Shown here: in pieces, positions 1 to 64,000 of the stretch | Layout: the number at the start of each line of letters is the position of its first letter | Numbering within the stretch: position 1 is the stretch's first letter | From: an uncultured Kordia sp. | Lineage (GTDB): Bacteria > Bacteroidota > Bacteroidia > Flavobacteriales > Flavobacteriaceae | Direction: 5' to 3' | Assembly (NCBI RefSeq): GCF_947489565.1 | Contig: NZ_CANLEA010000015.1 | Coordinates: 70,410-134,409 of the forward strand | DNA length: 64,000 nucleotides | Notes under the pieces: model-generated | The model's input: the letters and a program-made list of their open reading frames with translations, nothing else | What the model was told of the DNA's origin: nothing | Database searches by the model: none | Position numbers and translations under genes: made by a program

Positions 1-480
1 CTCAATATCATTATGAATTCGATCAAAAAGTACCATTGGAAGTTCTTTATCAATGATCATATCCAAATGCGAAAACTCTTTATTGATCTGTGTTTCTTTC
101 GCCAAACACATAATCAATCCGTCAATAAAACCGAGCGACATCGTTTTGACACATTTGATCTCTTTTTCAGTAGATTCATGCGAAATGGACGTGATAATAT
201 TATAGCCTTTTTTAGAAAGTACTTCTTCCAAACCAATCAACACTTTTGCAAAAAACGGATTCAAAATATTTGGAATAATCACGCCAATAGTTTTGGTATT
301 TCCCTTTCGGAGTCGCACTGCATACTGATTCGGTATGTAATTGTATTTCGTAGCTACGGCTCTGACTCTCAAACGTGTTTCGTCACTAATTTCAGGATTG
401 TTTGCCAAAGATTTTGAAACAGTAGATACCGAAACATTTAAAATTTCTGCTAATGATTTCAATGTTATTTTTGGCTTCAT
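1..480 (-). CDS. LacI-family transcriptional regulator (3' part runs off the window start)
   Basis: Absent from the ORF track. My translation from ATG at 480 gives MKPKITLKSLAEILNVSVSTVSKSLANNPEISDETRLRVRAVATKYNYIPNQYAVRLRKGNTKTIGVIIPNILNPFF..., a classic LacI N-terminal HTH plus hinge. The frame is open to base 1. Confidence 0.92.
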   Translation of the reverse strand, partial: MKPKITLKSLAEILNVSVSTVSKSLANNPEISDETRLRVRAVATKYNYIPNQYAVRLRKGNTKTIGVIIPNILNPFFAKVLIGLEEVLSKKGYNIITSISHESTEKEIKCVKTMSLGFIDGLIMCLAKETQINKEFSHLDMIIDKELPMVLFDRIHNDIE

Positions 481-498
481 CTTGATCGTTTTTTATGA

Positions 499-1644
499 TT
501 AATTTTTTATAAAAGTTCCTTGACTCGGATTGACAACAATGGCTGTTAATTCTCGATGAAACGTATGTTTGTACGCTTCAGAAACTTCAGTTATATAGGC
601 TTCCACATCATCTTCATGAATAATATTGATAGTACAACCACCAAAACCGCCGCCCATCATTCTAGAACCTAAAATATGAGTATTTGCTCTTGAAAAATCT
701 ACTAAAAAGTCTAATTCAGGACAACTCACTTCATACAAATGTTGCAAACCTTCATGCGATTGATACATTAAGTTCCCAAACGCTTCTAAATTTCCAGCTT
801 TCAATTCTTGTACAGCTTTTAAAACACGTTCATTTTCTGAAATTACATATTGACAACGTTGATAAACGATCCTGTCTAATTGCGATTCAAATTCCTTTAA
901 TATAGACAAAGATACATCGCGTAAAGATTGTATTGCACGATATTTTTGTTGCATAATTTTTACGCCCGATTCACATTCTTCACGTCTCTTATTATATTCA
1001 CTACTTGCCAAATTGTGTGAAACATTGGTATTCAATAACAAAATTTGGTACGGAGCAATATGTACAGGAATCAATTCATAATCCAATGATTGACAATCGA
1101 GTAGGAGCACATGATTTTCTTTGCTCATGACCACGGCAAACTGATCCATAATTCCACATTTTGTACCAACAAAACGATGTTCTGCATCGCGTGAAAGTCG
1201 AATCAATTCTTCAACAGGTTGTTTTAGGTTAAAAAATTCGTTTAAACCAATGGCCATACCACATTCCAATGCTGCGGACGAACTTATACCAGCACCAATA
1301 GGCAATTCACTTTCAATAATGCAATCAAAGCCAGAAAGTGTGGCATTTCTCATCAACAATTCATGAATTACACCTAAAACATAATTTTCCCATTCTTTGT
1401 CACTTTTACGTACATTTTTTAAATCGACCTGCAAAAAAGCATCGTAGCTTTTACTATAAATATTACAGGTAGTAACGGTATCATTTTTTCGAAAATAAAA
1501 GTGAATCTTCCGATCAATAGCTGTCGGTAATACAAAACCGTTATTATAATCAGTATGCTCTCCAATAAGGTTAATTCTCCCTGGAGAAGTCACCGTCAAT
1601 TCTGTTTTAAAATCTTTAAAATAATGTTTGTCTAATGCTGGCAC
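499..1644 (-). CDS. galK: Galactokinase (GHMP kinase)
   Basis: Motifs SPGRINLIGEHTDYNNGFVLP, PIGAGISSSAA, CGIMDQF and GSRMMGGGFGGC. GTG start. Confidence 0.96.
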   Translation of the reverse strand: MPALDKHYFKDFKTELTVTSPGRINLIGEHTDYNNGFVLPTAIDRKIHFYFRKNDTVTTCNIYSKSYDAFLQVDLKNVRKSDKEWENYVLGVIHELLMRNATLSGFDCIIESELPIGAGISSSAALECGMAIGLNEFFNLKQPVEELIRLSRDAEHRFVGTKCGIMDQFAVVMSKENHVLLLDCQSLDYELIPVHIAPYQILLLNTNVSHNLASSEYNKRREECESGVKIMQQKYRAIQSLRDVSLSILKEFESQLDRIVYQRCQYVISENERVLKAVQELKAGNLEAFGNLMYQSHEGLQHLYEVSCPELDFLVDFSRANTHILGSRMMGGGFGGCTINIIHEDDVEAYITEVSEAYKHTFHRELTAIVVNPSQGTFIKN

Positions 1645-1675
1645 AATAAAAAATTAAGGTGCGTAAATATACAAT

Positions 1676-1712
1676 AAAAATAATAAATGTAAATATTACG
1701 TTTATTATTTTT
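1676..1712. promoter_or_regulatory. Palindromic operator upstream of galK (candidate NrtR-family site, GT-N7-AC core)
   Basis: aaaaataataaatGT-aaatatt-ACgtttattattttt is a near-perfect palindrome. The same site (26 bp, 1 mismatch, in gene orientation) recurs upstream of susC at about 4015-4040. It overlaps a -7-like TACATTTA on the minus strand. Confidence 0.65.
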
Positions 1713-1817
1713 TCTTTTTGCTGAATTTTCTGCGAAAAGCACAACTCAATTAATTTGACTACATTTGAAAGCATTAAATAGTGGTCAGCTTGAGGTTAGA
1801 ATCAGGAGAGTTTTTCT

Positions 1818-1980
1818 TCTTTTCCGCAGTATAGCAGGAATTTTTCGTTAAAAATTTTTGAAGCCTTGGAAAAAATTTAGAAAAGTTCATGCGGTTTTAA
1901 TTTTTCCCAAAAAGAAAATTAAAAATACCTCTGGAAAAGCGCCGTTTCTTTTGTTTCTTTTCTTTGGGCGAACAAAGAAA
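1818..1980. repeat. 163-bp structured dispersed repeat, copy 1
   Basis: Matches 8855-9017 with 11 mismatches in 163 nt by manual alignment. Contains several hairpins with compensatory changes between the copies. Confidence 0.9.
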
Positions 1981-2110
1981 ACGAAAATAAAAAACTAAGA
2001 TTCAGTTTTTTGTAAATAACATACTAAATGTTTTTAAAGTTTTATTTGAATATTATGTATGTTAAACTGGAGTATAATAGTAGTTATATTTTTTAAATCG
2101 ATTTGATTAT

Positions 2111-2806
2111 ATGTGGAAAGAAGACAAATATGGTATGCATGACAAAATGTATGTGGCAACAGACTGTATTATATTTGGTTTTGATGATGGAATACTTAAA
2201 TTATTAGTTTTTAAACGTAGAATAGCACCGCAAGAAGGCGCCTTATCACTCATTGGAAGTTTTGTAAAATTGGATGAAAGTGTAACGGAAGCAGCCAACA
2301 GAGTCCTAGAAGAAATCACGGGTTTACAAAATGTCTTCATGGAAGAACTCAAAACCTACAATGCTGTTGAGAGAGATGATGGATACCGATGTATTTCTAT
2401 TGGGCAGTATGCGTTGATACGAATTGATGAGTACGATAAAAATTTGGTAGAAAAACACAATGCTATTTGGTATCCGTTTGATGAATTGCCTGCCTTAGTC
2501 TTAGATCACGATCAAATGGTAAAAGATGCCTTGGCACGATTGCGACGCAAAGCACGATATCAACCTATTGGATTTGAATTGCTCCCCGAAAAATTCACAC
2601 TTCCACAATTGCAAATACTATACGAAGCTATCTACCAAAAGAAAATGGATTCGCGTAATTTCCGTAAAAAAGTATTGTCGTTTGGCGTATTGATTAAATT
2701 GGAAGAAAAAGACAAATCGACTTCCAAAAAAGGCGCATTCTACTATAAATTCAATCATGAAAAATATCAAGAGTTAATTGCAAAAGGTATTAACTTTGAA
2801 GTCTAA
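2111..2806 (+). CDS. NrtR-family regulator (degenerate Nudix domain plus winged HTH; AraR/XylR-like sugar regulator)
   Basis: ATDCIIFGF, degenerate Nudix box GSFVKLDESVTEAANRVLEEITG, and C-terminal FELLPEKFTLPQLQILYEAI...NFRKK...YYKF wHTH. Confidence 0.88.
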   Translation: MWKEDKYGMHDKMYVATDCIIFGFDDGILKLLVFKRRIAPQEGALSLIGSFVKLDESVTEAANRVLEEITGLQNVFMEELKTYNAVERDDGYRCISIGQYALIRIDEYDKNLVEKHNAIWYPFDELPALVLDHDQMVKDALARLRRKARYQPIGFELLPEKFTLPQLQILYEAIYQKKMDSRNFRKKVLSFGVLIKLEEKDKSTSKKGAFYYKFNHEKYQELIAKGINFEV

Positions 2807-2812
2807 ACTGTA

Positions 2813-3838
2813 TTGCTACACATGGATGCTGTATTTGAAAAAATCATAGAACTCAAAAACGAAAGTTTACATTCCAAACATGAACAATTGGTCAATGGTA
2901 TTATCAATGCTATTAATGACAAAACCTTACAAAAGGGAGATCGTTTGCCTTCAATCAATAGCACGGTAAACAAACTTGGTTTTGCTAGAAAAACGATTGT
3001 ACGTGCGTATGAGGATTTAAAAAGCAAAGGTTTGGTGGAGTCCAAACAATTCAAAGGCTATTATATTTCAAACACAAATACGCGTATAAAACTCAAAGTG
3101 GCGTTACTTTTATTTGCGTTTCATTCGTTTCAAGAGGACTTTTACAATACATTTAGAAAAGAATTGGGTAAAAAATACCATATCGATGTATTTTTTCATC
3201 ACAACAATCTGGATGTTTTCAAAAATATTTTAAGTACCATTACGGGGAAATACGGAATGTATGTGATTGCGCCAATTCCAACGCCTGAAATGCCAAGCAT
3301 TCTAAAAAATATTCCATCGGACAAATTGTTAGTAATTGACAGATTCATTCCGATGTCAAATGAATACTCATACATTTCTCAGGAATTTGAGCATTCTACC
3401 TACAAACGTTTAGAAGAATTATTGCCAGCGATCAACAAGTACGCAAAAATGACGTTGTTCTTTCGTGATGATACCGATTATCCGATAGGAATCAAAAATG
3501 CATTTCGAAAATTCATCAAAACCTACAACATAAAAGGTACGATTGAAAAAAAATACAAGCAAGGAAGTGTCAAACCTAACACACTATATTTCTTCATCAG
3601 TGATACACATTTATGGCAGGTGTTACGCGATTGTAAATATGCAAATTATACGATAGGGAAGGACGTTGGTATTTTGGCACATAATGATAATGATGTGAAA
3701 GAAATTATCTTTGGAGGCATCACGACCATCTCTGCAGACTTTAAAAAAATGGCGCAAGAATCGGCGGCGTATGTCAAATATTTGACACCAATTCACCGAA
3801 TCATTCCGTCAGAAATAAAAAGGCGTAATTCACTATAA
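2813..3838 (+). CDS. GntR-family regulator with C-terminal periplasmic-binding-protein-like domain
   Basis: N-terminal GDRLPSIN...ARKTIVRAYEDLKSKGLVES..FKGYYI GntR wHTH. The start may be the ATG at 2822. Confidence 0.88.
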   Translation: MLHMDAVFEKIIELKNESLHSKHEQLVNGIINAINDKTLQKGDRLPSINSTVNKLGFARKTIVRAYEDLKSKGLVESKQFKGYYISNTNTRIKLKVALLLFAFHSFQEDFYNTFRKELGKKYHIDVFFHHNNLDVFKNILSTITGKYGMYVIAPIPTPEMPSILKNIPSDKLLVIDRFIPMSNEYSYISQEFEHSTYKRLEELLPAINKYAKMTLFFRDDTDYPIGIKNAFRKFIKTYNIKGTIEKKYKQGSVKPNTLYFFISDTHLWQVLRDCKYANYTIGKDVGILAHNDNDVKEIIFGGITTISADFKKMAQESAAYVKYLTPIHRIIPSEIKRRNSL

Positions 3839-3923
3839 CGCAGTAATAAAAGGCTTTTACTGCATTATTTATAAATTTTTTAACTTTTTTTTGATGATTT
3901 GTTAATCATGTGAAAAATTAGTG

Positions 3924-3931
3924 TATATTTG
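3924..3931 (+). promoter_or_regulatory. Bacteroidota sigma70 -7 element (TATATTTG)
   Basis: Exact TAnnTTTG consensus, with a TTTG (-33-like) at 3898-3901. Confidence 0.55.
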
Positions 3932-3974
3932 TAAAGTAGCATACTGTATCACAGTTTAGTATTTCGCTGTTCAG

Positions 3975-4004
3975 CTAAGGTGCCAAAGCATCTTAGATTT
4001 TTTT
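3975..4004 (+). terminator. Intrinsic terminator-like hairpin upstream of susC
   Basis: ctaaggtgc-caaa-gcatcttag (9-bp stem, one G-U that pairs only on the + strand) followed by a T run. Confidence 0.6.
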
Positions 4005-4014
4005 ATGAAAAAAG

Positions 4015-4041
4015 TAATAAGCGTAATATTTACATTTATAA
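4015..4041. promoter_or_regulatory. Second copy of the GT-N7-AC operator, upstream of susC
   Basis: taataagcGTaatatttACatttataa matches the galK site in gene orientation. It overlaps the -7-like TACATTTA at 4031-4038. Confidence 0.65.
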
Positions 4042-4089
4042 AAACGAATTAATAAATTTAATCAACTAACTAACCTTAACAATATTCTT

Positions 4090-7000
4090 ATGGATAGAAA
4101 ATTAATAAGACTATTATGCTGTATGACCTTTGCCTTATTTGGTTTTGCAGTAAATGCGCAATCAGTTTCGGGGACAGTTACCGATGGAACGATTCCGCTT
4201 CCTGGCGTAAATGTTACTGTAAAAGGAACTACAAATGGTGCCGTAACTGACTTTGATGGAAAGTATTCATTAAACGATGTAAATACTGGCGACACTCTTG
4301 TGTTTAGCTATGTAGGATACAAAACTCAAGAAGTAGCCTACAATGGAGAAGCAACGCTCGATGTAACTTTAGAAGAAGATACTGCAGCTTTAGATGAAGT
4401 CGTATTGGTAGGATACGGAACTTCTAGTAAACGACAAGCAACAAGTGCAGTAAGTACCATTAAAGGAAAAGAAATTACGAATACCATTGCTGGTAATCCA
4501 ACCGTAGCTTTACAAGGTAGATTGCCTGGTATACAAGTAGAAAGCTTTGGTGGACAACCTGGTGGTTCTGCCAATGTATTCATTCGTGGTATCAACTCTT
4601 TAAGCAACGCAGATCCGCTATATATTGTAGATGGATTGTTTGTCGATAATATGGATTATGTGAATCCGAAAGATATAGAAGACATTTCTGTATTAAAAGA
4701 TGCTGCAGCGGCAGCTATTTACGGATCGCGAGCAGCGAATGGAGTGGTTTTAATTACAACGAATCACGGAAAAAAAGATCAAGCATTAAGAGTGAATTTT
4801 AACTCAAGAATTGGTGTCGATTCGCCAAGCAAACGATTAGACTTCATTAATGGTCAACAATATACAGATTACTTAAATCAACGATTTGCAAATGATGGTT
4901 CGTCTACAACCGTAACTTGGAATGGTGTAGATACAGATTGGCAAGAAGAATCTTTACAATCAGGAATTGTGGAAGATTATGGATTGTCCATCGCTGGTGG
5001 AGGCGAAAAATCATCATACTTCGGTTCTGTAAACTACTTCTACCAAGATGGTATCTTAGTAGGTTCAGGATTTAAGCGATTAAACGCACGATTGAACTCT
5101 AGACATGAATTAGGAAAATTTACCATCACACAGTCATTAGGTATGACAGAAGGTAAATTGCAAGAAAATAACTGGTATGGTTTTGACGGAACTACAGCGC
5201 CAACAATTGCCTTATCAGATCCAAACAATGATGGAGGATTTGCTGGGCCAACAGATCCAATTCATGGTCCTGGTGGTGTCAACCAATTCGGATTGGCTTC
5301 TTTGGAAAACAATTTAGAAACGACAAGAACCATGTTCGCAAGTTTAAAAATTGATTATGAAATCACAGAAGAACTAACAGCTTCTGTAAACTTAGGTGTA
5401 GATTATAGAAACAGAAGAAACTTCCAGTTTACGCCAACATACTTAATGACAAATCCTGTAACGAGTGGAAACAGTATTGATCCTGTTCGTAACGTAAATG
5501 AATTAAACGACTTGACAAACTTTGTACAAGATGATGTAAATCTATTGTTTGAACCAACCATTTCATACAAAAAGACATTCAACGATGTGCACAAATTCGA
5601 AGCGGTTTTAGGACATACACGTTTTATTGAAAAACAAGATAGCAATGGTGTATACGGTGAAGGAACTCCAGCAAACTCAATTCAAGTAGCAAGTGCGTTG
5701 ACTTCGGTTACACAAACACTTGGTGCTAGCAATGAAGCAGCTTTACTATCATACTTTGGTAGAGTAAACTACGGATATGACAACAAATACTTATTCTCTG
5801 CAACAGTAAGACGCGATGCTTCTTCACGATTTGCAGAAGACAATAGAGTTGGTTATTTCCCAGCATTCTCAGGAGCTTGGAATGTAAGTAGCGAAGAATT
5901 CTGGAACTCAGAAACCATCAACTTCTTTAAAGTAAGAGCTTCGTATGGTGAATTAGGATCGTATCCAGATCAATTTTACCCAACACAAGCAGTTTTCTTA
6001 GCCAATCAATCTAACGCAAGTTTTGGTGGAACTACCGCAACAGGTTTAGCACAAACAACATTGGCTGATGAGAATCTAGTGTGGGAAACTACAAAAACAT
6101 TTGACATTGGTATTGATATGGCGTTGTTAGATAACAAAATCAAATTCACAGCCGATTACTATTCTAAAAATGTAGAAGATGCCTTGGTGCCAATCAATGT
6201 GCCATCAACTTCAGGAGTAAGTTTGCCTGTGACCAGAAATGCAGGTACCTTAGTAAACAACGGATTTGAATTTGACTTAAGCTATAATAAATCAGAAGGA
6301 GATTTTAAATATACGATTGCAACAAACTTTTCTTTCAATCTTAAAAATGAAGCAGAAGACATTCCTGCAACGATCTTAGGACCTGGAATTGATGAAGATT
6401 TACGTGTGGTAAACAGAACGGAAGCAAACGGACCTGTAGGAGCATTTTACGGTTGGGTTGTAGAAGATAGAGTAGATCCAGCAACAGGAAACTTTGTACG
6501 AGTAGATACCAACGGAGATGGAACAGTAAACGAAGACGATCGTACAATTATTGGAGATCCAACACCAGATTTTACCTATGGTTTAAACATTACTGGAGAA
6601 TACAAGAAGTTTGACTTTGCTTTAAACTTCAACGGTGTACAAGGAAATGATATTTACAACTTAAGCCGTTATTACAATATTCTTTGGCAAGATGGTGGTA
6701 AATTAACAGATGTATTAAATGCATGGACACCAACAAACACAAACACAAACATACCAATTGCTACAGAAGCAGATCCAGGAGGAAACAGGGAACCTTCTTC
6801 ATTCTTCGTAGAAGACGGATCATACTTCAGACTTAAAAACCTAGAAATTGGATACAATTTTGACAATGGTTTCTTAGGTGTCGATTGGATTGCAGACGTT
6901 CGTTTATCACTAAACGTTCAAAATGTATTTGTCATCACTAACTATAGTGGTTACGATCCAGATGTTGCTTCCACAAACGGAGGTAGAGCCAACTTAAATT

Positions 7001-7113
7001 CAGGTGTTCCTGGATTACGACCTAATGTAAACCCATTATTAGGAAGAGGTTTGGATGCAAGAGCATATCCAAACGCACGTACATTTAGTATTGGATTACA
7101 AGCAAGTTTCTAA
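4090..7113 (+). CDS. susC: SusC/RagA TonB-dependent outer membrane transporter
   Basis: Signal peptide, CarboxypepD-like N-domain (GVNVTVKGTTNGAVTDFDGKY), plug PLYIVDG...ISVLKDAAAAAIYGSRAANGVVLITT, C-terminal YPNARTFSIGLQASF. Confidence 0.97.
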   Translation: MDRKLIRLLCCMTFALFGFAVNAQSVSGTVTDGTIPLPGVNVTVKGTTNGAVTDFDGKYSLNDVNTGDTLVFSYVGYKTQEVAYNGEATLDVTLEEDTAALDEVVLVGYGTSSKRQATSAVSTIKGKEITNTIAGNPTVALQGRLPGIQVESFGGQPGGSANVFIRGINSLSNADPLYIVDGLFVDNMDYVNPKDIEDISVLKDAAAAAIYGSRAANGVVLITTNHGKKDQALRVNFNSRIGVDSPSKRLDFINGQQYTDYLNQRFANDGSSTTVTWNGVDTDWQEESLQSGIVEDYGLSIAGGGEKSSYFGSVNYFYQDGILVGSGFKRLNARLNSRHELGKFTITQSLGMTEGKLQENNWYGFDGTTAPTIALSDPNNDGGFAGPTDPIHGPGGVNQFGLASLENNLETTRTMFASLKIDYEITEELTASVNLGVDYRNRRNFQFTPTYLMTNPVTSGNSIDPVRNVNELNDLTNFVQDDVNLLFEPTISYKKTFNDVHKFEAVLGHTRFIEKQDSNGVYGEGTPANSIQVASALTSVTQTLGASNEAALLSYFGRVNYGYDNKYLFSATVRRDASSRFAEDNRVGYFPAFSGAWNVSSEEFWNSETINFFKVRASYGELGSYPDQFYPTQAVFLANQSNASFGGTTATGLAQTTLADENLVWETTKTFDIGIDMALLDNKIKFTADYYSKNVEDALVPINVPSTSGVSLPVTRNAGTLVNNGFEFDLSYNKSEGDFKYTIATNFSFNLKNEAEDIPATILGPGIDEDLRVVNRTEANGPVGAFYGWVVEDRVDPATGNFVRVDTNGDGTVNEDDRTIIGDPTPDFTYGLNITGEYKKFDFALNFNGVQGNDIYNLSRYYNILWQDGGKLTDVLNAWTPTNTNTNIPIATEADPGGNREPSSFFVEDGSYFRLKNLEIGYNFDNGFLGVDWIADVRLSLNVQNVFVITNYSGYDPDVASTNGGRANLNSGVPGLRPNVNPLLGRGLDARAYPNARTFSIGLQASF

Positions 7114-7130
7114 AATAAAAAAAATTACAG

Positions 7131-8711
7131 ATGAAAAAATTAATGAACCTAAAATCAGTCGTTAGCTTACTAACACTCGCATTGGTATTTGTTGTAGTTG
7201 CTTGTTCTGATGATGTATTAGATCAACAAAACAACAACGCAACATCGACCGCAAACTTCGGTACTTCTGTGGAACAAGTAGAAGCCGCAGTAAACGGAGC
7301 ATTTCACCCAATCACAGGAACATTTTTCTGGGGAAGAATTGTACATACTGGTGCTTTATTACGTTCGGATGAATTCAATATTTTTCCTTTCGGAAGCAAC
7401 ACAGCAATGTCAACATTTCAAGGAAATCCTGGCGATCGTTGGGCAACAGAACCTTGGCAAGAATTATACAAGTCGATTGCCAGATGTAACAATATTATTG
7501 TAAATACATCGACAACAGCCATTCCAACAGCAGATTACAATGCTTTGGTGGGACAAGCATATTTTTTAAGAGCATTTGATTATTGGTATTTAGTAAACCT
7601 TTACGGGAATGTTCCTTTAATTACAGATTTACCTGATTTAGATAACTTATTAGTAAATCAGGCAACAATGCAAGAAGTTTGGACGCAAATTATTGCCGAT
7701 TTAGAAATGGCAGAACAAATGTTACCATCAAGCTGGTCAGGTGAAAACTTAGGGCGCCCAACGTCTGGTGCGGCGAGAGCTTTAAAAGGAAAAAGTTATT
7801 TATATATGGGCGATTGGTCTAACGCACACCAAACACTAGATGATTTAGTGGGGCAATACAGTTTATTGCCAGCAGCTCAATTTGGAGATAACTTTACAAC
7901 GACGAACGAAAACAATTCAGAATCTGTATTTGAATTACAATTCTTAGGACAAGCAAACTTTGTTTGGGGATCAGACATTCCACAAACGGGAACGATGGGG
8001 AATTATCATATTGATTATGCGCCACCAGCAAAATCTCCAGATCAAAGTCACGTAGTAAATCCTTGGTTAAGAGCATTGTTTGAAGCAAACGGAGATACCT
8101 TCCGTAGAAACGAAACCTTAGCATACGATTATACTGGAGCCACAGGTTATGGTGGATTGCCATTCAATACAGACTTTGTTGATGATATTCCTGTAGCAAC
8201 AGATGCAAACGTTGAACCAATCTTTTCTAAAAAATATTCAGGAATGGATTTAGGAACAAGAGGAGAAGTAGATTTCTTAGGAACAAATGTTGGTAACAAC
8301 TGGCGTGTAATTCGTTATGCAGATGTATTATTAATGTTGGCAGAAGCGTTAAACGAAGATGGAATGACAATGTCAGCAGGAAACTATGTAAACATGGTTC
8401 GCGAAAGAGCAGGTTCTGGTTTAACACCAATATCAACAGCATTAAGTCAAGCAGACATGCGCCAAGCAATCATTGACGAAAGAGCTATGGAACTAGCTGG
8501 AGAAGGACATCGTTTCTTCGATTTAGTACGTTGGAATTTAGCAGATGATTATTTAGGACAAACATCATTACACGTAACCAATGGTTCACAAACATACCAT
8601 CCAAAATCGTTAAGTGGCGGGACATACCAAACATCAAAACATGAATTGATATGGATACCAAATTCTGAATTAGATGCGAATCCTAATCTAACTCAGAATC
8701 CAGGATACTAA
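7131..8711 (+). CDS. susD: SusD/RagB nutrient-binding lipoprotein
   Basis: Lipobox VVVACSDD, GQAYFLRAFDYWYLVNLYGNVP, RYADVLLMLAEA, ERAMELAGEGHRFFDLVRW, C-terminal NPNLTQNPGY. Directly follows susC. Confidence 0.97.
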   Translation: MKKLMNLKSVVSLLTLALVFVVVACSDDVLDQQNNNATSTANFGTSVEQVEAAVNGAFHPITGTFFWGRIVHTGALLRSDEFNIFPFGSNTAMSTFQGNPGDRWATEPWQELYKSIARCNNIIVNTSTTAIPTADYNALVGQAYFLRAFDYWYLVNLYGNVPLITDLPDLDNLLVNQATMQEVWTQIIADLEMAEQMLPSSWSGENLGRPTSGAARALKGKSYLYMGDWSNAHQTLDDLVGQYSLLPAAQFGDNFTTTNENNSESVFELQFLGQANFVWGSDIPQTGTMGNYHIDYAPPAKSPDQSHVVNPWLRALFEANGDTFRRNETLAYDYTGATGYGGLPFNTDFVDDIPVATDANVEPIFSKKYSGMDLGTRGEVDFLGTNVGNNWRVIRYADVLLMLAEALNEDGMTMSAGNYVNMVRERAGSGLTPISTALSQADMRQAIIDERAMELAGEGHRFFDLVRWNLADDYLGQTSLHVTNGSQTYHPKSLSGGTYQTSKHELIWIPNSELDANPNLTQNPGY

Positions 8712-8764
8712 AAAAATCACTAAGTGTTAATTTAAACTATTTTGGATTAGTTTTTTAATTGAGC

Positions 8765-8794
8765 AAAAGTCAGGTTTTTCGAAACTTGGCTTTT
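8765..8794 (+). terminator. Intrinsic terminator after susD
   Basis: aaaagtcaggttt-ttcg-aaacttggctttt, a 13-bp stem with G-U pairs and a TTCG loop. Confidence 0.75.
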
Positions 8795-8854
8795 CTTCAA
8801 CTAATAACTTATTTTTAATGAGAGTTTGATATAAGAATCAAGATTGCGTTTTTA

Positions 8855-9017
8855 TCTTTTCCGCAGTATAGTAGGAGCTTTTCGTTAAAAATTTTTGAAG
8901 CCTTGGAAAAAATTTAGAAAAGTTCATGCGGTTCTAGTTTTTCACTAAAAGAAAACTAGAAATACCTCTGGAAAAGCGCCATTTCTTTTGTTTCTTTTCT
9001 TTGGGCGAGCAAAGAAA
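8855..9017. repeat. 163-bp structured dispersed repeat, copy 2
   Basis: Same orientation as 1818-1980, about 93% identical. A ~50-nt insert follows before the shared acgaaaataaaaa tail. Confidence 0.9.
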
Positions 9018-9187
9018 TCAAAGATTCATGAGTTCTTTAATTTAAAATAGAAAGCTCACGAACTAAAACGAAAATAAAAACAATAGAATTTGGTGTTTTA
9101 ATATGAGCGTTTTAGAAAAGTTAAGATTGTTATTTGAATGTAATTTATATCGAATGGATATTATTTTAGTAAAAAAACTTTATTCAA

Positions 9188-12100
9188 TTGAAAAAATATA
9201 GCCTTCTTAGTATACTCATTTGTCTTTTAATTTCCTGCTCATCAGAAAATTCAAAAGCCAAGTTTTCGTATGTCAAATCCTCACATTCAAACATCAATTT
9301 TACCAATACGATTGTTGAAAACGACTCAGTAAATGTCGTGATGTTTCAATATGTGTACAATGGTGGCGGTGTTGGAATTGGCGACTTTAACAATGATGGA
9401 CTTTCGGATATCGTCTTTACAGGAAACCAAGTTTCTTCAAAAATGTATATCAACAAAGGAAATTTTCAATTTGAAGACATCAGCGAAAACGCACAGTTTA
9501 AAACGAGTTCTTGGGTTACAGGCGTTTCTATTATTGACATTAACACAGATGGTTATGAAGATATTTATTTAAATGTTGGAGGTGCCAATTGTAACAATGA
9601 TTGTGAAAATTTACTCTTCATCAATCAAGGCCTCGATGCAAATGGCTTTCCAACGTTCAAAGAACAAGCAGCGGAATATAACCTAGCAGATGGAAATTAC
9701 AGTCAACAAACTGCTTTTTTTGACTATGATTCTGATGGAGATTTAGATGCGTTTATCACCAGAAATGGAAATGTAAAATTCGACAAAAACTCACCAGTGC
9801 CAAAAAACTATATGCCAAAAAACTTAGCAGACATGCTCTTACGAAACGATCGTAAAGAAGGTGTGAATCATCCTGTGTTTACAGATGTTTCAGATAGTTT
9901 GGGCATTACGTACAAAGGCTTTTCATTAGGTGTGAATATTCAGGATTTTAACGGCGACAATCTTCCAGATATCTATGTTTCCAACGATTTTATTACCGAA
10001 GATTTGTTGTACATCAACCAAGGAAATCATCCAGAAACCAACAAACATCAAGGATTTACAGAAAGTAACAAACAGTTTTTAAGTCATATTACGTACAATG
10101 CAATGGGCGTAGATATTTCAGATATCAACAATGATGCGCTTCCAGATATTTTAGTAGTAGATATGTTACCAGAAAGCTACGATCGTCAAAAACGCATGCT
10201 TGGTGTGATGAATTATGACAAATACGAACTCTCAAAACGCAACAACTATAACTCACAATTCATGCACAATACATTGCAATTGCATAACGGAATGCTAAAC
10301 GATTCTGTATTAAAAGCAAGTGAAGTTGGTTATATGTCGGGAATGGCTTCCACAGATTGGAGTTGGGCACCAATTTTGGCAGATTTTGACAATGACGGCG
10401 ATAAAGATGCATACATCACAAACGGTTATGTAAAAGACTTAACCGATTTAGATTTTATCAACTATTCTACGCAAAATACTATGTTTGGTAGCAAAGAATC
10501 CCGTACCAAACGTTTGCGAGAATTGCTCAACAAAATTCCAAGTGTACACTTGCCAAACTATTTCTACGAGAACAAAGGCGCCATTCAATTCAACGATGTT
10601 AGTAAGGATTGGAAAGTTGCAGAAAATTCATTCTCAAACGGTGCAGCCTACGCAGATTTTGACAATGATGGCGATTTAGATTTGGTGGTGAATAACATTA
10701 ATCAAGAAGCTTTTCTACTCAAAAACAACACAAACACTCCAGAAACAAACAACTATCTAAGAATCAAGCTAAAAGGAGAAGTAGCGAATGCAAAAGCAAT
10801 AGGCGCAAAAGTAACTATTTGGCAAAATGGAAATGCACAACATCAGTATCAATCCGTCATACGCGGGTATTTATCGTCTATGGAACCGATAGTGCATTTT
10901 GGAGTAGCCTCAAATACTGCTGTAGATTCTTTACAAGTACTTTGGCCAAATGGAAAGGTTTCTAGCATGACAAATGTTGCCGTGAATTCGGTGGTTGAGG
11001 CTGATATCAAATCTGCGTTCGACAAGAATATTTCAAAAAATACAACAGAAACCATATTTACAGATGTTTCAAACAGACTGGATTTTGAGCACAAGGAAAA
11101 TCGCGGTCACGATTATGTATTGCAACACTTATTGATGCGTCAGTATTCGAAATTTGGACCATGTATCGCTGCGGCGGATGTGGACAATCAACCTGGAGAT
11201 GAAGTATTCATTGGCGGAAGCAAAGGTGAAGCTGCAACCATTTGGACACAGACTAGTACAGGAACTTTTGAATTATTGCAAGAATTAGACAGTAAACACG
11301 AAGATACAGATGCCGTTTTTGTGGATATTGATAATGACAATGATTTGGATCTATATGTCGCTAGCGGCGGAACGGAAGTACAACGAAATGCGCCAGTACT
11401 ACAAGATCGAATCTATCTAAATGATGGAAATGGTCATTTCAGTCAAGCTGAAAATATATTGCCGGAAATTTTTGAAGTCAGTGCGCGTGTACGACCAAAT
11501 GATTTTGATAAAAATGGCGATATTGATTTCTTCATCGGAAGCAGAATCGTACAAGGACGTTATCCGCAAGCGCCAAAAAGCCAATTGCTTACAAACACAA
11601 ACGGCACATTTTTAGCAACGACAAATGATGCTTTGACCAATCTCGGAATGATTACAGATGCTACTTGGCAAGACATCAACAATGATGGTTGGGACGATTT
11701 AATTGTAGTAGGCGAGTGGCTGCCAATAACGATCTTTCTTAACAATAATGGAACACTAGAAAAATCATCGCCAAACTTTACCAATGCAACAAACGAAACA
11801 GTAGAAACTTTTGGTTGGTGGAATGCCATCAAAGCAGCAGATTTTGACAACGATGGCGATCTAGACTTTATCGTTGGAAATCAAGGTGAAAATGGTTTTG
11901 TATTGCCCAAAGAAAATAAACCTGTGTATGTCTATAAAAACGATTATGACAACAATGGTAGTACCGATCCTATAGTCGCCCAATACTTTAACGATCCAGA
12001 AAATAACAACACATTATTGCCAGTACAAACACGCGATGATGTCATGAAACAACTCGTAAAACTCAAAGATAGATACTTAACGTATAAGGATTTTGCCAAA

Positions 12101-12544
12101 GTAAGTTTCACAGAATTACTCAACATAGAAAATTTAGAAGAAGAAACATTCAAAGCAACTACATTTTCAAGTAGTTATATAGAAAACCTTGGAAATGGAA
12201 ACTATAAAATCACCAAACTTCCAGAGCAATGTCAAGTCGCACCAATCAATGATATTTTACTAAAAGATATTGACAATGATGGCTTTACAGATGCCTTATT
12301 AGTTGGAAATGACTTAACTGCAGAAACCAATTACGGACTCAACGATGCGCTGATTGGCGTGCATTTAAAAGGTAGTAAAAACGGTTTTGAAGTAGTCAAA
12401 AATAGTGCTTCAGGATTTTACGTACCAGGACAATCACATCACATTGTAACACTAAAATCTGCCACAGGAGAAACCATGATTTTGGCTTCTCAGAACAACA
12501 CAAATGCTAAAATCTTTTTAATCAAAGAAAGCGAAAAAAAATGA
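9188..12544 (+). CDS. FG-GAP/VCBS-repeat lipoprotein with ASPIC/UnbV domain (CRTAC1-like)
   Basis: Lipobox LLISCSSEN, many DxxxDGxxD Ca-binding repeats (GDFNNDGLSDI, DFDNDGDLDL) and RGYLSSMEPIVHFG UnbV-type segment. TTG start. Confidence 0.85.
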   Translation: MKKYSLLSILICLLISCSSENSKAKFSYVKSSHSNINFTNTIVENDSVNVVMFQYVYNGGGVGIGDFNNDGLSDIVFTGNQVSSKMYINKGNFQFEDISENAQFKTSSWVTGVSIIDINTDGYEDIYLNVGGANCNNDCENLLFINQGLDANGFPTFKEQAAEYNLADGNYSQQTAFFDYDSDGDLDAFITRNGNVKFDKNSPVPKNYMPKNLADMLLRNDRKEGVNHPVFTDVSDSLGITYKGFSLGVNIQDFNGDNLPDIYVSNDFITEDLLYINQGNHPETNKHQGFTESNKQFLSHITYNAMGVDISDINNDALPDILVVDMLPESYDRQKRMLGVMNYDKYELSKRNNYNSQFMHNTLQLHNGMLNDSVLKASEVGYMSGMASTDWSWAPILADFDNDGDKDAYITNGYVKDLTDLDFINYSTQNTMFGSKESRTKRLRELLNKIPSVHLPNYFYENKGAIQFNDVSKDWKVAENSFSNGAAYADFDNDGDLDLVVNNINQEAFLLKNNTNTPETNNYLRIKLKGEVANAKAIGAKVTIWQNGNAQHQYQSVIRGYLSSMEPIVHFGVASNTAVDSLQVLWPNGKVSSMTNVAVNSVVEADIKSAFDKNISKNTTETIFTDVSNRLDFEHKENRGHDYVLQHLLMRQYSKFGPCIAAADVDNQPGDEVFIGGSKGEAATIWTQTSTGTFELLQELDSKHEDTDAVFVDIDNDNDLDLYVASGGTEVQRNAPVLQDRIYLNDGNGHFSQAENILPEIFEVSARVRPNDFDKNGDIDFFIGSRIVQGRYPQAPKSQLLTNTNGTFLATTNDALTNLGMITDATWQDINNDGWDDLIVVGEWLPITIFLNNNGTLEKSSPNFTNATNETVETFGWWNAIKAADFDNDGDLDFIVGNQGENGFVLPKENKPVYVYKNDYDNNGSTDPIVAQYFNDPENNNTLLPVQTRDDVMKQLVKLKDRYLTYKDFAKVSFTELLNIENLEEETFKATTFSSSYIENLGNGNYKITKLPEQCQVAPINDILLKDIDNDGFTDALLVGNDLTAETNYGLNDALIGVHLKGSKNGFEVVKNSASGFYVPGQSHHIVTLKSATGETMILASQNNTNAKIFLIKESEKK

Positions 12545-14310
12545 TGACAGTAAACCATACAGTCCCAACAACGGACATTCAAATAGTAGGACTCTCCGAG
12601 AATTTTAAAACACATCTTCATGAAGTGTACAGTCATAATCGAGTTTCTATATACGAACTCAATATTACCGCTGTAGAACCCGAAATTCCAACTCCTTTAA
12701 CTATCAAATGGAAAATTCCAGCACACAATGTCAAAGGACTTTGGAAACCTACAACCGATTTCGCCAAAAGAATTCAAGCCGATTGGGAACTAAAACCGAT
12801 GGAATCACGCATATCGATTGATTCTCCCGTCATTTCACTATTCGGAAATAAAGACGAAAACAGACATACATTTGCGTGTTCAAATGCTATTAATAAACTA
12901 GAATTAGACGCCGTAATTCGTGAAGAAGACGATTATTTCTATTGTCATATCAAAATGTTTGCAGAGCGACATTCTAAGCTAAATCAATACAACGTACAAA
13001 TTCGTATTGATTCGGGAGAAAAACACTTTTCAGAAGCGATCAGAGAAGTATCGCAATGGTGGGAAAACTATGAAAACTTAGCGCCAGCTTATGTACCGGA
13101 AATTGCACAAACGCCGTTGTATTCTACGTGGTATCAATTTCACCAAGACTTGGAAGAAAACACATTGATAGAAGAATGCAAACTAGCGTACGGACTAGGC
13201 TATCGCTCTATTGTCATAGATGATGGCTGGCAAACCAACGACAACAATCGCGGATATGATTATACAGGCGATTGGAATCCAGATCGTTTGTCAAAAACGC
13301 GCGAATTTGTCGACAATGTTCATGCGACTGGAATGAAAGTTGGTTTTTGGTATTCGGTACCTTTCTGCGGAAAAAAATCAGAAGCGTACAAACGTTTCAA
13401 AGGAAAATTCTTAACCGAAAACCACCGTTGGGCGCCAGTGTTTGATCCAAGATATCCAGAAGTCAGAGAATATCTAATCAATATCTATAAAACAGCGTTA
13501 ATCGACTGGAATTTAGATGGTTTTAAACTTGATTTTATTGACGATTTTAAACTCTATCCAGATACACTTCGAGAAAAAAATGATGAAATGGACTTTCATT
13601 CCATCAACGAAGCTGTCGATCGTTTATTGACAGATGTCATGTATACCTTACGCGCCATCAATCCAGAAGTATTTATAGAATTCAGGCAAAAATATACAGG
13701 TCCAGCCATGCGAAAATACGGAAACATGTTCCGTGCTTTTGATTGTCCAGGCGATGGTGTCATGAACAGAGTTCGGATTGCAGACATCAAAATGCTTGCA
13801 GGAAATACAGCCGTACACAGCGATATGATTACATGGCATAATGATGAAACCGTTGAAGTTGCCGCATTGCAATTGGTAAATACACTCTTTGGCGTGCCTC
13901 AAATTTCGGTGAAGCTCAAAAATGTTCCTGAAAATCATTTAAAAATGATTAAATTCTACACAAATTATTGGAACATTAATAAAGAAACAATTACCACAGG
14001 ACATTTTATTCCATCGCGACCGTTGGCAAACTATCCGTTACAGCAAGTCTCTAAAAATGGCAATTTGATCATTGGAGTGTATGACGATCATGTTGTACAC
14101 ATCAATGAAAACGCAAATACAATTGACATCCTCAATGGAAAATTAACGACATCCGTTGTTGTAAAAAGTACCGTTGATGCTGGCGAATACAGTTTGACCA
14201 CTTTTGATTGTATGGGAGAAAAAACCAATCACTACAACATCAACTTGAAACAAGGATTGTTTGAAGTGGAAACGCCTGCTTGTGGTTTAATTCAACTAAA
14301 AAAAATCTAA
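12541..14310 (+). CDS. Glycoside hydrolase, GH36/clan-D alpha-galactosidase-like, predicted cytoplasmic
   Basis: YSTWY, IVIDDGWQ, nucleophile motif DGFKLDF and putative acid/base RAFDC. No signal peptide. Confidence 0.82.
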   Translation: MMTVNHTVPTTDIQIVGLSENFKTHLHEVYSHNRVSIYELNITAVEPEIPTPLTIKWKIPAHNVKGLWKPTTDFAKRIQADWELKPMESRISIDSPVISLFGNKDENRHTFACSNAINKLELDAVIREEDDYFYCHIKMFAERHSKLNQYNVQIRIDSGEKHFSEAIREVSQWWENYENLAPAYVPEIAQTPLYSTWYQFHQDLEENTLIEECKLAYGLGYRSIVIDDGWQTNDNNRGYDYTGDWNPDRLSKTREFVDNVHATGMKVGFWYSVPFCGKKSEAYKRFKGKFLTENHRWAPVFDPRYPEVREYLINIYKTALIDWNLDGFKLDFIDDFKLYPDTLREKNDEMDFHSINEAVDRLLTDVMYTLRAINPEVFIEFRQKYTGPAMRKYGNMFRAFDCPGDGVMNRVRIADIKMLAGNTAVHSDMITWHNDETVEVAALQLVNTLFGVPQISVKLKNVPENHLKMIKFYTNYWNINKETITTGHFIPSRPLANYPLQQVSKNGNLIIGVYDDHVVHINENANTIDILNGKLTTSVVVKSTVDAGEYSLTTFDCMGEKTNHYNINLKQGLFEVETPACGLIQLKKI

Positions 14311-14313
14311 CCT

Positions 14314-15972
14314 ATGGATTCATTATCAATCATTTCATTTATTGGCTTTACACTTTTAGTAGCATTTATTGCGTGGTATGCCACCAGAGGCACAGACGAA
14401 AGTACTGCAAAAGGATATTATTTGGGAGGAAGAAGCCTTGGATTCATAACCATTGCAGGTTCATTACTACTCACCAATTTATCCGCAGAACAAATTGTTG
14501 GACTAAACGGACAATCTTTTACCGAAGGTGTATTGGTCATGGCTTGGGAAACCTTGGCAGCAATCGCCATGATATTTACAGCCATCTATCTATTACCCAA
14601 ATACATGCGTTCGGGAATTACGACGATTCCAGAATTCATTCAAGATCGTTTTGACAAGCAAACAAAAGCCATACTATCTGTTTTATTCATCATAGCGTTT
14701 GGAGTAGTATTACTGCCAACCATCTTATATTCAGGGTCTTTGGCGTTTAGCACGATGTTCGATTTGCCAACACTATTTGGAATGTCGCAAGGAAGTGTCA
14801 TCACAATCTGTGTGTGGTCTATTGGAATTATAGGTGTGATTTATGCAATTTTTGGAGGATTAAAAGCTGTAGCCGTATCTGATTTAGTGAATGCAATCGG
14901 ATTGTTAATTGGTGGATTGTTAATTCCGATTTTTGGTTTACTATTAATTGGAGATGGAAGTATTTCTGATGGAATTAGTACGCTTTGGAACGAAAATCCA
15001 GAAAAATTTGATGCTATCGGAGAAGTAGATGCTTCTATTCCTTTTGGGACGATCTTTACAGGAATGATGATTGCACAAATGTATTATTGGGGAACAAATC
15101 AATCCATATTGCAACGTGTATTTGGTGCGAAAAGTTTAAAAGAAGGACAAAAAGGAATGATTCTCGCAGGATTTGTCAAATTCTTAATTCCAATCATTGT
15201 TGTATTGCCTGGAATCATCGCATGGCATTTATTTGATGGAACGCTTGAAAATGCAGACGAAGCTTATCCTTCACTTGTGAAAAAAGTATTACCAGGCGCA
15301 TATCTTGGATTCTTCGCTGCGGTTTTATTTGGCGCAGTATTAAGTTCCTTCAATAGTTTACTAAACAGTAGTGCGACCTTATTCGGATTTGACTTGTACA
15401 AACAATATTTTAAAGGAAATGCTACCGAAAAAGAAACCGTAAAAGCGGGGAAAATCTTCGGGTTATTATTGGCGTTAATTTCGATGTCTATCGCGCCATT
15501 TATCGCCGACGCACCAGATGGTTTATTTGCCTATATTCAAGAATCGTTAGGAAGTTTAAGTGTACCAATTTTAGCTGTTGTAGCCATTGGAATCTTAACA
15601 AAACATGTACCAGCCTTAGGCGCAAAGATTGTATTAACGGTTGGTGTGTTAATGTACCTTATCAGTCAATTTGTAGTTCAACCAATTTTTGTAGATGCCG
15701 CTTTGGCGGAAGCAGCAACGAATGGAGTTACGAATGCGAAAGAATTAGGCATTATCAAAGCGAATGCCTATCCGCACTTTTTACATGTCATGGGAATTTT
15801 GTTTGTCATCAACATTGCCATCATGCTCATTATTGGAAAACTACGTCCTAAAACAGACGAGTACATTCCAAAAGTTACAGAAGAGATTGATATTACGCCA
15901 TGGAAATATGCAAAAATCGTAGGATTAATCATTACGATCATGGTACTAAGCACCTATTTAATATTTAAATAA
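14314..15972 (+). CDS. Sodium:solute symporter (SSS family, YidK-like sugar/glycoside transporter)
   Basis: YYLGGRSL, SLLLTNLSAEQIVGLNG, YYWGTNQSILQRVFGAKS and about 14 hydrophobic helices. Confidence 0.92.
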   Translation: MDSLSIISFIGFTLLVAFIAWYATRGTDESTAKGYYLGGRSLGFITIAGSLLLTNLSAEQIVGLNGQSFTEGVLVMAWETLAAIAMIFTAIYLLPKYMRSGITTIPEFIQDRFDKQTKAILSVLFIIAFGVVLLPTILYSGSLAFSTMFDLPTLFGMSQGSVITICVWSIGIIGVIYAIFGGLKAVAVSDLVNAIGLLIGGLLIPIFGLLLIGDGSISDGISTLWNENPEKFDAIGEVDASIPFGTIFTGMMIAQMYYWGTNQSILQRVFGAKSLKEGQKGMILAGFVKFLIPIIVVLPGIIAWHLFDGTLENADEAYPSLVKKVLPGAYLGFFAAVLFGAVLSSFNSLLNSSATLFGFDLYKQYFKGNATEKETVKAGKIFGLLLALISMSIAPFIADAPDGLFAYIQESLGSLSVPILAVVAIGILTKHVPALGAKIVLTVGVLMYLISQFVVQPIFVDAALAEAATNGVTNAKELGIIKANAYPHFLHVMGILFVINIAIMLIIGKLRPKTDEYIPKVTEEIDITPWKYAKIVGLIITIMVLSTYLIFK

Positions 15973-16001
15973 CTCCAACTAAAAATACCAAACCACAAGC
16001 G

Positions 16002-19000
16002 ATGGAAAAGAAATATGTAGTAGCCTTTGATCAAGGAACCACAAGCACAAGAACGATTGTCTTTGATCAAAAAGGTCAAATTCATGCTATTGCACAAAAA
16101 GAGTTAACACAACACTATCCAGAATCTGGTTGGGTAGAACACAATCCGATGGATATCTACAACGATCAGGTAGAAACCTTTCACAAAGCAATTTCAACTA
16201 GTGGAATTTCAGCAGAAGAAATTGCGGCTGTCGGAATTACAAATCAGCGTGAAACTACCGTAGTTTGGGATAAAGAAACAGGAGAACCTATTTATAATGC
16301 GATTGTTTGGTTGGACAAAAGAACGACTGAAATCTGTGATCAACTCAAGCAAAATGGCATGTCGGAATATGTACGTCAATCTACAGGTTTGGTGATTGAT
16401 TCGTATTTTTCTGGAACAAAACTCAAATGGATTTTAGATCATGTAAAAGGCGCTAGAGAAAAAGCAGCTGCAGGAAAATTGTGTTTTGGAACGGTTGATA
16501 GTTGGCTGATTTATAAATTCACGAACGGAAAAAAACACGTGACCGATCATACGAATGCGTCACGTACAATGATATACGATATCAAAAATTTATGTTGGGA
16601 TGATACACTTTTAAAAGCATTGCAAATTCCAAAATCAGTCTTGCCAACAGTTCAACAATCTTCTTCCGATTTTGGAAGTATTGATTACAAAGGCACCGAA
16701 ATTCCAATCTTTGGAGTCGCTGGAGATCAACAAGCATCGTTGTTTGGACAAGGTGGACTCAAATCAGGAATTGCCAAAAACACCTACGGAACAGGTTGTT
16801 TTATGCTATTGAATATTGGTAAAAAAATTGTGACTTCTAAAAGTGGTTTGTTAACGACATTGACCTGTAGTTTGGAAAATGAACCTGTAAAATATGCTTT
16901 GGAAGGAAGTATTTTTGTAGGTGGCGCTTCCATTCAATGGTTGCGTGATCGGATGCAAATCATAGAAAAAGCATCGGATACCGAAGCAATTTGCAATAGT
17001 ATTCCGCCATTAAAAAATATCTATGTAGTTCCGGCTTTCGCTGGATTGGGCGCGCCGCATTGGGACGACAAAGCCAAAGGAAGTATTTACGGAATGACCT
17101 TAGATACAGGCAAAAACGAACTCATCAAAGCAACAGTGGAAGCTTTAGCCTATCAAACAAAAGATGTCATTACTGCCATGATCAATGATAGTGGTAAGGA
17201 AATGAAAACGCTCAAAGTAGATGGTGGCGCAAGTGCCAATAACTATTTGATGCAGTTTCAATCAGATATTTTGAATGTTGCGGTAGACAGACCTAAAATG
17301 ATTGAAGTCACAGCCTTTGGAGCAGCATTGTTGGCTGGAATCAAAGCAGGAATTTGGACGAAAAATGATATTGAAACCATTCGTGAAGTAGATACTATTT
17401 TCACTTCTGAAATGAAGCCTAAAACCCGCAAAAAGAAATACAAAGGCTGGCAAAAAGCGGTAGAACGCACCAAAAGTTCCAACAAAAAAAAAGTCGCATC
17501 TAAAGAAATTCGTTTTTCAGTCTTAGATCGTCAACGACAACTCAAAAAAATAAAATCCGAAACCTTTGATTTAATCGTCATTGGAGGCGGCGTTACAGGT
17601 GCGGGAATTGCCTTAGATGCTTCTTCTAGAGGTATGAATGTTTGTTTGATAGAAAAAAATGACTTCGCTTCGGGAACGAGTAATAAATCTACAAAACTGA
17701 TTCATGGTGGATTGCGATACCTAAAACAATTGGAAATTGGATTGGTACGTGAATCGGGCTCAGAACGTGCTATTGTACACAAACTAGCTCCACATTTAGT
17801 CATTCCAGAAAAGATGTTATTGCCATTAATAGAAGGCGGAACGTATGGAAAAATGATGACGTCTATTGGTTTAAAAGTATATGATTTATTGGCAAATGTG
17901 GGCGGCGATGATCGTCGTAAAATGCTGAATAAACAAGAAACGCTCGACAAAGAACCTTTGTTGGACGAAAGCATCGTGTTAGGAAGTGGTTATTATGCCG
18001 AATACCGAACCGATGATGCACGTTTGACGATAGAAATTCTTAAAAAAGCAACTGAATTTGGCGCAACGATTATCAATTATTGCGAAATGGAATCGTTTGC
18101 ATATGACGATGATGGTAAAATTGAACATTTACATTGTATTGATAATAATACAGGTAAAAAAATCAGCATAAAAGCACGTAATTATGTATCTGCGGCAGGT
18201 CCTTGGGTAGATTTACTTCGTGAAAAAGATCATTCCAAAAACAACAAACATTTACACTTGACAAAAGGAGTACATATTGTATTTCCGCATGAAAAATTAC
18301 CGATCAAACAATCTGTTTATTTTGATGTAGCTGATGGACGCATGATTTTTGCCATTCCACGCGGACGTTGTACGTATGTTGGGACAACCGATACCAATTA
18401 TTATGGAAATTTAGAACGTGTCGTTGCAACCAAAGAAGATGCAGAATATCTATTGAAAGCGGCAAATAATACTTTTCCAGACATTCATCTAACGATTGAT
18501 GATATTGAATCGAATTGGGCAGGATTACGTCCGTTGATTCACGAAGAGAAAAAAGATCCTTCAGAATTATCACGGAAAGATGAAATTTTTGTGTCTGATA
18601 GCGGTTTAATCTCTATTGCAGGAGGAAAATTAACAGGCTATCGTAAAATGGCGCAACGCGTGATTGATGAAGTTTTGAAAACATTGCCTAAAAAACGAAA
18701 GGACAAGCTTAAAAAATCGTCCACAAAAACCATAGAATTGGTACATCCTGCAATGCATTCTTCTCAAGAAGTTAAGGAATACCAAAAACAGTTGGAGGAA
18801 AAACTAGCAACTATCGGAATACAAGATTCGTATTATGCGTGGCATTTGTGTACTACCTTTGGAAAAAAAGCGGACACTATTATTGAAAGAGCCAATTTCT
18901 TTATTGATGGTACGCCGCAAGAACGTTTGATTCGTGCTGAATTATGGTATTGTATTCACAACGAAATGACCAATAGTTTGACAGATTTCTTTGTACGCAG

Positions 19001-19172
19001 AACGGGTCGTTTGTATTTCAATATCACAAGTATTCAACACTATTTGGAAGTCATTTTAAACGATTGTATCAATTATTTAGAGTGGGATACTGCTCGTGTG
19101 GAAGCAGAGAAAGCAACACTAGAGATGCTTTTAGCAGATGCTACCACATATTATGATAAAGAATTTGAGTAG
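16002..19172 (+). CDS. glpK-glpD: Fused glycerol kinase (N-terminal) and FAD-dependent glycerol-3-phosphate dehydrogenase (C-terminal)
   Basis: The first ~495 aa are GlpK (FDQGTTSTR, GITNQRETT, DHTNASRT, GDQQA, KNTYGTGCF). They continue in frame into GlpD (IGGGVTGAG, GTSNKSTKLIHGGLRYL, WAGLRPL, GGKLTGYRKMA). Confidence 0.93.
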   Translation: MEKKYVVAFDQGTTSTRTIVFDQKGQIHAIAQKELTQHYPESGWVEHNPMDIYNDQVETFHKAISTSGISAEEIAAVGITNQRETTVVWDKETGEPIYNAIVWLDKRTTEICDQLKQNGMSEYVRQSTGLVIDSYFSGTKLKWILDHVKGAREKAAAGKLCFGTVDSWLIYKFTNGKKHVTDHTNASRTMIYDIKNLCWDDTLLKALQIPKSVLPTVQQSSSDFGSIDYKGTEIPIFGVAGDQQASLFGQGGLKSGIAKNTYGTGCFMLLNIGKKIVTSKSGLLTTLTCSLENEPVKYALEGSIFVGGASIQWLRDRMQIIEKASDTEAICNSIPPLKNIYVVPAFAGLGAPHWDDKAKGSIYGMTLDTGKNELIKATVEALAYQTKDVITAMINDSGKEMKTLKVDGGASANNYLMQFQSDILNVAVDRPKMIEVTAFGAALLAGIKAGIWTKNDIETIREVDTIFTSEMKPKTRKKKYKGWQKAVERTKSSNKKKVASKEIRFSVLDRQRQLKKIKSETFDLIVIGGGVTGAGIALDASSRGMNVCLIEKNDFASGTSNKSTKLIHGGLRYLKQLEIGLVRESGSERAIVHKLAPHLVIPEKMLLPLIEGGTYGKMMTSIGLKVYDLLANVGGDDRRKMLNKQETLDKEPLLDESIVLGSGYYAEYRTDDARLTIEILKKATEFGATIINYCEMESFAYDDDGKIEHLHCIDNNTGKKISIKARNYVSAAGPWVDLLREKDHSKNNKHLHLTKGVHIVFPHEKLPIKQSVYFDVADGRMIFAIPRGRCTYVGTTDTNYYGNLERVVATKEDAEYLLKAANNTFPDIHLTIDDIESNWAGLRPLIHEEKKDPSELSRKDEIFVSDSGLISIAGGKLTGYRKMAQRVIDEVLKTLPKKRKDKLKKSSTKTIELVHPAMHSSQEVKEYQKQLEEKLATIGIQDSYYAWHLCTTFGKKADTIIERANFFIDGTPQERLIRAELWYCIHNEMTNSLTDFFVRRTGRLYFNITSIQHYLEVILNDCINYLEWDTARVEAEKATLEMLLADATTYYDKEFE

Positions 19173-19212
19173 TTTTGAAAGAATATAATTCGTACGCGTA
19201 AAAAGTCTAAAA

Positions 19213-20538
19213 ATGAAGCACATAGTTTTTATAATTGCAAGTTGTCTTTTATGTATGTTTACAAGCTGTCAAAAAGAATTGATGCCTATTAAAGTGACTG
19301 CAAACGATTACCAAACGGCTATTAACAAACTTACTAAAACCATGGTGTATGATATATTTTCGCCACCAGTTGCGAGTCGAATTTATGCATATCCAAACGT
19401 TGCTGCTTACGAAATTATGTCACAAAAAAATGAAAACTATACTTCATTACATTCACAAATAACGTCTTTAGAAGCCATTCCAAAAGCTACTAGCAAAGAT
19501 GTCAATTTGGATGTAGCGGCAATGATTGCTTATATGGAAGTTGGTAAAAAGTTAGTCTTTACGCAAGATTTACTCAATGCGTATCAGGATTCTATGGCAG
19601 TTGTATGGAAAGAGATCAACGCAAAAGAATTTGAAGCTTCTAAAAGCTACGGAATGCAAGTCGCATCACATATTCAAAACTGGATTGACAAAGATAATTA
19701 CAAGGAAACACGTACGATGCCGAAGTTTACGGTAGATTCAGATACTGCTTCGCGCTGGCAACCAACGCCACCATCTTACATGGACGGAATTGAGCCACAT
19801 TGGATGAAGATTAGAACGCTGGTTTTAGCGAATGCATCACAATTTAAACCAAAAACACATCCAGTGTTTTCATTAGCAGAAGACAGTGATTTTTATAAAG
19901 AGTTGGAGGAAGTATACCAAGTAACCACCAAAATTCAAGAAACAGGCGATGAAGCTGAAGAAGTGAAAATTGCTCAATTTTGGGATTGCAATCCGTATGT
20001 AGCTGTGAGCACAGGACATTTAATGACAGCGACCAAGAAAATTACGCCAGGCGCACATTGGATTGGTATTACAAATATTGCTTGCGCGAAAAAGAATTAC
20101 AATTTAGACGATACTATCTATGCCAATACGCTTGCTTCTATCACTATTTTTGATGCGTTTATAAGTTGTTGGGACGAGAAATATAGAAGCAATTTGATAC
20201 GTCCAGAAACCTTAATCAATCAGCATTTAGACGTGCATTGGAAACCGTTGTTGCAAACACCTCCATTTCCAGAATATACCAGCGGACATTCGGTAGTTTC
20301 AGGTTCGGCGGCAACTGTTTTGACACATATTTTCGGCGATAATTTCAGTTATACGGATGATACAGAGTTGGAATACGGTTTGCCTTCACGAGATTTTACG
20401 TCTTTCAATCAAGCAGCACAAGAAGCGGCAATAAGTCGTTTGTATGGAGGAATTCACTACAGAGCAGCCATTGACAATGGATTGGCACAAGGTATTCATA
20501 TTGGTCAGTTTGTGTTAAAAACAATCAATTTGAAATAA
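19213..20538 (+). CDS. Vanadium-dependent haloperoxidase / PAP2 superfamily lipoprotein
   Basis: Lipobox FTSCQK and vanadate-binding motifs KYRSNLIRP (K-x6-RP), PEYTSGHS and SRLYGGIHY. Confidence 0.85.
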   Translation: MKHIVFIIASCLLCMFTSCQKELMPIKVTANDYQTAINKLTKTMVYDIFSPPVASRIYAYPNVAAYEIMSQKNENYTSLHSQITSLEAIPKATSKDVNLDVAAMIAYMEVGKKLVFTQDLLNAYQDSMAVVWKEINAKEFEASKSYGMQVASHIQNWIDKDNYKETRTMPKFTVDSDTASRWQPTPPSYMDGIEPHWMKIRTLVLANASQFKPKTHPVFSLAEDSDFYKELEEVYQVTTKIQETGDEAEEVKIAQFWDCNPYVAVSTGHLMTATKKITPGAHWIGITNIACAKKNYNLDDTIYANTLASITIFDAFISCWDEKYRSNLIRPETLINQHLDVHWKPLLQTPPFPEYTSGHSVVSGSAATVLTHIFGDNFSYTDDTELEYGLPSRDFTSFNQAAQEAAISRLYGGIHYRAAIDNGLAQGIHIGQFVLKTINLK

Positions 20539-20620
20539 CGAATATCAAATCATATAGCTCACTCATATCTTCAAACCACTCAAAAATGGATTGCCTATTT
20601 TAAAAATGCAATATAACTCA

Positions 20621-20628
20621 TAACTTTG
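20621..20628 (+). promoter_or_regulatory. -7 promoter element (TAACTTTG) for the small peptide gene
   Basis: Exact TAnnTTTG about 90 nt upstream of the ATG at 20718. Confidence 0.5.
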
Positions 20629-20717
20629 GTATGTACTCAGAGCTCAAACCAAAACAATTTGTTGGAAAAGCGCATACTCAGCAAATGTATTTTTAAACAA
20701 AATAAAATAAGAAGATC

Positions 20718-20906
20718 ATGAAAACTAAGAATTTAAAATCATTAAAACTGAAAAAAAATACAGTTTCTACATTTGATTATGTACAAGTAAATGGAGGAAT
20801 TAGTGGAACAGCTTGTGGCGGATCAAGAGCAGCATGTGCACCACAAACAGTAGTACATACATGTCAGCATTCTGATAAAAGAACATGTACATTGACAACA
20901 TTTTAA
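20718..20906 (+). CDS. Putative RiPP (lanthipeptide-like) precursor with double-glycine leader
   Basis: Lys/Leu-rich leader MKTKNLKSLKLKKNTVSTF...VNGG, then a 35-aa core with 4 Cys and many Ser/Thr. It has its own promoter and terminator. Confidence 0.72.
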   Translation: MKTKNLKSLKLKKNTVSTFDYVQVNGGISGTACGGSRAACAPQTVVHTCQHSDKRTCTLTTF

Positions 20907-20937
20907 TTTAATAAAAACCAAAATTAATTTATAACAT

Positions 20938-20969
20938 AAGAGCATCACTTAGAAATGGGTGATGCTTTT
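20938..20969 (+). terminator. Intrinsic terminator after the peptide gene
   Basis: aagagcatcactt-agaaat-gggtgatgctttt hairpin with T tail. Confidence 0.75.
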
Positions 20970-21134
20970 GTGTTGATTTTGAGAAAATATGCTGCTATTA
21001 AAGAAAAATATTTTCAAGAAAACTCGATAATTTTTATACATTTATATGCCGCAGATATTTCGTTTTTAAGCGAAACTTTTCTATTGATTGTATATGTAAT
21101 TACAATTGAAATAGTATCTATTAAATTTTACTTT

Positions 21135-23213
21135 ATGAATACGCATCTTAAGTACTTTTTTTTATTCCTTTCTTTTTTTCTTTTTACGATCAATTCGTAT
21201 GCTCAAAAGCGATCGCCTACAAAAATTTTAGATTCTCTATTGTTACATCATCCGCAAAAAGACACGACAAGAGTCAAAATGCTATCAACATATATTCAAA
21301 AAATTTATTACAGAGATACACTCAAAGCAGATTCTTTGATCACAGAGGTTGAAAAATTATCTGATGAAATAAATTATGCAAAAGGAAAAGCAGATGCTAG
21401 CTACTACAGAGGCGAAGTACAGATTACAAAATCTGACTTTAGTGCCAGTATTATTTCCTTTAAAAAGGCGATTGAATTGTATGAGAAAATAGATCGTAAA
21501 GCACTTATTGCAAACTGTTTTAATAGAATAGGAGCATCTTATTATCATCAAGGTAATTTTTCAGAAGCACTCGAGTATTACAACAAATCGGCAAGCATGT
21601 GTAAAGAGATTAATAATTTAAAAGGTGCTTCTGTTATTTTCAATAATATCGCCAATATTTATGCAGATCAAGGGAAATATTTTGAGGCTATTAAAAATTA
21701 TAATGAGTCAAAAGAAATTAAGCTAAAAATTAACTATCGCTCAGGACTTGCCAAAACCTATACCAACCTAGGATCGATTTATGGGGAATTAAAAGATTTT
21801 CCGAAAGCACTAGAAAATTTGAATGATGCATTGCGTATTTATGATAGTATTGAAAATAATACCAAAGCCAAAGTACTTTTATTGAGCATAGGAGTCATTC
21901 ATAGCGAACAAAAGCAATCAGATTCAGCTTTAGTATATTATGAAAAAGCGCTAAAACTCTATAAAAAGGAGGATGATCAACGCGGAATTGCCGATTGTCT
22001 TGATAAAATAGGGAATGTGCATAAAAACCGATTTGAAAATAAAAAGGCATTAGATTTTTTCTTTAAATCATTAGCGATTTCAAAAGAGGTAAATGATGAA
22101 AGAGGCATGGCTATGAGTTATTTAAATATTGCGCAGGTATATTATTTTCAAAAGAAACATAAAAAAGCTCTTGACTATACTTTAAAAACCAAAAAAATAG
22201 CAGATAAATTAAACATCCTCAAATTCCAAAAAGAAATATATGGTTTGCTTGCTGGTATTTATGAATATCAAGGTGAATATAAAAAATCCTTAGCAACACA
22301 TAAAGAATTTAAAACGATAAACGATAGTTTGTTAAGTAAGGATGTAAACAAAAAAATTATAAAATTAGAATACGAGTATAAATACAAACAAGAGTTAGCA
22401 TCTGCCAATCAAAGAGAATTGCGGCTAACGAAAGAAGTAGAAACAACGAATCAAGATTTAGAAGCATCGCAACGAAATTTACTTTTGGGAGTTATCGCTT
22501 TCTTATTAGTTACATTGGCTTTAGCGGCGATTATCTTTTTCTTGCGATTGCGAAATATTAAAGCAAAAAACGCAAATATTTTAACTGAACAGAAGTTATT
22601 GCGTTCGCAAATGACACCACATTTTATTTTTAATGCCTTGTCAGTTTTACAAGGAATTATATTGAATGATGAAAAAAAGAAATCATTGTCGTATTTGTCT
22701 AAATTTTCAAAATTATTGCGAATTACCTTAGAAAATTCTAGAGATAAAATGGTGCCTCTCGATCAAGAATTGCTCGCTGTCGAAAATTATTTATCGCTTC
22801 ATAATATAGAATCAAATAACTCGTATAAATATTCTATTTCTGTAGATGAAGCCATTGATAAACCTCAATTTGAAGTGCCGCCAATGCTGATTCAACCGTT
22901 TATAGAAAATGCTATTGAGCACGGATTTAACAAGCAGAGCGAAGATCGAAATATTGACATTCAACTGAGCTATGCCAAAGAAGAACTCGTTTGTACTATT
23001 ATAGACAATGGAATTGGTATAGATTCTCAAAAACAAAAAAGTCAAAAACAGAAAAAGTCTTTAGCAACGATCATCACTTCTGAACGCTTGCGAATTTTAT
23101 CTGAAGATTCTAAAACTAAAGGAACACTTACTGTAGAAGATCGACAAAAGTATAATGAACAAGGAACTATAGTTACACTCGTTATTCCACATAAAATACA
23201 AAAAGCATCATGA
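21135..23213 (+). CDS. TPR-containing LytS-type sensor histidine kinase
   Basis: Signal peptide from MNTHLKYFF (more plausible than the track's 20955 start, which overlaps the terminator), TPR array, TM helix, LRSQMTPHFIFNAL and PPMLIQPFIENAIEHG, IIDNGIG. Confidence 0.92.
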   Translation: MNTHLKYFFLFLSFFLFTINSYAQKRSPTKILDSLLLHHPQKDTTRVKMLSTYIQKIYYRDTLKADSLITEVEKLSDEINYAKGKADASYYRGEVQITKSDFSASIISFKKAIELYEKIDRKALIANCFNRIGASYYHQGNFSEALEYYNKSASMCKEINNLKGASVIFNNIANIYADQGKYFEAIKNYNESKEIKLKINYRSGLAKTYTNLGSIYGELKDFPKALENLNDALRIYDSIENNTKAKVLLLSIGVIHSEQKQSDSALVYYEKALKLYKKEDDQRGIADCLDKIGNVHKNRFENKKALDFFFKSLAISKEVNDERGMAMSYLNIAQVYYFQKKHKKALDYTLKTKKIADKLNILKFQKEIYGLLAGIYEYQGEYKKSLATHKEFKTINDSLLSKDVNKKIIKLEYEYKYKQELASANQRELRLTKEVETTNQDLEASQRNLLLGVIAFLLVTLALAAIIFFLRLRNIKAKNANILTEQKLLRSQMTPHFIFNALSVLQGIILNDEKKKSLSYLSKFSKLLRITLENSRDKMVPLDQELLAVENYLSLHNIESNNSYKYSISVDEAIDKPQFEVPPMLIQPFIENAIEHGFNKQSEDRNIDIQLSYAKEELVCTIIDNGIGIDSQKQKSQKQKKSLATIITSERLRILSEDSKTKGTLTVEDRQKYNEQGTIVTLVIPHKIQKAS

Positions 23214-23944
23214 AAGCACTTGTTGTAGAAGATAAAGAATACATTAGAAAAGGACTGCTGAATCTGTTAGAATTGGTAGAATTTGAAGTGCAAGTAGTAG
23301 GAGAGTGCGAGTCTGTAAATGAAGCGATAATTTTAGCAAAGGCATGCAAACCCGAATTAATTTTCTTAGATATAAATCTGACAGATGGAAATGCTTTTGA
23401 TTTTTTAGAACAAACAGAATACTCCGATTTTAAAGTAATTTTTATCACTGCGTATGAAGAATATGCACTAAAAGCGTTAAAAATGGGCGCTGTAGATTAT
23501 CTTTTGAAACCTGTTGATATAGAAGAACTCCAAACTGCTTTAGAAAAAGTTTCTGCGTTGCCACTTTCTACACAAAAACAACAAATAAACGTTGTAAAAA
23601 AAGCAATAACACAAGATACTTCTCAATTAATATTATCGCTACAAGATAGTTTTCAAGTAATTGAATTACATAATCTTATGTATTGTGAATCGGATAAAGG
23701 ATATACGACTTTTTATTGTGCTGACGGACAAAAATATGTAGTTTCTAAAACCTTGAAAGAGTTTGAAGAACGCTTGACTAAAGCTAACTTTACACGACCA
23801 CATCAATCTTATATTGTCAACTTAAAATTTATCAATAAGTATGACAAATCGGGTGTAATTCACTTAAAAAACGGACATAAAATTCCAGTATCTTCTAGAC
23901 GAAAAGAAGCTTTCTTAAGTACTTTCTTGAACAAATACAAATGA
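23210..23944 (+). CDS. LytTR-family response regulator
   Basis: Receiver domain (VVEDK, IFLDINL, IFITAY, YLLKP) plus LytTR domain (CESDKGYT, FTRPHQSYIVN, IPVSSRR). Overlaps the kinase stop (ATGA). Confidence 0.95.
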   Translation: MKALVVEDKEYIRKGLLNLLELVEFEVQVVGECESVNEAIILAKACKPELIFLDINLTDGNAFDFLEQTEYSDFKVIFITAYEEYALKALKMGAVDYLLKPVDIEELQTALEKVSALPLSTQKQQINVVKKAITQDTSQLILSLQDSFQVIELHNLMYCESDKGYTTFYCADGQKYVVSKTLKEFEERLTKANFTRPHQSYIVNLKFINKYDKSGVIHLKNGHKIPVSSRRKEAFLSTFLNKYK

Positions 23945-24168
23945 TAATTTTCCTTTTGAAAGCTTCAAAACATACTTAATAACGCTTACTTCATAGAATT
24001 TTAGTGCATTTTCAAATATGTACTCAAAAGTATCATTTATAGCTCCAAGTGTAACGGAAATAAAATGGCTATTTCTTTATTCATTCTTACGACATACTTT
24101 TATAAAAGTTAATCAATAATCAACGATAAAATTTTTTAAAAAAGCTGGTTAATAGTAGTATACAAAAA

Positions 24169-24294
24169 CCTTAAGCCTGCTATACTTTAATTTTTAGTTA
24201 CAACAGTATCTTATAGTTTGGTTAGACCTCTTGGCAAATACTGTATGTTGGGTAATTAGAGTGCTATTCATCATGTAGCAGGCAAGGCTTTTTT
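24169..24294. other. Long multi-segment intergenic hairpin (candidate structured RNA)
   Basis: Nested stems cctt/aagg, gcctgcta/tagcaggc, actttaatt/aattagagt and acagtat/atactgt, followed by a T run. Confidence 0.4.
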
Positions 24295-24337
24295 AGTAAG
24301 AACGATGCTTCGAAAAAAAACAAAATATAGATTACAT

Positions 24338-24910
24338 ATGAAAATAATAAACTTTACAATGATTGTCATTGTGATAGTGGCGTTATCGTTATTGTCGTGT
24401 ACTAAAGATGTAGAAATACTACCTGCCAATGCCATAACATTTGGCGAAATAGAAAAAGAAATGAAGAGTGAGTTTGGCGAAAATGCATACTACACAGATG
24501 TTTCTATCAGCTATCATAAAACAGCTGGAAATATTGTTACAGCCACAGTAACAAATACTCCAAAATCTTTAAAAATGGAAAAATGGAACTCTATTGAAGA
24601 TGCTTGGAAAAAGAAATCGGATATATTTATCGAAATTCCTAATGGAACATTGGCTGCAGATTTTATGTTTCGATTAAGCGATACCATCAACCTTTCTACT
24701 TTAGGAGATTTGGCAGAAAGATCTAGTAAAAAGCTTCAAAACGAAGAAAATATACAAAACCCTGCATTGTATTTGGCTTCGATCATATTTCCTAGAAATG
24801 GAGACATAACTAAAACAGAGTATTGCATCATTCTAAAACCAGAAAATAGCGATGCAATGTTTAGTTTTTTCTACACTATTGATGGAAAATTGATCAAAAT
24901 GAATTCTTAA
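24338..24910 (+). CDS. Hypothetical lipoprotein
   Basis: Lipobox LSLLSCTKD when started at ATG 24338. It lies 31 nt upstream of the LRR giant and is probably co-transcribed. Confidence 0.75.
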   Translation: MKIINFTMIVIVIVALSLLSCTKDVEILPANAITFGEIEKEMKSEFGENAYYTDVSISYHKTAGNIVTATVTNTPKSLKMEKWNSIEDAWKKKSDIFIEIPNGTLAADFMFRLSDTINLSTLGDLAERSSKKLQNEENIQNPALYLASIIFPRNGDITKTEYCIILKPENSDAMFSFFYTIDGKLIKMNS

Positions 24911-24941
24911 TAAATAACCACTTTATAACCTACTTTTTTAC

Positions 24942-27900
24942 ATGAAAAAAAAGCTACCATTCATCGCAATTTTAATACTACCATTTTTGATATTTGCTCA
25001 AACCTATGTGCCTGATGATAATTTTGAACAGGCTTTAATTGATTTAGGATATGATTCTGGTCCTTTGGATGATTTTGTGCCGACAGCAAATATTAGCGGC
25101 GTTATAAATTTGGATATTACTCAAAAAAACATCTCCGATCTTACGGGAATTGCCGATTTTGCAGCGCTTGAAGAAATACGTTTTTCCCAAAATCAAATAC
25201 AAACAATCGATTTTACAAGCAATACCAATCTAACTTTCATTTCAGCGTATACAGGTGATTTGACAAGCATCGACATTACGGGATTGACAAACTTAGAAGA
25301 AATATACCTGCAATTACACGATTTAACAAGCTTGGATATAAGTACCAATACAGCATTGAGAATACTTCACTGTAATGGAAATGATATCACGAGTATGAAT
25401 GTAAGTAACAATACATTAGTAGAATTGGATTGTTCTGGAAATGACTTAGCTACCTTAGATCTCTCCAATACTCCAGCATTAAAAGTATTGCGAATTGCAG
25501 GAAATCTATTCCAAACAATTGATCTAAGTCACAATACAGAACTTACTCTTTTAAATTTATACGGAACTCCAGTAGTATCACTAGATGTAAGTAATAATTC
25601 ATTATTAGAGTATTTATATGTGAATTTTTCTGCATCAAATCAAACAACTTTAGAAGAGTTGGATTTGAGCAACAATCCAGCATTAAAAATTCTTCGAGCA
25701 CAAAGTATCATCAATTTAAGAAGCTTAAACCTACAAAATGGGAACAATACAGCAATTACTACTTTTGTTGTAACAAATACACCAGCACTTTCCTGTATAG
25801 AAGTAGATGATGCCGCTTACAGTACTTCCAATTGGACAGCGGTAGATGCAAGTGTAACTTTTAGTACAGATTGTGATCCTTTGAGCACGGATGTTCCCGA
25901 TGATAATTTTGAGCAAGCATTGATTGATTTAGGATACGATTTTGGACCGCTTGATGATATAGTGCTAACCGCAAATATTAGCGGAATTACGACGTTGGAT
26001 GTAAGTTCGAAAAATATTGCTGATCTCACAGGAATCGAAGATTTTACAGCACTTCAAACCTTGTATTGTAATGATAATCAACTGACAAGTCTGGATGTGC
26101 AGAACAATCTGCAACTTGCCGATTTGCGATGTAATGACAATCAACTCACCAATGTCGATCTTTCGTCTTTACTACAATTACAAATTTTTAGTGCTACCAA
26201 TAATCAATTGTCAAGTGTTGATATTTCTAACAATTCCAGTTTATTGGCGATTGCGGTTACTGAAAACAATCTGACAGCTTTAAACACAAGCAACAATCCG
26301 TTGCTAATACAAATTATCTGTGGTCAAAACCAATTGATGTCATTGGATGTATCGTCAAATCCAGATTTAATTGATCTGTATTGCTATCAGAATCAACTCA
26401 CAACGATTGATGTAACTTCGAATTCTATTTTGGAAGTATTATGGTGTAGAAGCAATCAGTTAACCAGCATAAATACGACAGGAATTAACACTTTAAAAAC
26501 CTATGTAGCGTATGACAATCAATTAAATGCAATTGATGTAAGTACCAATAGTGGTTTAGAATTATTATCGCTTGGAAATAACAACTTATCCACGGTAGAC
26601 GTAAGTGCAAATTCAAGTTTAACCGAATTGTATGCACAAGCCAATCAATTAAATTCACTTGATGTAAGCGCAAACGCAGCCTTAGAAACATTATGGGTTT
26701 TTAACAATGCCATACCAGTACTCAATCTTTCAAACAATATCAATTTACAAGTCGTAGACATAGGAACAAACGATTACGCGTCTCTTGATTTGAGTTCCAA
26801 TGCACAGTTGACTGAAGTTTATGTACAGAATTGTCCCAACCTAGAAGTCCTAAACTTAAAAAATGGTGCGAATCCGAATCTTACTAATTTCTTAGCAACG
26901 GGCAATCCGAACCTATCATGTATTGAAGTAGATGACCCAGCCACAAGTACCGCCAATTGGAGTGGAGTAGATGCAGGAACAGTTTTTAGTATAGATTGTA
27001 ATTACGATTTAATCTATGTGCCCGATGATGCTTTTGAGCAAGCTTTGATCAATTTGGGATATGATACAGCTCCTTTGGATGATTATATACCAATGGAAAA
27101 TATTAATACAGTTACAACGCTTGATATCAGTAATTTGGGAATTGCAGATATGACCGGAATTGAAGGTTTTATAGCTTTAGAAGAACTAAACTGTTCTGGG
27201 AATTCTATTGAAAATTTACAAATTACGGCAAATACCTTACTTACAAATTTAGATGTGAATGACAATTTGTTGTCGGAGTTAAATATCAGCACAAACTTAG
27301 CATTAGAAATGTTGAATGTAAGTAACAATGCATTGACTACGATCGATTTAAATAATCATACACAATTGACCAGTTTTGATGGTTCTTACAATAATTTCAT
27401 CTTATTGCTTATCAAGAATGGAAACAATAGCAACATGACGAATTTTGCTGCAACCAACAATCCAGATTTAACCTGTATTGAAGTAGACGATGTTGCGTAT
27501 AGTACTACCAATTGGACGGCAATTGATACACAAACAAGCTTTAATACCGATTGCAATCAGTTTTATACCTATGTTCCTGATGACCGTTTTGAACAAGCTT
27601 TAATTGATTTGGGCTATGATTCTGGACCATTGAATGATTATGTATTGACAGCAAATATCAATACCATAACTGTTCTAAATGTAACTTATAAAGGAATAAC
27701 TGATTTAACAGGAATCAATGATTTTACAGCATTGGTACAATTGGATTGTGGATACAATGCACTTTCTAGTATAGATATTAGAGGGAATGCAAATTTAGAA
27801 ATATTGGATTGTCGTTTTAATGCTATCACATCTATTGATGTTACAAATAATGCTGCACTAAGAGCATTGTCCTTATGGAGTAATGATTTTACGGAAATAG

Positions 27901-30647
27901 ATGTCAATAATAATGCTGCATTAGAATATTTGGATGTAGAATCCAACAATATTACAGCACTCAATCTTTCTTTAAATACACAATTAACGCAACTATATTG
28001 TTCGGATAATAATTTAGAAAGACTGAATGTGAAAAACGGAAATAACGAAAATTTCACCACTTTTTTTGCGACTCAAAACGATAATTTAACTTGTGTTGAA
28101 GTAGATAATGCAGAATATAGCACCACAAACTGGACAGATATTGATGCGCATACCAACTTTAATGAAAACTGTACTTACGACTTTACCTATGTGCCAGATG
28201 ATGCTTTTGAACAAGCGTTAATCAATTTAGGATATGATACAGCTCCTTTAGATGATTTTGTGCCAAAAGCCGCTATAGAAGTAATTACAACACTAGATAT
28301 AAGCAATTTAGGAATTACTGATTTAACTGGAATCGAAGACTTTACAGCTTTACAAGAACTCAACTGCTCGTCCAATGCGTTAGGAACACTAGACGTACGT
28401 AATAATTTGAATTTGACTAACTTAAACTGTGCTTCAAACGTATTAACTACACTTGACATACTCGCTAACGAAAACCTTATTTCGTTGAACGTAAACGGAA
28501 ACATGTTGTCTGCACTCAATATTATTAATAATTCATTACTAGAATCAGTGAATATTAGTAATAACAACATAATGGTATTTAATGTAAACTTTCATGTAGC
28601 ATTAAATGAATTGTATGCAGACAATAACGCGTTGCAAATGCTAAATGTTAAAAATGGAAATAACACGAATTTTGTTGGTTTCTCAGCCATAGGAAATCCG
28701 AGTTTAACGTGTATACAAGTGGATGATGCAACTTGGAGCGCAACCAATTGGACGAGCATTGATGTACAAACAAGTTTTAATGAAGATTGTGGCTATGCAA
28801 CCTATGTACCTGATGATAATTTTGAACAAGCATTGATTGATTTAGGCTACGATTCTGGTCCCTTGGATGATTTTGTGCCTACAGCAAACATCAATCCTGG
28901 AACAACTTTAAATATTGATATAAGCAGCAAAGGAATTGTAGATATGACAGGAATCGAAGCTTTTTCAACCTTACTATCGCTCGATTGCTCTAACAATGCG
29001 ATTACCAATCTGAATGTAAGTAATAATTCAATATTAAATTATTTAAAATGTGACTATAACGACTTAACATATTTGAATACAAATACGCCAAGTTTAGCGC
29101 AGTTGTATTGCAATCATAATGAATTAACCGCACTAGATTTAAGCAACAATCCAGACTTATTTATTTTAGATGCTAAGTTCAATGATATTGAAAATTTAGA
29201 TGTCAGTGTAAATACAAAATTAAGAGATGTCGATCTTCAAGAAAATCAATTAACAACGCTAGACTTTTCTACACATACACTTCTAGAAGATTTACGATGT
29301 CATAACAACAGGCTTAGAAATTTAAACATAGGAAATTCTCCCATATTGCAGGTTTTAGTTTTTAGTGATAACAAATTAGCAGCTATTGATTTAAGAAGTA
29401 ATATAAACTTAGAATTCATCATTGGGCAACGAAATTTCTTATCAGAATTAGATCTGAGCGCCAATGTAAAATTGGAAACTTTAGCCGTTAGCGGAAACGA
29501 CTTTACATCGATCGATTTGACAAATAATATACTATTAGACGATTTATCGATTCCTAATAATTATATCAACGAATTATCTCTTGACACCAATGTGAATTTG
29601 GAACGATTGACATGTTTTTCTAACGAATTGAAAACTTTAGATCTCAGCATGCTTCCAAACCTAAACTATATGTACGTAAGTGATAATGAGTTAACATCTT
29701 TGAATGTACAAAATGGAAACAATGCAAACGTAACATTCTTCCGAGCAGCTACGAATGATGATTTGTATTGTGTGTTGGTTGATAATGCTGCGTATAGTAC
29801 TACCAATTGGACACAAATTGATGCACAAACTTCATTCAATGAAACGAGTTGTGATTATATTGAATTAAGTGCAAAAGTGCTCTTACAAGGAGCAAGTTTA
29901 GGTCCAAATGTTGGAGAAGAAAACTTAATGCGAGACGATTTACGCGTCAACGGATTGATCAGTGCAACTTCACCATATGGAGATGGCGCAATGATTAGTG
30001 AATTGGTTCGCACAAACGATAACGCAGGAAACTCAATGGTCGATTGGATTTGGGTAGAATTGCGTGATAAAAACAATCCGACGAATGTCATTGCCGGAAA
30101 ATCAGGAGTTTTACAGCGTGATGGAGATATTGTAGATGTAAATGACGATTTAACAAAACCACTTACATTTGATGCGCTTCCTATTGGAGACTATCATATC
30201 GTTATAAAACACCGCAATCATTTAGGTGTGATGACGGCAACTTCGGAAACACTCAAACAAGCAACTACCATTGTCGATTTTACCAATGCGAACAATCAAA
30301 TTACTTTTGGAAGCAATGCACAGACTGTTTTTGGAATGCAACCTAACAAAACGGCTATGTGGGCAGGAAATGTCAACGGAGACACAATGGTGCAATATTC
30401 TGGAACGAATCCAGATACGCCAACCATTTTATCAACCGTATTGAATGATCCAGGAAACTTCTTGAATTTCCCAACCTTTGCGGTAACCGCATACATTGCA
30501 GATGATTTGAATATGGATGGAAACATACAATATTCTGGAACCAATCCAGATACGCCAGTCATTCTACAGAACGTACTCGCACATCCTGGAAACTTCTTAA
30601 ATTTTAGCACATTCCAGATTACAGAACAGCTACCTGAACATGATTAA
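24942..30647 (+). CDS. Giant secreted LRR (internalin-like) protein, 6 capped LRR cassettes plus shared C-terminal domain
   Basis: Signal peptide. Six xxVPDDxFEQALIxLGYD N-caps, each closed by LNxxNGNN...CIEVDD.. C-caps. C-terminal AKVLLQGA...LMRDDLR...HRNHLG...QITEQLPE domain from 29859. Confidence 0.92.
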   Translation: MKKKLPFIAILILPFLIFAQTYVPDDNFEQALIDLGYDSGPLDDFVPTANISGVINLDITQKNISDLTGIADFAALEEIRFSQNQIQTIDFTSNTNLTFISAYTGDLTSIDITGLTNLEEIYLQLHDLTSLDISTNTALRILHCNGNDITSMNVSNNTLVELDCSGNDLATLDLSNTPALKVLRIAGNLFQTIDLSHNTELTLLNLYGTPVVSLDVSNNSLLEYLYVNFSASNQTTLEELDLSNNPALKILRAQSIINLRSLNLQNGNNTAITTFVVTNTPALSCIEVDDAAYSTSNWTAVDASVTFSTDCDPLSTDVPDDNFEQALIDLGYDFGPLDDIVLTANISGITTLDVSSKNIADLTGIEDFTALQTLYCNDNQLTSLDVQNNLQLADLRCNDNQLTNVDLSSLLQLQIFSATNNQLSSVDISNNSSLLAIAVTENNLTALNTSNNPLLIQIICGQNQLMSLDVSSNPDLIDLYCYQNQLTTIDVTSNSILEVLWCRSNQLTSINTTGINTLKTYVAYDNQLNAIDVSTNSGLELLSLGNNNLSTVDVSANSSLTELYAQANQLNSLDVSANAALETLWVFNNAIPVLNLSNNINLQVVDIGTNDYASLDLSSNAQLTEVYVQNCPNLEVLNLKNGANPNLTNFLATGNPNLSCIEVDDPATSTANWSGVDAGTVFSIDCNYDLIYVPDDAFEQALINLGYDTAPLDDYIPMENINTVTTLDISNLGIADMTGIEGFIALEELNCSGNSIENLQITANTLLTNLDVNDNLLSELNISTNLALEMLNVSNNALTTIDLNNHTQLTSFDGSYNNFILLLIKNGNNSNMTNFAATNNPDLTCIEVDDVAYSTTNWTAIDTQTSFNTDCNQFYTYVPDDRFEQALIDLGYDSGPLNDYVLTANINTITVLNVTYKGITDLTGINDFTALVQLDCGYNALSSIDIRGNANLEILDCRFNAITSIDVTNNAALRALSLWSNDFTEIDVNNNAALEYLDVESNNITALNLSLNTQLTQLYCSDNNLERLNVKNGNNENFTTFFATQNDNLTCVEVDNAEYSTTNWTDIDAHTNFNENCTYDFTYVPDDAFEQALINLGYDTAPLDDFVPKAAIEVITTLDISNLGITDLTGIEDFTALQELNCSSNALGTLDVRNNLNLTNLNCASNVLTTLDILANENLISLNVNGNMLSALNIINNSLLESVNISNNNIMVFNVNFHVALNELYADNNALQMLNVKNGNNTNFVGFSAIGNPSLTCIQVDDATWSATNWTSIDVQTSFNEDCGYATYVPDDNFEQALIDLGYDSGPLDDFVPTANINPGTTLNIDISSKGIVDMTGIEAFSTLLSLDCSNNAITNLNVSNNSILNYLKCDYNDLTYLNTNTPSLAQLYCNHNELTALDLSNNPDLFILDAKFNDIENLDVSVNTKLRDVDLQENQLTTLDFSTHTLLEDLRCHNNRLRNLNIGNSPILQVLVFSDNKLAAIDLRSNINLEFIIGQRNFLSELDLSANVKLETLAVSGNDFTSIDLTNNILLDDLSIPNNYINELSLDTNVNLERLTCFSNELKTLDLSMLPNLNYMYVSDNELTSLNVQNGNNANVTFFRAATNDDLYCVLVDNAAYSTTNWTQIDAQTSFNETSCDYIELSAKVLLQGASLGPNVGEENLMRDDLRVNGLISATSPYGDGAMISELVRTNDNAGNSMVDWIWVELRDKNNPTNVIAGKSGVLQRDGDIVDVNDDLTKPLTFDALPIGDYHIVIKHRNHLGVMTATSETLKQATTIVDFTNANNQITFGSNAQTVFGMQPNKTAMWAGNVNGDTMVQYSGTNPDTPTILSTVLNDPGNFLNFPTFAVTAYIADDLNMDGNIQYSGTNPDTPVILQNVLAHPGNFLNFSTFQITEQLPEHD

Positions 30648-30688
30648 TACAAATTTTTGGTAGTTACATAATGAGGGGATTATCTTGT

Positions 30689-30721
30689 AAGACGTCATTT
30701 CTATTTGGAATGGCGTTTTTT
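30689..30721 (+). terminator. Intrinsic terminator after the 1901-aa gene
   Basis: aagacgtcatttc-tattt-ggaatggcgtttt, a 13-bp stem with G-U pairs that form on the + strand. Confidence 0.75.
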
Positions 30722-30754
30722 GTGATTGACACTGAAAAAAATACTTCCTAAAAA

Positions 30755-30838
30755 AAACGCCACCTTAGCATAAAAGATGGCGTTTCGATTCATTAGTTGC
30801 CCCAAAAGTCTATTTGCCCAGTGTTAGACTGCAACTAA
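30755..30838 (-). repeat. Structured element plus terminator, copy 1
   Basis: Minus strand: TTAGTTGC-AGTCTA-ACACTGGGCAAA-TAGACT-TTTGGG-GCAACTAA, then hairpin AAACGCCATC/GGTGGCGTTT plus T run. Homologous to 31423-31501. Confidence 0.75.
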
Positions 30839-30889
30839 ATCCTACTTAATATTATTAATGACTTATTCAAATGTTCTTAAAAAGTTGTA

Positions 30890-30919
30890 AAAAGCACCAT
30901 CTGTGTAGATGATGCTTTT
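30890..30919. terminator. Terminator-like hairpin downstream of the 48-aa ORF
   Basis: aaaagcaccatct-gtgt-agatgatgctttt. Confidence 0.65.
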
Positions 30920-30991
30920 AATCATTAGTCATGAAAGTTTCTAGACGCCTTTTCTATAGCTTTACAACTAATGTTACTTTTTACTTTGTGA

Positions 30992-31138
30992 TTATTGTTG
31001 ATTGTTCTTTATCTTTTTTTCAAGTTCAATCAGAAGTTCTAATTGTGCTTTCATTTCATGTTTTTGTTGTTCCATTTCTTCAATGGTTTTTGTTTTTTGC
31101 CTTTTCGATTTAAAAAATCTTTTAAAGAGGTGTATCAT
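30992..31138 (-). CDS. Small basic coiled-coil protein, 48 aa (not in ORF track)
   Basis: MIHLFKRFFKSKRQKTKTIEEMEQQKHEMKAQLELLIELEKKIKNNQQ. First ORF after the direct-repeat promoter at 31202-31260; resembles the 53-aa ORF at 37950-38111. Confidence 0.65.
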   Translation of the reverse strand: MIHLFKRFFKSKRQKTKTIEEMEQQKHEMKAQLELLIELEKKIKNNQQ

Positions 31139-31201
31139 AACATCTTTGTATTCATGTGATTTAAACTTCATATAGGATAAGAAGCTTTTCTGAAACTTTT
31201 A

Positions 31202-31260
31202 TAAATGTATGATGCACTATAGTTTTGAAAAAAAAAGTTGGGGAGACATTTAGGGGGACA
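31202..31260 (-). promoter_or_regulatory. Direct-repeat activator site plus -7 box
   Basis: Minus strand TGTCCCC...TGTCTCC (12-nt period; starts 31260 and 31248). TACATTTA starts at 31209, 39 nt after the proximal repeat. Confidence 0.7.
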
Positions 31261-31422
31261 GGTTTTTAAGTTGTTGAAAATCAAAATATTAAATTCTTGT
31301 TCGAAAACGGAAAAATAACTTTTTATAAGTAGTTAATAATTGAAAGTGCTATTTTCTAGATTGATTTACTATCAATTTTTTCTGTTTTCTTTTGAATTTT
31401 ACGATTCAAATCAATTTAAAAG

Positions 31423-31501
31423 AAAGCGCCACCAATATCGATGACGCTTTAATACTTAGTTGCCCCAAATGTCTAATTGCCCTTTATTAGACTACAACTA
31501 A
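31423..31501 (-). repeat. Structured element plus terminator, copy 2 (3' of the 2126-aa gene)
   Basis: Minus strand TTAGTTG-TA-GTCTAAT-AAAGGGCA-ATTAGAC-ATTTGGGG-CAACTAA, then AAAGCGTCATC/GGTGGCGCTTT hairpin whose G-U pairs form only on the minus strand. Confidence 0.75.
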
Positions 31502-31551
31502 AAACCTAGTAAACTAAAACTAAATATTGCTTTTTTGTATTTTGATTGTTC

Positions 31552-34500
31552 TTATTCATTATCGGGTAATTGTTCTATAATTTGATACGTACTGAATCCT
31601 AAAAAGTTACTTGGATGCGCCAATACATTTTGTAAAATAAATGGCGTATCCGGATCTGTTCCTGAATATTGTGTATTGTTATCCAAATTAACATCGTCTG
31701 CATTGTAACCACTTACTACATACGTTGGAAAGTTTAAAAAGTTTCCAGCGTCATTGAGTACTTTCGATAGAATTTCTGGCGTATCAGGACTTACTCCAGA
31801 ATATTGTACAACGCTGTCTCCATTTACATTTCCTGCCCACATTGCCACAATATCCGTTGGCATTCCAAAGGTTGTTTGTGCATTGCTTCCATAGGTAATT
31901 TCATTGTTTGCATCTGTAAAATCAACAGTCGTAGAAATTTGTTTTAGCGTAATTGCAGAAGCTGTCATAATACTTAAGTGATTTCGGTGTTTTACCACAA
32001 TGTGATAATCTCCCGCAGGAACATTGTCAAAAGTTAATGGTGTTACCAAATCATCGTTTACATCTACAATATCGCCATCACGTTGTAAGATTCCAGATTT
32101 TCCAGCAATGACTGTAGTTGGATTGCTTGCATCACGTAGCTCTACCCAAATCCAATCGACTGTAGAATTATTTCCATTATCGCTAAGTCCAACAGTTTCA
32201 TTGATTGAAGCACCATCACCATACGGAGAATTGGCGTCATAAGTTCCTCCAGCAATTCTAAGATCATCTCGCATTAAGCTTTCTTCTCCCGTATTTGGAT
32301 TGAGTAAAGCACCTTGCAGAAATACATCCACATCGACAATGACAAAATCACAACTCGTTTCATTATAGCTAGCTTGCGCATCTTTATTTCCCCAATTGGT
32401 ATTACTATACGCTTCATTATCTACCAAAATACAATACAAATCATCATTGCCTTGTGCATTGAAATCCGTGATGATTCCATTGTTTCCATTTTGTACATTC
32501 AGACTTATTAATTCATTATTATCACAAAAAAGAGTTTTTAAAGCTACATTATTACTGAGATCAAGTGTTGTTAATCGATTTTGGAATAGATCTAAGGTTT
32601 CTAATACTGTATTCGTAGAAAAATCTGCAGTAGCGATCAAATTCCCATACACAACAATAGTTTTTAACGCTGTATTATTTGTGGTATTTAGACTTGTTAA
32701 CTGATTAGAATCTGCTGATAAACTTTCTAATAGGATGTTTTGTGAAATATCTAAACTTGACAATCCACAAGCATTTGCTGAGAGAGATACAAGGTTTCGA
32801 CTGTTAGAAATATCAAGTACTCCGATAGTATTGTCTGAAGTATTCAGATTTGTTAATCCAATAAAATCTTCAATTCCTGTGATATCTGTAATTCCTTGAT
32901 TGCTTATATTTAAACTTGTTACCGTTTCTATAATGGCTGTTGGCACTTGTCCATCGGCTGAAATATCGTCATAACCTAAAGCTTCTAAACGTGCTTCAAA
33001 GTTGGCATCTGGAATGGCTGTGTAGCGACAATATTGATCGCTAAAACTTGTGGTCACATCAATTCCTCCCCAATTAGAGGTACTGTAGACAGCATCATCT
33101 ACCAAAATACAGCTTAACGAAGGATTGTTGGTTGCTACAAAATTGGTAACGTTCATATTATTCCCATTCTGAATGTTTACAAATGTTAAATTGTTATCAT
33201 TTGCAACAAAAGATGTCAATGCCGTTTGAAGCGAAACATCAATCGTTGTGATGGAATTATTATCGCACCAAAATGTAGTTAATAATGTATTTGTGCTAAG
33301 ATCAATGCTTGTTAGCGCATTGTTTCCGCAACGCAAATCTAACAGTGCTGTGTTGTTTGAAACATCTAATATGTCAATGGAATTGTTATTACATTCCAAA
33401 TAAGTCAATGCGGTATTGGTAGAAACATCTAAACTACTTAAATTATTGAAAGAGCTTACCAATTGCTCAAGATTGGTATTTGCACTAAGATTTAAGGTTG
33501 CAATAGGTGTAAACTTTGTCCAAAGTATTTTTAATGCAGTATTGTTTGAAAGGTCTAAACTCGTAAATGTATTGAGAGTTGCATACAATTCTTCTAAAGC
33601 AGTAAAGTCTTCAATTCCCGTAATATCTGCAATACTTTGCGAATTGATGTCTAAGGTTGTTACCACTTCAATTAACGCAGTTGGTACTTGTCCGTCAGCA
33701 GAAATATCATCATAACCTAGCGCTTCTAAACGTGCTTCAAAGTTTGCATCTGGAACAGCAGTATATCTACAATAAGCTCCGTCCCTGAATGTTACTGTTA
33801 GATCCACATCTGTCCAGTATGTAGTGCTATACGCAGCATCGTCTACTAAAATACACGTTAGATTTGGATTGTTATCTGCTATAAACGTAGTCACATTGGC
33901 ATTATTCCCATTTTGTACATTCAAGTAATTTAAACTTGTATCGTTCGCATATAAACTTTGTAAAGCCGTTTGATTGCTTAGATCTAAGCTTTCAATAGCT
34001 GTATCATTGACACGTAACGTTATAAGATTTGTATTATTAGTCAAATCTAAGGCAGTAATATTCGTGTTTTCTAAGCGTACTGTTTCCAACAAAGGATTAT
34101 TAGAGAGATCAATACTTGCAAGTGGTGATCCGTAGCATTCTAACAATTCTAAATCAGGATGAACGCTCAAATCTAAAGTAGCAATATCTGTGTTATTAGT
34201 TCTAAATTCTACTAGTTGAACATTGTTACTAATATCGATACTTGCTAATCCACCATTTCCTTGTACGAATAGTTTTCTTAACTCTGTATTATTGGATACA
34301 TCGATCGTTGTTAGATTGCTACCTGCAAGATTTAGATTGGATAAATCCGTGTTATTAGACAGATCAATCGCAGTAATATTATTGCTATCAGCCGTTAAGG
34401 TGGTTAACAATACATTTTGTGTTACATCTAACGCTGTTAAATTGTTGAGTCTACAGTTTAAAGAGGTCAATGCTACAAAATCTTCAATTCCTGTTAAATC

Positions 34501-37500
34501 ATTGATACCTTTATTTGGAAGCGCTAAACTTGTAATTCCTTCAATTAATACTGTTGGTACTTGTCCATCTGCTGAAATATCATCATAGCCTAACGCTTCT
34601 AACTCTGCTTCAAAATTCGCATCAGGAATGGCAGTGTAGCGACAGTAGGTTTCAGAAAAAATTAAACCTGTATCAACTTGTGTCCAGTAAGTTGTACTAT
34701 AGGCAGCATCGTCTACTAATACACAGTTTAAATTGCTATTATTTGTCACGTTAAACGTGGTCATATTGCTATTGTTTCCGTTTCTGATGTCAATATGTTC
34801 TAAGATTCCCGTTTGTCCTTCAAACTTTGTCAGAACCGTTAAGCTAGTTAGATCTAATGAAGTAATTAATGAACCGTTTACTTTTAGCCAATCAAGTTGA
34901 ACGTTATTGGTAATATCTAGTGTACTTACATCAGTATTGTCAATGCGTAACTCGTCCAATAGTGGATTGTTAGTAACATCAATTGCTGTAATATTTGTTT
35001 TGTATAAGCGTAATTTTTTCAAGTTTATATTAGCACTTAGGTCTATCGTTGCAATGTCTGTTTCAAATGCTTCTAATATTTCTAACGCAATATTATTGCT
35101 TACATCTAATGTTACAATATTATTTGCAGGGCAATCCAGTCTGGTTAAGGCAGTGTTTGCAGAAACATCAAGTGCAGTAAGTTGATTAGCTCCTAGGTCT
35201 ATAATTTGTAAGTTTACGTTTTGAGATAAATCTATAGAAGTGATGTCATTTTGATTGGCAATTAGTGTCTCTAAGGCAATATTATTAGATAGATGTAACT
35301 GAGTTAAGTTATTTCTATCAACATCTAACGTAATTAAGGCTGTAAAGTCTTCAATTCCTGTTAAATCACTAATCGATTTGCTTTGTAGATCCAAAGAAGT
35401 TACCACTTCAATTAACGCTGTTGGCACTTGTCCATCTGCAGAAATATCATCGTACCCTAAAGCTTCTAATGCCGCTTCAAAATTAGTGTCAGGAATGGCT
35501 GTGTAGCGACAATACGTATCATTAAAGGAAGCTACTCCAGTATCAATGTTTGTCCAATTTGTAGTACTCCAAGCGGCATCATCTACCAAAATACACGTCA
35601 AAGCACTATTTCCTGAAGCGTTAAAATCCGCATCTAAAATAGCGGTATTGTTTCCATTTTTAGTATTTAAGAATGTCAAATTATTGTTACTGCATTCTAA
35701 ACGTGTTAGTGCAGGATTGTTGGAAACATCTAAGGTTGTTAAGTTATTATCCGAAACTCTTAATTGTGTTAATGCAGTTAAGTTTGAAACGTCAATACTA
35801 CTGATGTTAGCCCTAAGTATACTTAAGATTTCTAATAAGTTGTTTTGAGAAACATCTAAACTATTTATGCCCGTATCTTGAAAGTATAAAAATTTTAAAT
35901 TGACATTATTGGTAATATCAATGCCTGTGAGATTGGTCTGATCACGAAGATTAATGGTTTCAAGTAGCGTATTGTTGGAAACATCAATTGTTGTAAATAG
36001 ATTGCTTCTTAAATTTAGGAATGTCAGATTGGTGTTTTGACTAATATCAATTGTGCTGAGCTGATTGTATCTTCCTCTTATATAATCTAGTGTTGTATTT
36101 GCTCCTAGCGTCAACGATGCAATAGCATTATTATCAAACTCTAAGGTTTGTAAATTCATATTAGTACTTACATCCAAAGAAGTCAGTGAATTGTCTGAAC
36201 AATTCAAATCAACCAATGCCGTAAAGTCTGAAATACCTGTTAAATCCGATATAGATTGATTTGTTACGTCTAAAGTAGTTACAACTTCAATCAGCCCAGT
36301 AGGGACTTGTCCGTCGCTACTTATATCATCATATCCTAAAGCTTCCAATGCAGCTTCAAAGTTGGCATCTGGAATAGTAGTATATGGTATTTCATTAATG
36401 TCAAAACTTCCCAAACTAATAGGGCAGGAGCTTTCATTAAAAGCTACCCAAACATCATAGGTTCCTATAGCAAGATTTGTAATATCGGCAGTGCCCGCAT
36501 CATCATTAAAAACATGCGGATACGTTGTACCACCATCTACACTAAATTTAATTTGTGTTTCTGTAGCTTCATCATCAAAACTTACTTTTATAATTCCGTT
36601 ACTTTGTCCTGCATTCACGCCAACTGTTTCTGTAACAGAAGCTACAGGTGTTACAGTATTTGCCAGCGGCACAAAATATATAGCTCCAGAATTACTTGGA
36701 CTATCATCTTCATTTTGACCAATTAATAAGTAAGGAAAAGAAACGGCAACCGCTCTGTGTGCGAACTCATCCCAACTAGCACCAGAAGTTATTTTTGATA
36801 TTTGTGTCCAGTTATTGGTACCATCATCTTTAAATACATACAATGCATCTGAATTGATTGCTCCATTTCCAAAAGTTCCTACATATAAATATTCACCATC
36901 CAAAGCGACATCAGTTCCAAAACGTTGATCATTAAAACTATCTTTGTCATCATTTTGAATCATGACGCTATTGGCTTCTAAATAATCACCATTTATATCT
37001 GCTTCGTACACATAAACTCTTCCTTGATCTGCTTCAGGTGTTGTAGAAGTTTCAAAATTCATAGCACCAATGGCTAAATAATCTCCTTCCACATCAATAG
37101 ACCATCCAAAAGCTTCTGTAGTTTCAGTACCTCTTAATCTGTGTGTACGTGACCAAGTTCCATCATTTGCTTGATCCCATATTTGAACAGATCCAGCAGA
37201 GGCATTACCCACAGCAGAAAAATCTTGAGGTCCGCTAACATACGCACGTCCATTTTTTATTAATACATCATGACCAAATCGTGCGCCTGAATAGTTAGAT
37301 TGTACTTGCGGCTCTAATTTTGTTTCGGTATAGGTAAATGTATTGGTTCCATCATTTTCATATAAATACGCGCATCCACCAATGCATCCATTTCTTGCAC
37401 CTACAAGGATTAAATCACCTTCAATAGAAACAGCTTCTCCAAAACGAATTCCAGTAGTTCCATCGCTAGGTTCAAAAATGGCTACTTGAGTCCACGTATC

Positions 37501-37932
37501 TACACCATTATATTCAAATAAATACGCAGCTCCAGTATCTACATCGGCAGCATCTAGTTGCGAACGTGCGCCAACCAATAAGTAATTACCTTCTAAAGCT
37601 ACTGCAGAACCAAAATTATCTCCAGCAAAACTATCACTGGCAGATATGATGGTTTGTTCTGTCCAGTTTCCTGAACCATCATTTGTAAAAATATATACTT
37701 TTCCAGCGGCAGCAGCATTGCTACGTGAAACAACTGCAGCGATATTTCCGTCAATAGCAACACGTTCTCCAAATCTGTAATTGGAAGTAGCGTCACTAGC
37801 TTTTGTTTTTGAGGCGCCAGCAGTAGTTACTGTAAGCGTGCCAGAAAATAGACTTTCATCAAAAGGACAAGAGGTTTGTCCATACATGTACGAGGCAGCA
37901 CATACTAAGATAAAAAATAGGTTTCTTTTCAT
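31552..37932 (-). CDS. Giant secreted protein: FG-GAP beta-propeller, 5 capped LRR cassettes and shared C-terminal domain
   Basis: Signal peptide. FG-GAP repeats (RFGERVAIDG, NFGSAVALEG, RFGEAVSIEG...). Five xxPDxNFEAxLEALGYD cassettes. DVFLQGA...LMRDDLR...HRNHL...QIIEQLP domain at 31552-32340. Confidence 0.92.
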   Translation of the reverse strand: MKRNLFFILVCAASYMYGQTSCPFDESLFSGTLTVTTAGASKTKASDATSNYRFGERVAIDGNIAAVVSRSNAAAAGKVYIFTNDGSGNWTEQTIISASDSFAGDNFGSAVALEGNYLLVGARSQLDAADVDTGAAYLFEYNGVDTWTQVAIFEPSDGTTGIRFGEAVSIEGDLILVGARNGCIGGCAYLYENDGTNTFTYTETKLEPQVQSNYSGARFGHDVLIKNGRAYVSGPQDFSAVGNASAGSVQIWDQANDGTWSRTHRLRGTETTEAFGWSIDVEGDYLAIGAMNFETSTTPEADQGRVYVYEADINGDYLEANSVMIQNDDKDSFNDQRFGTDVALDGEYLYVGTFGNGAINSDALYVFKDDGTNNWTQISKITSGASWDEFAHRAVAVSFPYLLIGQNEDDSPSNSGAIYFVPLANTVTPVASVTETVGVNAGQSNGIIKVSFDDEATETQIKFSVDGGTTYPHVFNDDAGTADITNLAIGTYDVWVAFNESSCPISLGSFDINEIPYTTIPDANFEAALEALGYDDISSDGQVPTGLIEVVTTLDVTNQSISDLTGISDFTALVDLNCSDNSLTSLDVSTNMNLQTLEFDNNAIASLTLGANTTLDYIRGRYNQLSTIDISQNTNLTFLNLRSNLFTTIDVSNNTLLETINLRDQTNLTGIDITNNVNLKFLYFQDTGINSLDVSQNNLLEILSILRANISSIDVSNLTALTQLRVSDNNLTTLDVSNNPALTRLECSNNNLTFLNTKNGNNTAILDADFNASGNSALTCILVDDAAWSTTNWTNIDTGVASFNDTYCRYTAIPDTNFEAALEALGYDDISADGQVPTALIEVVTSLDLQSKSISDLTGIEDFTALITLDVDRNNLTQLHLSNNIALETLIANQNDITSIDLSQNVNLQIIDLGANQLTALDVSANTALTRLDCPANNIVTLDVSNNIALEILEAFETDIATIDLSANINLKKLRLYKTNITAIDVTNNPLLDELRIDNTDVSTLDITNNVQLDWLKVNGSLITSLDLTSLTVLTKFEGQTGILEHIDIRNGNNSNMTTFNVTNNSNLNCVLVDDAAYSTTYWTQVDTGLIFSETYCRYTAIPDANFEAELEALGYDDISADGQVPTVLIEGITSLALPNKGINDLTGIEDFVALTSLNCRLNNLTALDVTQNVLLTTLTADSNNITAIDLSNNTDLSNLNLAGSNLTTIDVSNNTELRKLFVQGNGGLASIDISNNVQLVEFRTNNTDIATLDLSVHPDLELLECYGSPLASIDLSNNPLLETVRLENTNITALDLTNNTNLITLRVNDTAIESLDLSNQTALQSLYANDTSLNYLNVQNGNNANVTTFIADNNPNLTCILVDDAAYSTTYWTDVDLTVTFRDGAYCRYTAVPDANFEARLEALGYDDISADGQVPTALIEVVTTLDINSQSIADITGIEDFTALEELYATLNTFTSLDLSNNTALKILWTKFTPIATLNLSANTNLEQLVSSFNNLSSLDVSTNTALTYLECNNNSIDILDVSNNTALLDLRCGNNALTSIDLSTNTLLTTFWCDNNSITTIDVSLQTALTSFVANDNNLTFVNIQNGNNMNVTNFVATNNPSLSCILVDDAVYSTSNWGGIDVTTSFSDQYCRYTAIPDANFEARLEALGYDDISADGQVPTAIIETVTSLNISNQGITDITGIEDFIGLTNLNTSDNTIGVLDISNSRNLVSLSANACGLSSLDISQNILLESLSADSNQLTSLNTTNNTALKTIVVYGNLIATADFSTNTVLETLDLFQNRLTTLDLSNNVALKTLFCDNNELISLNVQNGNNGIITDFNAQGNDDLYCILVDNEAYSNTNWGNKDAQASYNETSCDFVIVDVDVFLQGALLNPNTGEESLMRDDLRIAGGTYDANSPYGDGASINETVGLSDNGNNSTVDWIWVELRDASNPTTVIAGKSGILQRDGDIVDVNDDLVTPLTFDNVPAGDYHIVVKHRNHLSIMTASAITLKQISTTVDFTDANNEITYGSNAQTTFGMPTDIVAMWAGNVNGDSVVQYSGVSPDTPEILSKVLNDAGNFLNFPTYVVSGYNADDVNLDNNTQYSGTDPDTPFILQNVLAHPSNFLGFSTYQIIEQLPDNE

Positions 37933-37949
37933 AAGAATAGAATGATAGG

Positions 37950-38111
37950 TTATGATTTGTTGTTGAGTTCTTTTAAAAAGTTTTCAAATTGTGATAATGA
38001 TTCTAATTCGGCTTTCATGATTTCTGTTTTAGATTTCAATTTTTCCAAAGAAGCAGCTTTTTTATTCTTTCTAGAAAATAAATTTTGAAGGAGCGATGGA
38101 AGCTTTTTCAT
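37950..38111 (-). CDS. Small basic coiled-coil protein, 53 aa (not in ORF track)
   Basis: MKKLPSLLQNLFSRKNKKAASLEKLKSKTEIMKAELESLSQFENFLKELNNKS. It sits between the direct-repeat promoter and the 2126-aa gene (17-nt gap). Confidence 0.65.
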   Translation of the reverse strand: MKKLPSLLQNLFSRKNKKAASLEKLKSKTEIMKAELESLSQFENFLKELNNKS

Positions 38112-38141
38112 TGCATAGTATCGTATCAGTTATTGATGAAG

Positions 38142-38200
38142 CAATACTAGGAAGATTTCTTAGTTTAAAAAAGAAATTATAGGGTGCAGAATAGGGTGCA
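38142..38200 (-). promoter_or_regulatory. Direct-repeat activator site plus -7 box
   Basis: Minus strand TGCACCCTA-ttc-TGCACCCTA (starts 38200 and 38188). TAGTATTG starts at 38149, 39 nt after the proximal repeat. Confidence 0.72.
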
Positions 38201-38218
38201 ATAAGTTTAAGTTATTGA

Positions 38219-39889
38219 TTATATAGAGTTTATAAAATCGTCTAAAGAATCTTGTGCAGATAGATTTAATTTCTTTTTCAATCGAAAACGTGTCGATTTT
38301 ATGGCTTCTAAACTCGTTTTTCGAAGTTCAGAAATTTCTTTTCGAGACAATCCAAGCTTGATAAAAGAACAAACCTCAATGTCTGTTTTGGTTAAATTTG
38401 AATGTTTTTCGCGAAGTCGTTTTAGGAATTCATAATTGAGCGTTTCAATATTTTCTTTGAGCAATACTAGTTTTCCATCTTCTAGTTTATCGGCTTTCAA
38501 TTCAGCCAGAATTCCGGTTAAAGAAATCCCTTCTTCTTGTTTGGAAAGTTTGTTGAGGTTTTCGGTAATTTTTTCTTTGGTATTCAGATGTATGATCGTT
38601 TCTGCCACCAATTCTGAAATTTCCTCTTTTTTAGAACTGATTTCAGTACTCAATTGATCAATCTTTGTATTTAGTTGTTGTGCTTCTAGTTGTTTTCGAA
38701 GGCGTAATTTTTTAAAATATTTACTTCCAAAATATACAATCGCAACAATGATGAATAAAGTAATGATCAACAATGCGAGATACCACTTTTTTTGAAGCGA
38801 CTCATTTTCTGTTTTAAGCATGAGTACATCTTTCTCTTGTGTAAACTGAATGCTGTCCATATAACGCTCTTTCTCAAAAGCATAGCTCAATTCTATTTCA
38901 CGAATTTCTTTAATCTTATCTAAATTTAAAATACTATCGCGTGCTTTGCTATACCTTCTGTAATCTTCCAACGCATTGTAATAATCTTTTAAATTATTGT
39001 AAATGAGACTTCTTCTTCGAAAAGACAAAAAATACCGACGTCCCATTTTTTCAGTTTTGGCAATATTCAGCGATGTATTTATATGAAATAATGCTTTGTC
39101 GTATTCTTTTAATGAGATGTAAATTTTTGTAATATTATAATGAGAAGCCGCAATCGCCGTTTTTTTTCCAATTTTAGTTACATAAGCGAGATTTTTTAAT
39201 TGCAATTCCAGCGCTTCCTCGTATCGTTTTTCTCTAACATACAAGTTTCCAATATTTGACATTACTTGATGAACGCCTTCTTCATAATTTGCTTCCTTAT
39301 AGTGAGTTAAGGTTTTATCAAAAAAATACTTTAAAGAATCTATTTCAGTATCATCTTTGTACGCTCTTGAAAGTATATTGTAATTATGACCAATACTTCT
39401 TGGACGTTTTAATTTTGTATTGATTGTAATGGCTTTGCGGAGTATTTTTTTAGCTTTTTCAAATTCTTTTTGATAGATAAGCACATTCCCAATATTATTA
39501 CAACTAGAAGCCAAACCTATGGAATCGTTGTATTTCTCAAAGATTTTTAAGGCTTTGTAATAGTCTCGTAACGCTTCAGAATAATTAGCACGTCTTCTCT
39601 GAATTAAACCAGATTGTTGTAAAATTTCGGCTTCATGTAGTTCCGAATTGTACTTTTTTGATGAAGATTTAATGATTTTTCGAGCTTCGTTTAAGTATGC
39701 AGACACACTATTAAAATCGCGTCGCAATTGATAATCTCCTAAGGTAAGATAAGCGGAAACTTTGAGTGAATCGTTCGGTGCTTCTGCTACTATTTTTTCT
39801 AATGCCACTACGGTGGAATCTTTCTCTTGTGCAAAACTCACTGCAGACTGCAATAGAAAAGCCATAAAAAGAAGACAATAGCGGCGCAT
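38219..39889 (-). CDS. Membrane-anchored TPR sensor with C-terminal LuxR-type HTH
   Basis: Signal peptide, TPR array, TM helix WYLALLIITLFIIVAIVYFG, coiled coil, and HTH LTKTDIEVCSFIKLGLSRKEISELRKTSLEAIKSTRFRLKKKL. Confidence 0.88.
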   Translation of the reverse strand: MRRYCLLFMAFLLQSAVSFAQEKDSTVVALEKIVAEAPNDSLKVSAYLTLGDYQLRRDFNSVSAYLNEARKIIKSSSKKYNSELHEAEILQQSGLIQRRRANYSEALRDYYKALKIFEKYNDSIGLASSCNNIGNVLIYQKEFEKAKKILRKAITINTKLKRPRSIGHNYNILSRAYKDDTEIDSLKYFFDKTLTHYKEANYEEGVHQVMSNIGNLYVREKRYEEALELQLKNLAYVTKIGKKTAIAASHYNITKIYISLKEYDKALFHINTSLNIAKTEKMGRRYFLSFRRRSLIYNNLKDYYNALEDYRRYSKARDSILNLDKIKEIREIELSYAFEKERYMDSIQFTQEKDVLMLKTENESLQKKWYLALLIITLFIIVAIVYFGSKYFKKLRLRKQLEAQQLNTKIDQLSTEISSKKEEISELVAETIIHLNTKEKITENLNKLSKQEEGISLTGILAELKADKLEDGKLVLLKENIETLNYEFLKRLREKHSNLTKTDIEVCSFIKLGLSRKEISELRKTSLEAIKSTRFRLKKKLNLSAQDSLDDFINSI

Positions 39890-39971
39890 TTGGTAAAATA
39901 TTAGGGTTAGGATAAATGTAAGTGAAAGTCCTTACAAAAGCAAAAAAGGATGTGTAACAGCAAAATGATTT

Positions 39972-41390
39972 TTAAAAAACCAAAGGAATCACAAACTGAA
40001 AAAATACGATGAGTAAAATGATTGAAATAATGTTCAATAAAAAACCAGCACGCGCCATTTGTGCTACTTTTACATGACCACTGGCGAATACAATGGCGTT
40101 TGGCGGCGTGGACATCGGCAACATAAATGCACAACTAGAAGCCATAGTCACAGGAATTAAAATATGTAAAAGTTCAATATTCAATCCTATAGCAACACCT
40201 GCAACCATAGGAGCAAAAATGGCAATCAAAGCAACATTACTCATCAATTCGGTCATAAATAACATAACAGCGATTAAAATGCTGCAAATAAGCAATATGC
40301 TTAAGGAAGTATTGTTGCTCACAGCAGCTCCGATCATATCAATAATTCCAACATTCGATAAAGCGCTTGCTAAGGCGAGTCCGCCACCAAATAATAATAA
40401 AATTCCCCAAGGCAATCGTTTGGTATCTTCCCAAGCTAATACAGCCGTATTTTTGTGCGTACATGTAAAACAAGCAAATGCAGCAAGCATACTAATTGTA
40501 GTATCACTTAAAGCTAAATTTGGGAATAGACTGTTGATGTAATTTTTTCCAATCCAAAGTACAATTGCAGTGATAAAAATAATCAATACAATGACTTCTG
40601 ATTTGCTAATTTCACCAAGTTTCTTCATCTCTGCATCAATGATATCTTTCGATTTTTCAAACGAAGCCAAATGGTTTGGATACATCACTTTGGTTAAAAT
40701 ATAATAAATAAAGAAGAGCATAATAATGGCAAACGGAAGTCCAACAATGATCCACTTTAAAAAGGAGATACTATAATTATATTCGCTTTCCATAAAACCA
40801 GCCAATACAATATTTGGTGGCGTTCCAATTAAGGTTGCAATACCGCCAACATTTGCAGAATAGGCAATTCCCAACATAATACTCAACGCAAAGTTTCGAT
40901 CTTTTTTGGTAAAACCATCTTCATCATGAATCAATAATTCGATGACAGAATAGGCAATAGGAAGCATGACAACGGTGGTTGCTGTATTGCTAATCCACAT
41001 ACTTAAAAATGCAGTCGCCAACATAAAACCGAGAATGATTTTGTTGGGACTTGTTCCTGTGAGTTTGATGATAGACAAAGCAACGCGTCTATGTAAGTTT
41101 ACTTTTTCTAACGCTAATGCTAATACGAATCCGCCAAAAAACAGAAAAATGATCGGATGCCCATAATTCACAGCTACTTCTTTGATCGGCATAATACCTA
41201 ATAAAGGATAAAAAGTCAACGGAATTAACGCAGTAATAGAAATAGAAACTACTTCTGTAATCCACCATAAAATCATCCATAAAGCGACTCCAATTACTTT
41301 ATCAGCTTCAGGACTGATGAATTGAAATGGACTGAAAAAAAACAGCAAACAGATAACAGGACCTAAAACAAGAATTAATTTTTTCTTCAT
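39972..41390 (-). CDS. DASS/SLC13 sodium:dicarboxylate or sulfate symporter
   Basis: FLFFGGFVLALALEK, FLSMWISNTATT, ATLIGTPPN, LLFGGGLALA and AFMLPMSTPPNAIV. The start at MKKKL (41390) is preferred over 41411. Confidence 0.93.
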   Translation of the reverse strand: MKKKLILVLGPVICLLFFFSPFQFISPEADKVIGVALWMILWWITEVVSISITALIPLTFYPLLGIMPIKEVAVNYGHPIIFLFFGGFVLALALEKVNLHRRVALSIIKLTGTSPNKIILGFMLATAFLSMWISNTATTVVMLPIAYSVIELLIHDEDGFTKKDRNFALSIMLGIAYSANVGGIATLIGTPPNIVLAGFMESEYNYSISFLKWIIVGLPFAIIMLFFIYYILTKVMYPNHLASFEKSKDIIDAEMKKLGEISKSEVIVLIIFITAIVLWIGKNYINSLFPNLALSDTTISMLAAFACFTCTHKNTAVLAWEDTKRLPWGILLLFGGGLALASALSNVGIIDMIGAAVSNNTSLSILLICSILIAVMLFMTELMSNVALIAIFAPMVAGVAIGLNIELLHILIPVTMASSCAFMLPMSTPPNAIVFASGHVKVAQMARAGFLLNIISIILLIVFFQFVIPLVF

Positions 41391-41504
41391 AGTTGCAAAG
41401 ATGGTGATCAAAAAAAATGATTCATCAGAAAATCATTCACACTGCAAAATATAAAAATGAAAACTTTTTTATGAGAAAACCTTAGATTTTATACTGAAAT
41501 AATA

Positions 41505-41539
41505 AAAAATGCCACCGTAATTGCTTCGATGACATTTTT
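41505..41539 (-). terminator. Intrinsic terminator after the GGCT-like gene
   Basis: Minus strand aaaaatgtcatcg-aagcaatta-cggtggcattttt. Confidence 0.7.
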
Positions 41540-41567
41540 CGATCGTTAAACTAAAAATGGTATATAT

Positions 41568-42209
41568 TTATTCAATATAAATATTATCGTATATGCATTC
41601 GGGTAAATTTTCTTTTAAGATTTTATCGATCGCAAAGGCATTTTTTTCATAAATAAATGGTCGTCTCGGATAAATGCGATCGTTTGCCCAACATTCACTC
41701 CAACCAATGGTAGAACGAATAAAATCGATGGTATAATGATCTTCTTTGGCTTTTGGAAAACTATTTTCAATCTCCAAACAGCCATTAATGCAAATATCTA
41801 CATACGATTGTACAATAGGAAAATCTTTTGAAGGATACGCACTTGGAGGCGCTACAATACCACTAAAATCATTTACATAAATCCAAACCGTATCTCCAGG
41901 CTCTAAAATTTTATAATACTCTTCAATATGTGTTACTTTCTTTCGTGTATAGCCTTTTTCTCTTCCGTCTGTAGCTTCCAATTCACTGTCGGTGACTTCA
42001 TAAATAACACCGTTTACATGACTTTCTCTATCGGGATAACAGCCTAAATACGTTGGAGAAATACTTGCAAGTGTTTCTGGCATGCGCGCATACCAACCAC
42101 GTTGAAACCCAAAAGCAATTGCCGGAAAAGCTACTTTTGCCATCGGCGCATCTCTGAGTCTTGACTGTGTTTCTATCAAGGAACCATATCCAAAAATGTA
42201 ATTTTTCAT
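41568..42209 (-). CDS. Gamma-glutamylcyclotransferase-like (AIG2/ChaC fold) protein
   Basis: N-terminal YIFGYGSL and GVIYEV...ELEATDGRE.GY.R motifs. The start at MKNYIF (42209) is preferred. Confidence 0.8.
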   Translation of the reverse strand: MKNYIFGYGSLIETQSRLRDAPMAKVAFPAIAFGFQRGWYARMPETLASISPTYLGCYPDRESHVNGVIYEVTDSELEATDGREKGYTRKKVTHIEEYYKILEPGDTVWIYVNDFSGIVAPPSAYPSKDFPIVQSYVDICINGCLEIENSFPKAKEDHYTIDFIRSTIGWSECWANDRIYPRRPFIYEKNAFAIDKILKENLPECIYDNIYIE

Positions 42210-42282
42210 AGTAATGTGAATTTGTACACTTCCAAATTTAACAGTGTACACATTACATTGTATGCGTATTTCTACGTGATTT

Positions 42283-43944
42283 TTAGAAAAGTTTCTTGAT
42301 AAATAATTCCAATTCTTCGCCTTTAGGAACTTCTAGTTTTTTGCGAATGCGATATCGAGCAGACTTTATAGAAGAAAGTGTGGCATTGCGCACATTCATG
42401 ATTTCTTTCAGATTTAAATTTAGATACATTAAATGACAAATTTCGCGTTCTGCTTTGGTAAGATCAGGAAAACGTTTGGCCAATTGGATTTCAAAATTAG
42501 CTTCCGACATATTGTTGACTTCGGAGACACTATCCAATCGTTTTTCAGTGCTGATTTGGTTTTTAAGTTGCATTAAGATGCTTTGATAACTATCTACAAC
42601 ACCCAAACTACTATCTTTTGTTTGCAATACTTTAATGGTGTCTAGCAGTTCTTTTTTAAAATCGATACGCATCTTATTATCCATCAACAATCGCTCTGTT
42701 TTATAGCGTAAAAAATTTACTTTTTCATTCAACAATTCAGTCTCTAACTCTTGTTTTTGACGATTTCTAAGATTAATTTTTCGTTTATATCGATACAAAA
42801 GGAATAAACTAACCAAAGCTAGTAGTGCAAGGAAAAATAAAACCGCAAACAAACGTTTTTGTGCGCGTTGCGATTGGGCAACTCTTTGTAATTCTATTTT
42901 CTCTGTAGATGCTTGTAAACTATCACGATATGCTTCTTGTTTGAACTTAAATTCTAAAGCTAATTTTTCAAAACGTTCAGACTGTTCTATGGTTCTAGAA
43001 GAGTCTCTATATCTTTTATAAGTCCTGTAAAAAGATAAGGCTTTTTTATAATTTTTTTGATCACGTTCAATTTTATAGCGCTCCAAATACAATCGACCCA
43101 ATAATATTTTATTTCCATATTGAGTCGCCAATACTTCACTACTGTCCAAATATTTTGATGCTGCATCGAATAGATTCATTTTTCGAGCATTAAAAGCTAA
43201 ATCTTTCATCGTAGAAGCCAATCGCTCTATCTTTTCTTCTTTTTTATAAATGACAAGATTTTGCTTGTGAAGCTCAAAAGCTTTTTGATACATTTTTTTT
43301 GACCTGTATACTTTCGCTTTATATCTTATTACATCTGATAAATAAAGAGACTGGGTAAAATAATTTTTGGCACTGTCTAAAACGATAAGTGCACTATCAA
43401 GTTCTTTTTTTAAATATAAAAAGTGTCCATAATTGTTTAGTGATACTCCATAATCTAAACTATCATTACGTCGCATTACCAAAGCTTTCTTCATATAGGA
43501 AATGGCTTTGTCATACTTTTTTTGTGAACGAAATAACATGGCAATATTATGGTACGAACGTCCAATTTTTGAGGAATCTTTGGCTTTTTCTTTAATTTTG
43601 AGCGATGTCAAGTAATACTGCAATGCTTTATCATAATTATTACGTCTGCGTTCAATAATTCCTAAACAATCGTAGGCGAGTGCTTGCTGTGTAGCTTTAT
43701 CAGAAAAAGTATATTCATTCTCTAATATTGTCAGTGCATTTTTAAAATATTCAGAAGCTTTAATCGGATCAGAAGTATCTATTAAAACTCCTAAATCGAT
43801 AGTACGCGAAACACGTAACGAATCCGAAGAAGTTGTTTCTAACAAAACAGTGAGCGAGTCAATTTTTTGTTGCTTATTTTGAGCGTAACAAAGCAATGTT
43901 ACACTAAAAAATAGTACTAAAAATAAATAAGACTGCTTTTTCAT
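42283..43944 (-). CDS. Membrane-anchored TPR sensor with C-terminal LuxR-type HTH (divergent from the 2821-aa gene)
   Basis: Signal peptide, TPRs, TM helix LFAVLFFLALLALVSLFLLY, and HTH LTKAEREICHLMYLNLNLKEIMNVRNATLSSIKSARYRIRKKL. Confidence 0.88.
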   Translation of the reverse strand: MKKQSYLFLVLFFSVTLLCYAQNKQQKIDSLTVLLETTSSDSLRVSRTIDLGVLIDTSDPIKASEYFKNALTILENEYTFSDKATQQALAYDCLGIIERRRNNYDKALQYYLTSLKIKEKAKDSSKIGRSYHNIAMLFRSQKKYDKAISYMKKALVMRRNDSLDYGVSLNNYGHFLYLKKELDSALIVLDSAKNYFTQSLYLSDVIRYKAKVYRSKKMYQKAFELHKQNLVIYKKEEKIERLASTMKDLAFNARKMNLFDAASKYLDSSEVLATQYGNKILLGRLYLERYKIERDQKNYKKALSFYRTYKRYRDSSRTIEQSERFEKLALEFKFKQEAYRDSLQASTEKIELQRVAQSQRAQKRLFAVLFFLALLALVSLFLLYRYKRKINLRNRQKQELETELLNEKVNFLRYKTERLLMDNKMRIDFKKELLDTIKVLQTKDSSLGVVDSYQSILMQLKNQISTEKRLDSVSEVNNMSEANFEIQLAKRFPDLTKAEREICHLMYLNLNLKEIMNVRNATLSSIKSARYRIRKKLEVPKGEELELFIKKLF

Positions 43945-43989
43945 TGAAAACTTCTATAAAGTCTGTAAAAGTACTACTTTTTTAAGATT

Positions 43990-44046
43990 TGCGACCATTT
44001 GCTACCTTATAAAACAATGCTTTTTTTGGTTTTCAACCTAAGTTTG
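43990..44046 (+). promoter_or_regulatory. Direct-repeat activator site plus -7 box
   Basis: TGCGACC at 43990 and TGCTACC at 44000 (10-nt period). A perfect TAAGTTTG starts at 44039, 39 nt after the proximal repeat. Confidence 0.72.
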
Positions 44047-44067
44047 CAAAAAATAAAAATTGTTCTC

Positions 44068-47000
44068 ATGCGAAACCTACTTTTAAGCGTATTCCTATTT
44101 TTTTGTGTGTCCCATATTGCATATTCTCAACATTTTGAGTTTTTTATTGAAACCACTACTCAAAATGAAACCTTCACCATACCTATTGATGGTTCTTTAA
44201 CTTACAACTATAATGTTGATGTTGTTGTTCCTTTTAATCCTAATGCCACTGTTTCTTATACGAATGTTACAGGAGCCCTAACGCACACTTTTGGAAATGC
44301 AGGGTCTTATATTATTAGAATACTAGACGGAAGTTTGTTTCCAAGAATAATTTTTTCTAACAGTCCAGACAAATCGAAGATAACAATTATATCGAAGTGG
44401 GGAAATAACCCTTGGACAACTATGGAGTCTGCTTTTGAAGGCTGTGATAACTTAATCCTCGATACTAGTGATACTCCAAACCTTACTAATGTAACGTCTA
44501 CTAATAAAATGTTTAAAGACGCTGATGCTCTTGTCGATAATAGGAATAAAATAGGGTCATGGGATATGAGTAATGTAGAAAATATGTCACAAATGTTTCG
44601 TAATTGTGATGTATTTAATGAAGATTTAAGCAATTGGGATACTAGTAACGTAGAGACCTTTACCCGAATGTTTCAAGATGCCAGTGCATTCGATCAAAAT
44701 CTTGGTAATTGGGATATAAGTAATCTAAACTCAGGAGGGACAGATGCTATATTTGCACAAGCAGGTGTTTCAACAAGTAATTATGACCAAACTGTGACTG
44801 GATGGGGAACGCTAGATACAGGAGAAACACAAATTCCAAGTGGATTAAATATTAGGTTTGATAACAGTACGTATTGTGCATCGCAGGCAATAAGAACAAC
44901 ATTAGCGAATGCTCCCACGAATTGGAATTTTATAGATAGTGGTTTAAACTGTAATAATGTTTCTGATGATGGTCTTTTTATCACAACTTGGGAAACTACT
45001 ACTGCAAACGAATCTATTACAATTCCTACTGCTGGACCAGGATATGGGTATTATATAGATTGGGGAGATGGGCAAATAGACAATTCAGTTACAGGAAATA
45101 TTTCGCATACATATGCTAGCGCTGGTACACATAGAGTAAGAATAGGTGGTTTATTCCCTAGAATCTATTTTAACGAGACAGGAGATCGATTAAAAATTAA
45201 AACCATTGAACAATGGGGAACTATTGCTTGGCGAGATATGTTCAATGCGTTTGATGGATGCGAAAACCTGACGTACAATGCAACGGATGCCCCTAACTTA
45301 TCAAACGTAACTGATTTATCAAGAATGTTTAATAAATGTAAAAATTTCAATGCAACAAATTTGAACAACTGGGATTTGAGCTCTATTAGGTCTGTTACAT
45401 TTATGTTTAACGAAGCTGAAAAATTTAATGGAGATATCTCCAATTGGGATGTAAGTAATGTCATAGATTTTAGAAATATGTTTTCTTCGGCTCGTGATTT
45501 TAATAGAGATATTTCAGGATGGACAATTAACACGAATGAACCTGTAAACATGGGAGGAATGTTTGCTGGAGCAAGCGACTTTAATCAACCCATAGGAAAT
45601 TGGAATATAAGCCAAGTGACAGATATAGGTTTTATATTTCAAGATGCGCTAAATTTTAATCAAAGTTTAGCCAATTGGGATATTTCAAACGTAACCGATA
45701 TGGATGGCATGCTTAATAATTCAGATCTATCACTAGAAAATTATGATGCTACATTGATCGGTTGGGCAACTCTAGAAAACGGGGAAACTCAAATTCCTAC
45801 GGGCATTACTTTTAGCGCGTTTGGACTCTCTTTTTGTCAAGCATACAATGAAAGAAGTATGTTAGAAAATGCACCATACAATTGGATCATTACAGATGCA
45901 GGACCTGAATGTTCTGATGTAGCTTTTATCACCACTTGGCAAACCACTAGCGCGAATGAAAGTATCGAAATTCCTACCGATGGCAATGGATATAACTATG
46001 TAGTCAACTGGGGAGATGGAACTTTTGATACCAATATTACAGGAAATGCCACGCATACATACGCAACTGCAGGAACGCATACGGTTGAAATTTTTGGAGA
46101 TTTTCCTAGAATTTATTTTAATAATAGTGGAGATAAAGACAAAATCAAGTCCATAGATCAATGGGGAACAATTCAATGGGTAAGTATGGCTGCTTCATTT
46201 CGAGGGGCTAGTAACTTAAGACTTCTTGCTACAGATGTACCAGATTTATCTGGAGTTACAAGCACTGGATCTATGTTTGCTGGTTGTACCTCTTTAGAGA
46301 GTCCAGATTTATCTCATTGGGATATGTCTGCTATAAGAATTATGAATCTTATGTTTTTTGGTGCGACTAATTTTAATGGTGATGTTACAGGCTGGGATGT
46401 AGGGAATTGTACTGGATTTGCATGGTTTTTTAGAGAAGCTAACGCATTTAATCAAGATATAAGCAACTGGAACATAGGGGAAAATGTAGGTTCGAATGAC
46501 ATATTCATGGATGGTATGTTTGAATCTGCTAGTAATTTTAATCGAAACTTAGCAAGTTGGAATATTTCCAATGTTGTAGATATGACTAATATGCTTGATA
46601 ATTCTGGATTATCTGTAGATAATTATGATGCTACGTTAATAGGTTGGGCTACTTTAGATGCGGGTGAAACTCAAATTCCTTCTAATATCAATGTAGGAGA
46701 AGTTGGTTTACAGTATTGTGCTTCTGTAGTGGAACGTACGAGTTTAAAAAATAGTAATAATTGGTCATTTTTAGATGCAACTTTAGCTTGTCCCGAGGAA
46801 GACAAATTTATTATGGTATGGAAGACCACATCTAATAATGAGAGCATTAGATTTCAGTTTACGGGGGCTACGGGTAATAATAATAGTTATACTGTAGATT
46901 GGGGTGACGGCACTGTAGATAACGATGTTTCTGGAAATAGACAACATACCTATGCGCAAGCAGGAACTTACGAGGTGAAACTATCGGGAGAATTTAGATT

Positions 47001-50000
47001 TAGATACAATAACTTGTCTGCCGCTACCTCAACAAGATTAAAACTTTATGAAATTAAACAATGGGGAGCCAATCAATGGACGAGTACTGCCCAAGCCTTT
47101 TACGGATGTGAAAATTTGAAAATCACAGCGACTGATGTGCCAGACTTAAGTTTGGTAAGTAATATGGAAGATATGTTTAGAAACTGTAATGCACTAAAAG
47201 ATTTAGGAGGCAAAATGGGATCTTGGGATGTAAGTAACGTAGATAATTTTTCTTCAATGTTCCAAGGAGCAAATAACTTCGACACACACTTAGGAAATTG
47301 GAATCTTAGCAATGCTATGGACATGAGTAATATGCTAAATGGTTCAGGACTTTCCAGCGGTTCGTATGATTTAACGTTAGTGGGTTGGCGAAACAATCCA
47401 AATACACCTTCAAACATCAATTTAGGCGCTTCTGGACTCACCTATTGCAATGCTGTAAGCGAACATGATTATTTAGACAATGATTTAAACTGGTCATTGA
47501 ATGATGCGGGTCTTAATTGCCCTACGGACGAGCCTTTTATCACCAAATGGGAAACAACCACAGCTAACGAAACGATTACAATTCCTATAGAAACGAACAT
47601 TTTAAACCCAATAATTTATAATTACTATGTAGATTGGGGAGATGGTTCGCCAATAACATTTGAAACAGGAGAAGCAACCCATGCATATGTCACCGCAGGA
47701 ATCTATGATGTAAAAATTACGGGGGAATTTCCTCAAATACGCTTTGAAAATTCTACTACCAGCAATAGAAACAAAATACTATCTATTGAACAATGGGGAA
47801 CGATTCAGTGGAGAAACTTCTCAAGAGCTTTTAGAGGTTGTTCCAATATTGTGATAAATGCTACCGATATTCCAGATTTAAGCAGTGTAACAAGTCTGCT
47901 TTATATGTTTGAAGGAACAAGTTCTTTGGTTGATAATGGAGGACGTATCAATGACTGGGACACAAGTACTATAACCCAAACAGGTTATATGTTTCAAAAT
48001 TCTTCGTTTAATGAAGATATAAACAATTGGGATGTAAGCAATGTTACATTTATGGGCTTTATGTTTAGAAATAATACAAACTTTAACCAACCATTAAACG
48101 ATTGGGAACTATCAGAGAATGTAAGTCTTTTTGAAATGTTCAAGAATGCTACTGCGTTTAATCAAGATCTTGCAAGTTGGGATATTAGTGGCGTAAATAG
48201 TATGGGAGGCATGCTAGACAATACAGCCATGTCTATGGAAAATTATGACAATACTTTAATTGGCTGGGCAACTTTAGATGCTGGCGAAACACAAATACCA
48301 GCAGATATAAATTTAGGAGCTGTAGGTCTTACCTATTGTAATAGTGAAACCGAAAGAGGACTTCTAACAGGAACTACCTATAATTGGATAATCACGGATG
48401 CTGGAAAAGACTGTGATGCTATTTCATTTATTACGACTTGGGAAACCACAACTGCCAATGAAACCATTACGATTCCTACGTTTTCGGGAGATCCGTATGA
48501 TTACACTGTAGAATGGGGCGATAATACAGCTGATACCAGTGAAACAGGAGATGCGACGCATACCTATACAACTCCGGGAATTCACACAATAAAAATTAGA
48601 GGAACGTTTCCAAGAATATTTTTTGATGATGCAGCCGCAGATAAAAACAAAATCTTAACAATTGAACAATGGGGACCAAATCAATGGACAACCATGAGTC
48701 GTGCCTTTATGGGATGTACAAATTTAGTCCTAAATGCAGATGACAGTCCAGATTTAAGCAGAGGCGGAACTTCTACAATACGATTACAACAAATGTTTAC
48801 CAACGCCAGTAATTTGGTTGATTTAAAAGATCAAATTGGAAATTGGGATGTAAGCAACGTGGTGAATATGTGGGCGACTTTTGGCAACTGTACTTTATTT
48901 AATGAAGACATTAGTGGTTGGAATGTTTCTGGAGCTACTAGTTTGCTTCAAATGTTTGTAAATAATCCAAACTTCAACCAAGATTTGAGCGGATGGAATA
49001 CTAGTAACGTTCAAAATTTTTCTGCGATGTTTGCAGGAGCAGCTGTTTTTAATCAGAATATTAGTGGTTGGAATACCAGCAATGCAACAAATATGAATGC
49101 TATGTTTATAGATGCAGCTTCCTTTAATCAGGACATTAGTGGTTGGGATGTTTCCTCTGTACAACGAATGGACAAAATGTTTCAAAACGCTACAGCATTC
49201 AATCAAAATATCAGCGGTTGGAATGTTTCCTCAGTACAGCGAATGGACAGAATGTTTCAAAATGCCACAGCTTTCAATCAAGATTTGAGTAATTGGGACA
49301 TCAGCAGTTTAGGAAGTAGTGTGACGTTTACAGAAAGTGCAGAATTTATGTTTTTTGATGCTACGGCATTCAGTACTGAAAATTATGATGCATTGCTTTT
49401 AGGTTGGTCTACGGATAGTAGTGGCAATGCTACGGATGGAGATGACGATATTCCTTCAGACATAGTATTCGAAGGTCCTCCAACAACCTATTGTCCGGGA
49501 GCAGCAGGAATAGAAATTTTAACCGATATGCCTTATAATTGGACAATCAACGGTGGAACAGAAGACTGTGAAAGCGTTTCTTTTATCACTACATGGCAAG
49601 TAGGTGCTAATGAAACCATAGTAATTCCTACGTTTCCTGGAGCTACCTACGATTATAGAGTAGATTGGGGAGATGGAACGGTAGATACCAATCAAACTGG
49701 CGATGCTACACATACCTATACTAATGCAGATGTGTATACGGTAAGTATTAGTGGAACATTTCCAAGAATTTATTTTAATAATGACCTTTTAGTAGACAAT
49801 GTAACGCCTCGTCCAAACGGATCAAAAGATAAGCTGTTAACTATTGAACAATGGGGACCAAACCAATGGACAATTATGCACAGAGCTTTTCAAGGTTGTA
49901 GCAATCTCGTATTAAATGCAGATGATACGCCTGATTTTAGCGGAGTGACAACTATGGGCATTCATCAAATGTTTCAAGGCGCTACCAATTTTGAAGATTT

Positions 50001-52464
50001 AAAAAATCAAATAGGAAATTGGAATGTAAGCAATGTTGTCAATATGTATGCAACCTTTGGAGGATGTGAAGTATTTAATGAAGATATTAGTGGTTGGAAT
50101 GTTGCTAACGTGAGTAATTTTCTTCAAACATTCGTTGGCGCACTTCGATTTAATCAAAATATTAGTGGTTGGAATACCAGCAGTGCAATTACCATGTCTA
50201 CCATGTTTGCCAATACGGAGGATTTTAACCAAGATATTAGTGGTTGGAATGTGTCTTCTGTAGAGCAAATGCAATACATGTTTGCCAATACAACTGCCTT
50301 CAATCAAGATATAAGCACTTGGGATGTGTCTGCTGTACAACGAATGAACAACATGTTTCAAAACGCAGCAGCATTTAATCAAGACTTGAGTAATTGGGAT
50401 ATTAGTAGTTTAGGAACTAGTGTAACGTTTACGGAAACCGCTGAAAATATGTTTCAAAACGCAACGGCATTCACTTCAGAAAACTATGACGCATTGCTGA
50501 TTGGTTGGGCAACAGATAGTAGTGGGAATGCAACTGATGGAGACGACGATATTCCGTCAGATATCATCTTTGCCGCAGCACCAGAATATTGTTTAGGTCT
50601 GAGTGCAAGGAACATACTTACCAGTACTGCGTACAATTGGGCAATTACGGATGGCGGACAAAATTGTGATTTTACAAATGCTTTTATCACTACTTGGGAA
50701 ACCACCACAGCGAATGAAAATATTACGATTCCAACTACAGGATCAGGATATAATTATGTTGTAGATTGGGGAGATGGAATTATAGAATCTGGATTTACAG
50801 GAAGTGCAACACATGTTTATACAACAGCAGGAATCTACACGGTAAGCGTGATAGGAGACTTTCCAAGAATCTATTTTAATGGAACAGGTGATAAAGACAA
50901 AATAAAATCTATTGAACAATGGGGAGCACAAGAATGGACTTCTATGAAAGAGGCTTTTCGTGGTTGTGAGTTTATGGCAATCAATGCAACAGATAGTCCT
51001 AACTTGAGCCAAGCTACAGATTTGTCTAGAATGTTTGTGATTTGTAAACAAATCGAAACCGCAGATCTTTCCAATTGGGATACGTCTACCATTACAAATA
51101 TGTCGGCGATGTTTAACCTTTCTCGTTTTAACGGAAATATTTCAACTTGGGATGTAGGGAATGTAACCAATTTTAAAGGAATGTTTAAAAGTGCAACACG
51201 TTTTAATCAGGATATTTCACAATGGAATATTGGTGAATTTGTAACTGGTTTTATTGATATGTCTGAGATGTTTCAATCTGCTCTTAATTTCAATCAATCC
51301 TTAAACACTTGGGATGTTAGTAAGGCAGATCGAATGCATTTTATGTTTGATAGAGCATTAAGATATAATCAACCCATGAACAATTGGGATGTATCTAATG
51401 TCATCTTTATGAATGAAATGTTTGATGGCGCGCGTAATTTTAATCAAGATTTATCTTCGTGGGATATTAGTACTGTAGATACCTTTGTAAATTTCTTAAC
51501 AGGCTCAGCAATGTCTCAACAAAATTATGACAATACTTTAATTGGTTGGGCTACTATTGATGCTGGAGAAACGGGCCTACAAACAAATGTACGATTCGAT
51601 GCGGATGCTACCTATTGTTTAGCATTTGATGCCAGAGAAACACTAACATCAGCGCCATACAATTGGGATATTACGGATGGTGGACAATCCTGCGGAATCT
51701 TTCTTGCGGCAAAAGTGTATTTACAAGGAGCCGCTTTAAACCCAAACATGGGAGAAGAAAATCTCATGAGAGATGATTTACGTATAGCAAGTCTAATACC
51801 AACGACTTCACCATATGGAGACGGATTAACCTGTGATACAAGTGTTTTCAATACGACTGGAGCAAATGCTATTGTAGACTGGATTTGGATAGAATTAAGA
51901 GATAAAAATGATAATACATCCGTTTTACACAGTCAATCAGCATTGTTACAAAGAGATGGAGATATTGTAGCTACTGATGGAGTTTCGGTACTGTCTTTCA
52001 ATGCTGGTACAGATAACTATTTTATAGCTGTAAAACACCGAAATCACTTAGGAATCATGACATCAACAGCGCTATTAATCAATACAACTTCTGCTGATTT
52101 TAGCAATGCAAGCAGTCAAATTACCTTTGGAAACAATGCGCAAACGACTTCTGGAATGCCAAGTGGAGTAGTGGCGATGTGGTCTGGAAATACGAATAAT
52201 GATGCGGTTGTACAATACTCAGGAACCACACCAGATACACCTTCTGTTTTATCGGAAATACTAAACGATCCCGGAAACTTTTTGAATTTCCCAACGTATG
52301 CCGTAAGCGGATACAATGTAAATGATATCAATATGAATGGAAGTACACAATATTCAGGGACAAGTCCGGATACGCCGCTCATCTTACAAAATGTATTGGC
52401 ACATCCTGGAAACTTCTTGAACTTTAGTACGTATCAAATCACGGAACAGTTGCCAGAAAACTAA
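44068..52464 (+). CDS. Giant surface protein: 8 units of PKD-like domain plus BspA/DUF285-type repeats, then shared C-terminal domain
   Basis: Signal peptide from MRNLLLSVF (44068). FITTWETT..NE.ITIP...VDWGDG PKD units alternate with WDVSNVxNMxxMF repeats. AKVYLQGA...QITEQLPEN domain from 51697. Confidence 0.92.
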   Translation: MRNLLLSVFLFFCVSHIAYSQHFEFFIETTTQNETFTIPIDGSLTYNYNVDVVVPFNPNATVSYTNVTGALTHTFGNAGSYIIRILDGSLFPRIIFSNSPDKSKITIISKWGNNPWTTMESAFEGCDNLILDTSDTPNLTNVTSTNKMFKDADALVDNRNKIGSWDMSNVENMSQMFRNCDVFNEDLSNWDTSNVETFTRMFQDASAFDQNLGNWDISNLNSGGTDAIFAQAGVSTSNYDQTVTGWGTLDTGETQIPSGLNIRFDNSTYCASQAIRTTLANAPTNWNFIDSGLNCNNVSDDGLFITTWETTTANESITIPTAGPGYGYYIDWGDGQIDNSVTGNISHTYASAGTHRVRIGGLFPRIYFNETGDRLKIKTIEQWGTIAWRDMFNAFDGCENLTYNATDAPNLSNVTDLSRMFNKCKNFNATNLNNWDLSSIRSVTFMFNEAEKFNGDISNWDVSNVIDFRNMFSSARDFNRDISGWTINTNEPVNMGGMFAGASDFNQPIGNWNISQVTDIGFIFQDALNFNQSLANWDISNVTDMDGMLNNSDLSLENYDATLIGWATLENGETQIPTGITFSAFGLSFCQAYNERSMLENAPYNWIITDAGPECSDVAFITTWQTTSANESIEIPTDGNGYNYVVNWGDGTFDTNITGNATHTYATAGTHTVEIFGDFPRIYFNNSGDKDKIKSIDQWGTIQWVSMAASFRGASNLRLLATDVPDLSGVTSTGSMFAGCTSLESPDLSHWDMSAIRIMNLMFFGATNFNGDVTGWDVGNCTGFAWFFREANAFNQDISNWNIGENVGSNDIFMDGMFESASNFNRNLASWNISNVVDMTNMLDNSGLSVDNYDATLIGWATLDAGETQIPSNINVGEVGLQYCASVVERTSLKNSNNWSFLDATLACPEEDKFIMVWKTTSNNESIRFQFTGATGNNNSYTVDWGDGTVDNDVSGNRQHTYAQAGTYEVKLSGEFRFRYNNLSAATSTRLKLYEIKQWGANQWTSTAQAFYGCENLKITATDVPDLSLVSNMEDMFRNCNALKDLGGKMGSWDVSNVDNFSSMFQGANNFDTHLGNWNLSNAMDMSNMLNGSGLSSGSYDLTLVGWRNNPNTPSNINLGASGLTYCNAVSEHDYLDNDLNWSLNDAGLNCPTDEPFITKWETTTANETITIPIETNILNPIIYNYYVDWGDGSPITFETGEATHAYVTAGIYDVKITGEFPQIRFENSTTSNRNKILSIEQWGTIQWRNFSRAFRGCSNIVINATDIPDLSSVTSLLYMFEGTSSLVDNGGRINDWDTSTITQTGYMFQNSSFNEDINNWDVSNVTFMGFMFRNNTNFNQPLNDWELSENVSLFEMFKNATAFNQDLASWDISGVNSMGGMLDNTAMSMENYDNTLIGWATLDAGETQIPADINLGAVGLTYCNSETERGLLTGTTYNWIITDAGKDCDAISFITTWETTTANETITIPTFSGDPYDYTVEWGDNTADTSETGDATHTYTTPGIHTIKIRGTFPRIFFDDAAADKNKILTIEQWGPNQWTTMSRAFMGCTNLVLNADDSPDLSRGGTSTIRLQQMFTNASNLVDLKDQIGNWDVSNVVNMWATFGNCTLFNEDISGWNVSGATSLLQMFVNNPNFNQDLSGWNTSNVQNFSAMFAGAAVFNQNISGWNTSNATNMNAMFIDAASFNQDISGWDVSSVQRMDKMFQNATAFNQNISGWNVSSVQRMDRMFQNATAFNQDLSNWDISSLGSSVTFTESAEFMFFDATAFSTENYDALLLGWSTDSSGNATDGDDDIPSDIVFEGPPTTYCPGAAGIEILTDMPYNWTINGGTEDCESVSFITTWQVGANETIVIPTFPGATYDYRVDWGDGTVDTNQTGDATHTYTNADVYTVSISGTFPRIYFNNDLLVDNVTPRPNGSKDKLLTIEQWGPNQWTIMHRAFQGCSNLVLNADDTPDFSGVTTMGIHQMFQGATNFEDLKNQIGNWNVSNVVNMYATFGGCEVFNEDISGWNVANVSNFLQTFVGALRFNQNISGWNTSSAITMSTMFANTEDFNQDISGWNVSSVEQMQYMFANTTAFNQDISTWDVSAVQRMNNMFQNAAAFNQDLSNWDISSLGTSVTFTETAENMFQNATAFTSENYDALLIGWATDSSGNATDGDDDIPSDIIFAAAPEYCLGLSARNILTSTAYNWAITDGGQNCDFTNAFITTWETTTANENITIPTTGSGYNYVVDWGDGIIESGFTGSATHVYTTAGIYTVSVIGDFPRIYFNGTGDKDKIKSIEQWGAQEWTSMKEAFRGCEFMAINATDSPNLSQATDLSRMFVICKQIETADLSNWDTSTITNMSAMFNLSRFNGNISTWDVGNVTNFKGMFKSATRFNQDISQWNIGEFVTGFIDMSEMFQSALNFNQSLNTWDVSKADRMHFMFDRALRYNQPMNNWDVSNVIFMNEMFDGARNFNQDLSSWDISTVDTFVNFLTGSAMSQQNYDNTLIGWATIDAGETGLQTNVRFDADATYCLAFDARETLTSAPYNWDITDGGQSCGIFLAAKVYLQGAALNPNMGEENLMRDDLRIASLIPTTSPYGDGLTCDTSVFNTTGANAIVDWIWIELRDKNDNTSVLHSQSALLQRDGDIVATDGVSVLSFNAGTDNYFIAVKHRNHLGIMTSTALLINTTSADFSNASSQITFGNNAQTTSGMPSGVVAMWSGNTNNDAVVQYSGTTPDTPSVLSEILNDPGNFLNFPTYAVSGYNVNDINMNGSTQYSGTSPDTPLILQNVLAHPGNFLNFSTYQITEQLPEN

Positions 52465-52486
52465 CAATCAAATAAAAAGTAATTTT

Positions 52487-52716
52487 TAAAACCTGTTTAT
52501 ATTTAATGTGAGTTTGATAAATCTATATTTATCCAATTGATTTTAAGAGAATTACACAAAATGTCAAATCGAGCATTATTGTAAATACCGAGCGTAGCTC
52601 ACGAGATTAAATTGAAATGTATGTTTTTCTAGTGTTCTCGACTGCGCTCGAACTAACAAGCTGTTTAATATTAATGATTCTTACTTTGAACTCACATTAA
52701 ATATAAACAGGTTTTA
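52487..52716. mobile_element. 230-bp non-autonomous element (MITE/REPIN-like) with perfect 28-bp terminal inverted repeats
   Basis: taaaacctgtttatatttaatgtgagtt (52487-52514) is the exact reverse complement of 52689-52716. An internal degenerate inverted REP-like pair lies at 52589-52606 and 52636-52650. No ORF. Confidence 0.7.
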
Positions 52717-52762
52717 TAGTTATTTAGAAAACACTATTTCTTTATTTGTATGTTTGCAATCT

Positions 52763-54319
52763 ATGAAATACTCCTGCTTTCTTTTGGTATTACTTTTTAC
52801 CACTTTTTCTTTTTCACAAGAAATAGATACTACACTGGTACAACTAGAAGAAAAGTTAGCAAATTCAACTTCAGAGACAGAAAAGATAAAAGCAATGCTT
52901 GTGCTGGGCGAATATGAATTGGATCATAATTTTAGCAGAGCAGAATATATCATTACAGAAGCTTTTGATCTATCACAAAAAAATAAAAACGCTGTTACAG
53001 ATCATTACAAAGCTTTAATTCAAATTCAATTAGGAGTCTTAAAACGAAGAAAAAGTGAACATGCAGCAGCCATCAAACATTACCTAACTGCGTTGGACTT
53101 TTTTGAAAGAGAAAAAGATACGGCAAACATGGCCGATGTGTATCATAATATAGGAACCGTTCATAAATTTCAAAAAGATTTTACGGCTTCGTTTTCTAAT
53201 TATGACAAATCTTTACAACTCAATAGATCCATCAATAATAAAGAAGGAATTGCATTAGCATTACTCATGAAAGGAAGCAATTATAGAGCGCTAAAAAAGC
53301 TAGATTCTGCCGAAATTTATTATAAAAAATGCAAAGATATATTTGTAGCTATCAATGATAGCAAAGGTCTACAACAAGTCAATAATTTCTTGGTGTTACT
53401 CTATCTAAGAATGAATAAGGTAGAAGAAGCTTTGCAACTGAATCAAAGTAATATTGCGATAGCTAAAAAGAACAATGAAAAGTTAAACTTGGTGACCAAT
53501 TATATAAAGGCATCAGACATTTACTATAAAGAGAAAGAATATCGAATTGCAGGAAAATATATAGATTCAGCTTTAAAACTGTCTAAAAAAGAAGGATTCA
53601 AGGACAGAATTGCATTTGCGTATGGCAAGAAAAGCAGGTTATGGTATAAACTAGAAAACTATAAATCGGCTTATTTTTCACACCGAAAATACAAAAGCTA
53701 TTCAGATTCATTATTTAATATAGATAATACGAAGAAGATTCAGGAATTAGAATTAAAGTTTAAATTTCAACAAGAAAAACGAGAAGTACAGTTATTGGCC
53801 GATAACGAATCTGCGAAGAAAAAAATATATCTTATTCTATTTATCATCACACTTATATTGAGTGCTATTATTGCTTTTTTAGTCAAAAGAGATTTTAAAT
53901 ACAAAAAACGGCTGCTTGAATTAGAGAATAAAACTTTATTGCGAGAAAAAGAACAAATCACAAAAGCCTTCAATCAATTACAAAATAGTACAAATGCTGA
54001 AGAACGTATCAAAGCAAAGCAAGAAATACTAAAACTAAAAATTCTTACCGACGACGATTGGTTACATTTCAGAGATAAATTTGAATTGCTACATCCTAAC
54101 TTTTTCAATCTTTTAAAAGACAGTAATTTCCAATTCACAAAGTCAGAAATCCGATTCTTAATACTGAAAAAATTAGACTTAGAAACCAAAGAAATTGCAA
54201 ATATGACAGGAGTTTCTAACGATAGTGTATTAAAGACACAATACAGACTTCGCAAGAAACTTGACATTGCTAAAACCATTGAAATCATCAGTTTTCTTGA
54301 GCATTCTACTCAAAACTAA
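52763..54319 (+). CDS. Membrane-anchored TPR sensor with C-terminal LuxR-type HTH
   Basis: Signal peptide (MKYSCF start preferred), TPRs, TM helix IYLILFIITLILSAIIAFLV, and HTH FTKSEIRFLILKKLDLETKEIANMTGVSNDSVLKTQYRLRKKL. Confidence 0.88.
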   Translation: MKYSCFLLVLLFTTFSFSQEIDTTLVQLEEKLANSTSETEKIKAMLVLGEYELDHNFSRAEYIITEAFDLSQKNKNAVTDHYKALIQIQLGVLKRRKSEHAAAIKHYLTALDFFEREKDTANMADVYHNIGTVHKFQKDFTASFSNYDKSLQLNRSINNKEGIALALLMKGSNYRALKKLDSAEIYYKKCKDIFVAINDSKGLQQVNNFLVLLYLRMNKVEEALQLNQSNIAIAKKNNEKLNLVTNYIKASDIYYKEKEYRIAGKYIDSALKLSKKEGFKDRIAFAYGKKSRLWYKLENYKSAYFSHRKYKSYSDSLFNIDNTKKIQELELKFKFQQEKREVQLLADNESAKKKIYLILFIITLILSAIIAFLVKRDFKYKKRLLELENKTLLREKEQITKAFNQLQNSTNAEERIKAKQEILKLKILTDDDWLHFRDKFELLHPNFFNLLKDSNFQFTKSEIRFLILKKLDLETKEIANMTGVSNDSVLKTQYRLRKKLDIAKTIEIISFLEHSTQN

Positions 54320-54334
54320 AGACTTACAAAAAAC

Positions 54335-54392
54335 TGTCCAGTTTTTGTCTAGTTGCCAATATTAAAGATACGCGCTGTTTTTCGTAGTGTTG
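54335..54392 (+). promoter_or_regulatory. Direct-repeat activator site plus -7-like box
   Basis: TGTCCAG at 54335 and TGTCTAG at 54346. TAGTGTTG starts at 54385 (+39). Confidence 0.7.
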
Positions 54393-54397
54393 TAGAC

Positions 54398-54874
54398 ATG
54401 AAAAAAATATACTGTATTCTTTTTATAATTACATTGATCTTAGGTGTTATCATTGTGCTCTTTCTAAAGTATAAAAAACGACTACTTGAATTAGAAAACA
54501 AAGTCTTATTACAAGAAAAAGAACAAATAAAAACGGCGCTACATGAGCTCAAAAATGGTCCTAGTGATGAAGAACGCATCAAAGCAAAACAAGAAATTAT
54601 AAAGCTCAAAATTTTAATTGATGATGATTGGATTCGGTTTAGAGATAAATTTGAATTGCTCTATCCTAATTTTTTAAATACGTTGACGGCTTCAGAGTAT
54701 CATTTTACAAAATCTGAAAAACGATTCCTAATGCTTAAAAAATTAAATCTTGAAACCAAAGAAATTGCGAACATGGTTGGTGTTTCCAATGATAGCGTTT
54801 TAAAAACGCAATACAGACTTCGAAAAAAACTGGCTATTGATAAAACTACCGATATTATTAACTTTTTAGAGTAA
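54398..54874 (+). CDS. Sensor-less paralog: TM helix, coiled coil and LuxR-type HTH only (158 aa)
   Basis: MKKIYCILFIITLILGVIIVLFLKYKK...SNDSVLKTQYRLRKKL. It aligns with the C-terminal third of both flanking regulators. The frame is intact and directly follows a promoter. Confidence 0.78.
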   Translation: MKKIYCILFIITLILGVIIVLFLKYKKRLLELENKVLLQEKEQIKTALHELKNGPSDEERIKAKQEIIKLKILIDDDWIRFRDKFELLYPNFLNTLTASEYHFTKSEKRFLMLKKLNLETKEIANMVGVSNDSVLKTQYRLRKKLAIDKTTDIINFLE

Positions 54875-54944
54875 ACAATCATTTTTACACATAAATACTG
54901 AAAAATGATGTTCTATAATCAATTAGATTAGGTAATTTTAAACC

Positions 54945-56543
54945 ATGAAAAATGTCTTATTTGTTTTTATGCTGTGTATTTCTTTTACAGCTACTTCTCA
55001 AGAAATAGATACTACACTTGTACGATTACAAGAAAAACTGCATAACGCTCCATCAGATTCTATAAAGGTAGAAACATTACTAGACTTAGGAAAATATCAA
55101 TTTGGACGTGATAATTATAGTGCCGAAGATTACTTGCTAAAAGCCATTGATTTTATAGAAAACGAAGCGTATTCCTCCAATCATCAGTTGGCTGTAGCGT
55201 ATAGAGTTTTAGGTGCTGTAGAACGAAGAAAGGGAAATTATAAGAACACATTTACCAATTACTATAAAGCATTACGATTATCGTCAGAGCCAGAGCATGT
55301 GGCAACTGTTCATCACAATTTGGGTACAGCAAAACTTTTTCAATATGAATTTCCAGCAGCTATAGTTGAGTTTCGCAAAGCAATTTCTATTTGGGAAGGC
55401 GTACATAATTATGCAGATGCAGCTGGAAGTTATCATGAAATAGGCGGCGTATATCGTTCTATGCAACAAATGGATTCCGCCAGATTTTATTATGATAAAG
55501 CTTTAAAACTATTTGCCATAGGATACAAAGACGATACCCTAAAATATATAAATAGATATTATGGAATCCAGAAAAGTCTTGGATTGGTATTATTGAAAGA
55601 AAAAAAATATGACAGTGCGCTTTCTAAATTCAAAGAAGCAAGAAACCATTTTTCGAAACCCAATCATGATAAGAGTCGATTAATTATAATTAACAATAGT
55701 ATCTCAGAAACATATTACCGTAAAGGCAACTATAAAGAAGCAATTCGTTATGCAAACGAAGCCCTTTCTATAAGTATGTCAGAAGGTTTAAAACATCGTA
55801 TTGCTGCGGCTTTAAGAAGACGAAGCAGATTACACAAAAAAATGGGCAATCTCAATGCTGCCCTAGACGATTATGTATTGTATAAAAAATATTCGGACTC
55901 ACTGATAAATGCAGAAACGATAAAGAAGATTCAAGCACAGGAATTAAAGTATGTATTTGAAAAAGAAAAATTGGCCGATAGTATAACATTTGCACAAGAA
56001 AAAAGAAAAATTGAATTGGTTGCAGACAATGAATCTTCCAAGAAAAAAATATATTTTGCGCTTTTAATCATCACACTGATTCTCAGTTCTATAATTGCAT
56101 TTTTAGTAAAAAGAGATTTCAAATACAAAAAACGTGTCCTAGAATTAGAGAATAAAGCATTAGTACGAGAAAAAGAACAAATTACGAATGCTTTTAATAA
56201 ACTTAAAAATAGTACCAATGCCGAAGAACGCATCAAAGCAAAGCAAGAGATCTTAAAACTAAAAATTCTGACCGATGATGATTGGGTACATTTTAGAGAC
56301 AAATTTGAATTACTTTTTCCTGATTTTCTAACGGATATAAAAGACGCTAATTTTCAATTCACAAAGTCTGAAATTCGTTTTTTAATTCTAAAAAAACTAG
56401 GCTTAGAAACCAAAGAAATTGCAAATATGACGGGAGTTTCCAATGATAGTGTATTAAAAACACAATACAGACTTCGAAAAAAACTGTCACTTGATAAAAA
56501 TATTGACATAATTCACTTTTTAGAGCAATCCGCTGAAAACTAA
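54945..56543 (+). CDS. Membrane-anchored TPR sensor with C-terminal LuxR-type HTH
   Basis: Signal peptide, TPRs, TM helix IYFALLIITLILSSIIAFLV. The C-terminal ~170 aa are nearly identical to those of 52763-54319. Confidence 0.88.
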   Translation: MKNVLFVFMLCISFTATSQEIDTTLVRLQEKLHNAPSDSIKVETLLDLGKYQFGRDNYSAEDYLLKAIDFIENEAYSSNHQLAVAYRVLGAVERRKGNYKNTFTNYYKALRLSSEPEHVATVHHNLGTAKLFQYEFPAAIVEFRKAISIWEGVHNYADAAGSYHEIGGVYRSMQQMDSARFYYDKALKLFAIGYKDDTLKYINRYYGIQKSLGLVLLKEKKYDSALSKFKEARNHFSKPNHDKSRLIIINNSISETYYRKGNYKEAIRYANEALSISMSEGLKHRIAAALRRRSRLHKKMGNLNAALDDYVLYKKYSDSLINAETIKKIQAQELKYVFEKEKLADSITFAQEKRKIELVADNESSKKKIYFALLIITLILSSIIAFLVKRDFKYKKRVLELENKALVREKEQITNAFNKLKNSTNAEERIKAKQEILKLKILTDDDWVHFRDKFELLFPDFLTDIKDANFQFTKSEIRFLILKKLGLETKEIANMTGVSNDSVLKTQYRLRKKLSLDKNIDIIHFLEQSAEN

Positions 56544-56558
56544 ATATTTATTAAAAAC

Positions 56559-56616
56559 TGTCCAGTTTTTGTCTAGCAACATGTAACTGTAATCACTTGT
56601 TTTACCCGTAGGTTTA
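56559..56616 (+). promoter_or_regulatory. Direct-repeat activator site plus -7 box
   Basis: TGTCCAG at 56559 and TGTCTAG at 56570. TAGGTTTA starts at 56609 (+39). Confidence 0.72.
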
Positions 56617-56639
56617 TACTGTTTTAATCTAAACTTACT

Positions 56640-59600
56640 ATGAAACAAAAATACCTACTACTATTTACCTTATTCATCTCGTTGCATTTTCAAGCCCAAG
56701 AATGTAATTCATTAATGAAACCTGTTTCGATGCAGGAAAGAACAAACGAAGCCACATTGATTGTGGAAGGAAAAGTGATCAGCAGCGAAAGCTATTGGGA
56801 TACGCCGCATCAAAATATATATACCATTCATGAAATTTCGGTATATAAAAATGCCAAAGGAACAACCGCAAGGACAATTTTTATTGAAACACAAGGCGGA
56901 CAAGTTGACAATCAACTTCAAGAAGTTTCTAGTACAGCAAACTTAAAAAATGGATATGAAGGTGTGTTTTTTCTAAAAAACTCCAATCATACATTTAACA
57001 TTCAGCAGACTACGTATACAATGGTTGCTGCTGCGCAAGGATATATAAAATATGATCGTGCAACCAATAAAGCATTCGGTGTATTTGATAGGTATCAGTC
57101 TATTACAAACGATTTATATCCTACACTAGAACAAGCTACCAAAAAACGAATGGCAATCATTCAAGAAAGACCAACAACTCCAATCATGAATGTATTGATG
57201 GTAGCGCCAACAATATCAAGTTTTGCGCCTACAACGATAACCGCAGGAACAAAATCTACGCTTACTATAAACGGAACAGATTTCGGAACTGCTGCAGGAC
57301 AGGTATTATTTTCAAGAGCCAATGACGGAGGCGCTACGCATGTTGCCGCGCTGGATTCTCAGATAATTATGTGGAGTGATGAATCAATCGTAGTTGAGGT
57401 TCCTCATACTGCTGGAACTGGAACGATTCAGGTCATGAATGCTGATGGAACAACAACAAGTACAGACACACTTACAATACCGTACAGTCATACCAATGCG
57501 ATTTCAACTTCAAACGTGGCATATCCAACTACGATAGAAACGACTAATGGAAGTTTTGCTTTTACATATCATGATGATTTTAATACAAGTGCCGCAAAAC
57601 CATACTTTGAAGAAGCTTTTGACTTATGGAATTGTGAAAGCGGAATCAATTTTGAATTTGGAGCCACGACAGCAGTGGACGTCGTAGCAGATGATGGAAT
57701 TAATATTGTACGTTTTGATAATGGTAGTGAATTGCCAACAGGCGTTCTTGGGCAAGTCGTGACAAGATCCACAAATATATGCACAGGTACAGGAAATGCG
57801 TTTGCCAGAGAAATGGACATTACTTGGAATGACGATATTTATTTTTACTATGGAGATGGAATCCCAAATCCGTCGCAATACGATTTTAAATCGGTGGCTT
57901 TACACGAATTAGGACACACACACCAACTAGCCCATGTAATCAACACAGATAATATTATGCATTATAATTTAGGACCTGGCGTGTCTAAATTTGTATTATT
58001 TGCAGATGATATTGATGCGGCTAACTATACAATGAGTGTCTTTTCGGCGCCACAACAATGCAGTCGTATGACAGATAATAACAAATGTATTTATGTGCCA
58101 GATGATAATTTTGAAGCTTATTTAGAAAGCAATGGCATGGGAAATGGAATTGCGAATGATGATACTGTGACCAAAACGAACATTGCTGGAGTCATCACGT
58201 TGGATGTGTCCAACTTAAACATTTCAGACTTAACAGGGATTCAAAGTTTTACAAGTCTACAATCGTTAAACTGTAGTAATAATCTATTCACGAGTGTTGA
58301 CCTCAGTAAAAACAGTCTCTTAGAAACACTACACATTGAAGATGGCGTACTCAATGACTTAGATATTTCTCAAAACAACGCGTTGATCAATCTGTATTGT
58401 CAAAATAATAATTTATCAGATTTAAACCTTATTCATAACGGAGCGCTCGTAAATTTAGATTGTTCTGAAAATAACTTAACGCTGCTAAATGTTACTCAAA
58501 ATACAAATCTACTTGAACTAAATTGTAGTAATAACGGCATAAGTTCTATAAATCTTACTCAAAATACAGTCTTAGAACATCTAAACTTTTCTCAAAACAA
58601 TTTGCCAAACTTAGATGTAACCCAATGTCCAAATTTAGCATATTTAATTGCCGATAATAATGATCTCACAAGTGTAAACATCACTGTAAACACAGCTTTA
58701 AAAGAACTTTCTATTCCGGACAATCAAATAACAACATTAGATTTAGTTCCGAATACAATATTAGAAAAAGTAAATGCTAACAATAATAATTTAGACTTTC
58801 TAAATATTGCAAATGGGAATAATGCAATTATTGAGTTTACGGCTACTGGAAATCCAGCTTTGACCTGTATCAATGTAGACGATGAAACGGAAAGTTATAT
58901 GTCTACTTGGCTAAAAGACACGGAGGCAGCTTTTAGTGCACATTGCTATGAAACATACATTCCCGATGCTAATTTTGAAAACTATCTGGAAAACAATGGC
59001 ATGGGAAATGGAATTGCTAATGATATGTACGTGACCACTGCGAACATAGATATAATCATAGATTTAGATGTGAAAAACTTAAGCATTTCCGATTTAACAG
59101 GTATTGAAGGATTTAAAGCATTAAGAATTTTAAATGTAAAAACAAATACACTTTCCGCTATCAATCTTTCAAACAATCTCAACTTAACATCTGTGGACGT
59201 TTCCAGTAATAACTTGGTAAGTTTAGATCTGACAGCAAATACAAATCTAACAAATATTGATGCGGAATTTAATGACTTAACCAGCATAGACATCACTGGT
59301 TTAACAGCGTTGTTGACCTTAGATTATGAAGGAAATAACATTACAAATATTGATGTGACAACAAATATCGCATTGACAGAAATACGAGGAGATGACAACA
59401 CAATTGGCACCATTGATCTTTCCAATAATCCAGCATTAAAAACACTGCGGTTAGAAAATGCAGGTTTAAACAGTATCGATCTCAGCAATAATCTTGTAAT
59501 TAGAACGATTAGAATTGGAAATAATAACCTTACGAGTATTGATGTCTCTGGAAACCCAGAAATCTATTCATTTCATGTGAGCAACAATCAACTAACGTTT

Positions 59601-61037
59601 TTAGATATCAAAAACGGAAACAACACCAACATTCCTCCAATCTTTTTTAACGCAACTGGGAATCCAAATTTGGAATGTATCAATGTCGATAATGTTGCTT
59701 TTTCACAAGGAAATTGGCCTTTTAAAGACAATGCATCTTCTTATGGAGAAAACTGTTATGAGACTACGCATGTGCCAGATGCTAATTTTGAAGACTATTT
59801 AGAAAGTAATAATATGGGAAATGGAATTCCTAATGATGGTTTGGTGCTCACTTCAAAAATAGAAACAGTAACAACGCTCAATATTCCGTATCAAAATATT
59901 GCCGATCTCACAGGAATAGAAGACTTTACAGCATTGCAATCATTGTATTGTTACAACAACAACCTTACAAGTTTAGATGTATCCCAAAATCTTTTATTAG
60001 AAGAATTAGACTGTGTAGAAAATCAAATAACGAGTTTGGATTTGAGTCAAAATACAGCCTTAGAATATGTGTTTTGCCAAACCAATGCCTTGACAAGTTT
60101 AAATGCTGCAAATGGCGCGAATCTGAATATTGTAAATTTTGAGATTTACGAAAATCCAAATCTAACCTGCGTAGTCGTGGATGATGCTAGCTATTCTACA
60201 GGTTTTTGGACGAATAAAGATGATCACACTGTTTATAATGATGTCAGTTGTGCTATTGAAATTTCACCAAAAGTATTTTTACAAGGAGCCGCTTTAAATC
60301 CAAATACAGGAGAAGAAACGTTGATGCGTGATGATTTAAGAGTAGCAGGAATGTTGCCAACCACAAGTCCGTATAGTGATAACGCAACCTGTGATGCTAC
60401 TATTTTTAATACTACAGGAGCTGATGCAATTGTCGATTGGGTTTTTGTAGAACTCAGAGATACAACCATCAATACAGCAATCAAAGCACGTCAATCTGCA
60501 TTGCTGCAACGTGATGGTGATGTCGTAGCTGTAGACGGAATTTCGAATCTGAATTTCAACGTTCCATCAGGGAATTACTATGTGGCACTAAAGCACAGAA
60601 ATCACTTGGGAATCATGACAATGAATACAATTGTTTTAACTGCTGTGACCACTTCCGTAGATTTTACAAACACTAGCAATCCAATTACATTCGGAAGTAA
60701 TTCACAAACGACCTTTGAAATGCCAAGTGGAATCGTTGCTATGTGGACAGGAAACACAAATGCAGATATTGCAATTCAATACCTAGGAGGAACTGCTGAT
60801 ACGCCAACTATTTTGGCAACCGCGCTGAATGATGCTGGAAACTTCCTAAACTTACCTACCTATAGTGTTGTTGGATATAAAATAGACGATGCCAATATGG
60901 ACGGAAACAGTCAATACTCAGGAACAAATCCAGATACGCCTTTCATCCTTCAAAATGTATTGGCGCATCCTGGAAATCTCCTAAACTTTAGCACGTATCA
61001 AATCATAGAACAATTGCCAGAAAACTTTAATAACTAA
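56640..61037 (+). CDS. Secreted zinc metalloprotease-like (matrixin/metzincin) protein with IPT/TIG domain, 3 capped LRR cassettes and shared C-terminal domain
   Basis: Signal peptide. PTISSFAPTTITAG IPT-like domain. HELGHTHQLAH plus Met-turn IMHY. Three PDxNFExYLExNxMGNG cassettes. PKVFLQGA...QIIEQLPE domain from 60255. Confidence 0.88.
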   Translation: MKQKYLLLFTLFISLHFQAQECNSLMKPVSMQERTNEATLIVEGKVISSESYWDTPHQNIYTIHEISVYKNAKGTTARTIFIETQGGQVDNQLQEVSSTANLKNGYEGVFFLKNSNHTFNIQQTTYTMVAAAQGYIKYDRATNKAFGVFDRYQSITNDLYPTLEQATKKRMAIIQERPTTPIMNVLMVAPTISSFAPTTITAGTKSTLTINGTDFGTAAGQVLFSRANDGGATHVAALDSQIIMWSDESIVVEVPHTAGTGTIQVMNADGTTTSTDTLTIPYSHTNAISTSNVAYPTTIETTNGSFAFTYHDDFNTSAAKPYFEEAFDLWNCESGINFEFGATTAVDVVADDGINIVRFDNGSELPTGVLGQVVTRSTNICTGTGNAFAREMDITWNDDIYFYYGDGIPNPSQYDFKSVALHELGHTHQLAHVINTDNIMHYNLGPGVSKFVLFADDIDAANYTMSVFSAPQQCSRMTDNNKCIYVPDDNFEAYLESNGMGNGIANDDTVTKTNIAGVITLDVSNLNISDLTGIQSFTSLQSLNCSNNLFTSVDLSKNSLLETLHIEDGVLNDLDISQNNALINLYCQNNNLSDLNLIHNGALVNLDCSENNLTLLNVTQNTNLLELNCSNNGISSINLTQNTVLEHLNFSQNNLPNLDVTQCPNLAYLIADNNDLTSVNITVNTALKELSIPDNQITTLDLVPNTILEKVNANNNNLDFLNIANGNNAIIEFTATGNPALTCINVDDETESYMSTWLKDTEAAFSAHCYETYIPDANFENYLENNGMGNGIANDMYVTTANIDIIIDLDVKNLSISDLTGIEGFKALRILNVKTNTLSAINLSNNLNLTSVDVSSNNLVSLDLTANTNLTNIDAEFNDLTSIDITGLTALLTLDYEGNNITNIDVTTNIALTEIRGDDNTIGTIDLSNNPALKTLRLENAGLNSIDLSNNLVIRTIRIGNNNLTSIDVSGNPEIYSFHVSNNQLTFLDIKNGNNTNIPPIFFNATGNPNLECINVDNVAFSQGNWPFKDNASSYGENCYETTHVPDANFEDYLESNNMGNGIPNDGLVLTSKIETVTTLNIPYQNIADLTGIEDFTALQSLYCYNNNLTSLDVSQNLLLEELDCVENQITSLDLSQNTALEYVFCQTNALTSLNAANGANLNIVNFEIYENPNLTCVVVDDASYSTGFWTNKDDHTVYNDVSCAIEISPKVFLQGAALNPNTGEETLMRDDLRVAGMLPTTSPYSDNATCDATIFNTTGADAIVDWVFVELRDTTINTAIKARQSALLQRDGDVVAVDGISNLNFNVPSGNYYVALKHRNHLGIMTMNTIVLTAVTTSVDFTNTSNPITFGSNSQTTFEMPSGIVAMWTGNTNADIAIQYLGGTADTPTILATALNDAGNFLNLPTYSVVGYKIDDANMDGNSQYSGTNPDTPFILQNVLAHPGNLLNFSTYQIIEQLPENFNN

Positions 61038-61142
61038 AATATTCCCAATTGTAAATTCCTGAAAAATGGAATCTAACTATGAATATAAACAAGACGAACC
61101 TTATTGTGTTAATCCGTTGAAAATTAAATATATGCTAAAAAC

Positions 61143-61200
61143 TGTCCAGTTTTTGTCCAGTGTTATTTGCACATTATTAGTGGATTTACCTGTAGGTTTG
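61143..61200 (+). promoter_or_regulatory. Direct-repeat activator site plus -7 box
   Basis: TGTCCAG at 61143 and 61154. A perfect TAGGTTTG starts at 61193 (+39). Confidence 0.75.
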
Positions 61201-61224
61201 TCTTGTTCAAAAAACAAATCTGCA

Positions 61225-64000
61225 ATGAAACAAAAATCCCTTCTTATTCTTTTAGCGACTTTTATTAGTCATATTGCTATTGCACAAACAACCACGATTC
61301 CCGATGCTAATTTTGAAGCTTTTTTGGAAGCCAACGGTATGGGGAATGGAATTGCAAACGATCAGTTAGTAACGACTGCCAATATCGAAAACGTAACCGT
61401 TCTAAGTTTTAATGTACAGAATAGACCTGCTGGTGAAAACGTTTCAAATACTTCTAACATCAGCGATTTAACAGGAATTGAAGATTTCACCGCATTAGAA
61501 GAACTCAATTGCAATGCATTACAATTGGTACATTTAGATTTAACGAGCAACCTAAATTTAAAAAGGGTATATGCTAACGACAATGTATTACAAACCATTG
61601 ATGTTACCGGACTTGCCGCACTGGAAATATTAGAATGTGATCGCAATGCGCTTGAAAGTCTTTCTTTAAATACAAATCCAGCAATATCTCGTGTATTGGC
61701 GAGCTACAATTCATTTCGAGCAATACACATAAAAAACGGAAACAATGTTGGGATCGATACTTTTAGAGTACAAAACAACCAATATCCCATATGTATCAAT
61801 GTAGATAATACGGCGGAAGGTTTTCTTGCAGAGTGGGATCTGGATCCATTATCTGGCTTTGGAACGCATTGTGGAGAAACAAATATTCCAGATCCTGATT
61901 TCGAAACTGCGCTAGAAACCAATGGTATGGGAAATGGAATTGCCAATGATAACTATGTAATTACAGCAAATATTGAAAACGTAACGACATTAGATCTTAT
62001 TGGAGATATCTTAGATCTCACAGGAATTGAAGATTTTACTTCATTAATAAATTTGAATTGTGCAGGTACAGACATTACTACCGTAAATCTAAGTGCGCTT
62101 ACACAGTTAGAAACATTGAATTGTGAAAATACCAATTTAGTGAGCTTAGATCTCACAGCAAATACCAACCTAACAACGTTAAATGCTTCTGGTACCAATA
62201 TTTCCGAACTAGACCTTTCTCAAAATTCAGCATTAACCGTGCTAAGAGTAAGTTCAAATCCTAATTTAACAGCGCTAAATATAAAAAACGGGAACAACAC
62301 AAATATTACAGAGATTTTTACGGGCGGTACCGAGTCCAATCTATCTTGTATTTTAGTAGATGATCCTGCATATTCACGGGAGAACTGGGTTGTTGCAAAC
62401 TATACTTTATTTAGTGATATCGATTGCAGAGTAACAACAGTTCCTAATCCTCGTTTTCAAGAAAAGTTACAACTTAAACCTGAAGTAGCCAATTCGTTTG
62501 TTAACGACATATTCCTAACGCATAAAATTGAAACGATTACAACCTTAGATATCAGTAATACATCAAGTATTGATGATATGACAGGTATTGAAGATTTTTT
62601 GGGTTTGCAAGAATTAGACTGCTCTAATACGAGCATTACAAGTTTAAATATTGAAACACTTACTGCCTTAACCAAACTATATTGCCATGACAATATACTA
62701 ACAAGTTTAGATGTTAGTCAGAATGTATTACTAACAGAGTTACGTTGTTTTAATACCAATATAACAAGCTTAGATGTAAGTCAAAATGTAGTATTAACGG
62801 AGTTATCTTGTGGAGACACCAATTTAACTAACTTAGATCTCACAGCGAATACCAACCTAACAGCATTGTATGCTTCTGGAATCAATGTTGCCGCATTAGA
62901 CCTTTCTCAAAATTCAGCATTAACCATCCTAAGAGTAGATACGAACCCAAATTTAGTGTCTCTAAATATAAAAAACGGAAACAACATCAATATTACCGAC
63001 ATTATTGTTGGTGATGCATCATCCAATTTGGCTTGTATATTAGTGGATGATCCTGTATACTCACGGGAGAACTGGAGTTTTGTAAATCCTATATTATTTA
63101 GCGATGTAGATTGTGCACTAACAGAAATTCTCGACAATAATTTTGTAGAAAGATTACAACTAATTCCAGAATTAGACGGTGCAATCGTTGGTTCTAATAT
63201 ATTAAATCATAGAGCAGCAACTATTACGGCTATAGATGTAAGTGATTCCAATAGTGTTGATGATTTAACAGGTATTGAAGCCTTTACTGGATTGCAAGAA
63301 TTAGATTGCGCTAACACAAGTATCACAAGTTTAGATCTAAGCCAAAATACAGCCTTAACCAAACTATATTGCCATGACAATGCACTAACAAGCTTAGATG
63401 TAAGTCAGAATGTATTGCTAACGGAATTATATTGTTTCGACAGTGACATCGAAAACTTAGATGTAAGTCAAAATCCAGTATTAACAAAGTTACATTGTTA
63501 CAATAATGACATCGTCAACTTAAATGTAAGTCAAAATCCAGTATTAACAGAGTTGCATTGTTACAGCAATGACATTGTTACCTTAGATCTAAGTCAAAGT
63601 GTATTACTAACGGAATTGCATTGTAGCATTAATAATATGGTAAACTTAGATGTGAGTCAAAACGTATTACTAACGGAATTATATTGCAATGACAATATAT
63701 TAACAGAGTTAGATGTACGCTCAAATACGCAATTGATAGAATTTGATTGCTCGTCCAATCAATTAACACGTGTAAACCTAAAAAGCGGAAACAATGGAGC
63801 GTTGACCACTAGTAAATTAGATGTAAATCCAAACTTAACTTGTATCAAAGTAGATGATCCAACAGCATCTTATTTAGCTGATATTTGGGTAAAAGATGCG
63901 CAAAGTAGTTATGATCTTACTTGTGGCGAAACGTACATTCCTGATGACAATTTTGAAAACTATTTGGAAACCCATGATGCTTCCGGAAATGAAGTTCCTG
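61225..64000 (+). CDS. Fifth giant secreted LRR protein (runs off the window end)
   Basis: Absent from the ORF track because it has no stop. It begins MKQKSLLILLATFISHIAIAQTTTIPDANFEAFLEANGMGNG..., and the same frame reads ...CGETYIPDDNFENYLETHDASGNEVP at the window end. At least 5 LRR cassettes. Confidence 0.9.
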   Translation, partial: MKQKSLLILLATFISHIAIAQTTTIPDANFEAFLEANGMGNGIANDQLVTTANIENVTVLSFNVQNRPAGENVSNTSNISDLTGIEDFTALEELNCNALQLVHLDLTSNLNLKRVYANDNVLQTIDVTGLAALEILECDRNALESLSLNTNPAISRVLASYNSFRAIHIKNGNNVGIDTFRVQNNQYPICINVDNTAEGFLAEWDLDPLSGFGTHCGETNIPDPDFETALETNGMGNGIANDNYVITANIENVTTLDLIGDILDLTGIEDFTSLINLNCAGTDITTVNLSALTQLETLNCENTNLVSLDLTANTNLTTLNASGTNISELDLSQNSALTVLRVSSNPNLTALNIKNGNNTNITEIFTGGTESNLSCILVDDPAYSRENWVVANYTLFSDIDCRVTTVPNPRFQEKLQLKPEVANSFVNDIFLTHKIETITTLDISNTSSIDDMTGIEDFLGLQELDCSNTSITSLNIETLTALTKLYCHDNILTSLDVSQNVLLTELRCFNTNITSLDVSQNVVLTELSCGDTNLTNLDLTANTNLTALYASGINVAALDLSQNSALTILRVDTNPNLVSLNIKNGNNINITDIIVGDASSNLACILVDDPVYSRENWSFVNPILFSDVDCALTEILDNNFVERLQLIPELDGAIVGSNILNHRAATITAIDVSDSNSVDDLTGIEAFTGLQELDCANTSITSLDLSQNTALTKLYCHDNALTSLDVSQNVLLTELYCFDSDIENLDVSQNPVLTKLHCYNNDIVNLNVSQNPVLTELHCYSNDIVTLDLSQSVLLTELHCSINNMVNLDVSQNVLLTELYCNDNILTELDVRSNTQLIEFDCSSNQLTRVNLKSGNNGALTTSKLDVNPNLTCIKVDDPTASYLADIWVKDAQSSYDLTCGETYIPDDNFENYLETHDASGNEVP

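Follow-up and report, generated by a model that had tools for sequence, protein, structure and literature searches.

A candidate locus for the uptake and catabolism of glycerol alpha-galactosides in an uncultured Kordia sp.

Introduction

What would a flavobacterium take up with a locus that joins a SusC/SusD pair to a cytoplasmic galactosidase-like enzyme, a sodium symporter and kinases for both galactose and glycerol? Such a locus lies in the window analysed here, a whole stretch of 64,000 nucleotides from an uncultured Kordia sp., and we found no published description of one like it. One candidate is floridoside, a storage compound of red algae. Floridoside and (Gal)2-4-glycerol are present in red algae (PMC6320990). 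A first-pass annotation of the window had proposed that such a glycoside is imported intact, cleaved in the cytoplasm and phosphorylated in both halves. Judging from sequence, we put at roughly 0.6 the probability that the locus serves the uptake and catabolism of glycerol alpha-galactosides; floridoside and isofloridoside of red algae would be the likeliest natural substrates, and the data would fit these two and other alpha-galactosyl glycerols alike.

Gene content and extent of the locus

Within the window the locus spans positions 499-20538, with galK on the minus strand and all later genes on the plus strand; the adjoining lacI-type gene heads the list:

1-480, minus strand: 5' portion of the second gene in a galK-lacI-galE-galT operon, coding for a LacI-family regulator; the operon runs off the window start
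499-1644, minus strand: galactokinase gene galK (TIGR00131, 336 bits vs a cut-off of 227), single copy in the genome
2111-2806, plus strand: NrtR/AraR-like Nudix and winged-helix regulator (Pfam NrtR_WHD 91 bits, AraR_C 41 bits, NUDIX 29 bits)
2813-3838, plus strand: conserved regulator of the locus, combining a GntR-type HTH with a LacI-type sugar-binding domain in one protein (Pfam GntR and Peripla_BP_3)
4090-7113, plus strand: SusC-type TonB-dependent outer-membrane transporter (TIGR04056, 799 bits; Plug, CarboxypepD_reg and barrel domains)
7131-8711, plus strand: SusD-type lipoprotein (Pfam SusD_RagB, 141 bits; lipoprotein signal)
9188-12544, plus strand: FG-GAP / ASPIC-UnbV double beta-propeller lipoprotein, 1118 aa (Pfam FG-GAP_3 in seven stretches and UnbV_ASPIC; lipoprotein signal)
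12541-14310, plus strand: cytoplasmic GH36-like (clan GH-D) retaining glycosidase, 589 aa (Pfam Melibiase)
14314-15972, plus strand: SGLT-type sodium:solute symporter, SSS (NF007790, 728 bits)
16002-19172, plus strand: GlpK-GlpD fusion (glycerol kinase and FAD glycerol-3-phosphate dehydrogenase/oxidase), 1056 aa in one frame (TIGR01311, 693 bits; DAO and DAO_C)
19213-20538, plus strand: vanadium-dependent (iodo)peroxidase homologue, lipoprotein, 441 aa, last gene of the operon

Every gene that the first-pass annotation had named (galK, SusC/SusD, the GH36-like enzyme, the symporter and the GlpK-GlpD fusion) is present. The extent it had given, 499-19172, is right as to the genes enclosed, but the right edge reaches 20538 and the left runs past the window start, where a lacI-type gene (335 aa in full, L088:11883-12890; Pfam LacI and Peripla_BP_1), galE (TIGR01179, 411 bits) and galT (TIGR00209, 426 bits) lie to the left of galK on the same strand. 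Its gene list was sound in what it held but lacked the 1118-aa lipoprotein, the 441-aa peroxidase homologue and the two regulators upstream of susC, and its interpretation left the two conserved secreted lipoproteins out of account. It had stated that a glycerol facilitator and a secreted polysaccharidase are absent, and neither a MIP/GlpF gene nor any secreted glycoside hydrolase lies in the locus; two MIP genes lie elsewhere in the genome, on other contigs. Genome completeness is 99.99%, and the sole GlpK, GlpD, galK and Melibiase-family (GH36-like) genes of the genome all fall within the locus, with galE and galT adjoining; the only other GHMP-kinase match in the genome is 26% identical to galK.

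Import, cleavage and the fate of the products

The Pfam Melibiase match of the hydrolase lies close to threshold (30 bits vs a cut-off of 27, E 2.6e-7), and its identity to any solved GH36 enzyme is only 11-15%. The top 25 Foldseek matches of its AlphaFold (AF2) model (pLDDT 90.5) are all GH36 alpha-galactosidases or galactosaminidase, the best being a galactosaminidase. K329-L-D331 aligns with the nucleophile motif K476-W-D478 of AgaA, and DDGW (227-230) is invariant. No signal peptide was found in the hydrolase, and the open frames of its orthologues, at 591-608 aa, leave no room for one in the family. With this fold and nucleophile motif it is a candidate alpha-galactosyl-glycerol hydrolase, the glycerol galactoside being its putative substrate.

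Only 3 bp separate the hydrolase gene from that of the symporter, which among solved structures comes closest to vSGLT, the Na+/galactose symporter of Vibrio (E 1e-61). Since the hydrolase is cytoplasmic and the two genes are so close, we consider the symporter a candidate for carrying the uncleaved glycoside through the inner membrane; being vSGLT-like, it could also carry free galactose, which counts against our reading. The GlpD half of the fusion matches PDB 3DA1 with E 4e-156, and GlpK and GlpD are also fused in loci L003 and L049, being separate adjacent genes elsewhere.

In the scheme that we propose, SusC/SusD, probably aided by the FG-GAP/UnbV surface lipoprotein, would capture the small glycoside and move it through the outer membrane, the vSGLT-type symporter would bring it intact through the inner membrane, and the GH36-like retaining glycosidase would split the alpha-galactosyl-glycerol bond. 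Galactose would then enter the Leloir pathway via the divergently transcribed galK-lacI-galE-galT operon, and the fused GlpK-GlpD would convert glycerol to dihydroxyacetone phosphate. The missing signal peptide, the 3-bp gap and the location here of the genome's sole GlpK, GlpD and galK all support this route, which is that of the first-pass annotation. In the genome neither GH1 nor GH35 was found, nor was any canonical beta-galactosidase of GH2 or GH42, so that glycerol should be releasable only from a direct alpha-Gal-glycerol bond.

Conservation of the gene neighbourhood

The first-pass annotation had staked its reading on the co-occurrence of glpK-glpD with the GH36/SSS pair in other genomes, and such co-occurrence was indeed observed. 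In a Bacteroidota-only clade of the hydrolase (clade A, 100% support, 43 loci), glpD adjoins the hydrolase in 19 loci, galK in 13, and one or the other in 24, whereas glpD adjoins it in none of the 38 loci of the sister clade, which comes from many phyla. When the Flavobacteriaceae were sampled at one genome per genus, the hydrolase was found in about 8% of genera; of 20 genus-level loci, eight have glpK and glpD, seven galK, and 14 galK and/or glpK-glpD; the symporter adjoins the hydrolase in 18/20, and SusCD are likewise found in 18/20. The six loci with neither glycerol nor galactose genes by the hydrolase count against our reading.

The arrangement is not due to chance: orthologues from two Bacteroidota orders are surrounded by this set of genes as well, and the position of glpD, 5' of the hydrolase in Saprospiraceae and 3' in Flavobacteriaceae, indicates that the linkage survived rearrangement. 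Between the orders SusD is better conserved (59-64% identical to its Saprospiraceae orthologues) than the GH36-like enzyme (44-54%). Cultured carriers include three 'agarivorans' species (Tenacibaculum, Algibacter and Aquimarina) and Zobellia.

Alternative substrates

One may also consider that the locus serves alpha-galactosides in general (melibiose, raffinose-family or alpha-galacto-oligosaccharides), with the glycerol genes being neighbours for unrelated reasons. The fold and top structural matches of the hydrolase are those of generic GH36 alpha-galactosidases, galK is as common a neighbour as glpD, and the six loci just mentioned fit as well. Moreover, active sites are conserved to much the same degree whether or not a clade has the glycerol context (75 near-invariant positions are common and two clade-specific), so that the hydrolase may be a general alpha-galactosidase or another galacto-type enzyme rather than a dedicated floridoside hydrolase. 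We nevertheless regard this explanation as unlikely: glpD or glpK is enclosed by the operon, with the symporter gene on one side and the last gene on the other; the linkage is found in two orders, although their genes are arranged differently; glpK-glpD is the single copy in the genome; a congeneric genome that lacks the hydrolase also lacks GlpK, while retaining galK; and the locus has no fructose-, sucrose- or glucose-handling gene.

Another possible substrate, already mentioned in the first-pass annotation, is the deacylated head group of the plastid galactolipid DGDG, digalactosyl-glycerol (alpha-Gal-1,6-beta-Gal-glycerol), from which the GH36-like enzyme would take off the outer alpha-galactose. 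Galactolipids are abundant across all algae, and a LacZ-type GH2 adjoins the hydrolase in seven loci of clade A, chiefly from Saprospiraceae and including three from Flavobacteriaceae that have a divergent copy; in two of the seven the order is enzyme-GH2-enzyme. In Saprospiraceae, where this substrate is plausible, the adjoining GH2 points to mixed alpha/beta galactosyl-glycerols, which counts against our reading. For the Kordia locus itself, however, the head group is an improbable substrate, because without a canonical beta-galactosidase glycerol would not be freed from beta-Gal-glycerol, leaving the glpK-glpD link unexplained; furthermore, the locus has no conserved lipase gene, and with so few genera having the hydrolase its occurrence is patchy, given how universal the substrate is.

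Finally, it is very unlikely that the hydrolase is an alpha-N-acetylgalactosaminidase, beta-L-arabinopyranosidase or transglycosidase directed at another, possibly larger algal glycoconjugate that is surface-processed by the FG-GAP protein and a PAP2-type lipoprotein: the low identity to solved GH36 enzymes, the galactosaminidase as top structural match, the two conserved secreted lipoproteins without an assigned role and the neighbours of the sister-clade hydrolase in Flagellimonas (GH109, GHMP kinase, nucleotidyltransferase and sulfatase) would fit, but many loci have galT and a bona fide galactokinase gene downstream of the hydrolase in the same operon, the FG-GAP model shows no enzyme fold, and the PAP2 protein has its close homologue in a characterised iodoperoxidase rather than in a phosphatase.

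Conserved secreted lipoproteins

The FG-GAP/UnbV lipoprotein is a candidate surface binding or capture protein. It is conserved in the locus across relatives, and two further SusCD loci of the Kordia genome contain paralogues of it; structural matching of its AF2 model (pLDDT 88) gave CRTAC1 as the sole meaningful match and no enzyme fold. SusCD and this 1118-aa protein seem large for a 254-Da solute, which may hint at a bigger substrate.

Homologues of the peroxidase adjoin the GH36-like enzyme in six other loci (L003, L020, L022, L035, L036 and L108). The scheme proposed above gives this conserved protein no part, which counts against it, and we know of nothing that explains a vanadium peroxidase homologue within a sugar-utilisation operon.

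Regulators and regulatory elements

Four elements were recognised in the intergenic regions upstream of galK and susC:

1683-1707, minus strand: 25-nt element 5' of galK, also present 5' of susC, a candidate operator/promoter for the NrtR-like regulator
3924-3954, plus strand: Bacteroidota-type -7 box TATATTTG (3924-3931), then a conserved operator-like site (3937-3954)
3975-4006, plus strand: terminator-like hairpin with a T-run, lying after the conserved promoter/operator and before the 25-nt element
4015-4039, plus strand: the 25-nt element in its second copy, some 50 nt 5' of the susC start

The -7 box followed by TAGCATAnnnTAnCAnAG recurs upstream of susC in 12 loci of different genera, and TAGCATAnnnTAnCAnAG is unique within the Kordia genome. 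An orthologue of the GntR/LacI-type regulator lies immediately 5' of susC in most clade-A loci, and this conserved protein would control expression by binding the operator just past the susC promoter. The pattern of the 25-nt element, TAATAARCGTAATATTTACATTTAT, has two matches in the window vs 0 expected, and across the 6.4-Mb genome its 17-nt core is exact only at the sites upstream of galK and susC; a related copy is found 5' of susC in Tenacibaculum agarivorans (L003). The NrtR-like regulator is confined to loci that also have this element or a divergent galK (L003, L101), and it may act in this lineage as well, with the shared 25-nt element as its candidate binding site. Among terminator-like sites in the region the hairpin ranks first, with 9 pairs followed by ATTTTTTTAT, and a similar one is present in T. 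agarivorans.

Comparison with known systems

Like the Sus-like PULs of Bacteroidota, the locus has SusC and SusD in tandem together with a partner lipoprotein at the surface, encodes its own glycosidase and includes a regulator that responds to substrate. In contrast to these PULs, it has no secreted endo-acting enzyme, its sole glycosidase being cytoplasmic; its predicted substrate is a small heteroside, not a polysaccharide; it has a GntR-HTH/LacI-type hybrid and an NrtR-like regulator instead of a hybrid two-component system, SusR or an ECF sigma pair; and central catabolic genes for both products lie in or beside it. A precedent for a SusC/SusD pair that imports a small sugar rather than an oligosaccharide is the NanO/NanU sialic-acid system of Bacteroides and Tannerella, which differs in substrate and downstream pathway. 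NanU is also the best NCBIfam match of the SusD described here, a weak one of 72 bits, so far under the cut-off of 425 that we rejected membership of that family.

Among enzymes, the hydrolase resembles the GH36 alpha-galactosidases (AgaA/AgaB of Geobacillus, AgaSK and TmGalA) in its N-terminal beta-sandwich, (beta/alpha)8 barrel and C-terminal beta-sandwich, and in its DDGW and KxD motifs with the nucleophile aligned. Apart from the low identity and the marginal Melibiase match, it differs in length (589 aa vs about 720-750 aa) and in belonging to a subfamily with its own invariant motifs, e.g. NRGYDYTGDW after DDGWQT, for which no member was found in the PDB. The product of the last gene of the operon matches the vanadium iodoperoxidase Zg-VIPO1 of Zobellia galactanivorans (PDB 4CIT) over its full length (E 4e-184), with the conserved motifs around the vanadate site kept.

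A parallel in logic is the handling of glycerol galactosides by E. coli lac/mel, where galactosyl-glycerol enters intact through a permease and is then split by a galactosidase in the cytoplasm; Zobellia-type variants of the present locus even have a Maa/LacA-type acetyltransferase gene between hydrolase and symporter. The hydrolase and transporter families are unrelated, however, and the linkage would here be alpha, not beta, with an extra outer-membrane SusCD stage and built-in glycerol catabolism.

Gene content and extent of the locus

The gene list of the first-pass annotation, which had proposed from sequence alone a floridoside utilisation locus at 499-19172, was found to be correct by open reading frame (ORF) listing and family scans, but two secreted lipoproteins and both regulators had been left out of it, and its right boundary at 19172 falls short, as the locus continues with a PAP2 gene to 20538. 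The locus comprises the following genes.

Genes of the locus (window coordinates, strand, product and basis of assignment)
499-1644, minus: galK (ORF listing and family scans)
2111-2806, plus: NrtR/AraR-like Nudix regulator (ORF listing and family scans)
2813-3838, plus: GntR-HTH regulator with LacI-type sugar-binding domain (ORF listing and family scans)
4090-7113, plus: SusC (TIGR04056, 799 bits)
7131-8711, plus: SusD (SusD_RagB, 141 bits)
9188-12544, plus: FG-GAP/ASPIC-UnbV protein, 1118 aa (family scans)
12541-14310, plus: GH36-like protein, 589 aa (weak Melibiase match)
14314-15972, plus: sodium:solute symporter (family scans)
16002-19172, plus: GlpK-GlpD, a complete GlpK joined to GlpD in one 1056-aa frame (family scans)
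19213-20538, plus: PAP2-superfamily protein, 441 aa (family scans)

The spacing between susC and susD is 17 bp, and from the FG-GAP gene onward the intergenic gaps run from -4 bp (a 4-bp overlap) to 40 bp. Only susD and the FG-GAP gene are far apart, and the 476 bp between them contain a copy of a dispersed repeat of about 165 bp. There are two near-identical copies of this repeat, at 1818-1985 (upstream of the NrtR-like gene) and at 8852-9017, where it makes up most of the gap, and it may interrupt or modulate the operon. Lipoprotein signals are present in SusD, the FG-GAP protein and the PAP2 protein, and the GH36-like protein has no signal. When the left flank is followed in the whole genome, galK proves to be the first of four minus-strand genes, the others being a LacI-family regulator gene, galE and galT, so that the organism's single Leloir cluster is divergent from the SusC operon; all of its enzymes score above the curated equivalog cut-offs (galK 336 vs 227, galT 426 vs 102, galE 411 vs 262).

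The assembly is 99.99% complete, and its single GlpK, GlpD, true galK and Melibiase-family gene all lie within this locus. The genome contains no GH1 or GH35 gene; three ORFs have a weak GH2-barrel match (one of them also weakly GH42, and one being a GH5), and LacZ architecture is absent from all three. Both MIP channel genes are outside the locus, and one of them adjoins two tandem PAP2/haloperoxidase-like paralogues on another contig (C4:128088-132924; 26-28% identity to the locus protein). The G+C content is 0.36-0.38 over the operon (4001-20000) as against 0.30-0.33 in the flanks, every gene of the locus has its closest relatives in Tenacibaculum agarivorans (66-83% identity), and one congener lacks the enzyme; the locus may have been acquired horizontally. 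GlpK is missing from that congener too, and galK is retained there, which, as a single comparison (n=1), weakly supports a link between the enzyme and GlpK.

A distant GH36-like subfamily

Sequence searches with the enzyme retrieved only remote GH36 and GH31 alpha-galactosidases (best E 1e-7, or 2e-13 with a 40-sequence profile), and its Pfam Melibiase match, 30.4 bits against a cut-off of 27, exceeds the curated threshold marginally; its relatives are labelled "glycoside hydrolase family 36 protein" in NCBI and UniRef. An AlphaFold (AF2) model made from the 40-sequence alignment (pLDDT 90.5, pTM 0.90) has an N-terminal beta-sandwich, a (beta/alpha)8 catalytic barrel and a C-terminal beta-sandwich, as in GH36. 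All of its best 25 Foldseek matches belong to GH36, being alpha-galactosidases or a galactosaminidase (11-15% identity, TM about 0.65), and GH31 alpha-galactosidases come next.

Retaining enzymes of clan GH-D (GH27, GH31, GH36) cleave alpha-linkages. The motif K329-L330-D331, invariant in the 40 sequences, aligns with the nucleophile motif K476-W-D478 of Geobacillus AgaA, and DDGW at 227-230 is likewise invariant. The acid/base is probably D428 of an H-S-D motif, an invariant residue placed on a predicted strand in a region before which the profile alignments end. Since the orthologous open frames have only 591-608 aa, they leave no space for a signal peptide. The enzyme is a cytoplasmic member of a distant, uncharacterised GH36-like subfamily, and in many loci galK and galT lie downstream of its gene, an arrangement that lends indirect support to alpha-D-galactosidase activity.

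Conservation of the neighbourhood

A scan of species-representative genomes gave 80 loci, whose enzymes fall into two clades in a maximum-likelihood tree, each with 100% support. Clade A, which includes the window, has 43 rows, all of them Bacteroidota (Flavobacteriaceae, Saprospiraceae, Lewinellaceae and Chitinophagales), and its gene context resembles that of the window: GntR/LacI regulator, SusC, SusD, one or two FG-GAP genes, enzyme and symporter. Its sister, clade B (38 rows), comes from Bacillota, Verrucomicrobiota, Gemmatimonadota, Acidobacteriota, Proteobacteria and some Bacteroidota; in Paenibacillus, for example, the enzyme is accompanied by a LacI regulator and an ABC sugar transporter. 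Many clade A contigs are short, and glpD is found near the enzyme in 19 of the 43 rows, galK in 13 and either in 24; in contrast, glpD or glpK is near the enzyme in none of the 38 clade B rows. A less biased sample, one genome per genus of the window's family, contained a homologue in 30 of 301 genomes (24 at 52% identity or more). Among 20 loci from this sample, glpK and glpD adjoin the enzyme in eight, galK in seven and either in 14, while symporter and SusCD are each present in 18; six loci have neither glycerol nor galactose genes. The co-occurrence of glpK-glpD with the hydrolase/symporter pair in other genomes, on which the first-pass annotation depended, is therefore real.

Relative to the enzyme, glpD is on the upstream side in Saprospiraceae and on the downstream side in Flavobacteriaceae, which indicates that the linkage outlasted rearrangement. 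A GlpK-GlpD fusion occurs in three lineages, with separate adjoining genes elsewhere, and galT follows galK in several loci. Between the two orders SusD retains 59-64% identity, compared with 44-54% for the enzyme, and this higher conservation suggests a tightly constrained ligand. A LacZ-type GH2 has been added in the Saprospiraceae variants and in three Flavobacteriaceae loci with a divergent copy. The two clades of the enzyme have 75 near-invariant positions in common and differ consistently only at D240 and F301, which is too few for predicting the aglycone; with so much in common, the enzyme itself may lack specificity for glycerol galactosides.

Some relatives have other surroundings. 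In the Zobellia-type loci (L005, L010, L012, L107 and L108) the GH36-like gene is separated from the symporter by a Maa/LacA-type acetyltransferase, the SusCD pair is of another family (28-33% identity) and glycerol genes do not adjoin. The sister-clade enzyme of Flagellimonas hymeniacidonis (L042:5299-13324) is found with GH109, a LacI regulator, a GHMP sugar-1-kinase, a nucleotidyltransferase and a sulfatase, a cluster that suggests salvage of a sulfated galacto-type sugar. Named cultured carriers of the enzyme include three species called agarivorans (T. agarivorans and Algibacter agarivorans among them) as well as Zobellia, which is consistent, if anecdotally, with a red-algal niche. Postechiella marina is a further cultured carrier.

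Transport, binding and the vanadium peroxidase homologue

Among solved structures the symporter is closest to vSGLT, the Na+/galactose symporter of Vibrio (E 1e-61). The GlpK half of the fusion scores 693 bits with TIGR01311 (equivalog cut-off 590). The GlpD half has DAO and DAO_C domains, and in the PDB it is matched best by Bacillus GlpD (3DA1, E 4e-156) and next by GlpO (2RGH, E 3e-105). Its score with the model for type-1 glycerol-3-phosphate oxidase, 470 bits, is higher than with GlpD models (324 bits), all of these scores being below the NCBIfam cut-offs.

The model of the FG-GAP protein (pLDDT 88) consists of two calcium-loop beta-propellers linked by the UnbV domain and resembles only CRTAC1 among solved structures, with no enzyme fold. 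The idea that it is a hidden polysaccharidase found no support, AF2 and Foldseek having returned only CRTAC1 and generic multi-propeller scaffolds. Two paralogues (38% identity) are encoded in the genome (C7:188000-207900 and C9:60000-79900), both after SusCD pairs in loci without endo-enzymes. One of these loci has GH20, GH109, a NagB-PIG-L fusion and amino-sugar kinases (a BadF-type kinase and a GHMP kinase) together with a nucleotidyltransferase, and the other GH3, gluconolactonase and 6-phosphogluconate dehydrogenase. From this we infer that the FG-GAP protein is a generic capture or binding partner of small-glycoside SusCD systems.

The PAP2 protein matches the Zobellia vanadium iodoperoxidase 4CIT over its full length (E 4e-184, residues 4-439 against 12-448), and the vanadate-site motifs WDEKYRSNLIRPET, YTSGHS and GGIHYR are identical or nearly so. 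By homology it is a putative vanadium-dependent haloperoxidase of the Zg-VIPO type, and in view of such close full-length similarity to a characterised iodoperoxidase the reading as a phosphatase acting on a phosphorylated glycerol glycoside was rejected. Peroxidase homologues also adjoin the enzyme in six further loci of Flavobacteriaceae and Saprospiraceae (L003, L020, L022, L035, L036 and L108). It is conceivable, given the oxidase-like score of the GlpD half, that peroxide links that enzyme to the peroxidase.

Regulatory sequences

Two exact copies of a 25-nt element, TAATAARCGTAATATTTACATTTAT, are present in the window where none is expected. One precedes galK by about 40 nt and the other susC by about 50 nt, and each has the same orientation with respect to its gene. 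T. agarivorans, the only other carrier of an NrtR-like regulator in the first 80 loci, has a related copy ahead of susC; a third genome (L101) has an NrtR-like gene together with a divergent galK. The 17-nt core of the element has no further exact copy in 6.4 Mb. Two copies with one mismatch exist in the genome, one of them on the wrong strand and the other 21 nt upstream of the gene for a 360-aa iron-type alcohol dehydrogenase (C42:308-1427); these were not counted as additional regulon members, since by our own estimate about 0.5 such matches are expected by chance.

A second sequence, TAGCATAnnnTAnCAnAG, lies shortly downstream of a Bacteroidota -7 box in 12 of 12 susC upstream regions compared. 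Its site at 3937-3954 is unique in the genome and is likely to be the operator of the conserved GntR/LacI-type regulator. The region's best terminator-like hairpin (3975-3996, with a T-run to 4006) separates this promoter/operator from the second 25-nt element; it might serve as an attenuator, or it might be a relic by which the ancestral promoter is silenced. A terminator-like hairpin is also found upstream of susC in T. agarivorans, and it is confined to lineages with the NrtR-like regulator.

The probable substrate

In red algae, floridoside and isofloridoside are among the main soluble products of photosynthesis and also act as osmolytes. Galactose and glycerol are the products implied for the enzyme, because its conserved neighbours are the catabolic genes for both. 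In a genome with no canonical beta-galactosidase, a direct alpha-galactosyl-glycerol bond, such as that of floridoside or isofloridoside, would be the only one from which glycerol could be released, and since the enzyme is cytoplasmic, the glycoside must enter intact; the symporter, whose gene begins 3 bp downstream of that of the enzyme, would be the obvious candidate for its import. The neighbouring genes, the cytoplasmic enzyme and the lack of a canonical beta-galactosidase thus support the scheme originally proposed, namely intact import, cytoplasmic cleavage and use of both galactose and glycerol. Judging from gene content and homology, we put the probability that the locus serves a glycerol alpha-galactoside at about 0.6. 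Several points count against this reading: the outer-membrane machinery, which looks oversized for a 254-Da solute; the many near-invariant positions common to both enzyme clades; the six of 20 loci with neither glycerol nor galactose genes; the different surroundings of the sister clade in Flagellimonas and Paenibacillus; and the peroxidase, which the scheme does not account for.

The substrates of the GH2-bearing variants of Saprospiraceae and of three Flavobacteriaceae loci are probably galactosyl-glycerols with mixed alpha and beta linkages. Candidates are the head groups of galactolipids and the (Gal)2-4-glycerols that have been described from a red alga (PMC6320990).

In a literature of which our coverage is incomplete, we found no publication on bacterial uptake or catabolism of floridoside or galactosyl-glycerol, or on a SusCD locus for it, and a search for UnbV/FG-GAP proteins with SusD likewise gave no such bacterial pathway. 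The supplement of a Zobellia microarray study lists the GH36 gene ZGAL_2211 with no significant response, floridoside not being among the substrates. If the glycerol alpha-galactoside reading is true, a widespread, uncharacterised GH36-like subfamily gains a function, SusC/SusD systems are shown to serve a low-molecular-weight heteroside, and a role is suggested for the FG-GAP/UnbV lipoproteins beside several SusCD pairs without endo-enzymes. There would also be a genetic marker for the flow of red-algal photosynthate into Bacteroidota, and the enzyme might be useful for the synthesis or analysis of glycerol galactosides. More tentatively, and at somewhat less than even odds, the subfamily would consist of dedicated floridoside hydrolases with a co-evolving SusC/SusD/FG-GAP module, forming the first described Bacteroidota system that scavenges an algal compatible solute rather than a polysaccharide. 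Such a system, present in about 1 in 12 Flavobacteriaceae genera and in Saprospiraceae, would be a main bacterial route of red-algal photosynthate turnover, with the co-transcribed surface iodoperoxidase tying feeding to peroxide/halide chemistry at the algal surface.

Comparison with known systems

The locus resembles Sus-like polysaccharide utilisation loci in its adjacent susC and susD homologues. Unlike them, it encodes no secreted or surface enzyme that would degrade a glycan before import, and its sole glycosidase is without a signal peptide. We class it as a Sus-like system that is probably adapted to a small heteroside and whose enzyme, located in the cytoplasm, belongs to an uncharacterised GH36-like subfamily.

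Follow-up and report, generated by a model that had tools for sequence, protein, structure and literature searches.

SusR, a membrane-anchored regulator of the Bacteroidota, has been known since the 1990s. [quoted passage not shown] Their predicted motifs are direct repeats, as in the present locus, the two sites being separated by 67 or 77 bp in contrast to the 10–12 bp period described below (Ravcheev et al., 2013; PMC3878776). A sister class of the regulators studied here is represented by BguR from Formosa agariphila, which was established as an activator in beta-glucan utilization by a combination of deletion and RNA-seq, and which is encoded beside its target genes, where the intergenic sequence contains a conserved motif (bioRxiv 10.64898/2026.01.10.698779). 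The BguR preprint presents this motif as a logo only, without a tandem-heptamer reading, a distance to the −7 box or TPR variants (bioRxiv 10.64898/2026.01.10.698779).

We analyzed a 64,000-nt stretch of DNA from an uncultured Kordia sp., termed the window, for which a sequence-only reading had proposed an apparently undescribed array of surface proteins controlled by membrane-anchored TPR-LuxR sensors. The claim of novelty has to be narrowed, since the sister class is on record as a 2026 preprint and SusR was known before, but the TPR variant and the promoter layout are absent from the searchable papers. A literature search on the TGTCCAC motif and on TPR-LuxR one-component systems returned nothing relevant.

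Architecture of the TPR-LuxR regulators

The full-length regulators of the window begin with a signal peptide, followed by a TPR domain in the periplasm, a single transmembrane (TM) helix, a coiled coil and an HTH that is a divergent member of the LuxR/NarL type. Signal peptide and TM segment are visible in the regulator alignment. Pfam recognized the TPR domain only, and no kinase or receiver domain was found in the window regulators by Pfam. In an AlphaFold model of the full-length regulator 54945–56543, the TPR domain occupies residues 23–299, a long helix residues 303–420, and an HTH bundle residues 426–531; a fold search with this model returned TPR proteins only and was uninformative about the HTH. 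The AlphaFold model of the C-terminal domain (pLDDT 93) gave LuxR/NarL-type DNA-binding domains as its top Foldseek matches, with probabilities of 0.99–1.0 for domain-sized alignments, and it shares the four-helix HTH fold with NarL, which aligned to it with an rmsd of 1.8 Å over 58 residues. In profile comparisons, 48 of 51 family members match Pfam GerE (PF00196) at E ≤ 0.1 (best 8.5e-8), with a window protein scoring 16.2 bits against a curated Pfam cut-off of 23.5 bits, and the HTH family profile detects StyR (9e-5) and NarL (4e-4) in the PDB. As judged by these profiles and the predicted structure, the putative DNA-binding domain of the regulators is a LuxR/NarL-type HTH.

The window regulators have the same output module as BguR (bioRxiv 10.64898/2026.01.10.698779) and the general plan of its class, namely a signal peptide, a periplasmic sensor, a single TM helix, a helical linker and a GerE-like HTH, with no HisKA, HATPase or receiver domain. 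They differ from BguR in the sensor, which in BguR is a tandem beta-propeller with a Y_Y_Y domain; this arrangement is absent from the window regulators, whose TPR domain resembles the FimS sensor. The Y_Y_Y domain was found only in a BguR-like paralog of 934 aa encoded beside SusC/SusD on another contig (C31) of this genome, and the C-terminal domain of this paralog belongs to the family common to the window regulators. The targets differ as well. BguR serves beta-glucan utilization loci (PULs; SusC/SusD with GH16, GH17, GH30 and others), an association that the window regulators lack, whereas the predicted targets in the window are giant LRR, FG-GAP, DUF285 and peptidase proteins. More generally, the neighbors of the window regulators encode LRR, FG-GAP, DUF285, PKD and M10 proteins, a DASS transporter and a GGCT enzyme. 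No canonical T9SS sorting domain was found at the C-termini of the giant proteins by NCBIfam, and the label of surface protein therefore derives from their signal peptides and repeat types.

Against the HTH profile of the window family, SusR scored an E-value of only 5.6e-4. The SusR ortholog encoded beside GH13 and GH97 matches DUF6377, the Pfam family to which SusR belongs, at 5.6e-89, whereas no window regulator matches this Pfam family at E ≤ 0.01, and membership in the SusR family was rejected. The BT3442 family (NCBIfam NF053779), with partial matches far below its cut-off, was likewise rejected as the identity of the regulators.

The TPR sensor and TM region match the NCBIfam FimS model over about 390 positions, with E-values down to 3e-25, and FimS-like TPR sensors are found elsewhere in fusions with histidine kinases, with adenylate cyclases and with SpoIIE phosphatases. 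The FimS sensor kinase of Porphyromonas gingivalis has a similar periplasmic TPR sensor and TM helix, but the window proteins lack the kinase, and their predicted output is direct DNA binding. With the NarL/FixJ/LuxR (GerE) proteins the window regulators have in common the four-helix HTH fold, the sequence signature in most family members, and putative half-sites of heptamer size. In contrast to those proteins they are membrane-anchored, have no receiver or autoinducer domain and possess two extra N-terminal helices bearing a conserved W..F...F motif; their half-sites occur strictly in tandem, and the window protein scores below the GerE cut-off. Tandem 7-bp half-sites that repeat about every 11 bp, in a constant location ahead of the core promoter, are known from the pho box of PhoB, and DNA-binding domains tethered to the inner membrane from ToxR and CadC. 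However, the pho box replaces the −35 element, and PhoB, ToxR and CadC use OmpR-type winged helices. The window regulators have a LuxR-type domain instead, and their sites are found further upstream than the Bacteroidota −33 position.

Six promoters with a common distance between repeat and −7 box

Direct reading of the sequence revealed a TG-initiated tandem heptamer at each of six promoters. The sequence-only reading had given the coordinates of the six repeats, periods of 10–12 nt, and a proximal repeat always starting 39 nt before a TAnnTTTG-like box; the coordinates are all correct, the box sequences agree with those quoted, the start-to-start distance is 39 nt in all six cases, and the periods at sites 1–6 are 12, 12, 10, 11, 11 and 11 nt.

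On the minus strand, the operator of site 1 (31240..31260) is a TGTCCCC/TGTCTCC tandem with the proximal repeat starting at 31248 and the −7 box TACATTTA (31202..31209, minus strand) at 31209; downstream lies a small ORF of 59 aa (48 aa from an internal Met; 30992..31171, minus strand). Site 1 is an orphan with no adjoining regulator gene, which counts against the pairing of repeats and regulators; in another Kordia genome, the homologous promoter is located behind a 556-aa regulator gene. The operator of site 2 (38180..38200, minus strand), two copies of TGCACCC, is found 19 nt past the stop codon of a gene for a TPR-TM-LuxR regulator of 556 aa with the recognition helix SLEAIKSTRFRLKKKL (38219..39889, minus strand). 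Its proximal repeat starts at 38188 and its box TAGTATTG (38142..38149, minus strand) at 38149. An ORF of 53 aa (37950..38111, minus strand) separates this promoter from the gene for its predicted target, a 2126-aa FG-GAP/LRR protein with a signal peptide (31552..37932, minus strand).

The remaining four sites are on the plus strand. Site 3 (43990..44006; TGCGACC/TGCTACC) is divergent from the gene for a 553-aa TPR-TM-LuxR regulator with the recognition helix TLSSIKSARYRIRKKL (42283..43944, minus strand). Its proximal repeat starts at 44000 and its box TAAGTTTG (44039..44046) at 44039, followed by the gene for a giant DUF285/PKD protein of about 2800 aa (44069..52464, plus strand), for which ATG 44069 is the likely start, leading into a signal peptide. 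Site 4 (54335..54352; TGTCCAG-N4-TGTCTAG) comes after the gene for a 518-aa TPR-TM-LuxR regulator with the recognition helix SNDSVLKTQYRLRKKL (52763..54319, plus strand), with the proximal repeat at 54346 and the box TAGTGTTG (54385..54392) at 54385. This promoter precedes a sensor-less regulator copy of 158 aa, consisting of the TM helix, coiled coil and HTH (54398..54874, plus strand), which is conserved in three Kordia genomes, and then a full-length regulator of 532 aa (54945..56543, plus strand) whose recognition helix is identical to that of 52763–54319. Site 5 (56559..56576), again TGTCCAG-N4-TGTCTAG, has its proximal repeat at 56570 and its box TAGGTTTA (56609..56616) at 56609, and its predicted target is a 1465-aa TIG/M10 peptidase/LRR protein (56640..61037, plus strand). 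At site 6 (61143..61160; TGTCCAG-N4-TGTCCAG), the proximal repeat starts at 61154 and the box TAGGTTTG (61193..61200) at 61193, upstream of the gene for a giant LRR protein (61236..64000, plus strand) that runs off the window and probably starts at ATG 61236, with a signal peptide thereafter. The further claim that four of the sites lie within about 50 nt of the end of a TPR-LuxR gene agrees with the measured distances of 16–46 nt.

The boxes have at most one mismatch to TAnnTTTG, with exactly one at each of sites 1, 2, 4 and 5, and the measured distance from box start to ATG is 13–43 nt, within the 10–50 nt expected for the −7 box of the Bacteroidota primary sigma factor. No clear −33 TTTG was seen at the canonical 19–21 nt upstream of the −7 box at sites 3, 5 and 6, and the promoter assignment is therefore made from the −7 box alone. 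A weak or absent −33 element is expected in activator-dependent promoters but is not diagnostic of them.

To put the common distance into perspective, the box as scored occurs at 0.0079 per position across this genome of 34% G+C. In a hand-compiled set, the box is located exactly at +39 in about 11 of ~35 distinct regulator-adjacent repeats (binomial p about 3e-15). A genome-wide scan of the distance between TG-initiated repeats and the box produced a peak at d = 39, with 15 repeats at this offset compared to 0–11 (average about 3.5) at the others. A secondary count of 11 was observed at d = 33. Because orthologous promoters are not independent of one another, counts of this kind exceed the number of independent events.

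Specificity and conservation of the operators

The candidate operators are rare in the 6.4-Mb genome. TGTCYAG-N4-TGTCYAG occurs in five copies, all within this cluster, two of them just outside the window (contig C15:138302 and 146130), and all five have the box at +39 and are within about 45 nt of an ATG. Since sites 4–6 share one operator, the window provides four independent operator types rather than six. TGTCYCC-N5-TGTCYCC has a single copy, which is site 1; and the other types (TGCACCC, TGCKACC, TGTGCAT and others) occur in one or two copies in this genome, those of sites 2 and 3 being unique. All types other than the orphan site 1 adjoin a paralogous regulator gene. Conversely, about 14 of the 20 paralogous regulators of the genome have, by reading, a TG-initiated tandem repeat near the 3' end of their gene. 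For several paralogs (C5, C12, C14 and C7) the box that accompanies the repeat is less clear or is found at 33, 34 or 40, and the paralog at C4:67057 has the operator both behind and before its own gene, the upstream copy at a different box distance.

Both the half-site sequence and the repeat period track the recognition helix and subfamily of the neighboring regulator. Helices containing K-S pair with TGC half-sites and those containing K-K with TGTC half-sites, in other genera as well, and the two regulators 52763–54319 and 54945–56543 and the sensor-less copy have both recognition helix and operator in common. The repeats are very probably docking sites, predicted from sequence, of the adjoining membrane-spanning TPR-LuxR regulators.

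In two other Kordia species (G016 and G011), operator, box and spacer length are retained at the orthologous promoters. Each of the nine spacers compared measures 32 nt, with zero indels and an identity of 28–81% (mean 50%). The site 2 operator also persists after the orthologous regulator genes in further Kordia genomes, among them G016, G005 and G011. Loci from across the phylum were collected with the C-terminal regulator alignment. Such a repeat is present within 300 nt after the stop codon in 34 of 77 homologous regulators, and across 80 loci of other Bacteroidota an offset of 39 was seen 18 times, one of 40 twice, and every other value at most three times each; in family members elsewhere the distance is mostly 39 and sometimes 38 or 40. 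No downstream TG repeat was found in the Bacteroides paralogs, in nine loci with a located HTH motif among fifteen (L116–L130), so that either some family members lack the layout or these paralogs have their targets elsewhere. The same promoter layout, as recognized in these loci, recurs across the phylum Bacteroidota.

Proposed activation mechanism and its implications

We propose that the adjoining TPR-LuxR regulators bind the tandem heptamers and activate their targets from a fixed distance, and assign this explanation as a whole a probability of about 0.75. A single protein contains the periplasmic TPR sensor, the single TM helix, the long cytoplasmic coiled coil and the C-terminal HTH, and the two HTH domains of a regulator dimer would contact the two heptamers head-to-tail, with the heptamer spacing (10, 11 or 12 bp) as a probable property of the regulator subfamily. 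That a symmetric coiled-coil dimer would have to bind head-to-tail is a point against the explanation. The proximal heptamer would be positioned at about −50, just upstream of the weak or absent −33 element, from where the bound regulator may recruit or stabilize RNA polymerase as an activator. The predicted targets are the adjoining genes, which encode giant exported or surface proteins of the LRR, FG-GAP, DUF285 and peptidase types. One target consists of the sensor-less regulator copy and the second full-length regulator, which potentially form a feed-forward or autoregulatory loop, and the one operator found at five promoters of the cluster would be served by two sensors (52763–54319 and 54945–56543) in addition to the sensor-less copy. 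Regarding the initial proposal of activator sites for TPR-LuxR sensors, the rarity, adjacency and conservation of the repeats, their covariation with the recognition helix and the HTH fold support them as putative sites, whereas the word activator is inferred from the position of the sites upstream of a weak −33 region and from the behavior of BguR and SusR.

The same evidence for binding sites would apply if the adjoining regulators used the repeats as repressor or anti-activator sites, or if the sign differed between sites. LuxR/NarL-type proteins are able to repress, and the operator that precedes its own gene at C4:67057, at a different box distance, could reflect autorepression. However, the six sites are located upstream of the −33 region rather than over the −33 and −7 elements or the transcription start, the −33 elements show the weakness typical of activator-dependent promoters, and polymerase contact, unlike steric hindrance, is expected to require a rigid distance from the −7 box. 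In addition, both membrane one-component regulators that have been studied in the phylum, BguR and SusR, act as activators, and we consider repression unlikely.

Somewhat less likely still is that the repeats are real but read by another factor, either a soluble NarL-type response regulator or the polymerase itself via a UP-like element, with the spacing inherited along with duplicated cassettes. Duplication of regulator genes and promoters as cassettes is clear for sites 4–6, with two copies beyond the window, and for site 1 compared to its homologous promoter (L006). Yet a shared factor does not explain why heptamer and period change with the neighboring recognition helix, and it leaves the genome uniqueness of each variant unaccounted for. 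Moreover, the divergence of the spacers to 28–50% identity without a single indel, together with the same 39 nt in unrelated operator types of distant genera, indicates selection on the distance and not descent alone. A coincidence of AT-rich repeats with −7-like octamers picked by eye could appeal to the abundance of such octamers in a genome of this composition and to a register chosen in the sequence-only reading. The unbiased scans nevertheless peak sharply at 39 only, with the binomial probability given above, and the register is set by the invariant TG that opens each heptamer. A chance origin of the 39-nt spacing is excluded, and coincidence as an account of the whole pattern is negligible.

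With activation by the adjoining regulators as the preferred reading, we give even odds to the broader proposal that TPR-sensor regulators form a large Bacteroidota family with a rigid layout of tandem TG-initiated heptamers, the proximal copy 39 ± 1 nt from the −7 box, a period set by the subfamily and a readable helix code, such as K-S for TGC and K-K for TGTC. If this is true, the sequence by itself would suffice to predict the regulons, most of them limited to one promoter and comprising giant surface proteins, cytolysin-like lipoproteins and other exported proteins, and the regulator/operator pairs would represent natural orthogonal switch parts for Bacteroidota. Uncharacterized tetratricopeptide repeat proteins of the regulator type number in the dozens per Bacteroidota genome, with about 20 in the present one and over 20 in one from Bacteroides. 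If the repeats are operators, each regulator could be assigned its target promoter from the sequence, and the BguR class would expand beyond sugar sensing to include a second sensor type and targets outside PULs. The constant 39 nt would place a concrete constraint on the contact of an activator with the unusual Bacteroidota polymerase. Operators of this kind would also point to giant surface proteins, peptidases and cytolysin-like proteins that are switched on by an external signal. The marine flavobacterium Kordia includes algicidal strains, and signal-controlled exported proteases and adhesin-like proteins would therefore be of ecological interest.

Architecture of the six promoters

The sequence-only reading had described six promoters in which a direct repeat of varying period stands exactly 39 nt before a Bacteroidota -7 box, in four cases close to the end of a regulator gene, and upstream of giant surface genes, small ORFs or a truncated regulator. 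Direct reading of the sequence confirmed all of its coordinates and boxes. The repeats are tandem TG-initiated heptamers: TGTCCCC/TGTCTCC at site 1 (starts 31260 and 31248, minus strand), TGCACCC twice at site 2 (38200 and 38188, minus strand), TGCGACC/TGCTACC at site 3 (43990 and 44000), and TGTCCAG/TGTCYAG at sites 4 (54335/54346), 5 (56559/56570) and 6 (61143/61154). Sites 4-6 thus share one operator, which leaves four operator types in the window. The periods are 12, 12, 10, 11, 11 and 11 nt, and in all six cases the box begins 39 nt after the start of the proximal repeat (TACATTTA, TAGTATTG, TAAGTTTG, TAGTGTTG, TAGGTTTA and TAGGTTTG for sites 1 to 6, respectively). The boxes of sites 1, 2, 4 and 5 each depart from the consensus at one position. 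The proximity of four of the six sites to the end of a regulator gene was measured as 16-46 nt. An ATG lies 13-43 nt from the start of each box and, as had been claimed, opens a signal-peptide protein (44069, 56640 and 61236), a small ORF (38111; 31171 or 31140) or, behind site 4, a 158-aa sensor-less regulator (54398). The giant targets are putative surface proteins, judging from their signal peptides and LRR, FG-GAP, PKD and DUF285 repeats; a canonical T9SS sorting domain was not found in the four C-termini tested.

The small ORFs behind the site 2 and site 1 promoters (37950-38111 and 30992-31171, both minus strand) are rich in Lys and Phe, as is one behind the homologous promoter of another Kordia (locus L006, after position 2480). 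Their sequences contain LFSRKNKK, LFKRFFKSK or LFKKLFQSK followed by a coiled-coil-like tail, and they may belong to a conserved family of leader peptides or small proteins. Divergent from site 3, the regulator gene at 42283-43944 (minus strand) is followed on the same strand by genes for a gamma-glutamylcyclotransferase-like protein (41568-42251) and a DASS-family (sodium:sulfate/citrate) symporter (39972-41411), and two regulator-giant-gene cassettes flank this pair.

Primary-sigma promoters of Bacteroides and Flavobacterium reportedly carry TAnnTTTG at -7 and TTTG at -33. If this consensus is assumed, the start of the proximal heptamer falls near -50 and that of the distal heptamer at about -60 to -62. 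At sites 3, 5 and 6, a clear -33 TTTG was not seen at the canonical spacing, as would fit activator-dependent promoters. The proximal heptamer keeps a constant distance to the core promoter and the position of the distal heptamer shifts with regulator subfamily, which suggests that the protomer on the proximal heptamer would contact the polymerase, while the geometry of the dimer would set the position of the distal heptamer.

The regulators and their predicted circuit

Four regulator ORFs (38219-39889 and 42283-43944, minus strand; 52763-54319 and 54945-56543, plus strand) are built alike, with a signal peptide at the N-terminus, TPR repeats, a single hydrophobic segment around residues 370-390, a coiled coil and a conserved C-terminal block (FTKSE..L..KL.L..KEIA......S....K..YRLRKKL). 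The sensor-plus-TM part matches the sensor of the Porphyromonas FimS kinase (NCBIfam; best E 3e-25, well under the cut-off), and the C-terminus gave weak NCBIfam matches to sigma-70 region 4, NarL-type regulators and the BT3442 family. The AlphaFold model of a 532-aa regulator (pLDDT 83) places TPR repeats at 23-299, followed by a single long helix (303-420) and a bundle of helices (426-531). For the last 93 residues, modelled separately from 51 homologs, the pLDDT was 93, and the leading Foldseek matches of this model were LuxR/FixJ/NarL-type DNA-binding domains (EvgA, StyR, DosR, GerE and NarL, the last with an rmsd of 1.8 A over 58 residues). Pfam GerE was matched at E <= 0.1 by 48 of the 51 family sequences (best 8.5e-8), with a window regulator scoring 16.2 bits against a cut-off of 23.5 bits, and the family profile matched StyR (9e-5) and NarL (4e-4) in the PDB. 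Because of this architecture and these fold and profile matches, the proposed label of TPR-LuxR membrane one-component sensors is a fair description. The source genome, placed in the genus Kordia by named homologs, encodes about 20 such paralogs, and the same type of TPR sensor also occurs in fusions with histidine kinases, adenylate cyclases and SpoIIE phosphatases.

Overall identity between the sensors encoded at 52763-54319 and 54945-56543 is 51%, but their recognition helices are identical to each other and to that of the sensor-less copy (54398-54874, plus strand; TM, coiled coil and HTH), which is kept at the same place in three Kordia genomes (the source genome, G016 and G011). Site 4 would drive this copy, whose ATG lies 6 nt past the end of the box, and the predicted mRNA is therefore nearly leaderless. 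Since the second sensor gene (54945-56543) begins 70 nt past the sensor-less copy, it is probably driven by site 4 as well. Site 1 is an orphan; as in another Kordia (L006) its homologous promoter follows the gene for a 556-aa regulator and the nearest operator in the source genome is that of a regulator on contig C12, it would be a relic or controlled in trans.

Proposed assignment of the repeats to the regulators

A TG-initiated tandem repeat was read near the 3' end of about 14 of the roughly 20 paralogs. The box lies at 39 nt for TGTGCAT (twice) and TGTCTGC/TGTCTAT and at 40 nt for TGTTACC (twice) and TGTAGTA (twice); it is less clear for TGTAGAC, TGTAACC, TGATACC and TGTCCCY, and some paralogs have ill-defined boxes or boxes at 33-34 nt. 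In the 6.42-Mb assembly (101 contigs, 34% G+C), where the window spans C15:70410-134409, TGTCYAG-N4-TGTCYAG occurs five times, always on the plus strand of the cluster and with a box at +39 and an ATG shortly behind. Two copies lie beyond the right end of the window (C15:138302 and 146130; L035:4302 and 12130). One of these precedes the gene for a 2591-aa LRR protein and the other a short ORF followed by a 270-aa protein, the C-terminus of which, judged by eye, resembles a T9SS sorting domain. The other operator types tried occur once each, except TGTTACC, which occurs on either side of its own regulator gene. Every type tried except that of site 1 adjoins a paralogous regulator gene.

The cluster is syntenic in G016, where the regulators show 87% and 51% identity, and to some extent also in G011. 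In the orthologous promoters, heptamers and box are unchanged and the spacer has diverged: all nine TGTCYAG promoters of three genomes have a 32-nt spacer free of indels, with a pairwise identity of 28-81% (mean 50%). Identical recognition helices go with identical heptamers, and differing helices with differing heptamers, in every Kordia genome examined. K-S-[TA]-R helices pair with TGC half-sites not just in Kordia but, as an independent case, also in Sungkyunkwania (L101), and K-K-[AT]-R helices pair with TGTC half-sites in many genera. The repeat period likewise tracks the subfamily, being 12 in the '...LTKTDIEVCSF...', 11 in the 'FTKSE' and 10 in the 'LTK(A/T)(E/D)REIC' group.

A genome-wide scan (TG-initiated 7-mers with at most one mismatch and a period of 10-12, against distance to TAnnTTT[GA]) peaked at 39 nt, with 15 cases versus an average of about 3.5 elsewhere and a secondary count of 11 at 33 nt. 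With boxes scored as TA plus at least five of the six fixed positions (0.0079 per position), about 11 of some 35 distinct regulator-adjacent repeats, a count compiled by hand, have a box at exactly +39 (p ~3e-15).

A scan of GTDB species genomes with the C-terminal domain kept 80 loci, 77 of them usable, including Flagellimonas, Maribacter, Spongiivirga, Lewinella, Fluviicola, Saprospiraceae, Cytophagales and Bacteroidales. A TG-initiated repeat, mostly TGTCCAC-N4-TGTCCAC, lies within 300 nt past the stop codon in 34 of the 77. Counting both strands, these loci contain 134 such repeats, and the box stands at +39 in 18 cases, which include many orthologs and are not 18 independent events, at +40 in two, and at other offsets at most three times each. 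Between them, Lewinella, two more Bacteroidota lineages and the Flavobacteriaceae group contribute no fewer than four independent +39 events. Adjacency and uniqueness, conservation, covariation and recurrence, as independent computational lines, agree in supporting the proposal that the repeats are the predicted operators of the adjacent TPR-LuxR regulators.

In Flagellimonas amphidinii (L076:1944-3173), the one locus examined, a TGTCCAC-N4-TGTCCAC promoter of the homologous regulator with a box at +39 precedes a gene whose lipoprotein product contains a thiol-activated cytolysin domain (PF01289, 1.3e-34). Similar promoters of homologous regulators (L080-L113) occur in Flagellimonas, Maribacter and relatives, most of them with an inverted repeat, TGTCA-N6-8-TGACA, directly behind the -7 box. 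The gut genome of Bacteroides sp. OM05-12 (G031) gave 34 matches to the family HTH profile, more than 20 of them strong, in open frames mostly of 520-660 aa. At the nine scannable loci of L116-L130 in this genome, the 300 nt that follow the paralogs yielded no TG tandem repeat; two loci have in common an ACAAAC...CCGTATGTTTG segment instead.

Relation to SusR and BguR

SusR and BguR, the phylum's two studied membrane one-component regulators, are both activators. The motifs predicted for SusR comprise two sites separated by 67 or 77 bp (Ravcheev et al., 2013; PMC3878776). A SusR-type Bacteroides regulator adjoining SusA-like GH13 and SusB-like GH97 genes (genome reached via L069) matched Pfam DUF6377 at 5.6e-89, but the HTH profile of the Kordia family at 5.6e-4 only. 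Membership of the Kordia regulators in the SusR family was rejected because they have no DUF6377 match. BguR carries its beta-propeller/Y_Y_Y sensor between a signal peptide and a TM helix, with a linker leading to a GerE HTH, and was shown experimentally to activate a laminarin PUL, its deletion abolishing a more than 80-fold induction; the preprint gives a motif logo, without promoter layout or TPR variants (bioRxiv 10.64898/2026.01.10.698779). One paralog in the source genome resembles BguR (934 aa, with a Y_Y_Y domain; L137:3860-6664, contig C31) and precedes a SusC/SusD pair. By its C-terminal domain this paralog falls into the family of the window regulators, which makes the TPR proteins a second sensor type on the BguR output module. 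The intergenic region at this paralog (L137, 6960-7080) contains repeated ACACCNCAACATT units, an operator style different from the TG heptamers.

In the literature searched, no paper was found on the TPR type or the 39-nt rule. The comparison supports the view that the Kordia regulators are membrane-spanning one-component GerE regulators that combine a TPR sensor with targets outside PULs and a defined promoter layout.

Follow-up and report, generated by a model that had tools for sequence, protein, structure and literature searches.

TPR-type membrane-spanning one-component regulators of a Kordia species, their predicted tandem-repeat operators and the adjacent giant genes

Two described regulatory systems, BguR and SusR, are much closer to the regulators analyzed here than ToxR/CadC. 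BguR, which regulates beta-glucan utilisation in Formosa agariphila, has been proven by genetics to be an activator, and the DNA between its gene and the first target gene contains a conserved motif (Bartosik et al., bioRxiv 10.64898/2026.01.10.698779). Like the four regulators (reg1 to reg4) of our window, which is the whole stretch of 64,000 nucleotides of Kordia DNA that was analyzed, BguR combines a signal peptide, a periplasmic sensor, a single transmembrane (TM) segment, a helical linker and a C-terminal helix-turn-helix (HTH) domain, which in BguR is of the GerE type, and BguR likewise involves no phosphorelay. However, the sensor of BguR consists of a tandem beta-propeller plus a Y_Y_Y domain, whereas the window regulators carry a TPR solenoid. 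BguR targets beta-glucan PULs with SusC/D and glycoside hydrolases and usually occurs at about one copy per PUL, whereas the window regulators adjoin genes of giant LRR/DUF285/FG-GAP proteins and belong to a family with 21 members in the Kordia genome. For comparison of the output modules, a protein of the same architecture stood in for BguR itself. This BguR-type protein of the Kordia genome (934 aa, Y_Y_Y domain) was matched by the HMM of the regulator HTH at 3.4e-17, and its alignment with the output module of the regulators gave an hhalign value of 98.6% (E 7.7e-16). For the SusR-like regulators of Bacteroides, the predicted DNA motifs are direct repeats 67-77 bp apart (PMC3878776), compared with 10-12 bp at the window regulators. 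In a comparison of described architecture only, SusR resembles the window regulators in being a membrane protein specific to Bacteroidota, in having its sensor in the periplasm and in carrying the HTH in the cytoplasm at the C-terminus; it activates adjacent genes, which is the role we propose for the window regulators. The SusR targets are starch and dextran PULs, whereas giant genes are found here.

ToxR and CadC carry an N-terminal cytoplasmic winged helix of the OmpR type, a TM segment and a C-terminal periplasmic sensor. Like the window regulators, ToxR, CadC and TcpP link sensing in the periplasm directly to the binding of DNA, frequently at direct repeats, by means of a single polypeptide that passes through the inner membrane. 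The preliminary description of this DNA had pointed to ToxR/CadC-like activators as a precedent, but the window regulators have the opposite domain order, an HTH other than a winged helix and a sensor made of TPRs. Because they differ in DNA-binding fold as well as in topology, this likeness is a functional analogy and not homology. The FimS-type TPR sensor histidine kinases of Bacteroidota (NCBIfam NF053520) align with the signal peptide-TPR-TM part over some 400 residues (E 1e-11 to 2e-25). FimS is, however, a kinase that works with a separate response regulator, whereas the window proteins lack a kinase and score far under the equivalog cut-off. The alignment with the BT3442 family (NF053779) spans the distal TPRs, the TM segment, the coiled coil and the HTH (residues 208-547 versus positions 223-551 of the 563-position profile). 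With scores of 18-44 bits compared with a cut-off of 940, the window proteins are thus distant relatives of this family and not members. BT_3442 itself heads a putative operon of uncharacterised proteins, for the most part predicted lipoproteins, which include MACPF and other candidate pore-formers (PMC2954219). In the RRNPP (Rap/PlcR) and MalT/LAL regulators, too, an HTH is coupled to a TPR solenoid that senses the ligand. These are soluble proteins of the cytoplasm, which respond to imported peptides or to ATP and maltotriose, whereas the window regulators are membrane-anchored and their TPR domain is extracytoplasmic. A literature search retrieved no paper on TPR-type regulators of this architecture in Bacteroidetes.

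The coordinates of the regulator genes, the predicted operators and the giant genes are summarized in Table 1. All four regulator genes that had been described for this stretch are present, and the encoded proteins share a signal peptide, about eight TPR pairs, one TM segment and an HTH. For reg3, the list of open reading frames runs further 5', to a TTG at 52754. The N-terminal signal-peptide-like segments end in an A/S-Q-E/N site, and a single strong hydrophobic helix (approximately residues 358-389) is followed by a K/R-rich stretch. As the preliminary description had stated, there is no kinase or receiver domain: the Pfam matches of reg1 to reg4 were TPR families only, and no HisKA, HATPase or receiver domain was among them. 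In the AF2 model of reg1 (pLDDT 83.8), the signal-peptide helix precedes 8 TPR-like helix pairs (residues 25-320), the TM segment lies inside one unbroken helix (323-451) and a four-helix HTH is formed by residues 501-555. The TPR fold resembles peptide-binding TPRs such as those of LGN and Rap, and its superposition on phage phi3T Rap in Foldseek gave a TM-score of 0.67 (normalised to the target) at an rmsd of 3.9 A. This resemblance is the basis of the distinct periplasmic peptide cue that the preliminary description had proposed for each sensor, and a peptide would be a candidate ligand. The Foldseek search with the full-length regulator model returned TPR proteins only, and for the HTH, PDB sequences were searched with a profile of the C-termini. 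There, the top matches were LuxR/NarL/FixJ DNA-binding domains, but these matches were weak (E 0.005-0.9; EsrB 0.005, StyR 0.01). GerE matches in Pfam (PF00196) were obtained for 6 of 36 family members (best 3.9e-9), and none of reg1 to reg4 matched GerE at E<=0.01. By sequence, the label "LuxR", which had been given to these domains before, is weaker: the HTH of reg1 to reg4 appears to be of a divergent LuxR/GerE type, with GerE sub-threshold for the window proteins.

Table 1. Positions of regulator genes, predicted regulatory sites and giant genes in the window
Feature	Position	Strand	Description
TPR sensor histidine kinase + LytTR response regulator	20955..23944	+	Upstream of 1901-aa giant
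1901-aa giant	24942-30647		Carries the same 257-aa C-terminal domain as the regulator-linked giants
Orphan operator-like repeat	31241..31260	-	TGTCCCCC / TGTCTCCC, spacing 12; -7-like box at +39
2126-aa giant	31552..37932	-	Secreted; FG-GAP, LRR; common 257-aa C-terminal domain
53-aa ORF	37950..38111	-	First ORF after reg1 operator promoter, upstream of 2126-aa giant
reg1 -7 box	38142..38149	-	TAGTATTG; 39 nt past T of second half-site
reg1 predicted operator	38179..38200	-	TGCACCCTAT twice, 12 nt start-to-start, straight after reg1 stop codon
reg1	38219..39889	-	556 aa; signal peptide-TPR-TM-coiled coil-HTH one-component regulator
reg2	42283..43944	-	553 aa; signal peptide-TPR-TM-coiled coil-HTH; divergent from target gene
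reg2 predicted operator	43988..44007	+	TTTGCGACCA / TTTGCTACCT, spacing 10 nt, facing 2798-aa giant
reg2 -7 box	44039..44046	+	TAAGTTTG; 39 nt past second half-site
2798-aa giant	44068..52464	+	Signal peptide, 13 DUF285/BspA-like repeats, PKD, common C-terminal domain
reg3	52763..54319	+	Signal peptide-TPR-TM-coiled coil-HTH regulator
reg3 predicted operator	54335..54352	+	TGTCCAG / TGTCTAG, spacing 11, past reg3 stop codon
-7 box	54385..54392	+	TAGTGTTG; at +39; ATG of truncated copy 5 nt further on
Sensor-less paralogue (truncated copy)	54398..54874	+	158 aa; TM, coiled coil, HTH; fifth copy
reg4	54945..56543	+	532 aa; signal peptide-TPR-TM-coiled coil-HTH regulator
reg4 predicted operator	56559..56576	+	TGTCCAG / TGTCTAG, spacing 11, past reg4 stop codon
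reg4 -7 box	56609..56616	+	TAGGTTTA; at +39
1465-aa giant	56640..61037	+	TIG, matrixin-like domain with HELGHTHQLAH, LRR, common C-terminal domain
2240-aa LRR giant	61066..63999	+	5' part only; extends beyond window

The reported adjacency of the regulators to genes of 2126, 2821 and 1465 aa was borne out by the coordinates of the open reading frames, with one correction. The start of the 2821-aa gene is most likely the ATG at 44068, which gives a protein of 2798 aa with a signal peptide, and not the TTG at 43999 of the ORF list. In contrast, the statement that each sensor is paired with a giant did not hold for reg3. The gene that follows reg3 is a sensor-less paralogue and not a giant, so that the span of the preliminary description holds three giants for four sensors. 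The sensor-less paralogue is under purifying selection (dN/dS of about 0.10 against reg4). The 2240-aa giant is probably co-transcribed with the 1465-aa gene, from which it is separated by a gap of 28 nt. Pfam search with the 53-aa ORF gave no significant match. Judged from their Sec signal peptides and their LRR, PKD, FG-GAP and DUF285 repeats, the giants are plausibly surface proteins. Elsewhere in the window, the TPR kinase, which is related to the FimS type, and its LytTR partner form a two-component system as an alternative to the one-component design.

Downstream of the regulators, we found a tandem direct repeat in which TGNNNNNN occurs twice, 10-12 bp apart, and such a repeat follows the stop codon of most family members. 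A Bacteroidota -7 box (score of at least 5/6 at position +39/+40) was present 39-40 nt after the second half-site at 13 of 15 loci, compared with a background of 3.2% (P about 3e-18), and these promoters carry no canonical -33 element. A strict scan of the genome for this repeat grammar yielded 20 intergenic matches, 11 of which were flagged by the script as having a family regulator nearby. The half-sites vary among the paralogues and track the helix2-turn-helix3 sequence (Mantel r 0.39, p 2e-4); here the half-sites were chosen semi-manually, and r may be inflated because regulator and flanking DNA share a common ancestry. The correlation was the same when near-identical HTHs were removed. 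The TGTCCAG/TGTCTAG repeat occurs four times, namely before the truncated copy, the 1465-aa gene, a 2591-aa gene and a 270-aa gene. As a side observation, the only open reading frame behind the orphan repeat encodes 48 aa.

The association of such regulators with giant genes, which had been read from this stretch, holds across the genome. When the neighborhoods of the 21 regulators were surveyed, an open reading frame of at least 1400 aa was found within two genes of 14 of them (background 4.4%, binomial p 1e-14), and 6 had no giant nearby. Whole-genome open reading frames were called by a crude, purpose-written ORF caller. The linkage was confined to one class of giants. Among the 29 giants of the genome that end in a common 257-aa domain, 18 had a family regulator within four genes, compared with 2.5% of all open reading frames, and 10-11 had no family regulator nearby. 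Within the same distance, a family regulator was found for none of the 27 giants with a T9SS type A C-terminus, for none of the 17 NRPS-like genes and for 2 of the 162 other open reading frames of at least 1000 aa. Between genera, intergenic conservation was concentrated on the repeat and the promoter, and in two other genera, half-sites and HTH are conserved jointly. In genome G340, a reg1-type HTH goes with TGCACCCT-N4-TGCACCCT, which corresponds to the reg1 half-site and spacing, and with a giant of 2879 aa; a reg2-type HTH goes with two copies of TGCGACC (spacing 10) and is divergent from a gene of 2089 aa. The same regulator-giant cassettes occur in genome G131. In most genera, the family is present without giants, in 1-8 copies beside genes of ordinary size.

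The 257-aa C-terminal domain is undescribed, and the NCBI label of such proteins is just "hemagglutinin protein". Its AF2 model was of low confidence (pLDDT 66), and the Foldseek matches of this model, an X-module-dockerin (E 0.013-0.047) and a transthyretin-like sandwich, are suggestive at most. The idea that the giants are ordinary T9SS type A/B cargo was rejected, as no relevant matches were obtained: when the C-terminal 150-300 residues were searched for five giants, NCBIfam and Pfam gave neither a T9SS sorting domain (TIGR04183, Por_Secre_tail) nor any other match of relevance, whereas 27 other giants of the genome carry a typical type A C-terminus. The genes of about 270 aa that follow several giants were considered as PorP/SprF partners, and this was rejected for the one tested, whose small product carries a sorting domain of T9SS type A.

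With a probability of roughly 75%, we consider the regulators to be one-component activators that are tethered to the membrane and control the giant genes beside them via regulator-specific tandem repeats. After cleavage of the signal peptide, the 8-repeat TPR solenoid would be located in the periplasm, where it presumably recognizes a ligand. One long helix would cross the inner membrane and continue in the cytoplasm as a coiled coil, about 100 residues long, that bears the divergent LuxR/GerE-type HTH. Two HTHs, presumably of a dimer, may then bind the tandem repeat, which is predicted to lie at roughly -62 to -43 of a sigma-A type promoter. As dimers of LuxR-family proteins mostly bind inverted repeats, a parallel coiled-coil dimer on tandem sites would need flexible linkers. 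Binding is expected to switch on the gene or genes directly downstream, which encode a giant Sec-exported repeat protein with the 257-aa domain. In this way, reg1 would control the 53-aa ORF and the 2126-aa gene, and reg2 the divergent 2798-aa gene. In contrast, reg3 and reg4 would represent two sensors feeding into one operator type, which may control the sensor-less paralogue, the 1465/2240-aa genes, the 2591-aa gene and the gene of the 270-aa T9SS protein. The earlier claim that each regulator controls its own giant thus retains its core, which is backed by the regulator-specific repeat between them, the fixed distance of 39-40 nt to the -7 box, the co-variation with the HTH and the conservation across genera. 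Strict specificity, i.e. each regulator switching on one specific gene, does not fit a common operator type of reg3 and reg4 at four sites, and therefore the pairing is not strictly one-to-one.

There is a small chance, estimated at well below that of the activator model, that the regulators are cognate to the giants but that their TPR domain monitors cargo or export state (the 257-aa domain, a periplasmic intermediate or a partner) instead of an external peptide, so that feedback would match costly transcription to secretion capacity. One conserved 257-aa domain is common to all regulated giants, such TPR solenoids recognize segments of proteins, other giants of the same class have TPR histidine kinases with a related sensor beside them and the sensor-less copy behind the same operator suggests built-in feedback. 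However, the sensor domains of the paralogues are only 24-34% identical, and this divergence is better explained by different ligands than by one domain. Moreover, the occurrence of the family in most genera beside ordinary-sized genes speaks against such a role. For reg3 and reg4, the output modules are 79-85% identical compared with 34% for the sensors.

We infer that the regulators activate and do not repress, because the core promoter is preceded by the repeat and because BguR, which shares the output module, is a proven activator. It is improbable that they are repressors or anti-activators, which would sit on the tandem repeat and keep the giants silent as long as neither a signal nor proteolysis had removed them. 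Giant genes are probably expensive to express and off by default, some factors tethered to membranes are controlled by proteolysis and the sensor-less copy could be dominant negative, but a repeat in fixed phase with the -7 box and without a canonical -33 element is an activator-dependent layout. Even less credit is due to the assumption that there is no regulatory link at all, that regulators and giants are neighbors through duplication of whole cassettes and that the repeats are promoter-associated sequences with another role. The 3' parts of reg3, the truncated copy and reg4, including the downstream repeat, share 77-82% nucleotide identity, which indicates local duplication and would suit this assumption. 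On the other hand, half-sites vary between old paralogues and track the HTH, they are kept across genera whereas the flanking DNA is not, and the linkage is restricted to a single class of giants.

For the activator model, a more far-reaching version can be offered tentatively. In this version, which we regard as possible but rather doubtful, Flavobacteriaceae would possess modular, fast-diversifying cassettes of sensor, operator and giant adhesin. Each extracytoplasmic TPR receptor would respond to a peptide or protein cue of its own, for example from host, prey or kin, and a simple HTH/half-site code would wire it to its own operator at a fixed promoter phase. The giants would be displayed via an undescribed X-module/dockerin-like anchor and not via T9SS, and reg3 and reg4 together with the sensor-less copy would form a logic or feedback circuit.

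What is new here is the grammar of tandem repeat and -7 box at TPR-type regulators; the design resembles that of BguR and SusR but occurs next to giants of the surface/adhesin type. Kordia is a genus with algicidal members, and the regulation of marine Bacteroidota is poorly understood beyond polysaccharide utilisation loci. The operator grammar (TGNNNNNN as tandem repeat, -7 box 39 nt on) is precise enough for regulon prediction from sequence, and about 30 natural pairs of HTH and half-site could give a recognition code for the output domain. The 257-aa C-terminal domain marks exactly the regulated class of giants. Taken with its 12 sister loci, this locus suggests that the design known from SusR and BguR, which is kinase-free and spans the membrane, likewise serves as the main switch for a large repertoire of adhesin- or protease-like giants in Kordia and its relatives, for example in Tenacibaculum-like and G131 genomes.

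The preliminary description had assigned a common topology of TPRs, a single transmembrane helix and an HTH to the four regulators (reg1-reg4) and had noted that kinase and receiver domains are lacking. We recovered this shared build for all four paralogues from Pfam, the translations and an AlphaFold2 model of reg1. TPR families were the sole Pfam matches of reg1-reg4; kinase and receiver domains were absent from the results. All four translations open with a signal-peptide-like segment, have a single strongly hydrophobic helix around residues 358-389 with a basic stretch behind it, and carry a conserved LTK-E-(8)-L-L--KEI-(12)-YRLRKKL segment at the C-terminal end. The reg1 model (36 input homologues, mean pLDDT 83.8) involves eight TPR-like helix pairs (residues 25-320), one helix (323-451) running through the membrane segment, another long helix and a C-terminal four-helix bundle. 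Peptide-binding TPR solenoids, LGN and phage Rap among them, superpose with its TPR part. The C-terminal bundle is probably a divergent LuxR/GerE HTH. The window regulators stayed below the Pfam threshold for GerE, which was matched by 6 of their 36 relatives, and a profile of the five C-termini ranked LuxR/NarL/FixJ DNA-binding domains and sigma region 4 at the top of the PDB sequences with weak E-values. When the sensor-less fifth paralogue was compared with reg4, we observed a dN/dS of ~0.10 and saturated synonymous sites, which identifies this copy as an old gene under selection rather than debris.

Directly 3' of the stop codons of most family members we found a predicted operator, which consists of two TGNNNNNN half-sites in direct tandem, 10-12 bp apart. 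The T of the second half-site is followed, at a distance of exactly 39 or 40 nt, by the start of a Bacteroidota -7 box (TAnnTTTG, matched at 5 or more of 6 positions) in 13 of 15 loci of the genome, compared with a background of 3.2% per intergenic TG (P ~3e-18), and the core promoters behind the operators carry this box without a canonical -33 element. A strict operator scan of the whole genome yielded 64 matches versus 31 on the reversed sequence; 11 of the 20 intergenic matches were flagged with a family regulator nearby. TGTCCAG-type sites occur four times in the window's contig, where they precede the sensor-less copy, the 1465-aa gene, a 2591-aa gene and a 270-aa T9SS-sorted protein.

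The 270-aa protein lies beyond the window, after the last giant (very long secreted repeat protein) of the cluster; it has a T9SS type A sorting domain and its own TGTCTAG/TGTCCAG operator, and genes of ~270-274 aa come after giants at several further loci. The first frames behind two operator promoters are small ORFs without signal peptide. No giant lies downstream of the promoter ahead of the 48-aa ORF, and the operator of a locus on contig C10 has a comparable small ORF behind it. Between the 2798-aa gene and reg3, the intergenic DNA contains two inverted repeats of ~28 nt (AAACCTGTTTATATTTAATGTGAGTT... and its complement), ~170 bp apart, which resemble the ends of a small MITE-like element.

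Features of the regulator and giant-gene region (window coordinates unless stated otherwise)
Feature	Position	Strand	Basis or content
reg1	38219-39889	-	ORF call
reg2	42283-43944	-	ORF call
reg3	52763-54319	+	ORF call
reg4	54945-56543	+	ORF call
Sensor-less fifth paralogue	54398-54874	+	translation; TM helix, coiled coil and HTH only
reg3/reg4 tandem sensors	52763-56543
reg1 putative operator	38200-38179	-	TGCACCCTAT x2; inspection of flanks
reg2 putative operator	43988-44007	+	TTTGCGACCA / TTTGCTACCT; inspection of flanks
reg3 putative operator	54335-54352	+	TGTCCAG / TGTCTAG; inspection of flanks
reg4 putative operator	56559-56576	+	TGTCCAG / TGTCTAG; inspection of flanks
Operator promoter ahead of 48-aa ORF	31241-31260
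48-aa ORF	30992-31138	-
53-aa ORF	37950-38111	-
Inverted repeats	52489-52516 / 52688-52716
2126-aa giant			FG-GAP and LRR repeats
2798-aa giant			13 DUF285/BspA-type repeats, PKD
1465-aa giant	56640-61037		TIG, matrixin-like domain with HELGHTHQLAH, LRR
257-aa C-terminal domain	29874-30644	+
257-aa C-terminal domain	31555-32325	-
257-aa C-terminal domain	51691-52461	+
257-aa C-terminal domain	60264-61034	+
TPR sensor histidine kinase and LytTR response regulator	20955-23944	+	kinase 752 aa, FimS-like sensor
201-aa protein and 1901-aa giant	24305-30647	+
270-aa T9SS protein (beyond window)	L001:12017-12829 (G000:C15:146426-147238)

An HMM search of the Kordia genome with the HTH module yielded 21 family members. 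When we called the ORFs of the whole genome (6.4 Mb) with a simple caller of our own (190 ORFs >1000 aa), 14 of these 21 lay no more than two genes from an ORF of 1400 aa or longer, compared with a background of 4.4% (p 1e-14). A 257-aa C-terminal domain ending ...NFLNFSTYQI-EQLPEN is common to 33 proteins of the genome, and 29 of these reach 1000 aa or more. It had no match in Pfam, NCBIfam or PDB sequences, is also present in hundreds of Flavobacteriaceae proteins, and short proteins carrying it (e.g. at loci L049 and L050) are called 'hemagglutinin protein' by NCBI. A family regulator lies within four genes of 18 of the 29 giants with this domain, 0 of 27 giants that end in a T9SS type A sorting domain, 0 of 17 NRPS-like genes and 2 of 162 other ORFs of at least 1000 aa (all ORFs, 2.5%). 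The giants beside regulators form one class, which is marked by the shared C-terminal domain. Seventeen ORFs of at least 1000 aa on contigs C3, C4, C5 and C15 (the window's contig) have carrier-protein-like ends typical of NRPS/PKS, and large secondary-metabolite clusters occur several times in the genome, with one of them where the window's contig begins.

Every regulator-linked giant of the window carries a Sec signal peptide. The AF2 model of the 257-aa domain (pLDDT 66, low confidence) suggests a beta-sandwich followed by two Ca-loop-like (DxNxDG-like) repeats, and its best Foldseek matches, X-module-dockerin pairs among them, were weak. Possible roles of the domain are those of a surface anchor or of a new sorting signal. 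Because of the low-confidence model and the weak matches, the designation of the giants as surface proteins is plausible at most. In the 1465-aa giant, the metzincin-type motif (residues 422-432) has Q replacing the usual G and is followed by an IMHY Met-turn-like segment; the matrixin-like domain is possibly an active protease. Some giants with the 257-aa domain and without a family regulator adjoin a TPR histidine kinase and a response regulator, and the kinase/LytTR pair upstream of the 1901-aa giant appears to represent the same theme of control in two-component form.

The suggested pairing of one sensor with one target stood only in part: half-sites differ between paralogues, but reg3 and reg4 share one operator type. 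Since their sensors are 34% identical versus 79-85% for the output modules, two different inputs would converge on one operator type. Tandem duplicate sensors with near-identical HTH and one operator were found in three genera, namely Kordia (reg3/reg4) and the genera of genomes G340 (C8, 627+551 aa; C1, 543+543 aa) and G131 (L042, 576+557+582 aa), and this recurrence suggests selection for several inputs per target. In a set of 32 regulator/site pairs, drawn from Kordia and from other genera, half-site divergence went along with that of helix2-turn-helix3 (Mantel Spearman r 0.39, p 2e-4); the half-sites had been picked by eye from the flanks ahead of the HTH alignment, and the correlation stayed the same without near-identical HTHs. 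It is supportive of specificity rather than decisive, since common descent of adjacent DNA raises correlations of this kind. In orthologous cassettes elsewhere, HTH and site are both kept across genera while the surrounding intergenic DNA has diverged. In G340, two tandem reg1-type sensors are followed by TGCACCCT-N4-TGCACCCT and a 2879-aa giant, and a reg2-type gene and a 2089-aa gene are divergently oriented, with TGCGACC x2 at the same unusual spacing of 10. G131 carries 24 output-module copies, and its regulator-giant cassettes are of the same kind and include the same C-terminal domain.

The best-supported reading is that the regulators are membrane-tethered, kinase-free activators. The periplasmic TPR domain would be the sensing part, the signal would be relayed along the long transmembrane and coiled-coil helix, and two HTH domains would sit on the tandem sites just upstream of the core promoter. 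We infer the activator role from the operator-promoter geometry and from BguR, the beta-glucan utilisation regulator of Formosa agariphila. Distinct peptide cues as candidate ligands are consistent with the TPR fold and the sensor divergence; that the TPR domain senses cargo or export state instead is a live alternative. The sensor-less copy behind its TGTCCAG-type operator could be a source of positive feedback or have a dominant-negative effect.

The closest database proteins come from Kordia, followed by Aquimarina and Tenacibaculum, and nearly all bear just the name 'tetratricopeptide repeat protein'. In other Bacteroidota the periplasmic TPR module is fused to histidine kinases, PP2C phosphatases and cyclases, and the model of the FimS sensor kinase aligns with it. 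The C-terminal output module was present in 127 of 151 genera sampled within the family and in 113 of 201 genomes sampled across the phylum. Two size classes are seen among its carriers (~540-650 aa and ~935-985 aa), the longer being of the propeller/Y_Y_Y type; the representative in this genome contains a Y_Y_Y domain, and its output module is homologous to that of the window regulators (hhalign 98.6%, E 8e-16).

BguR (940 aa) is built as signal peptide-propeller-Y_Y_Y-TM-linker-GerE; mutants lacking it no longer grow on laminarin, and wild-type cells induce its PUL >80-fold (bioRxiv 10.64898/2026.01.10.698779). For the Bacteroides regulator SusR, an analogue by description, direct repeats have also been predicted, but these are 67-77 bp apart (PMC3878776) and not 10-12 bp as here. 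The architecture of the regulators is not new, and these two systems establish its principle. What is new is a TPR-sensor branch that has grown to 21 copies in one genome and that, in the best-supported reading, is dedicated to switching one class of giant secreted proteins. The predicted exact operator-promoter grammar, the co-variation of HTH and half-site (again supportive rather than decisive), the recurrent layout of two sensors on one operator and the unannotated C-terminal domain that marks the regulator-linked giants are likewise new.
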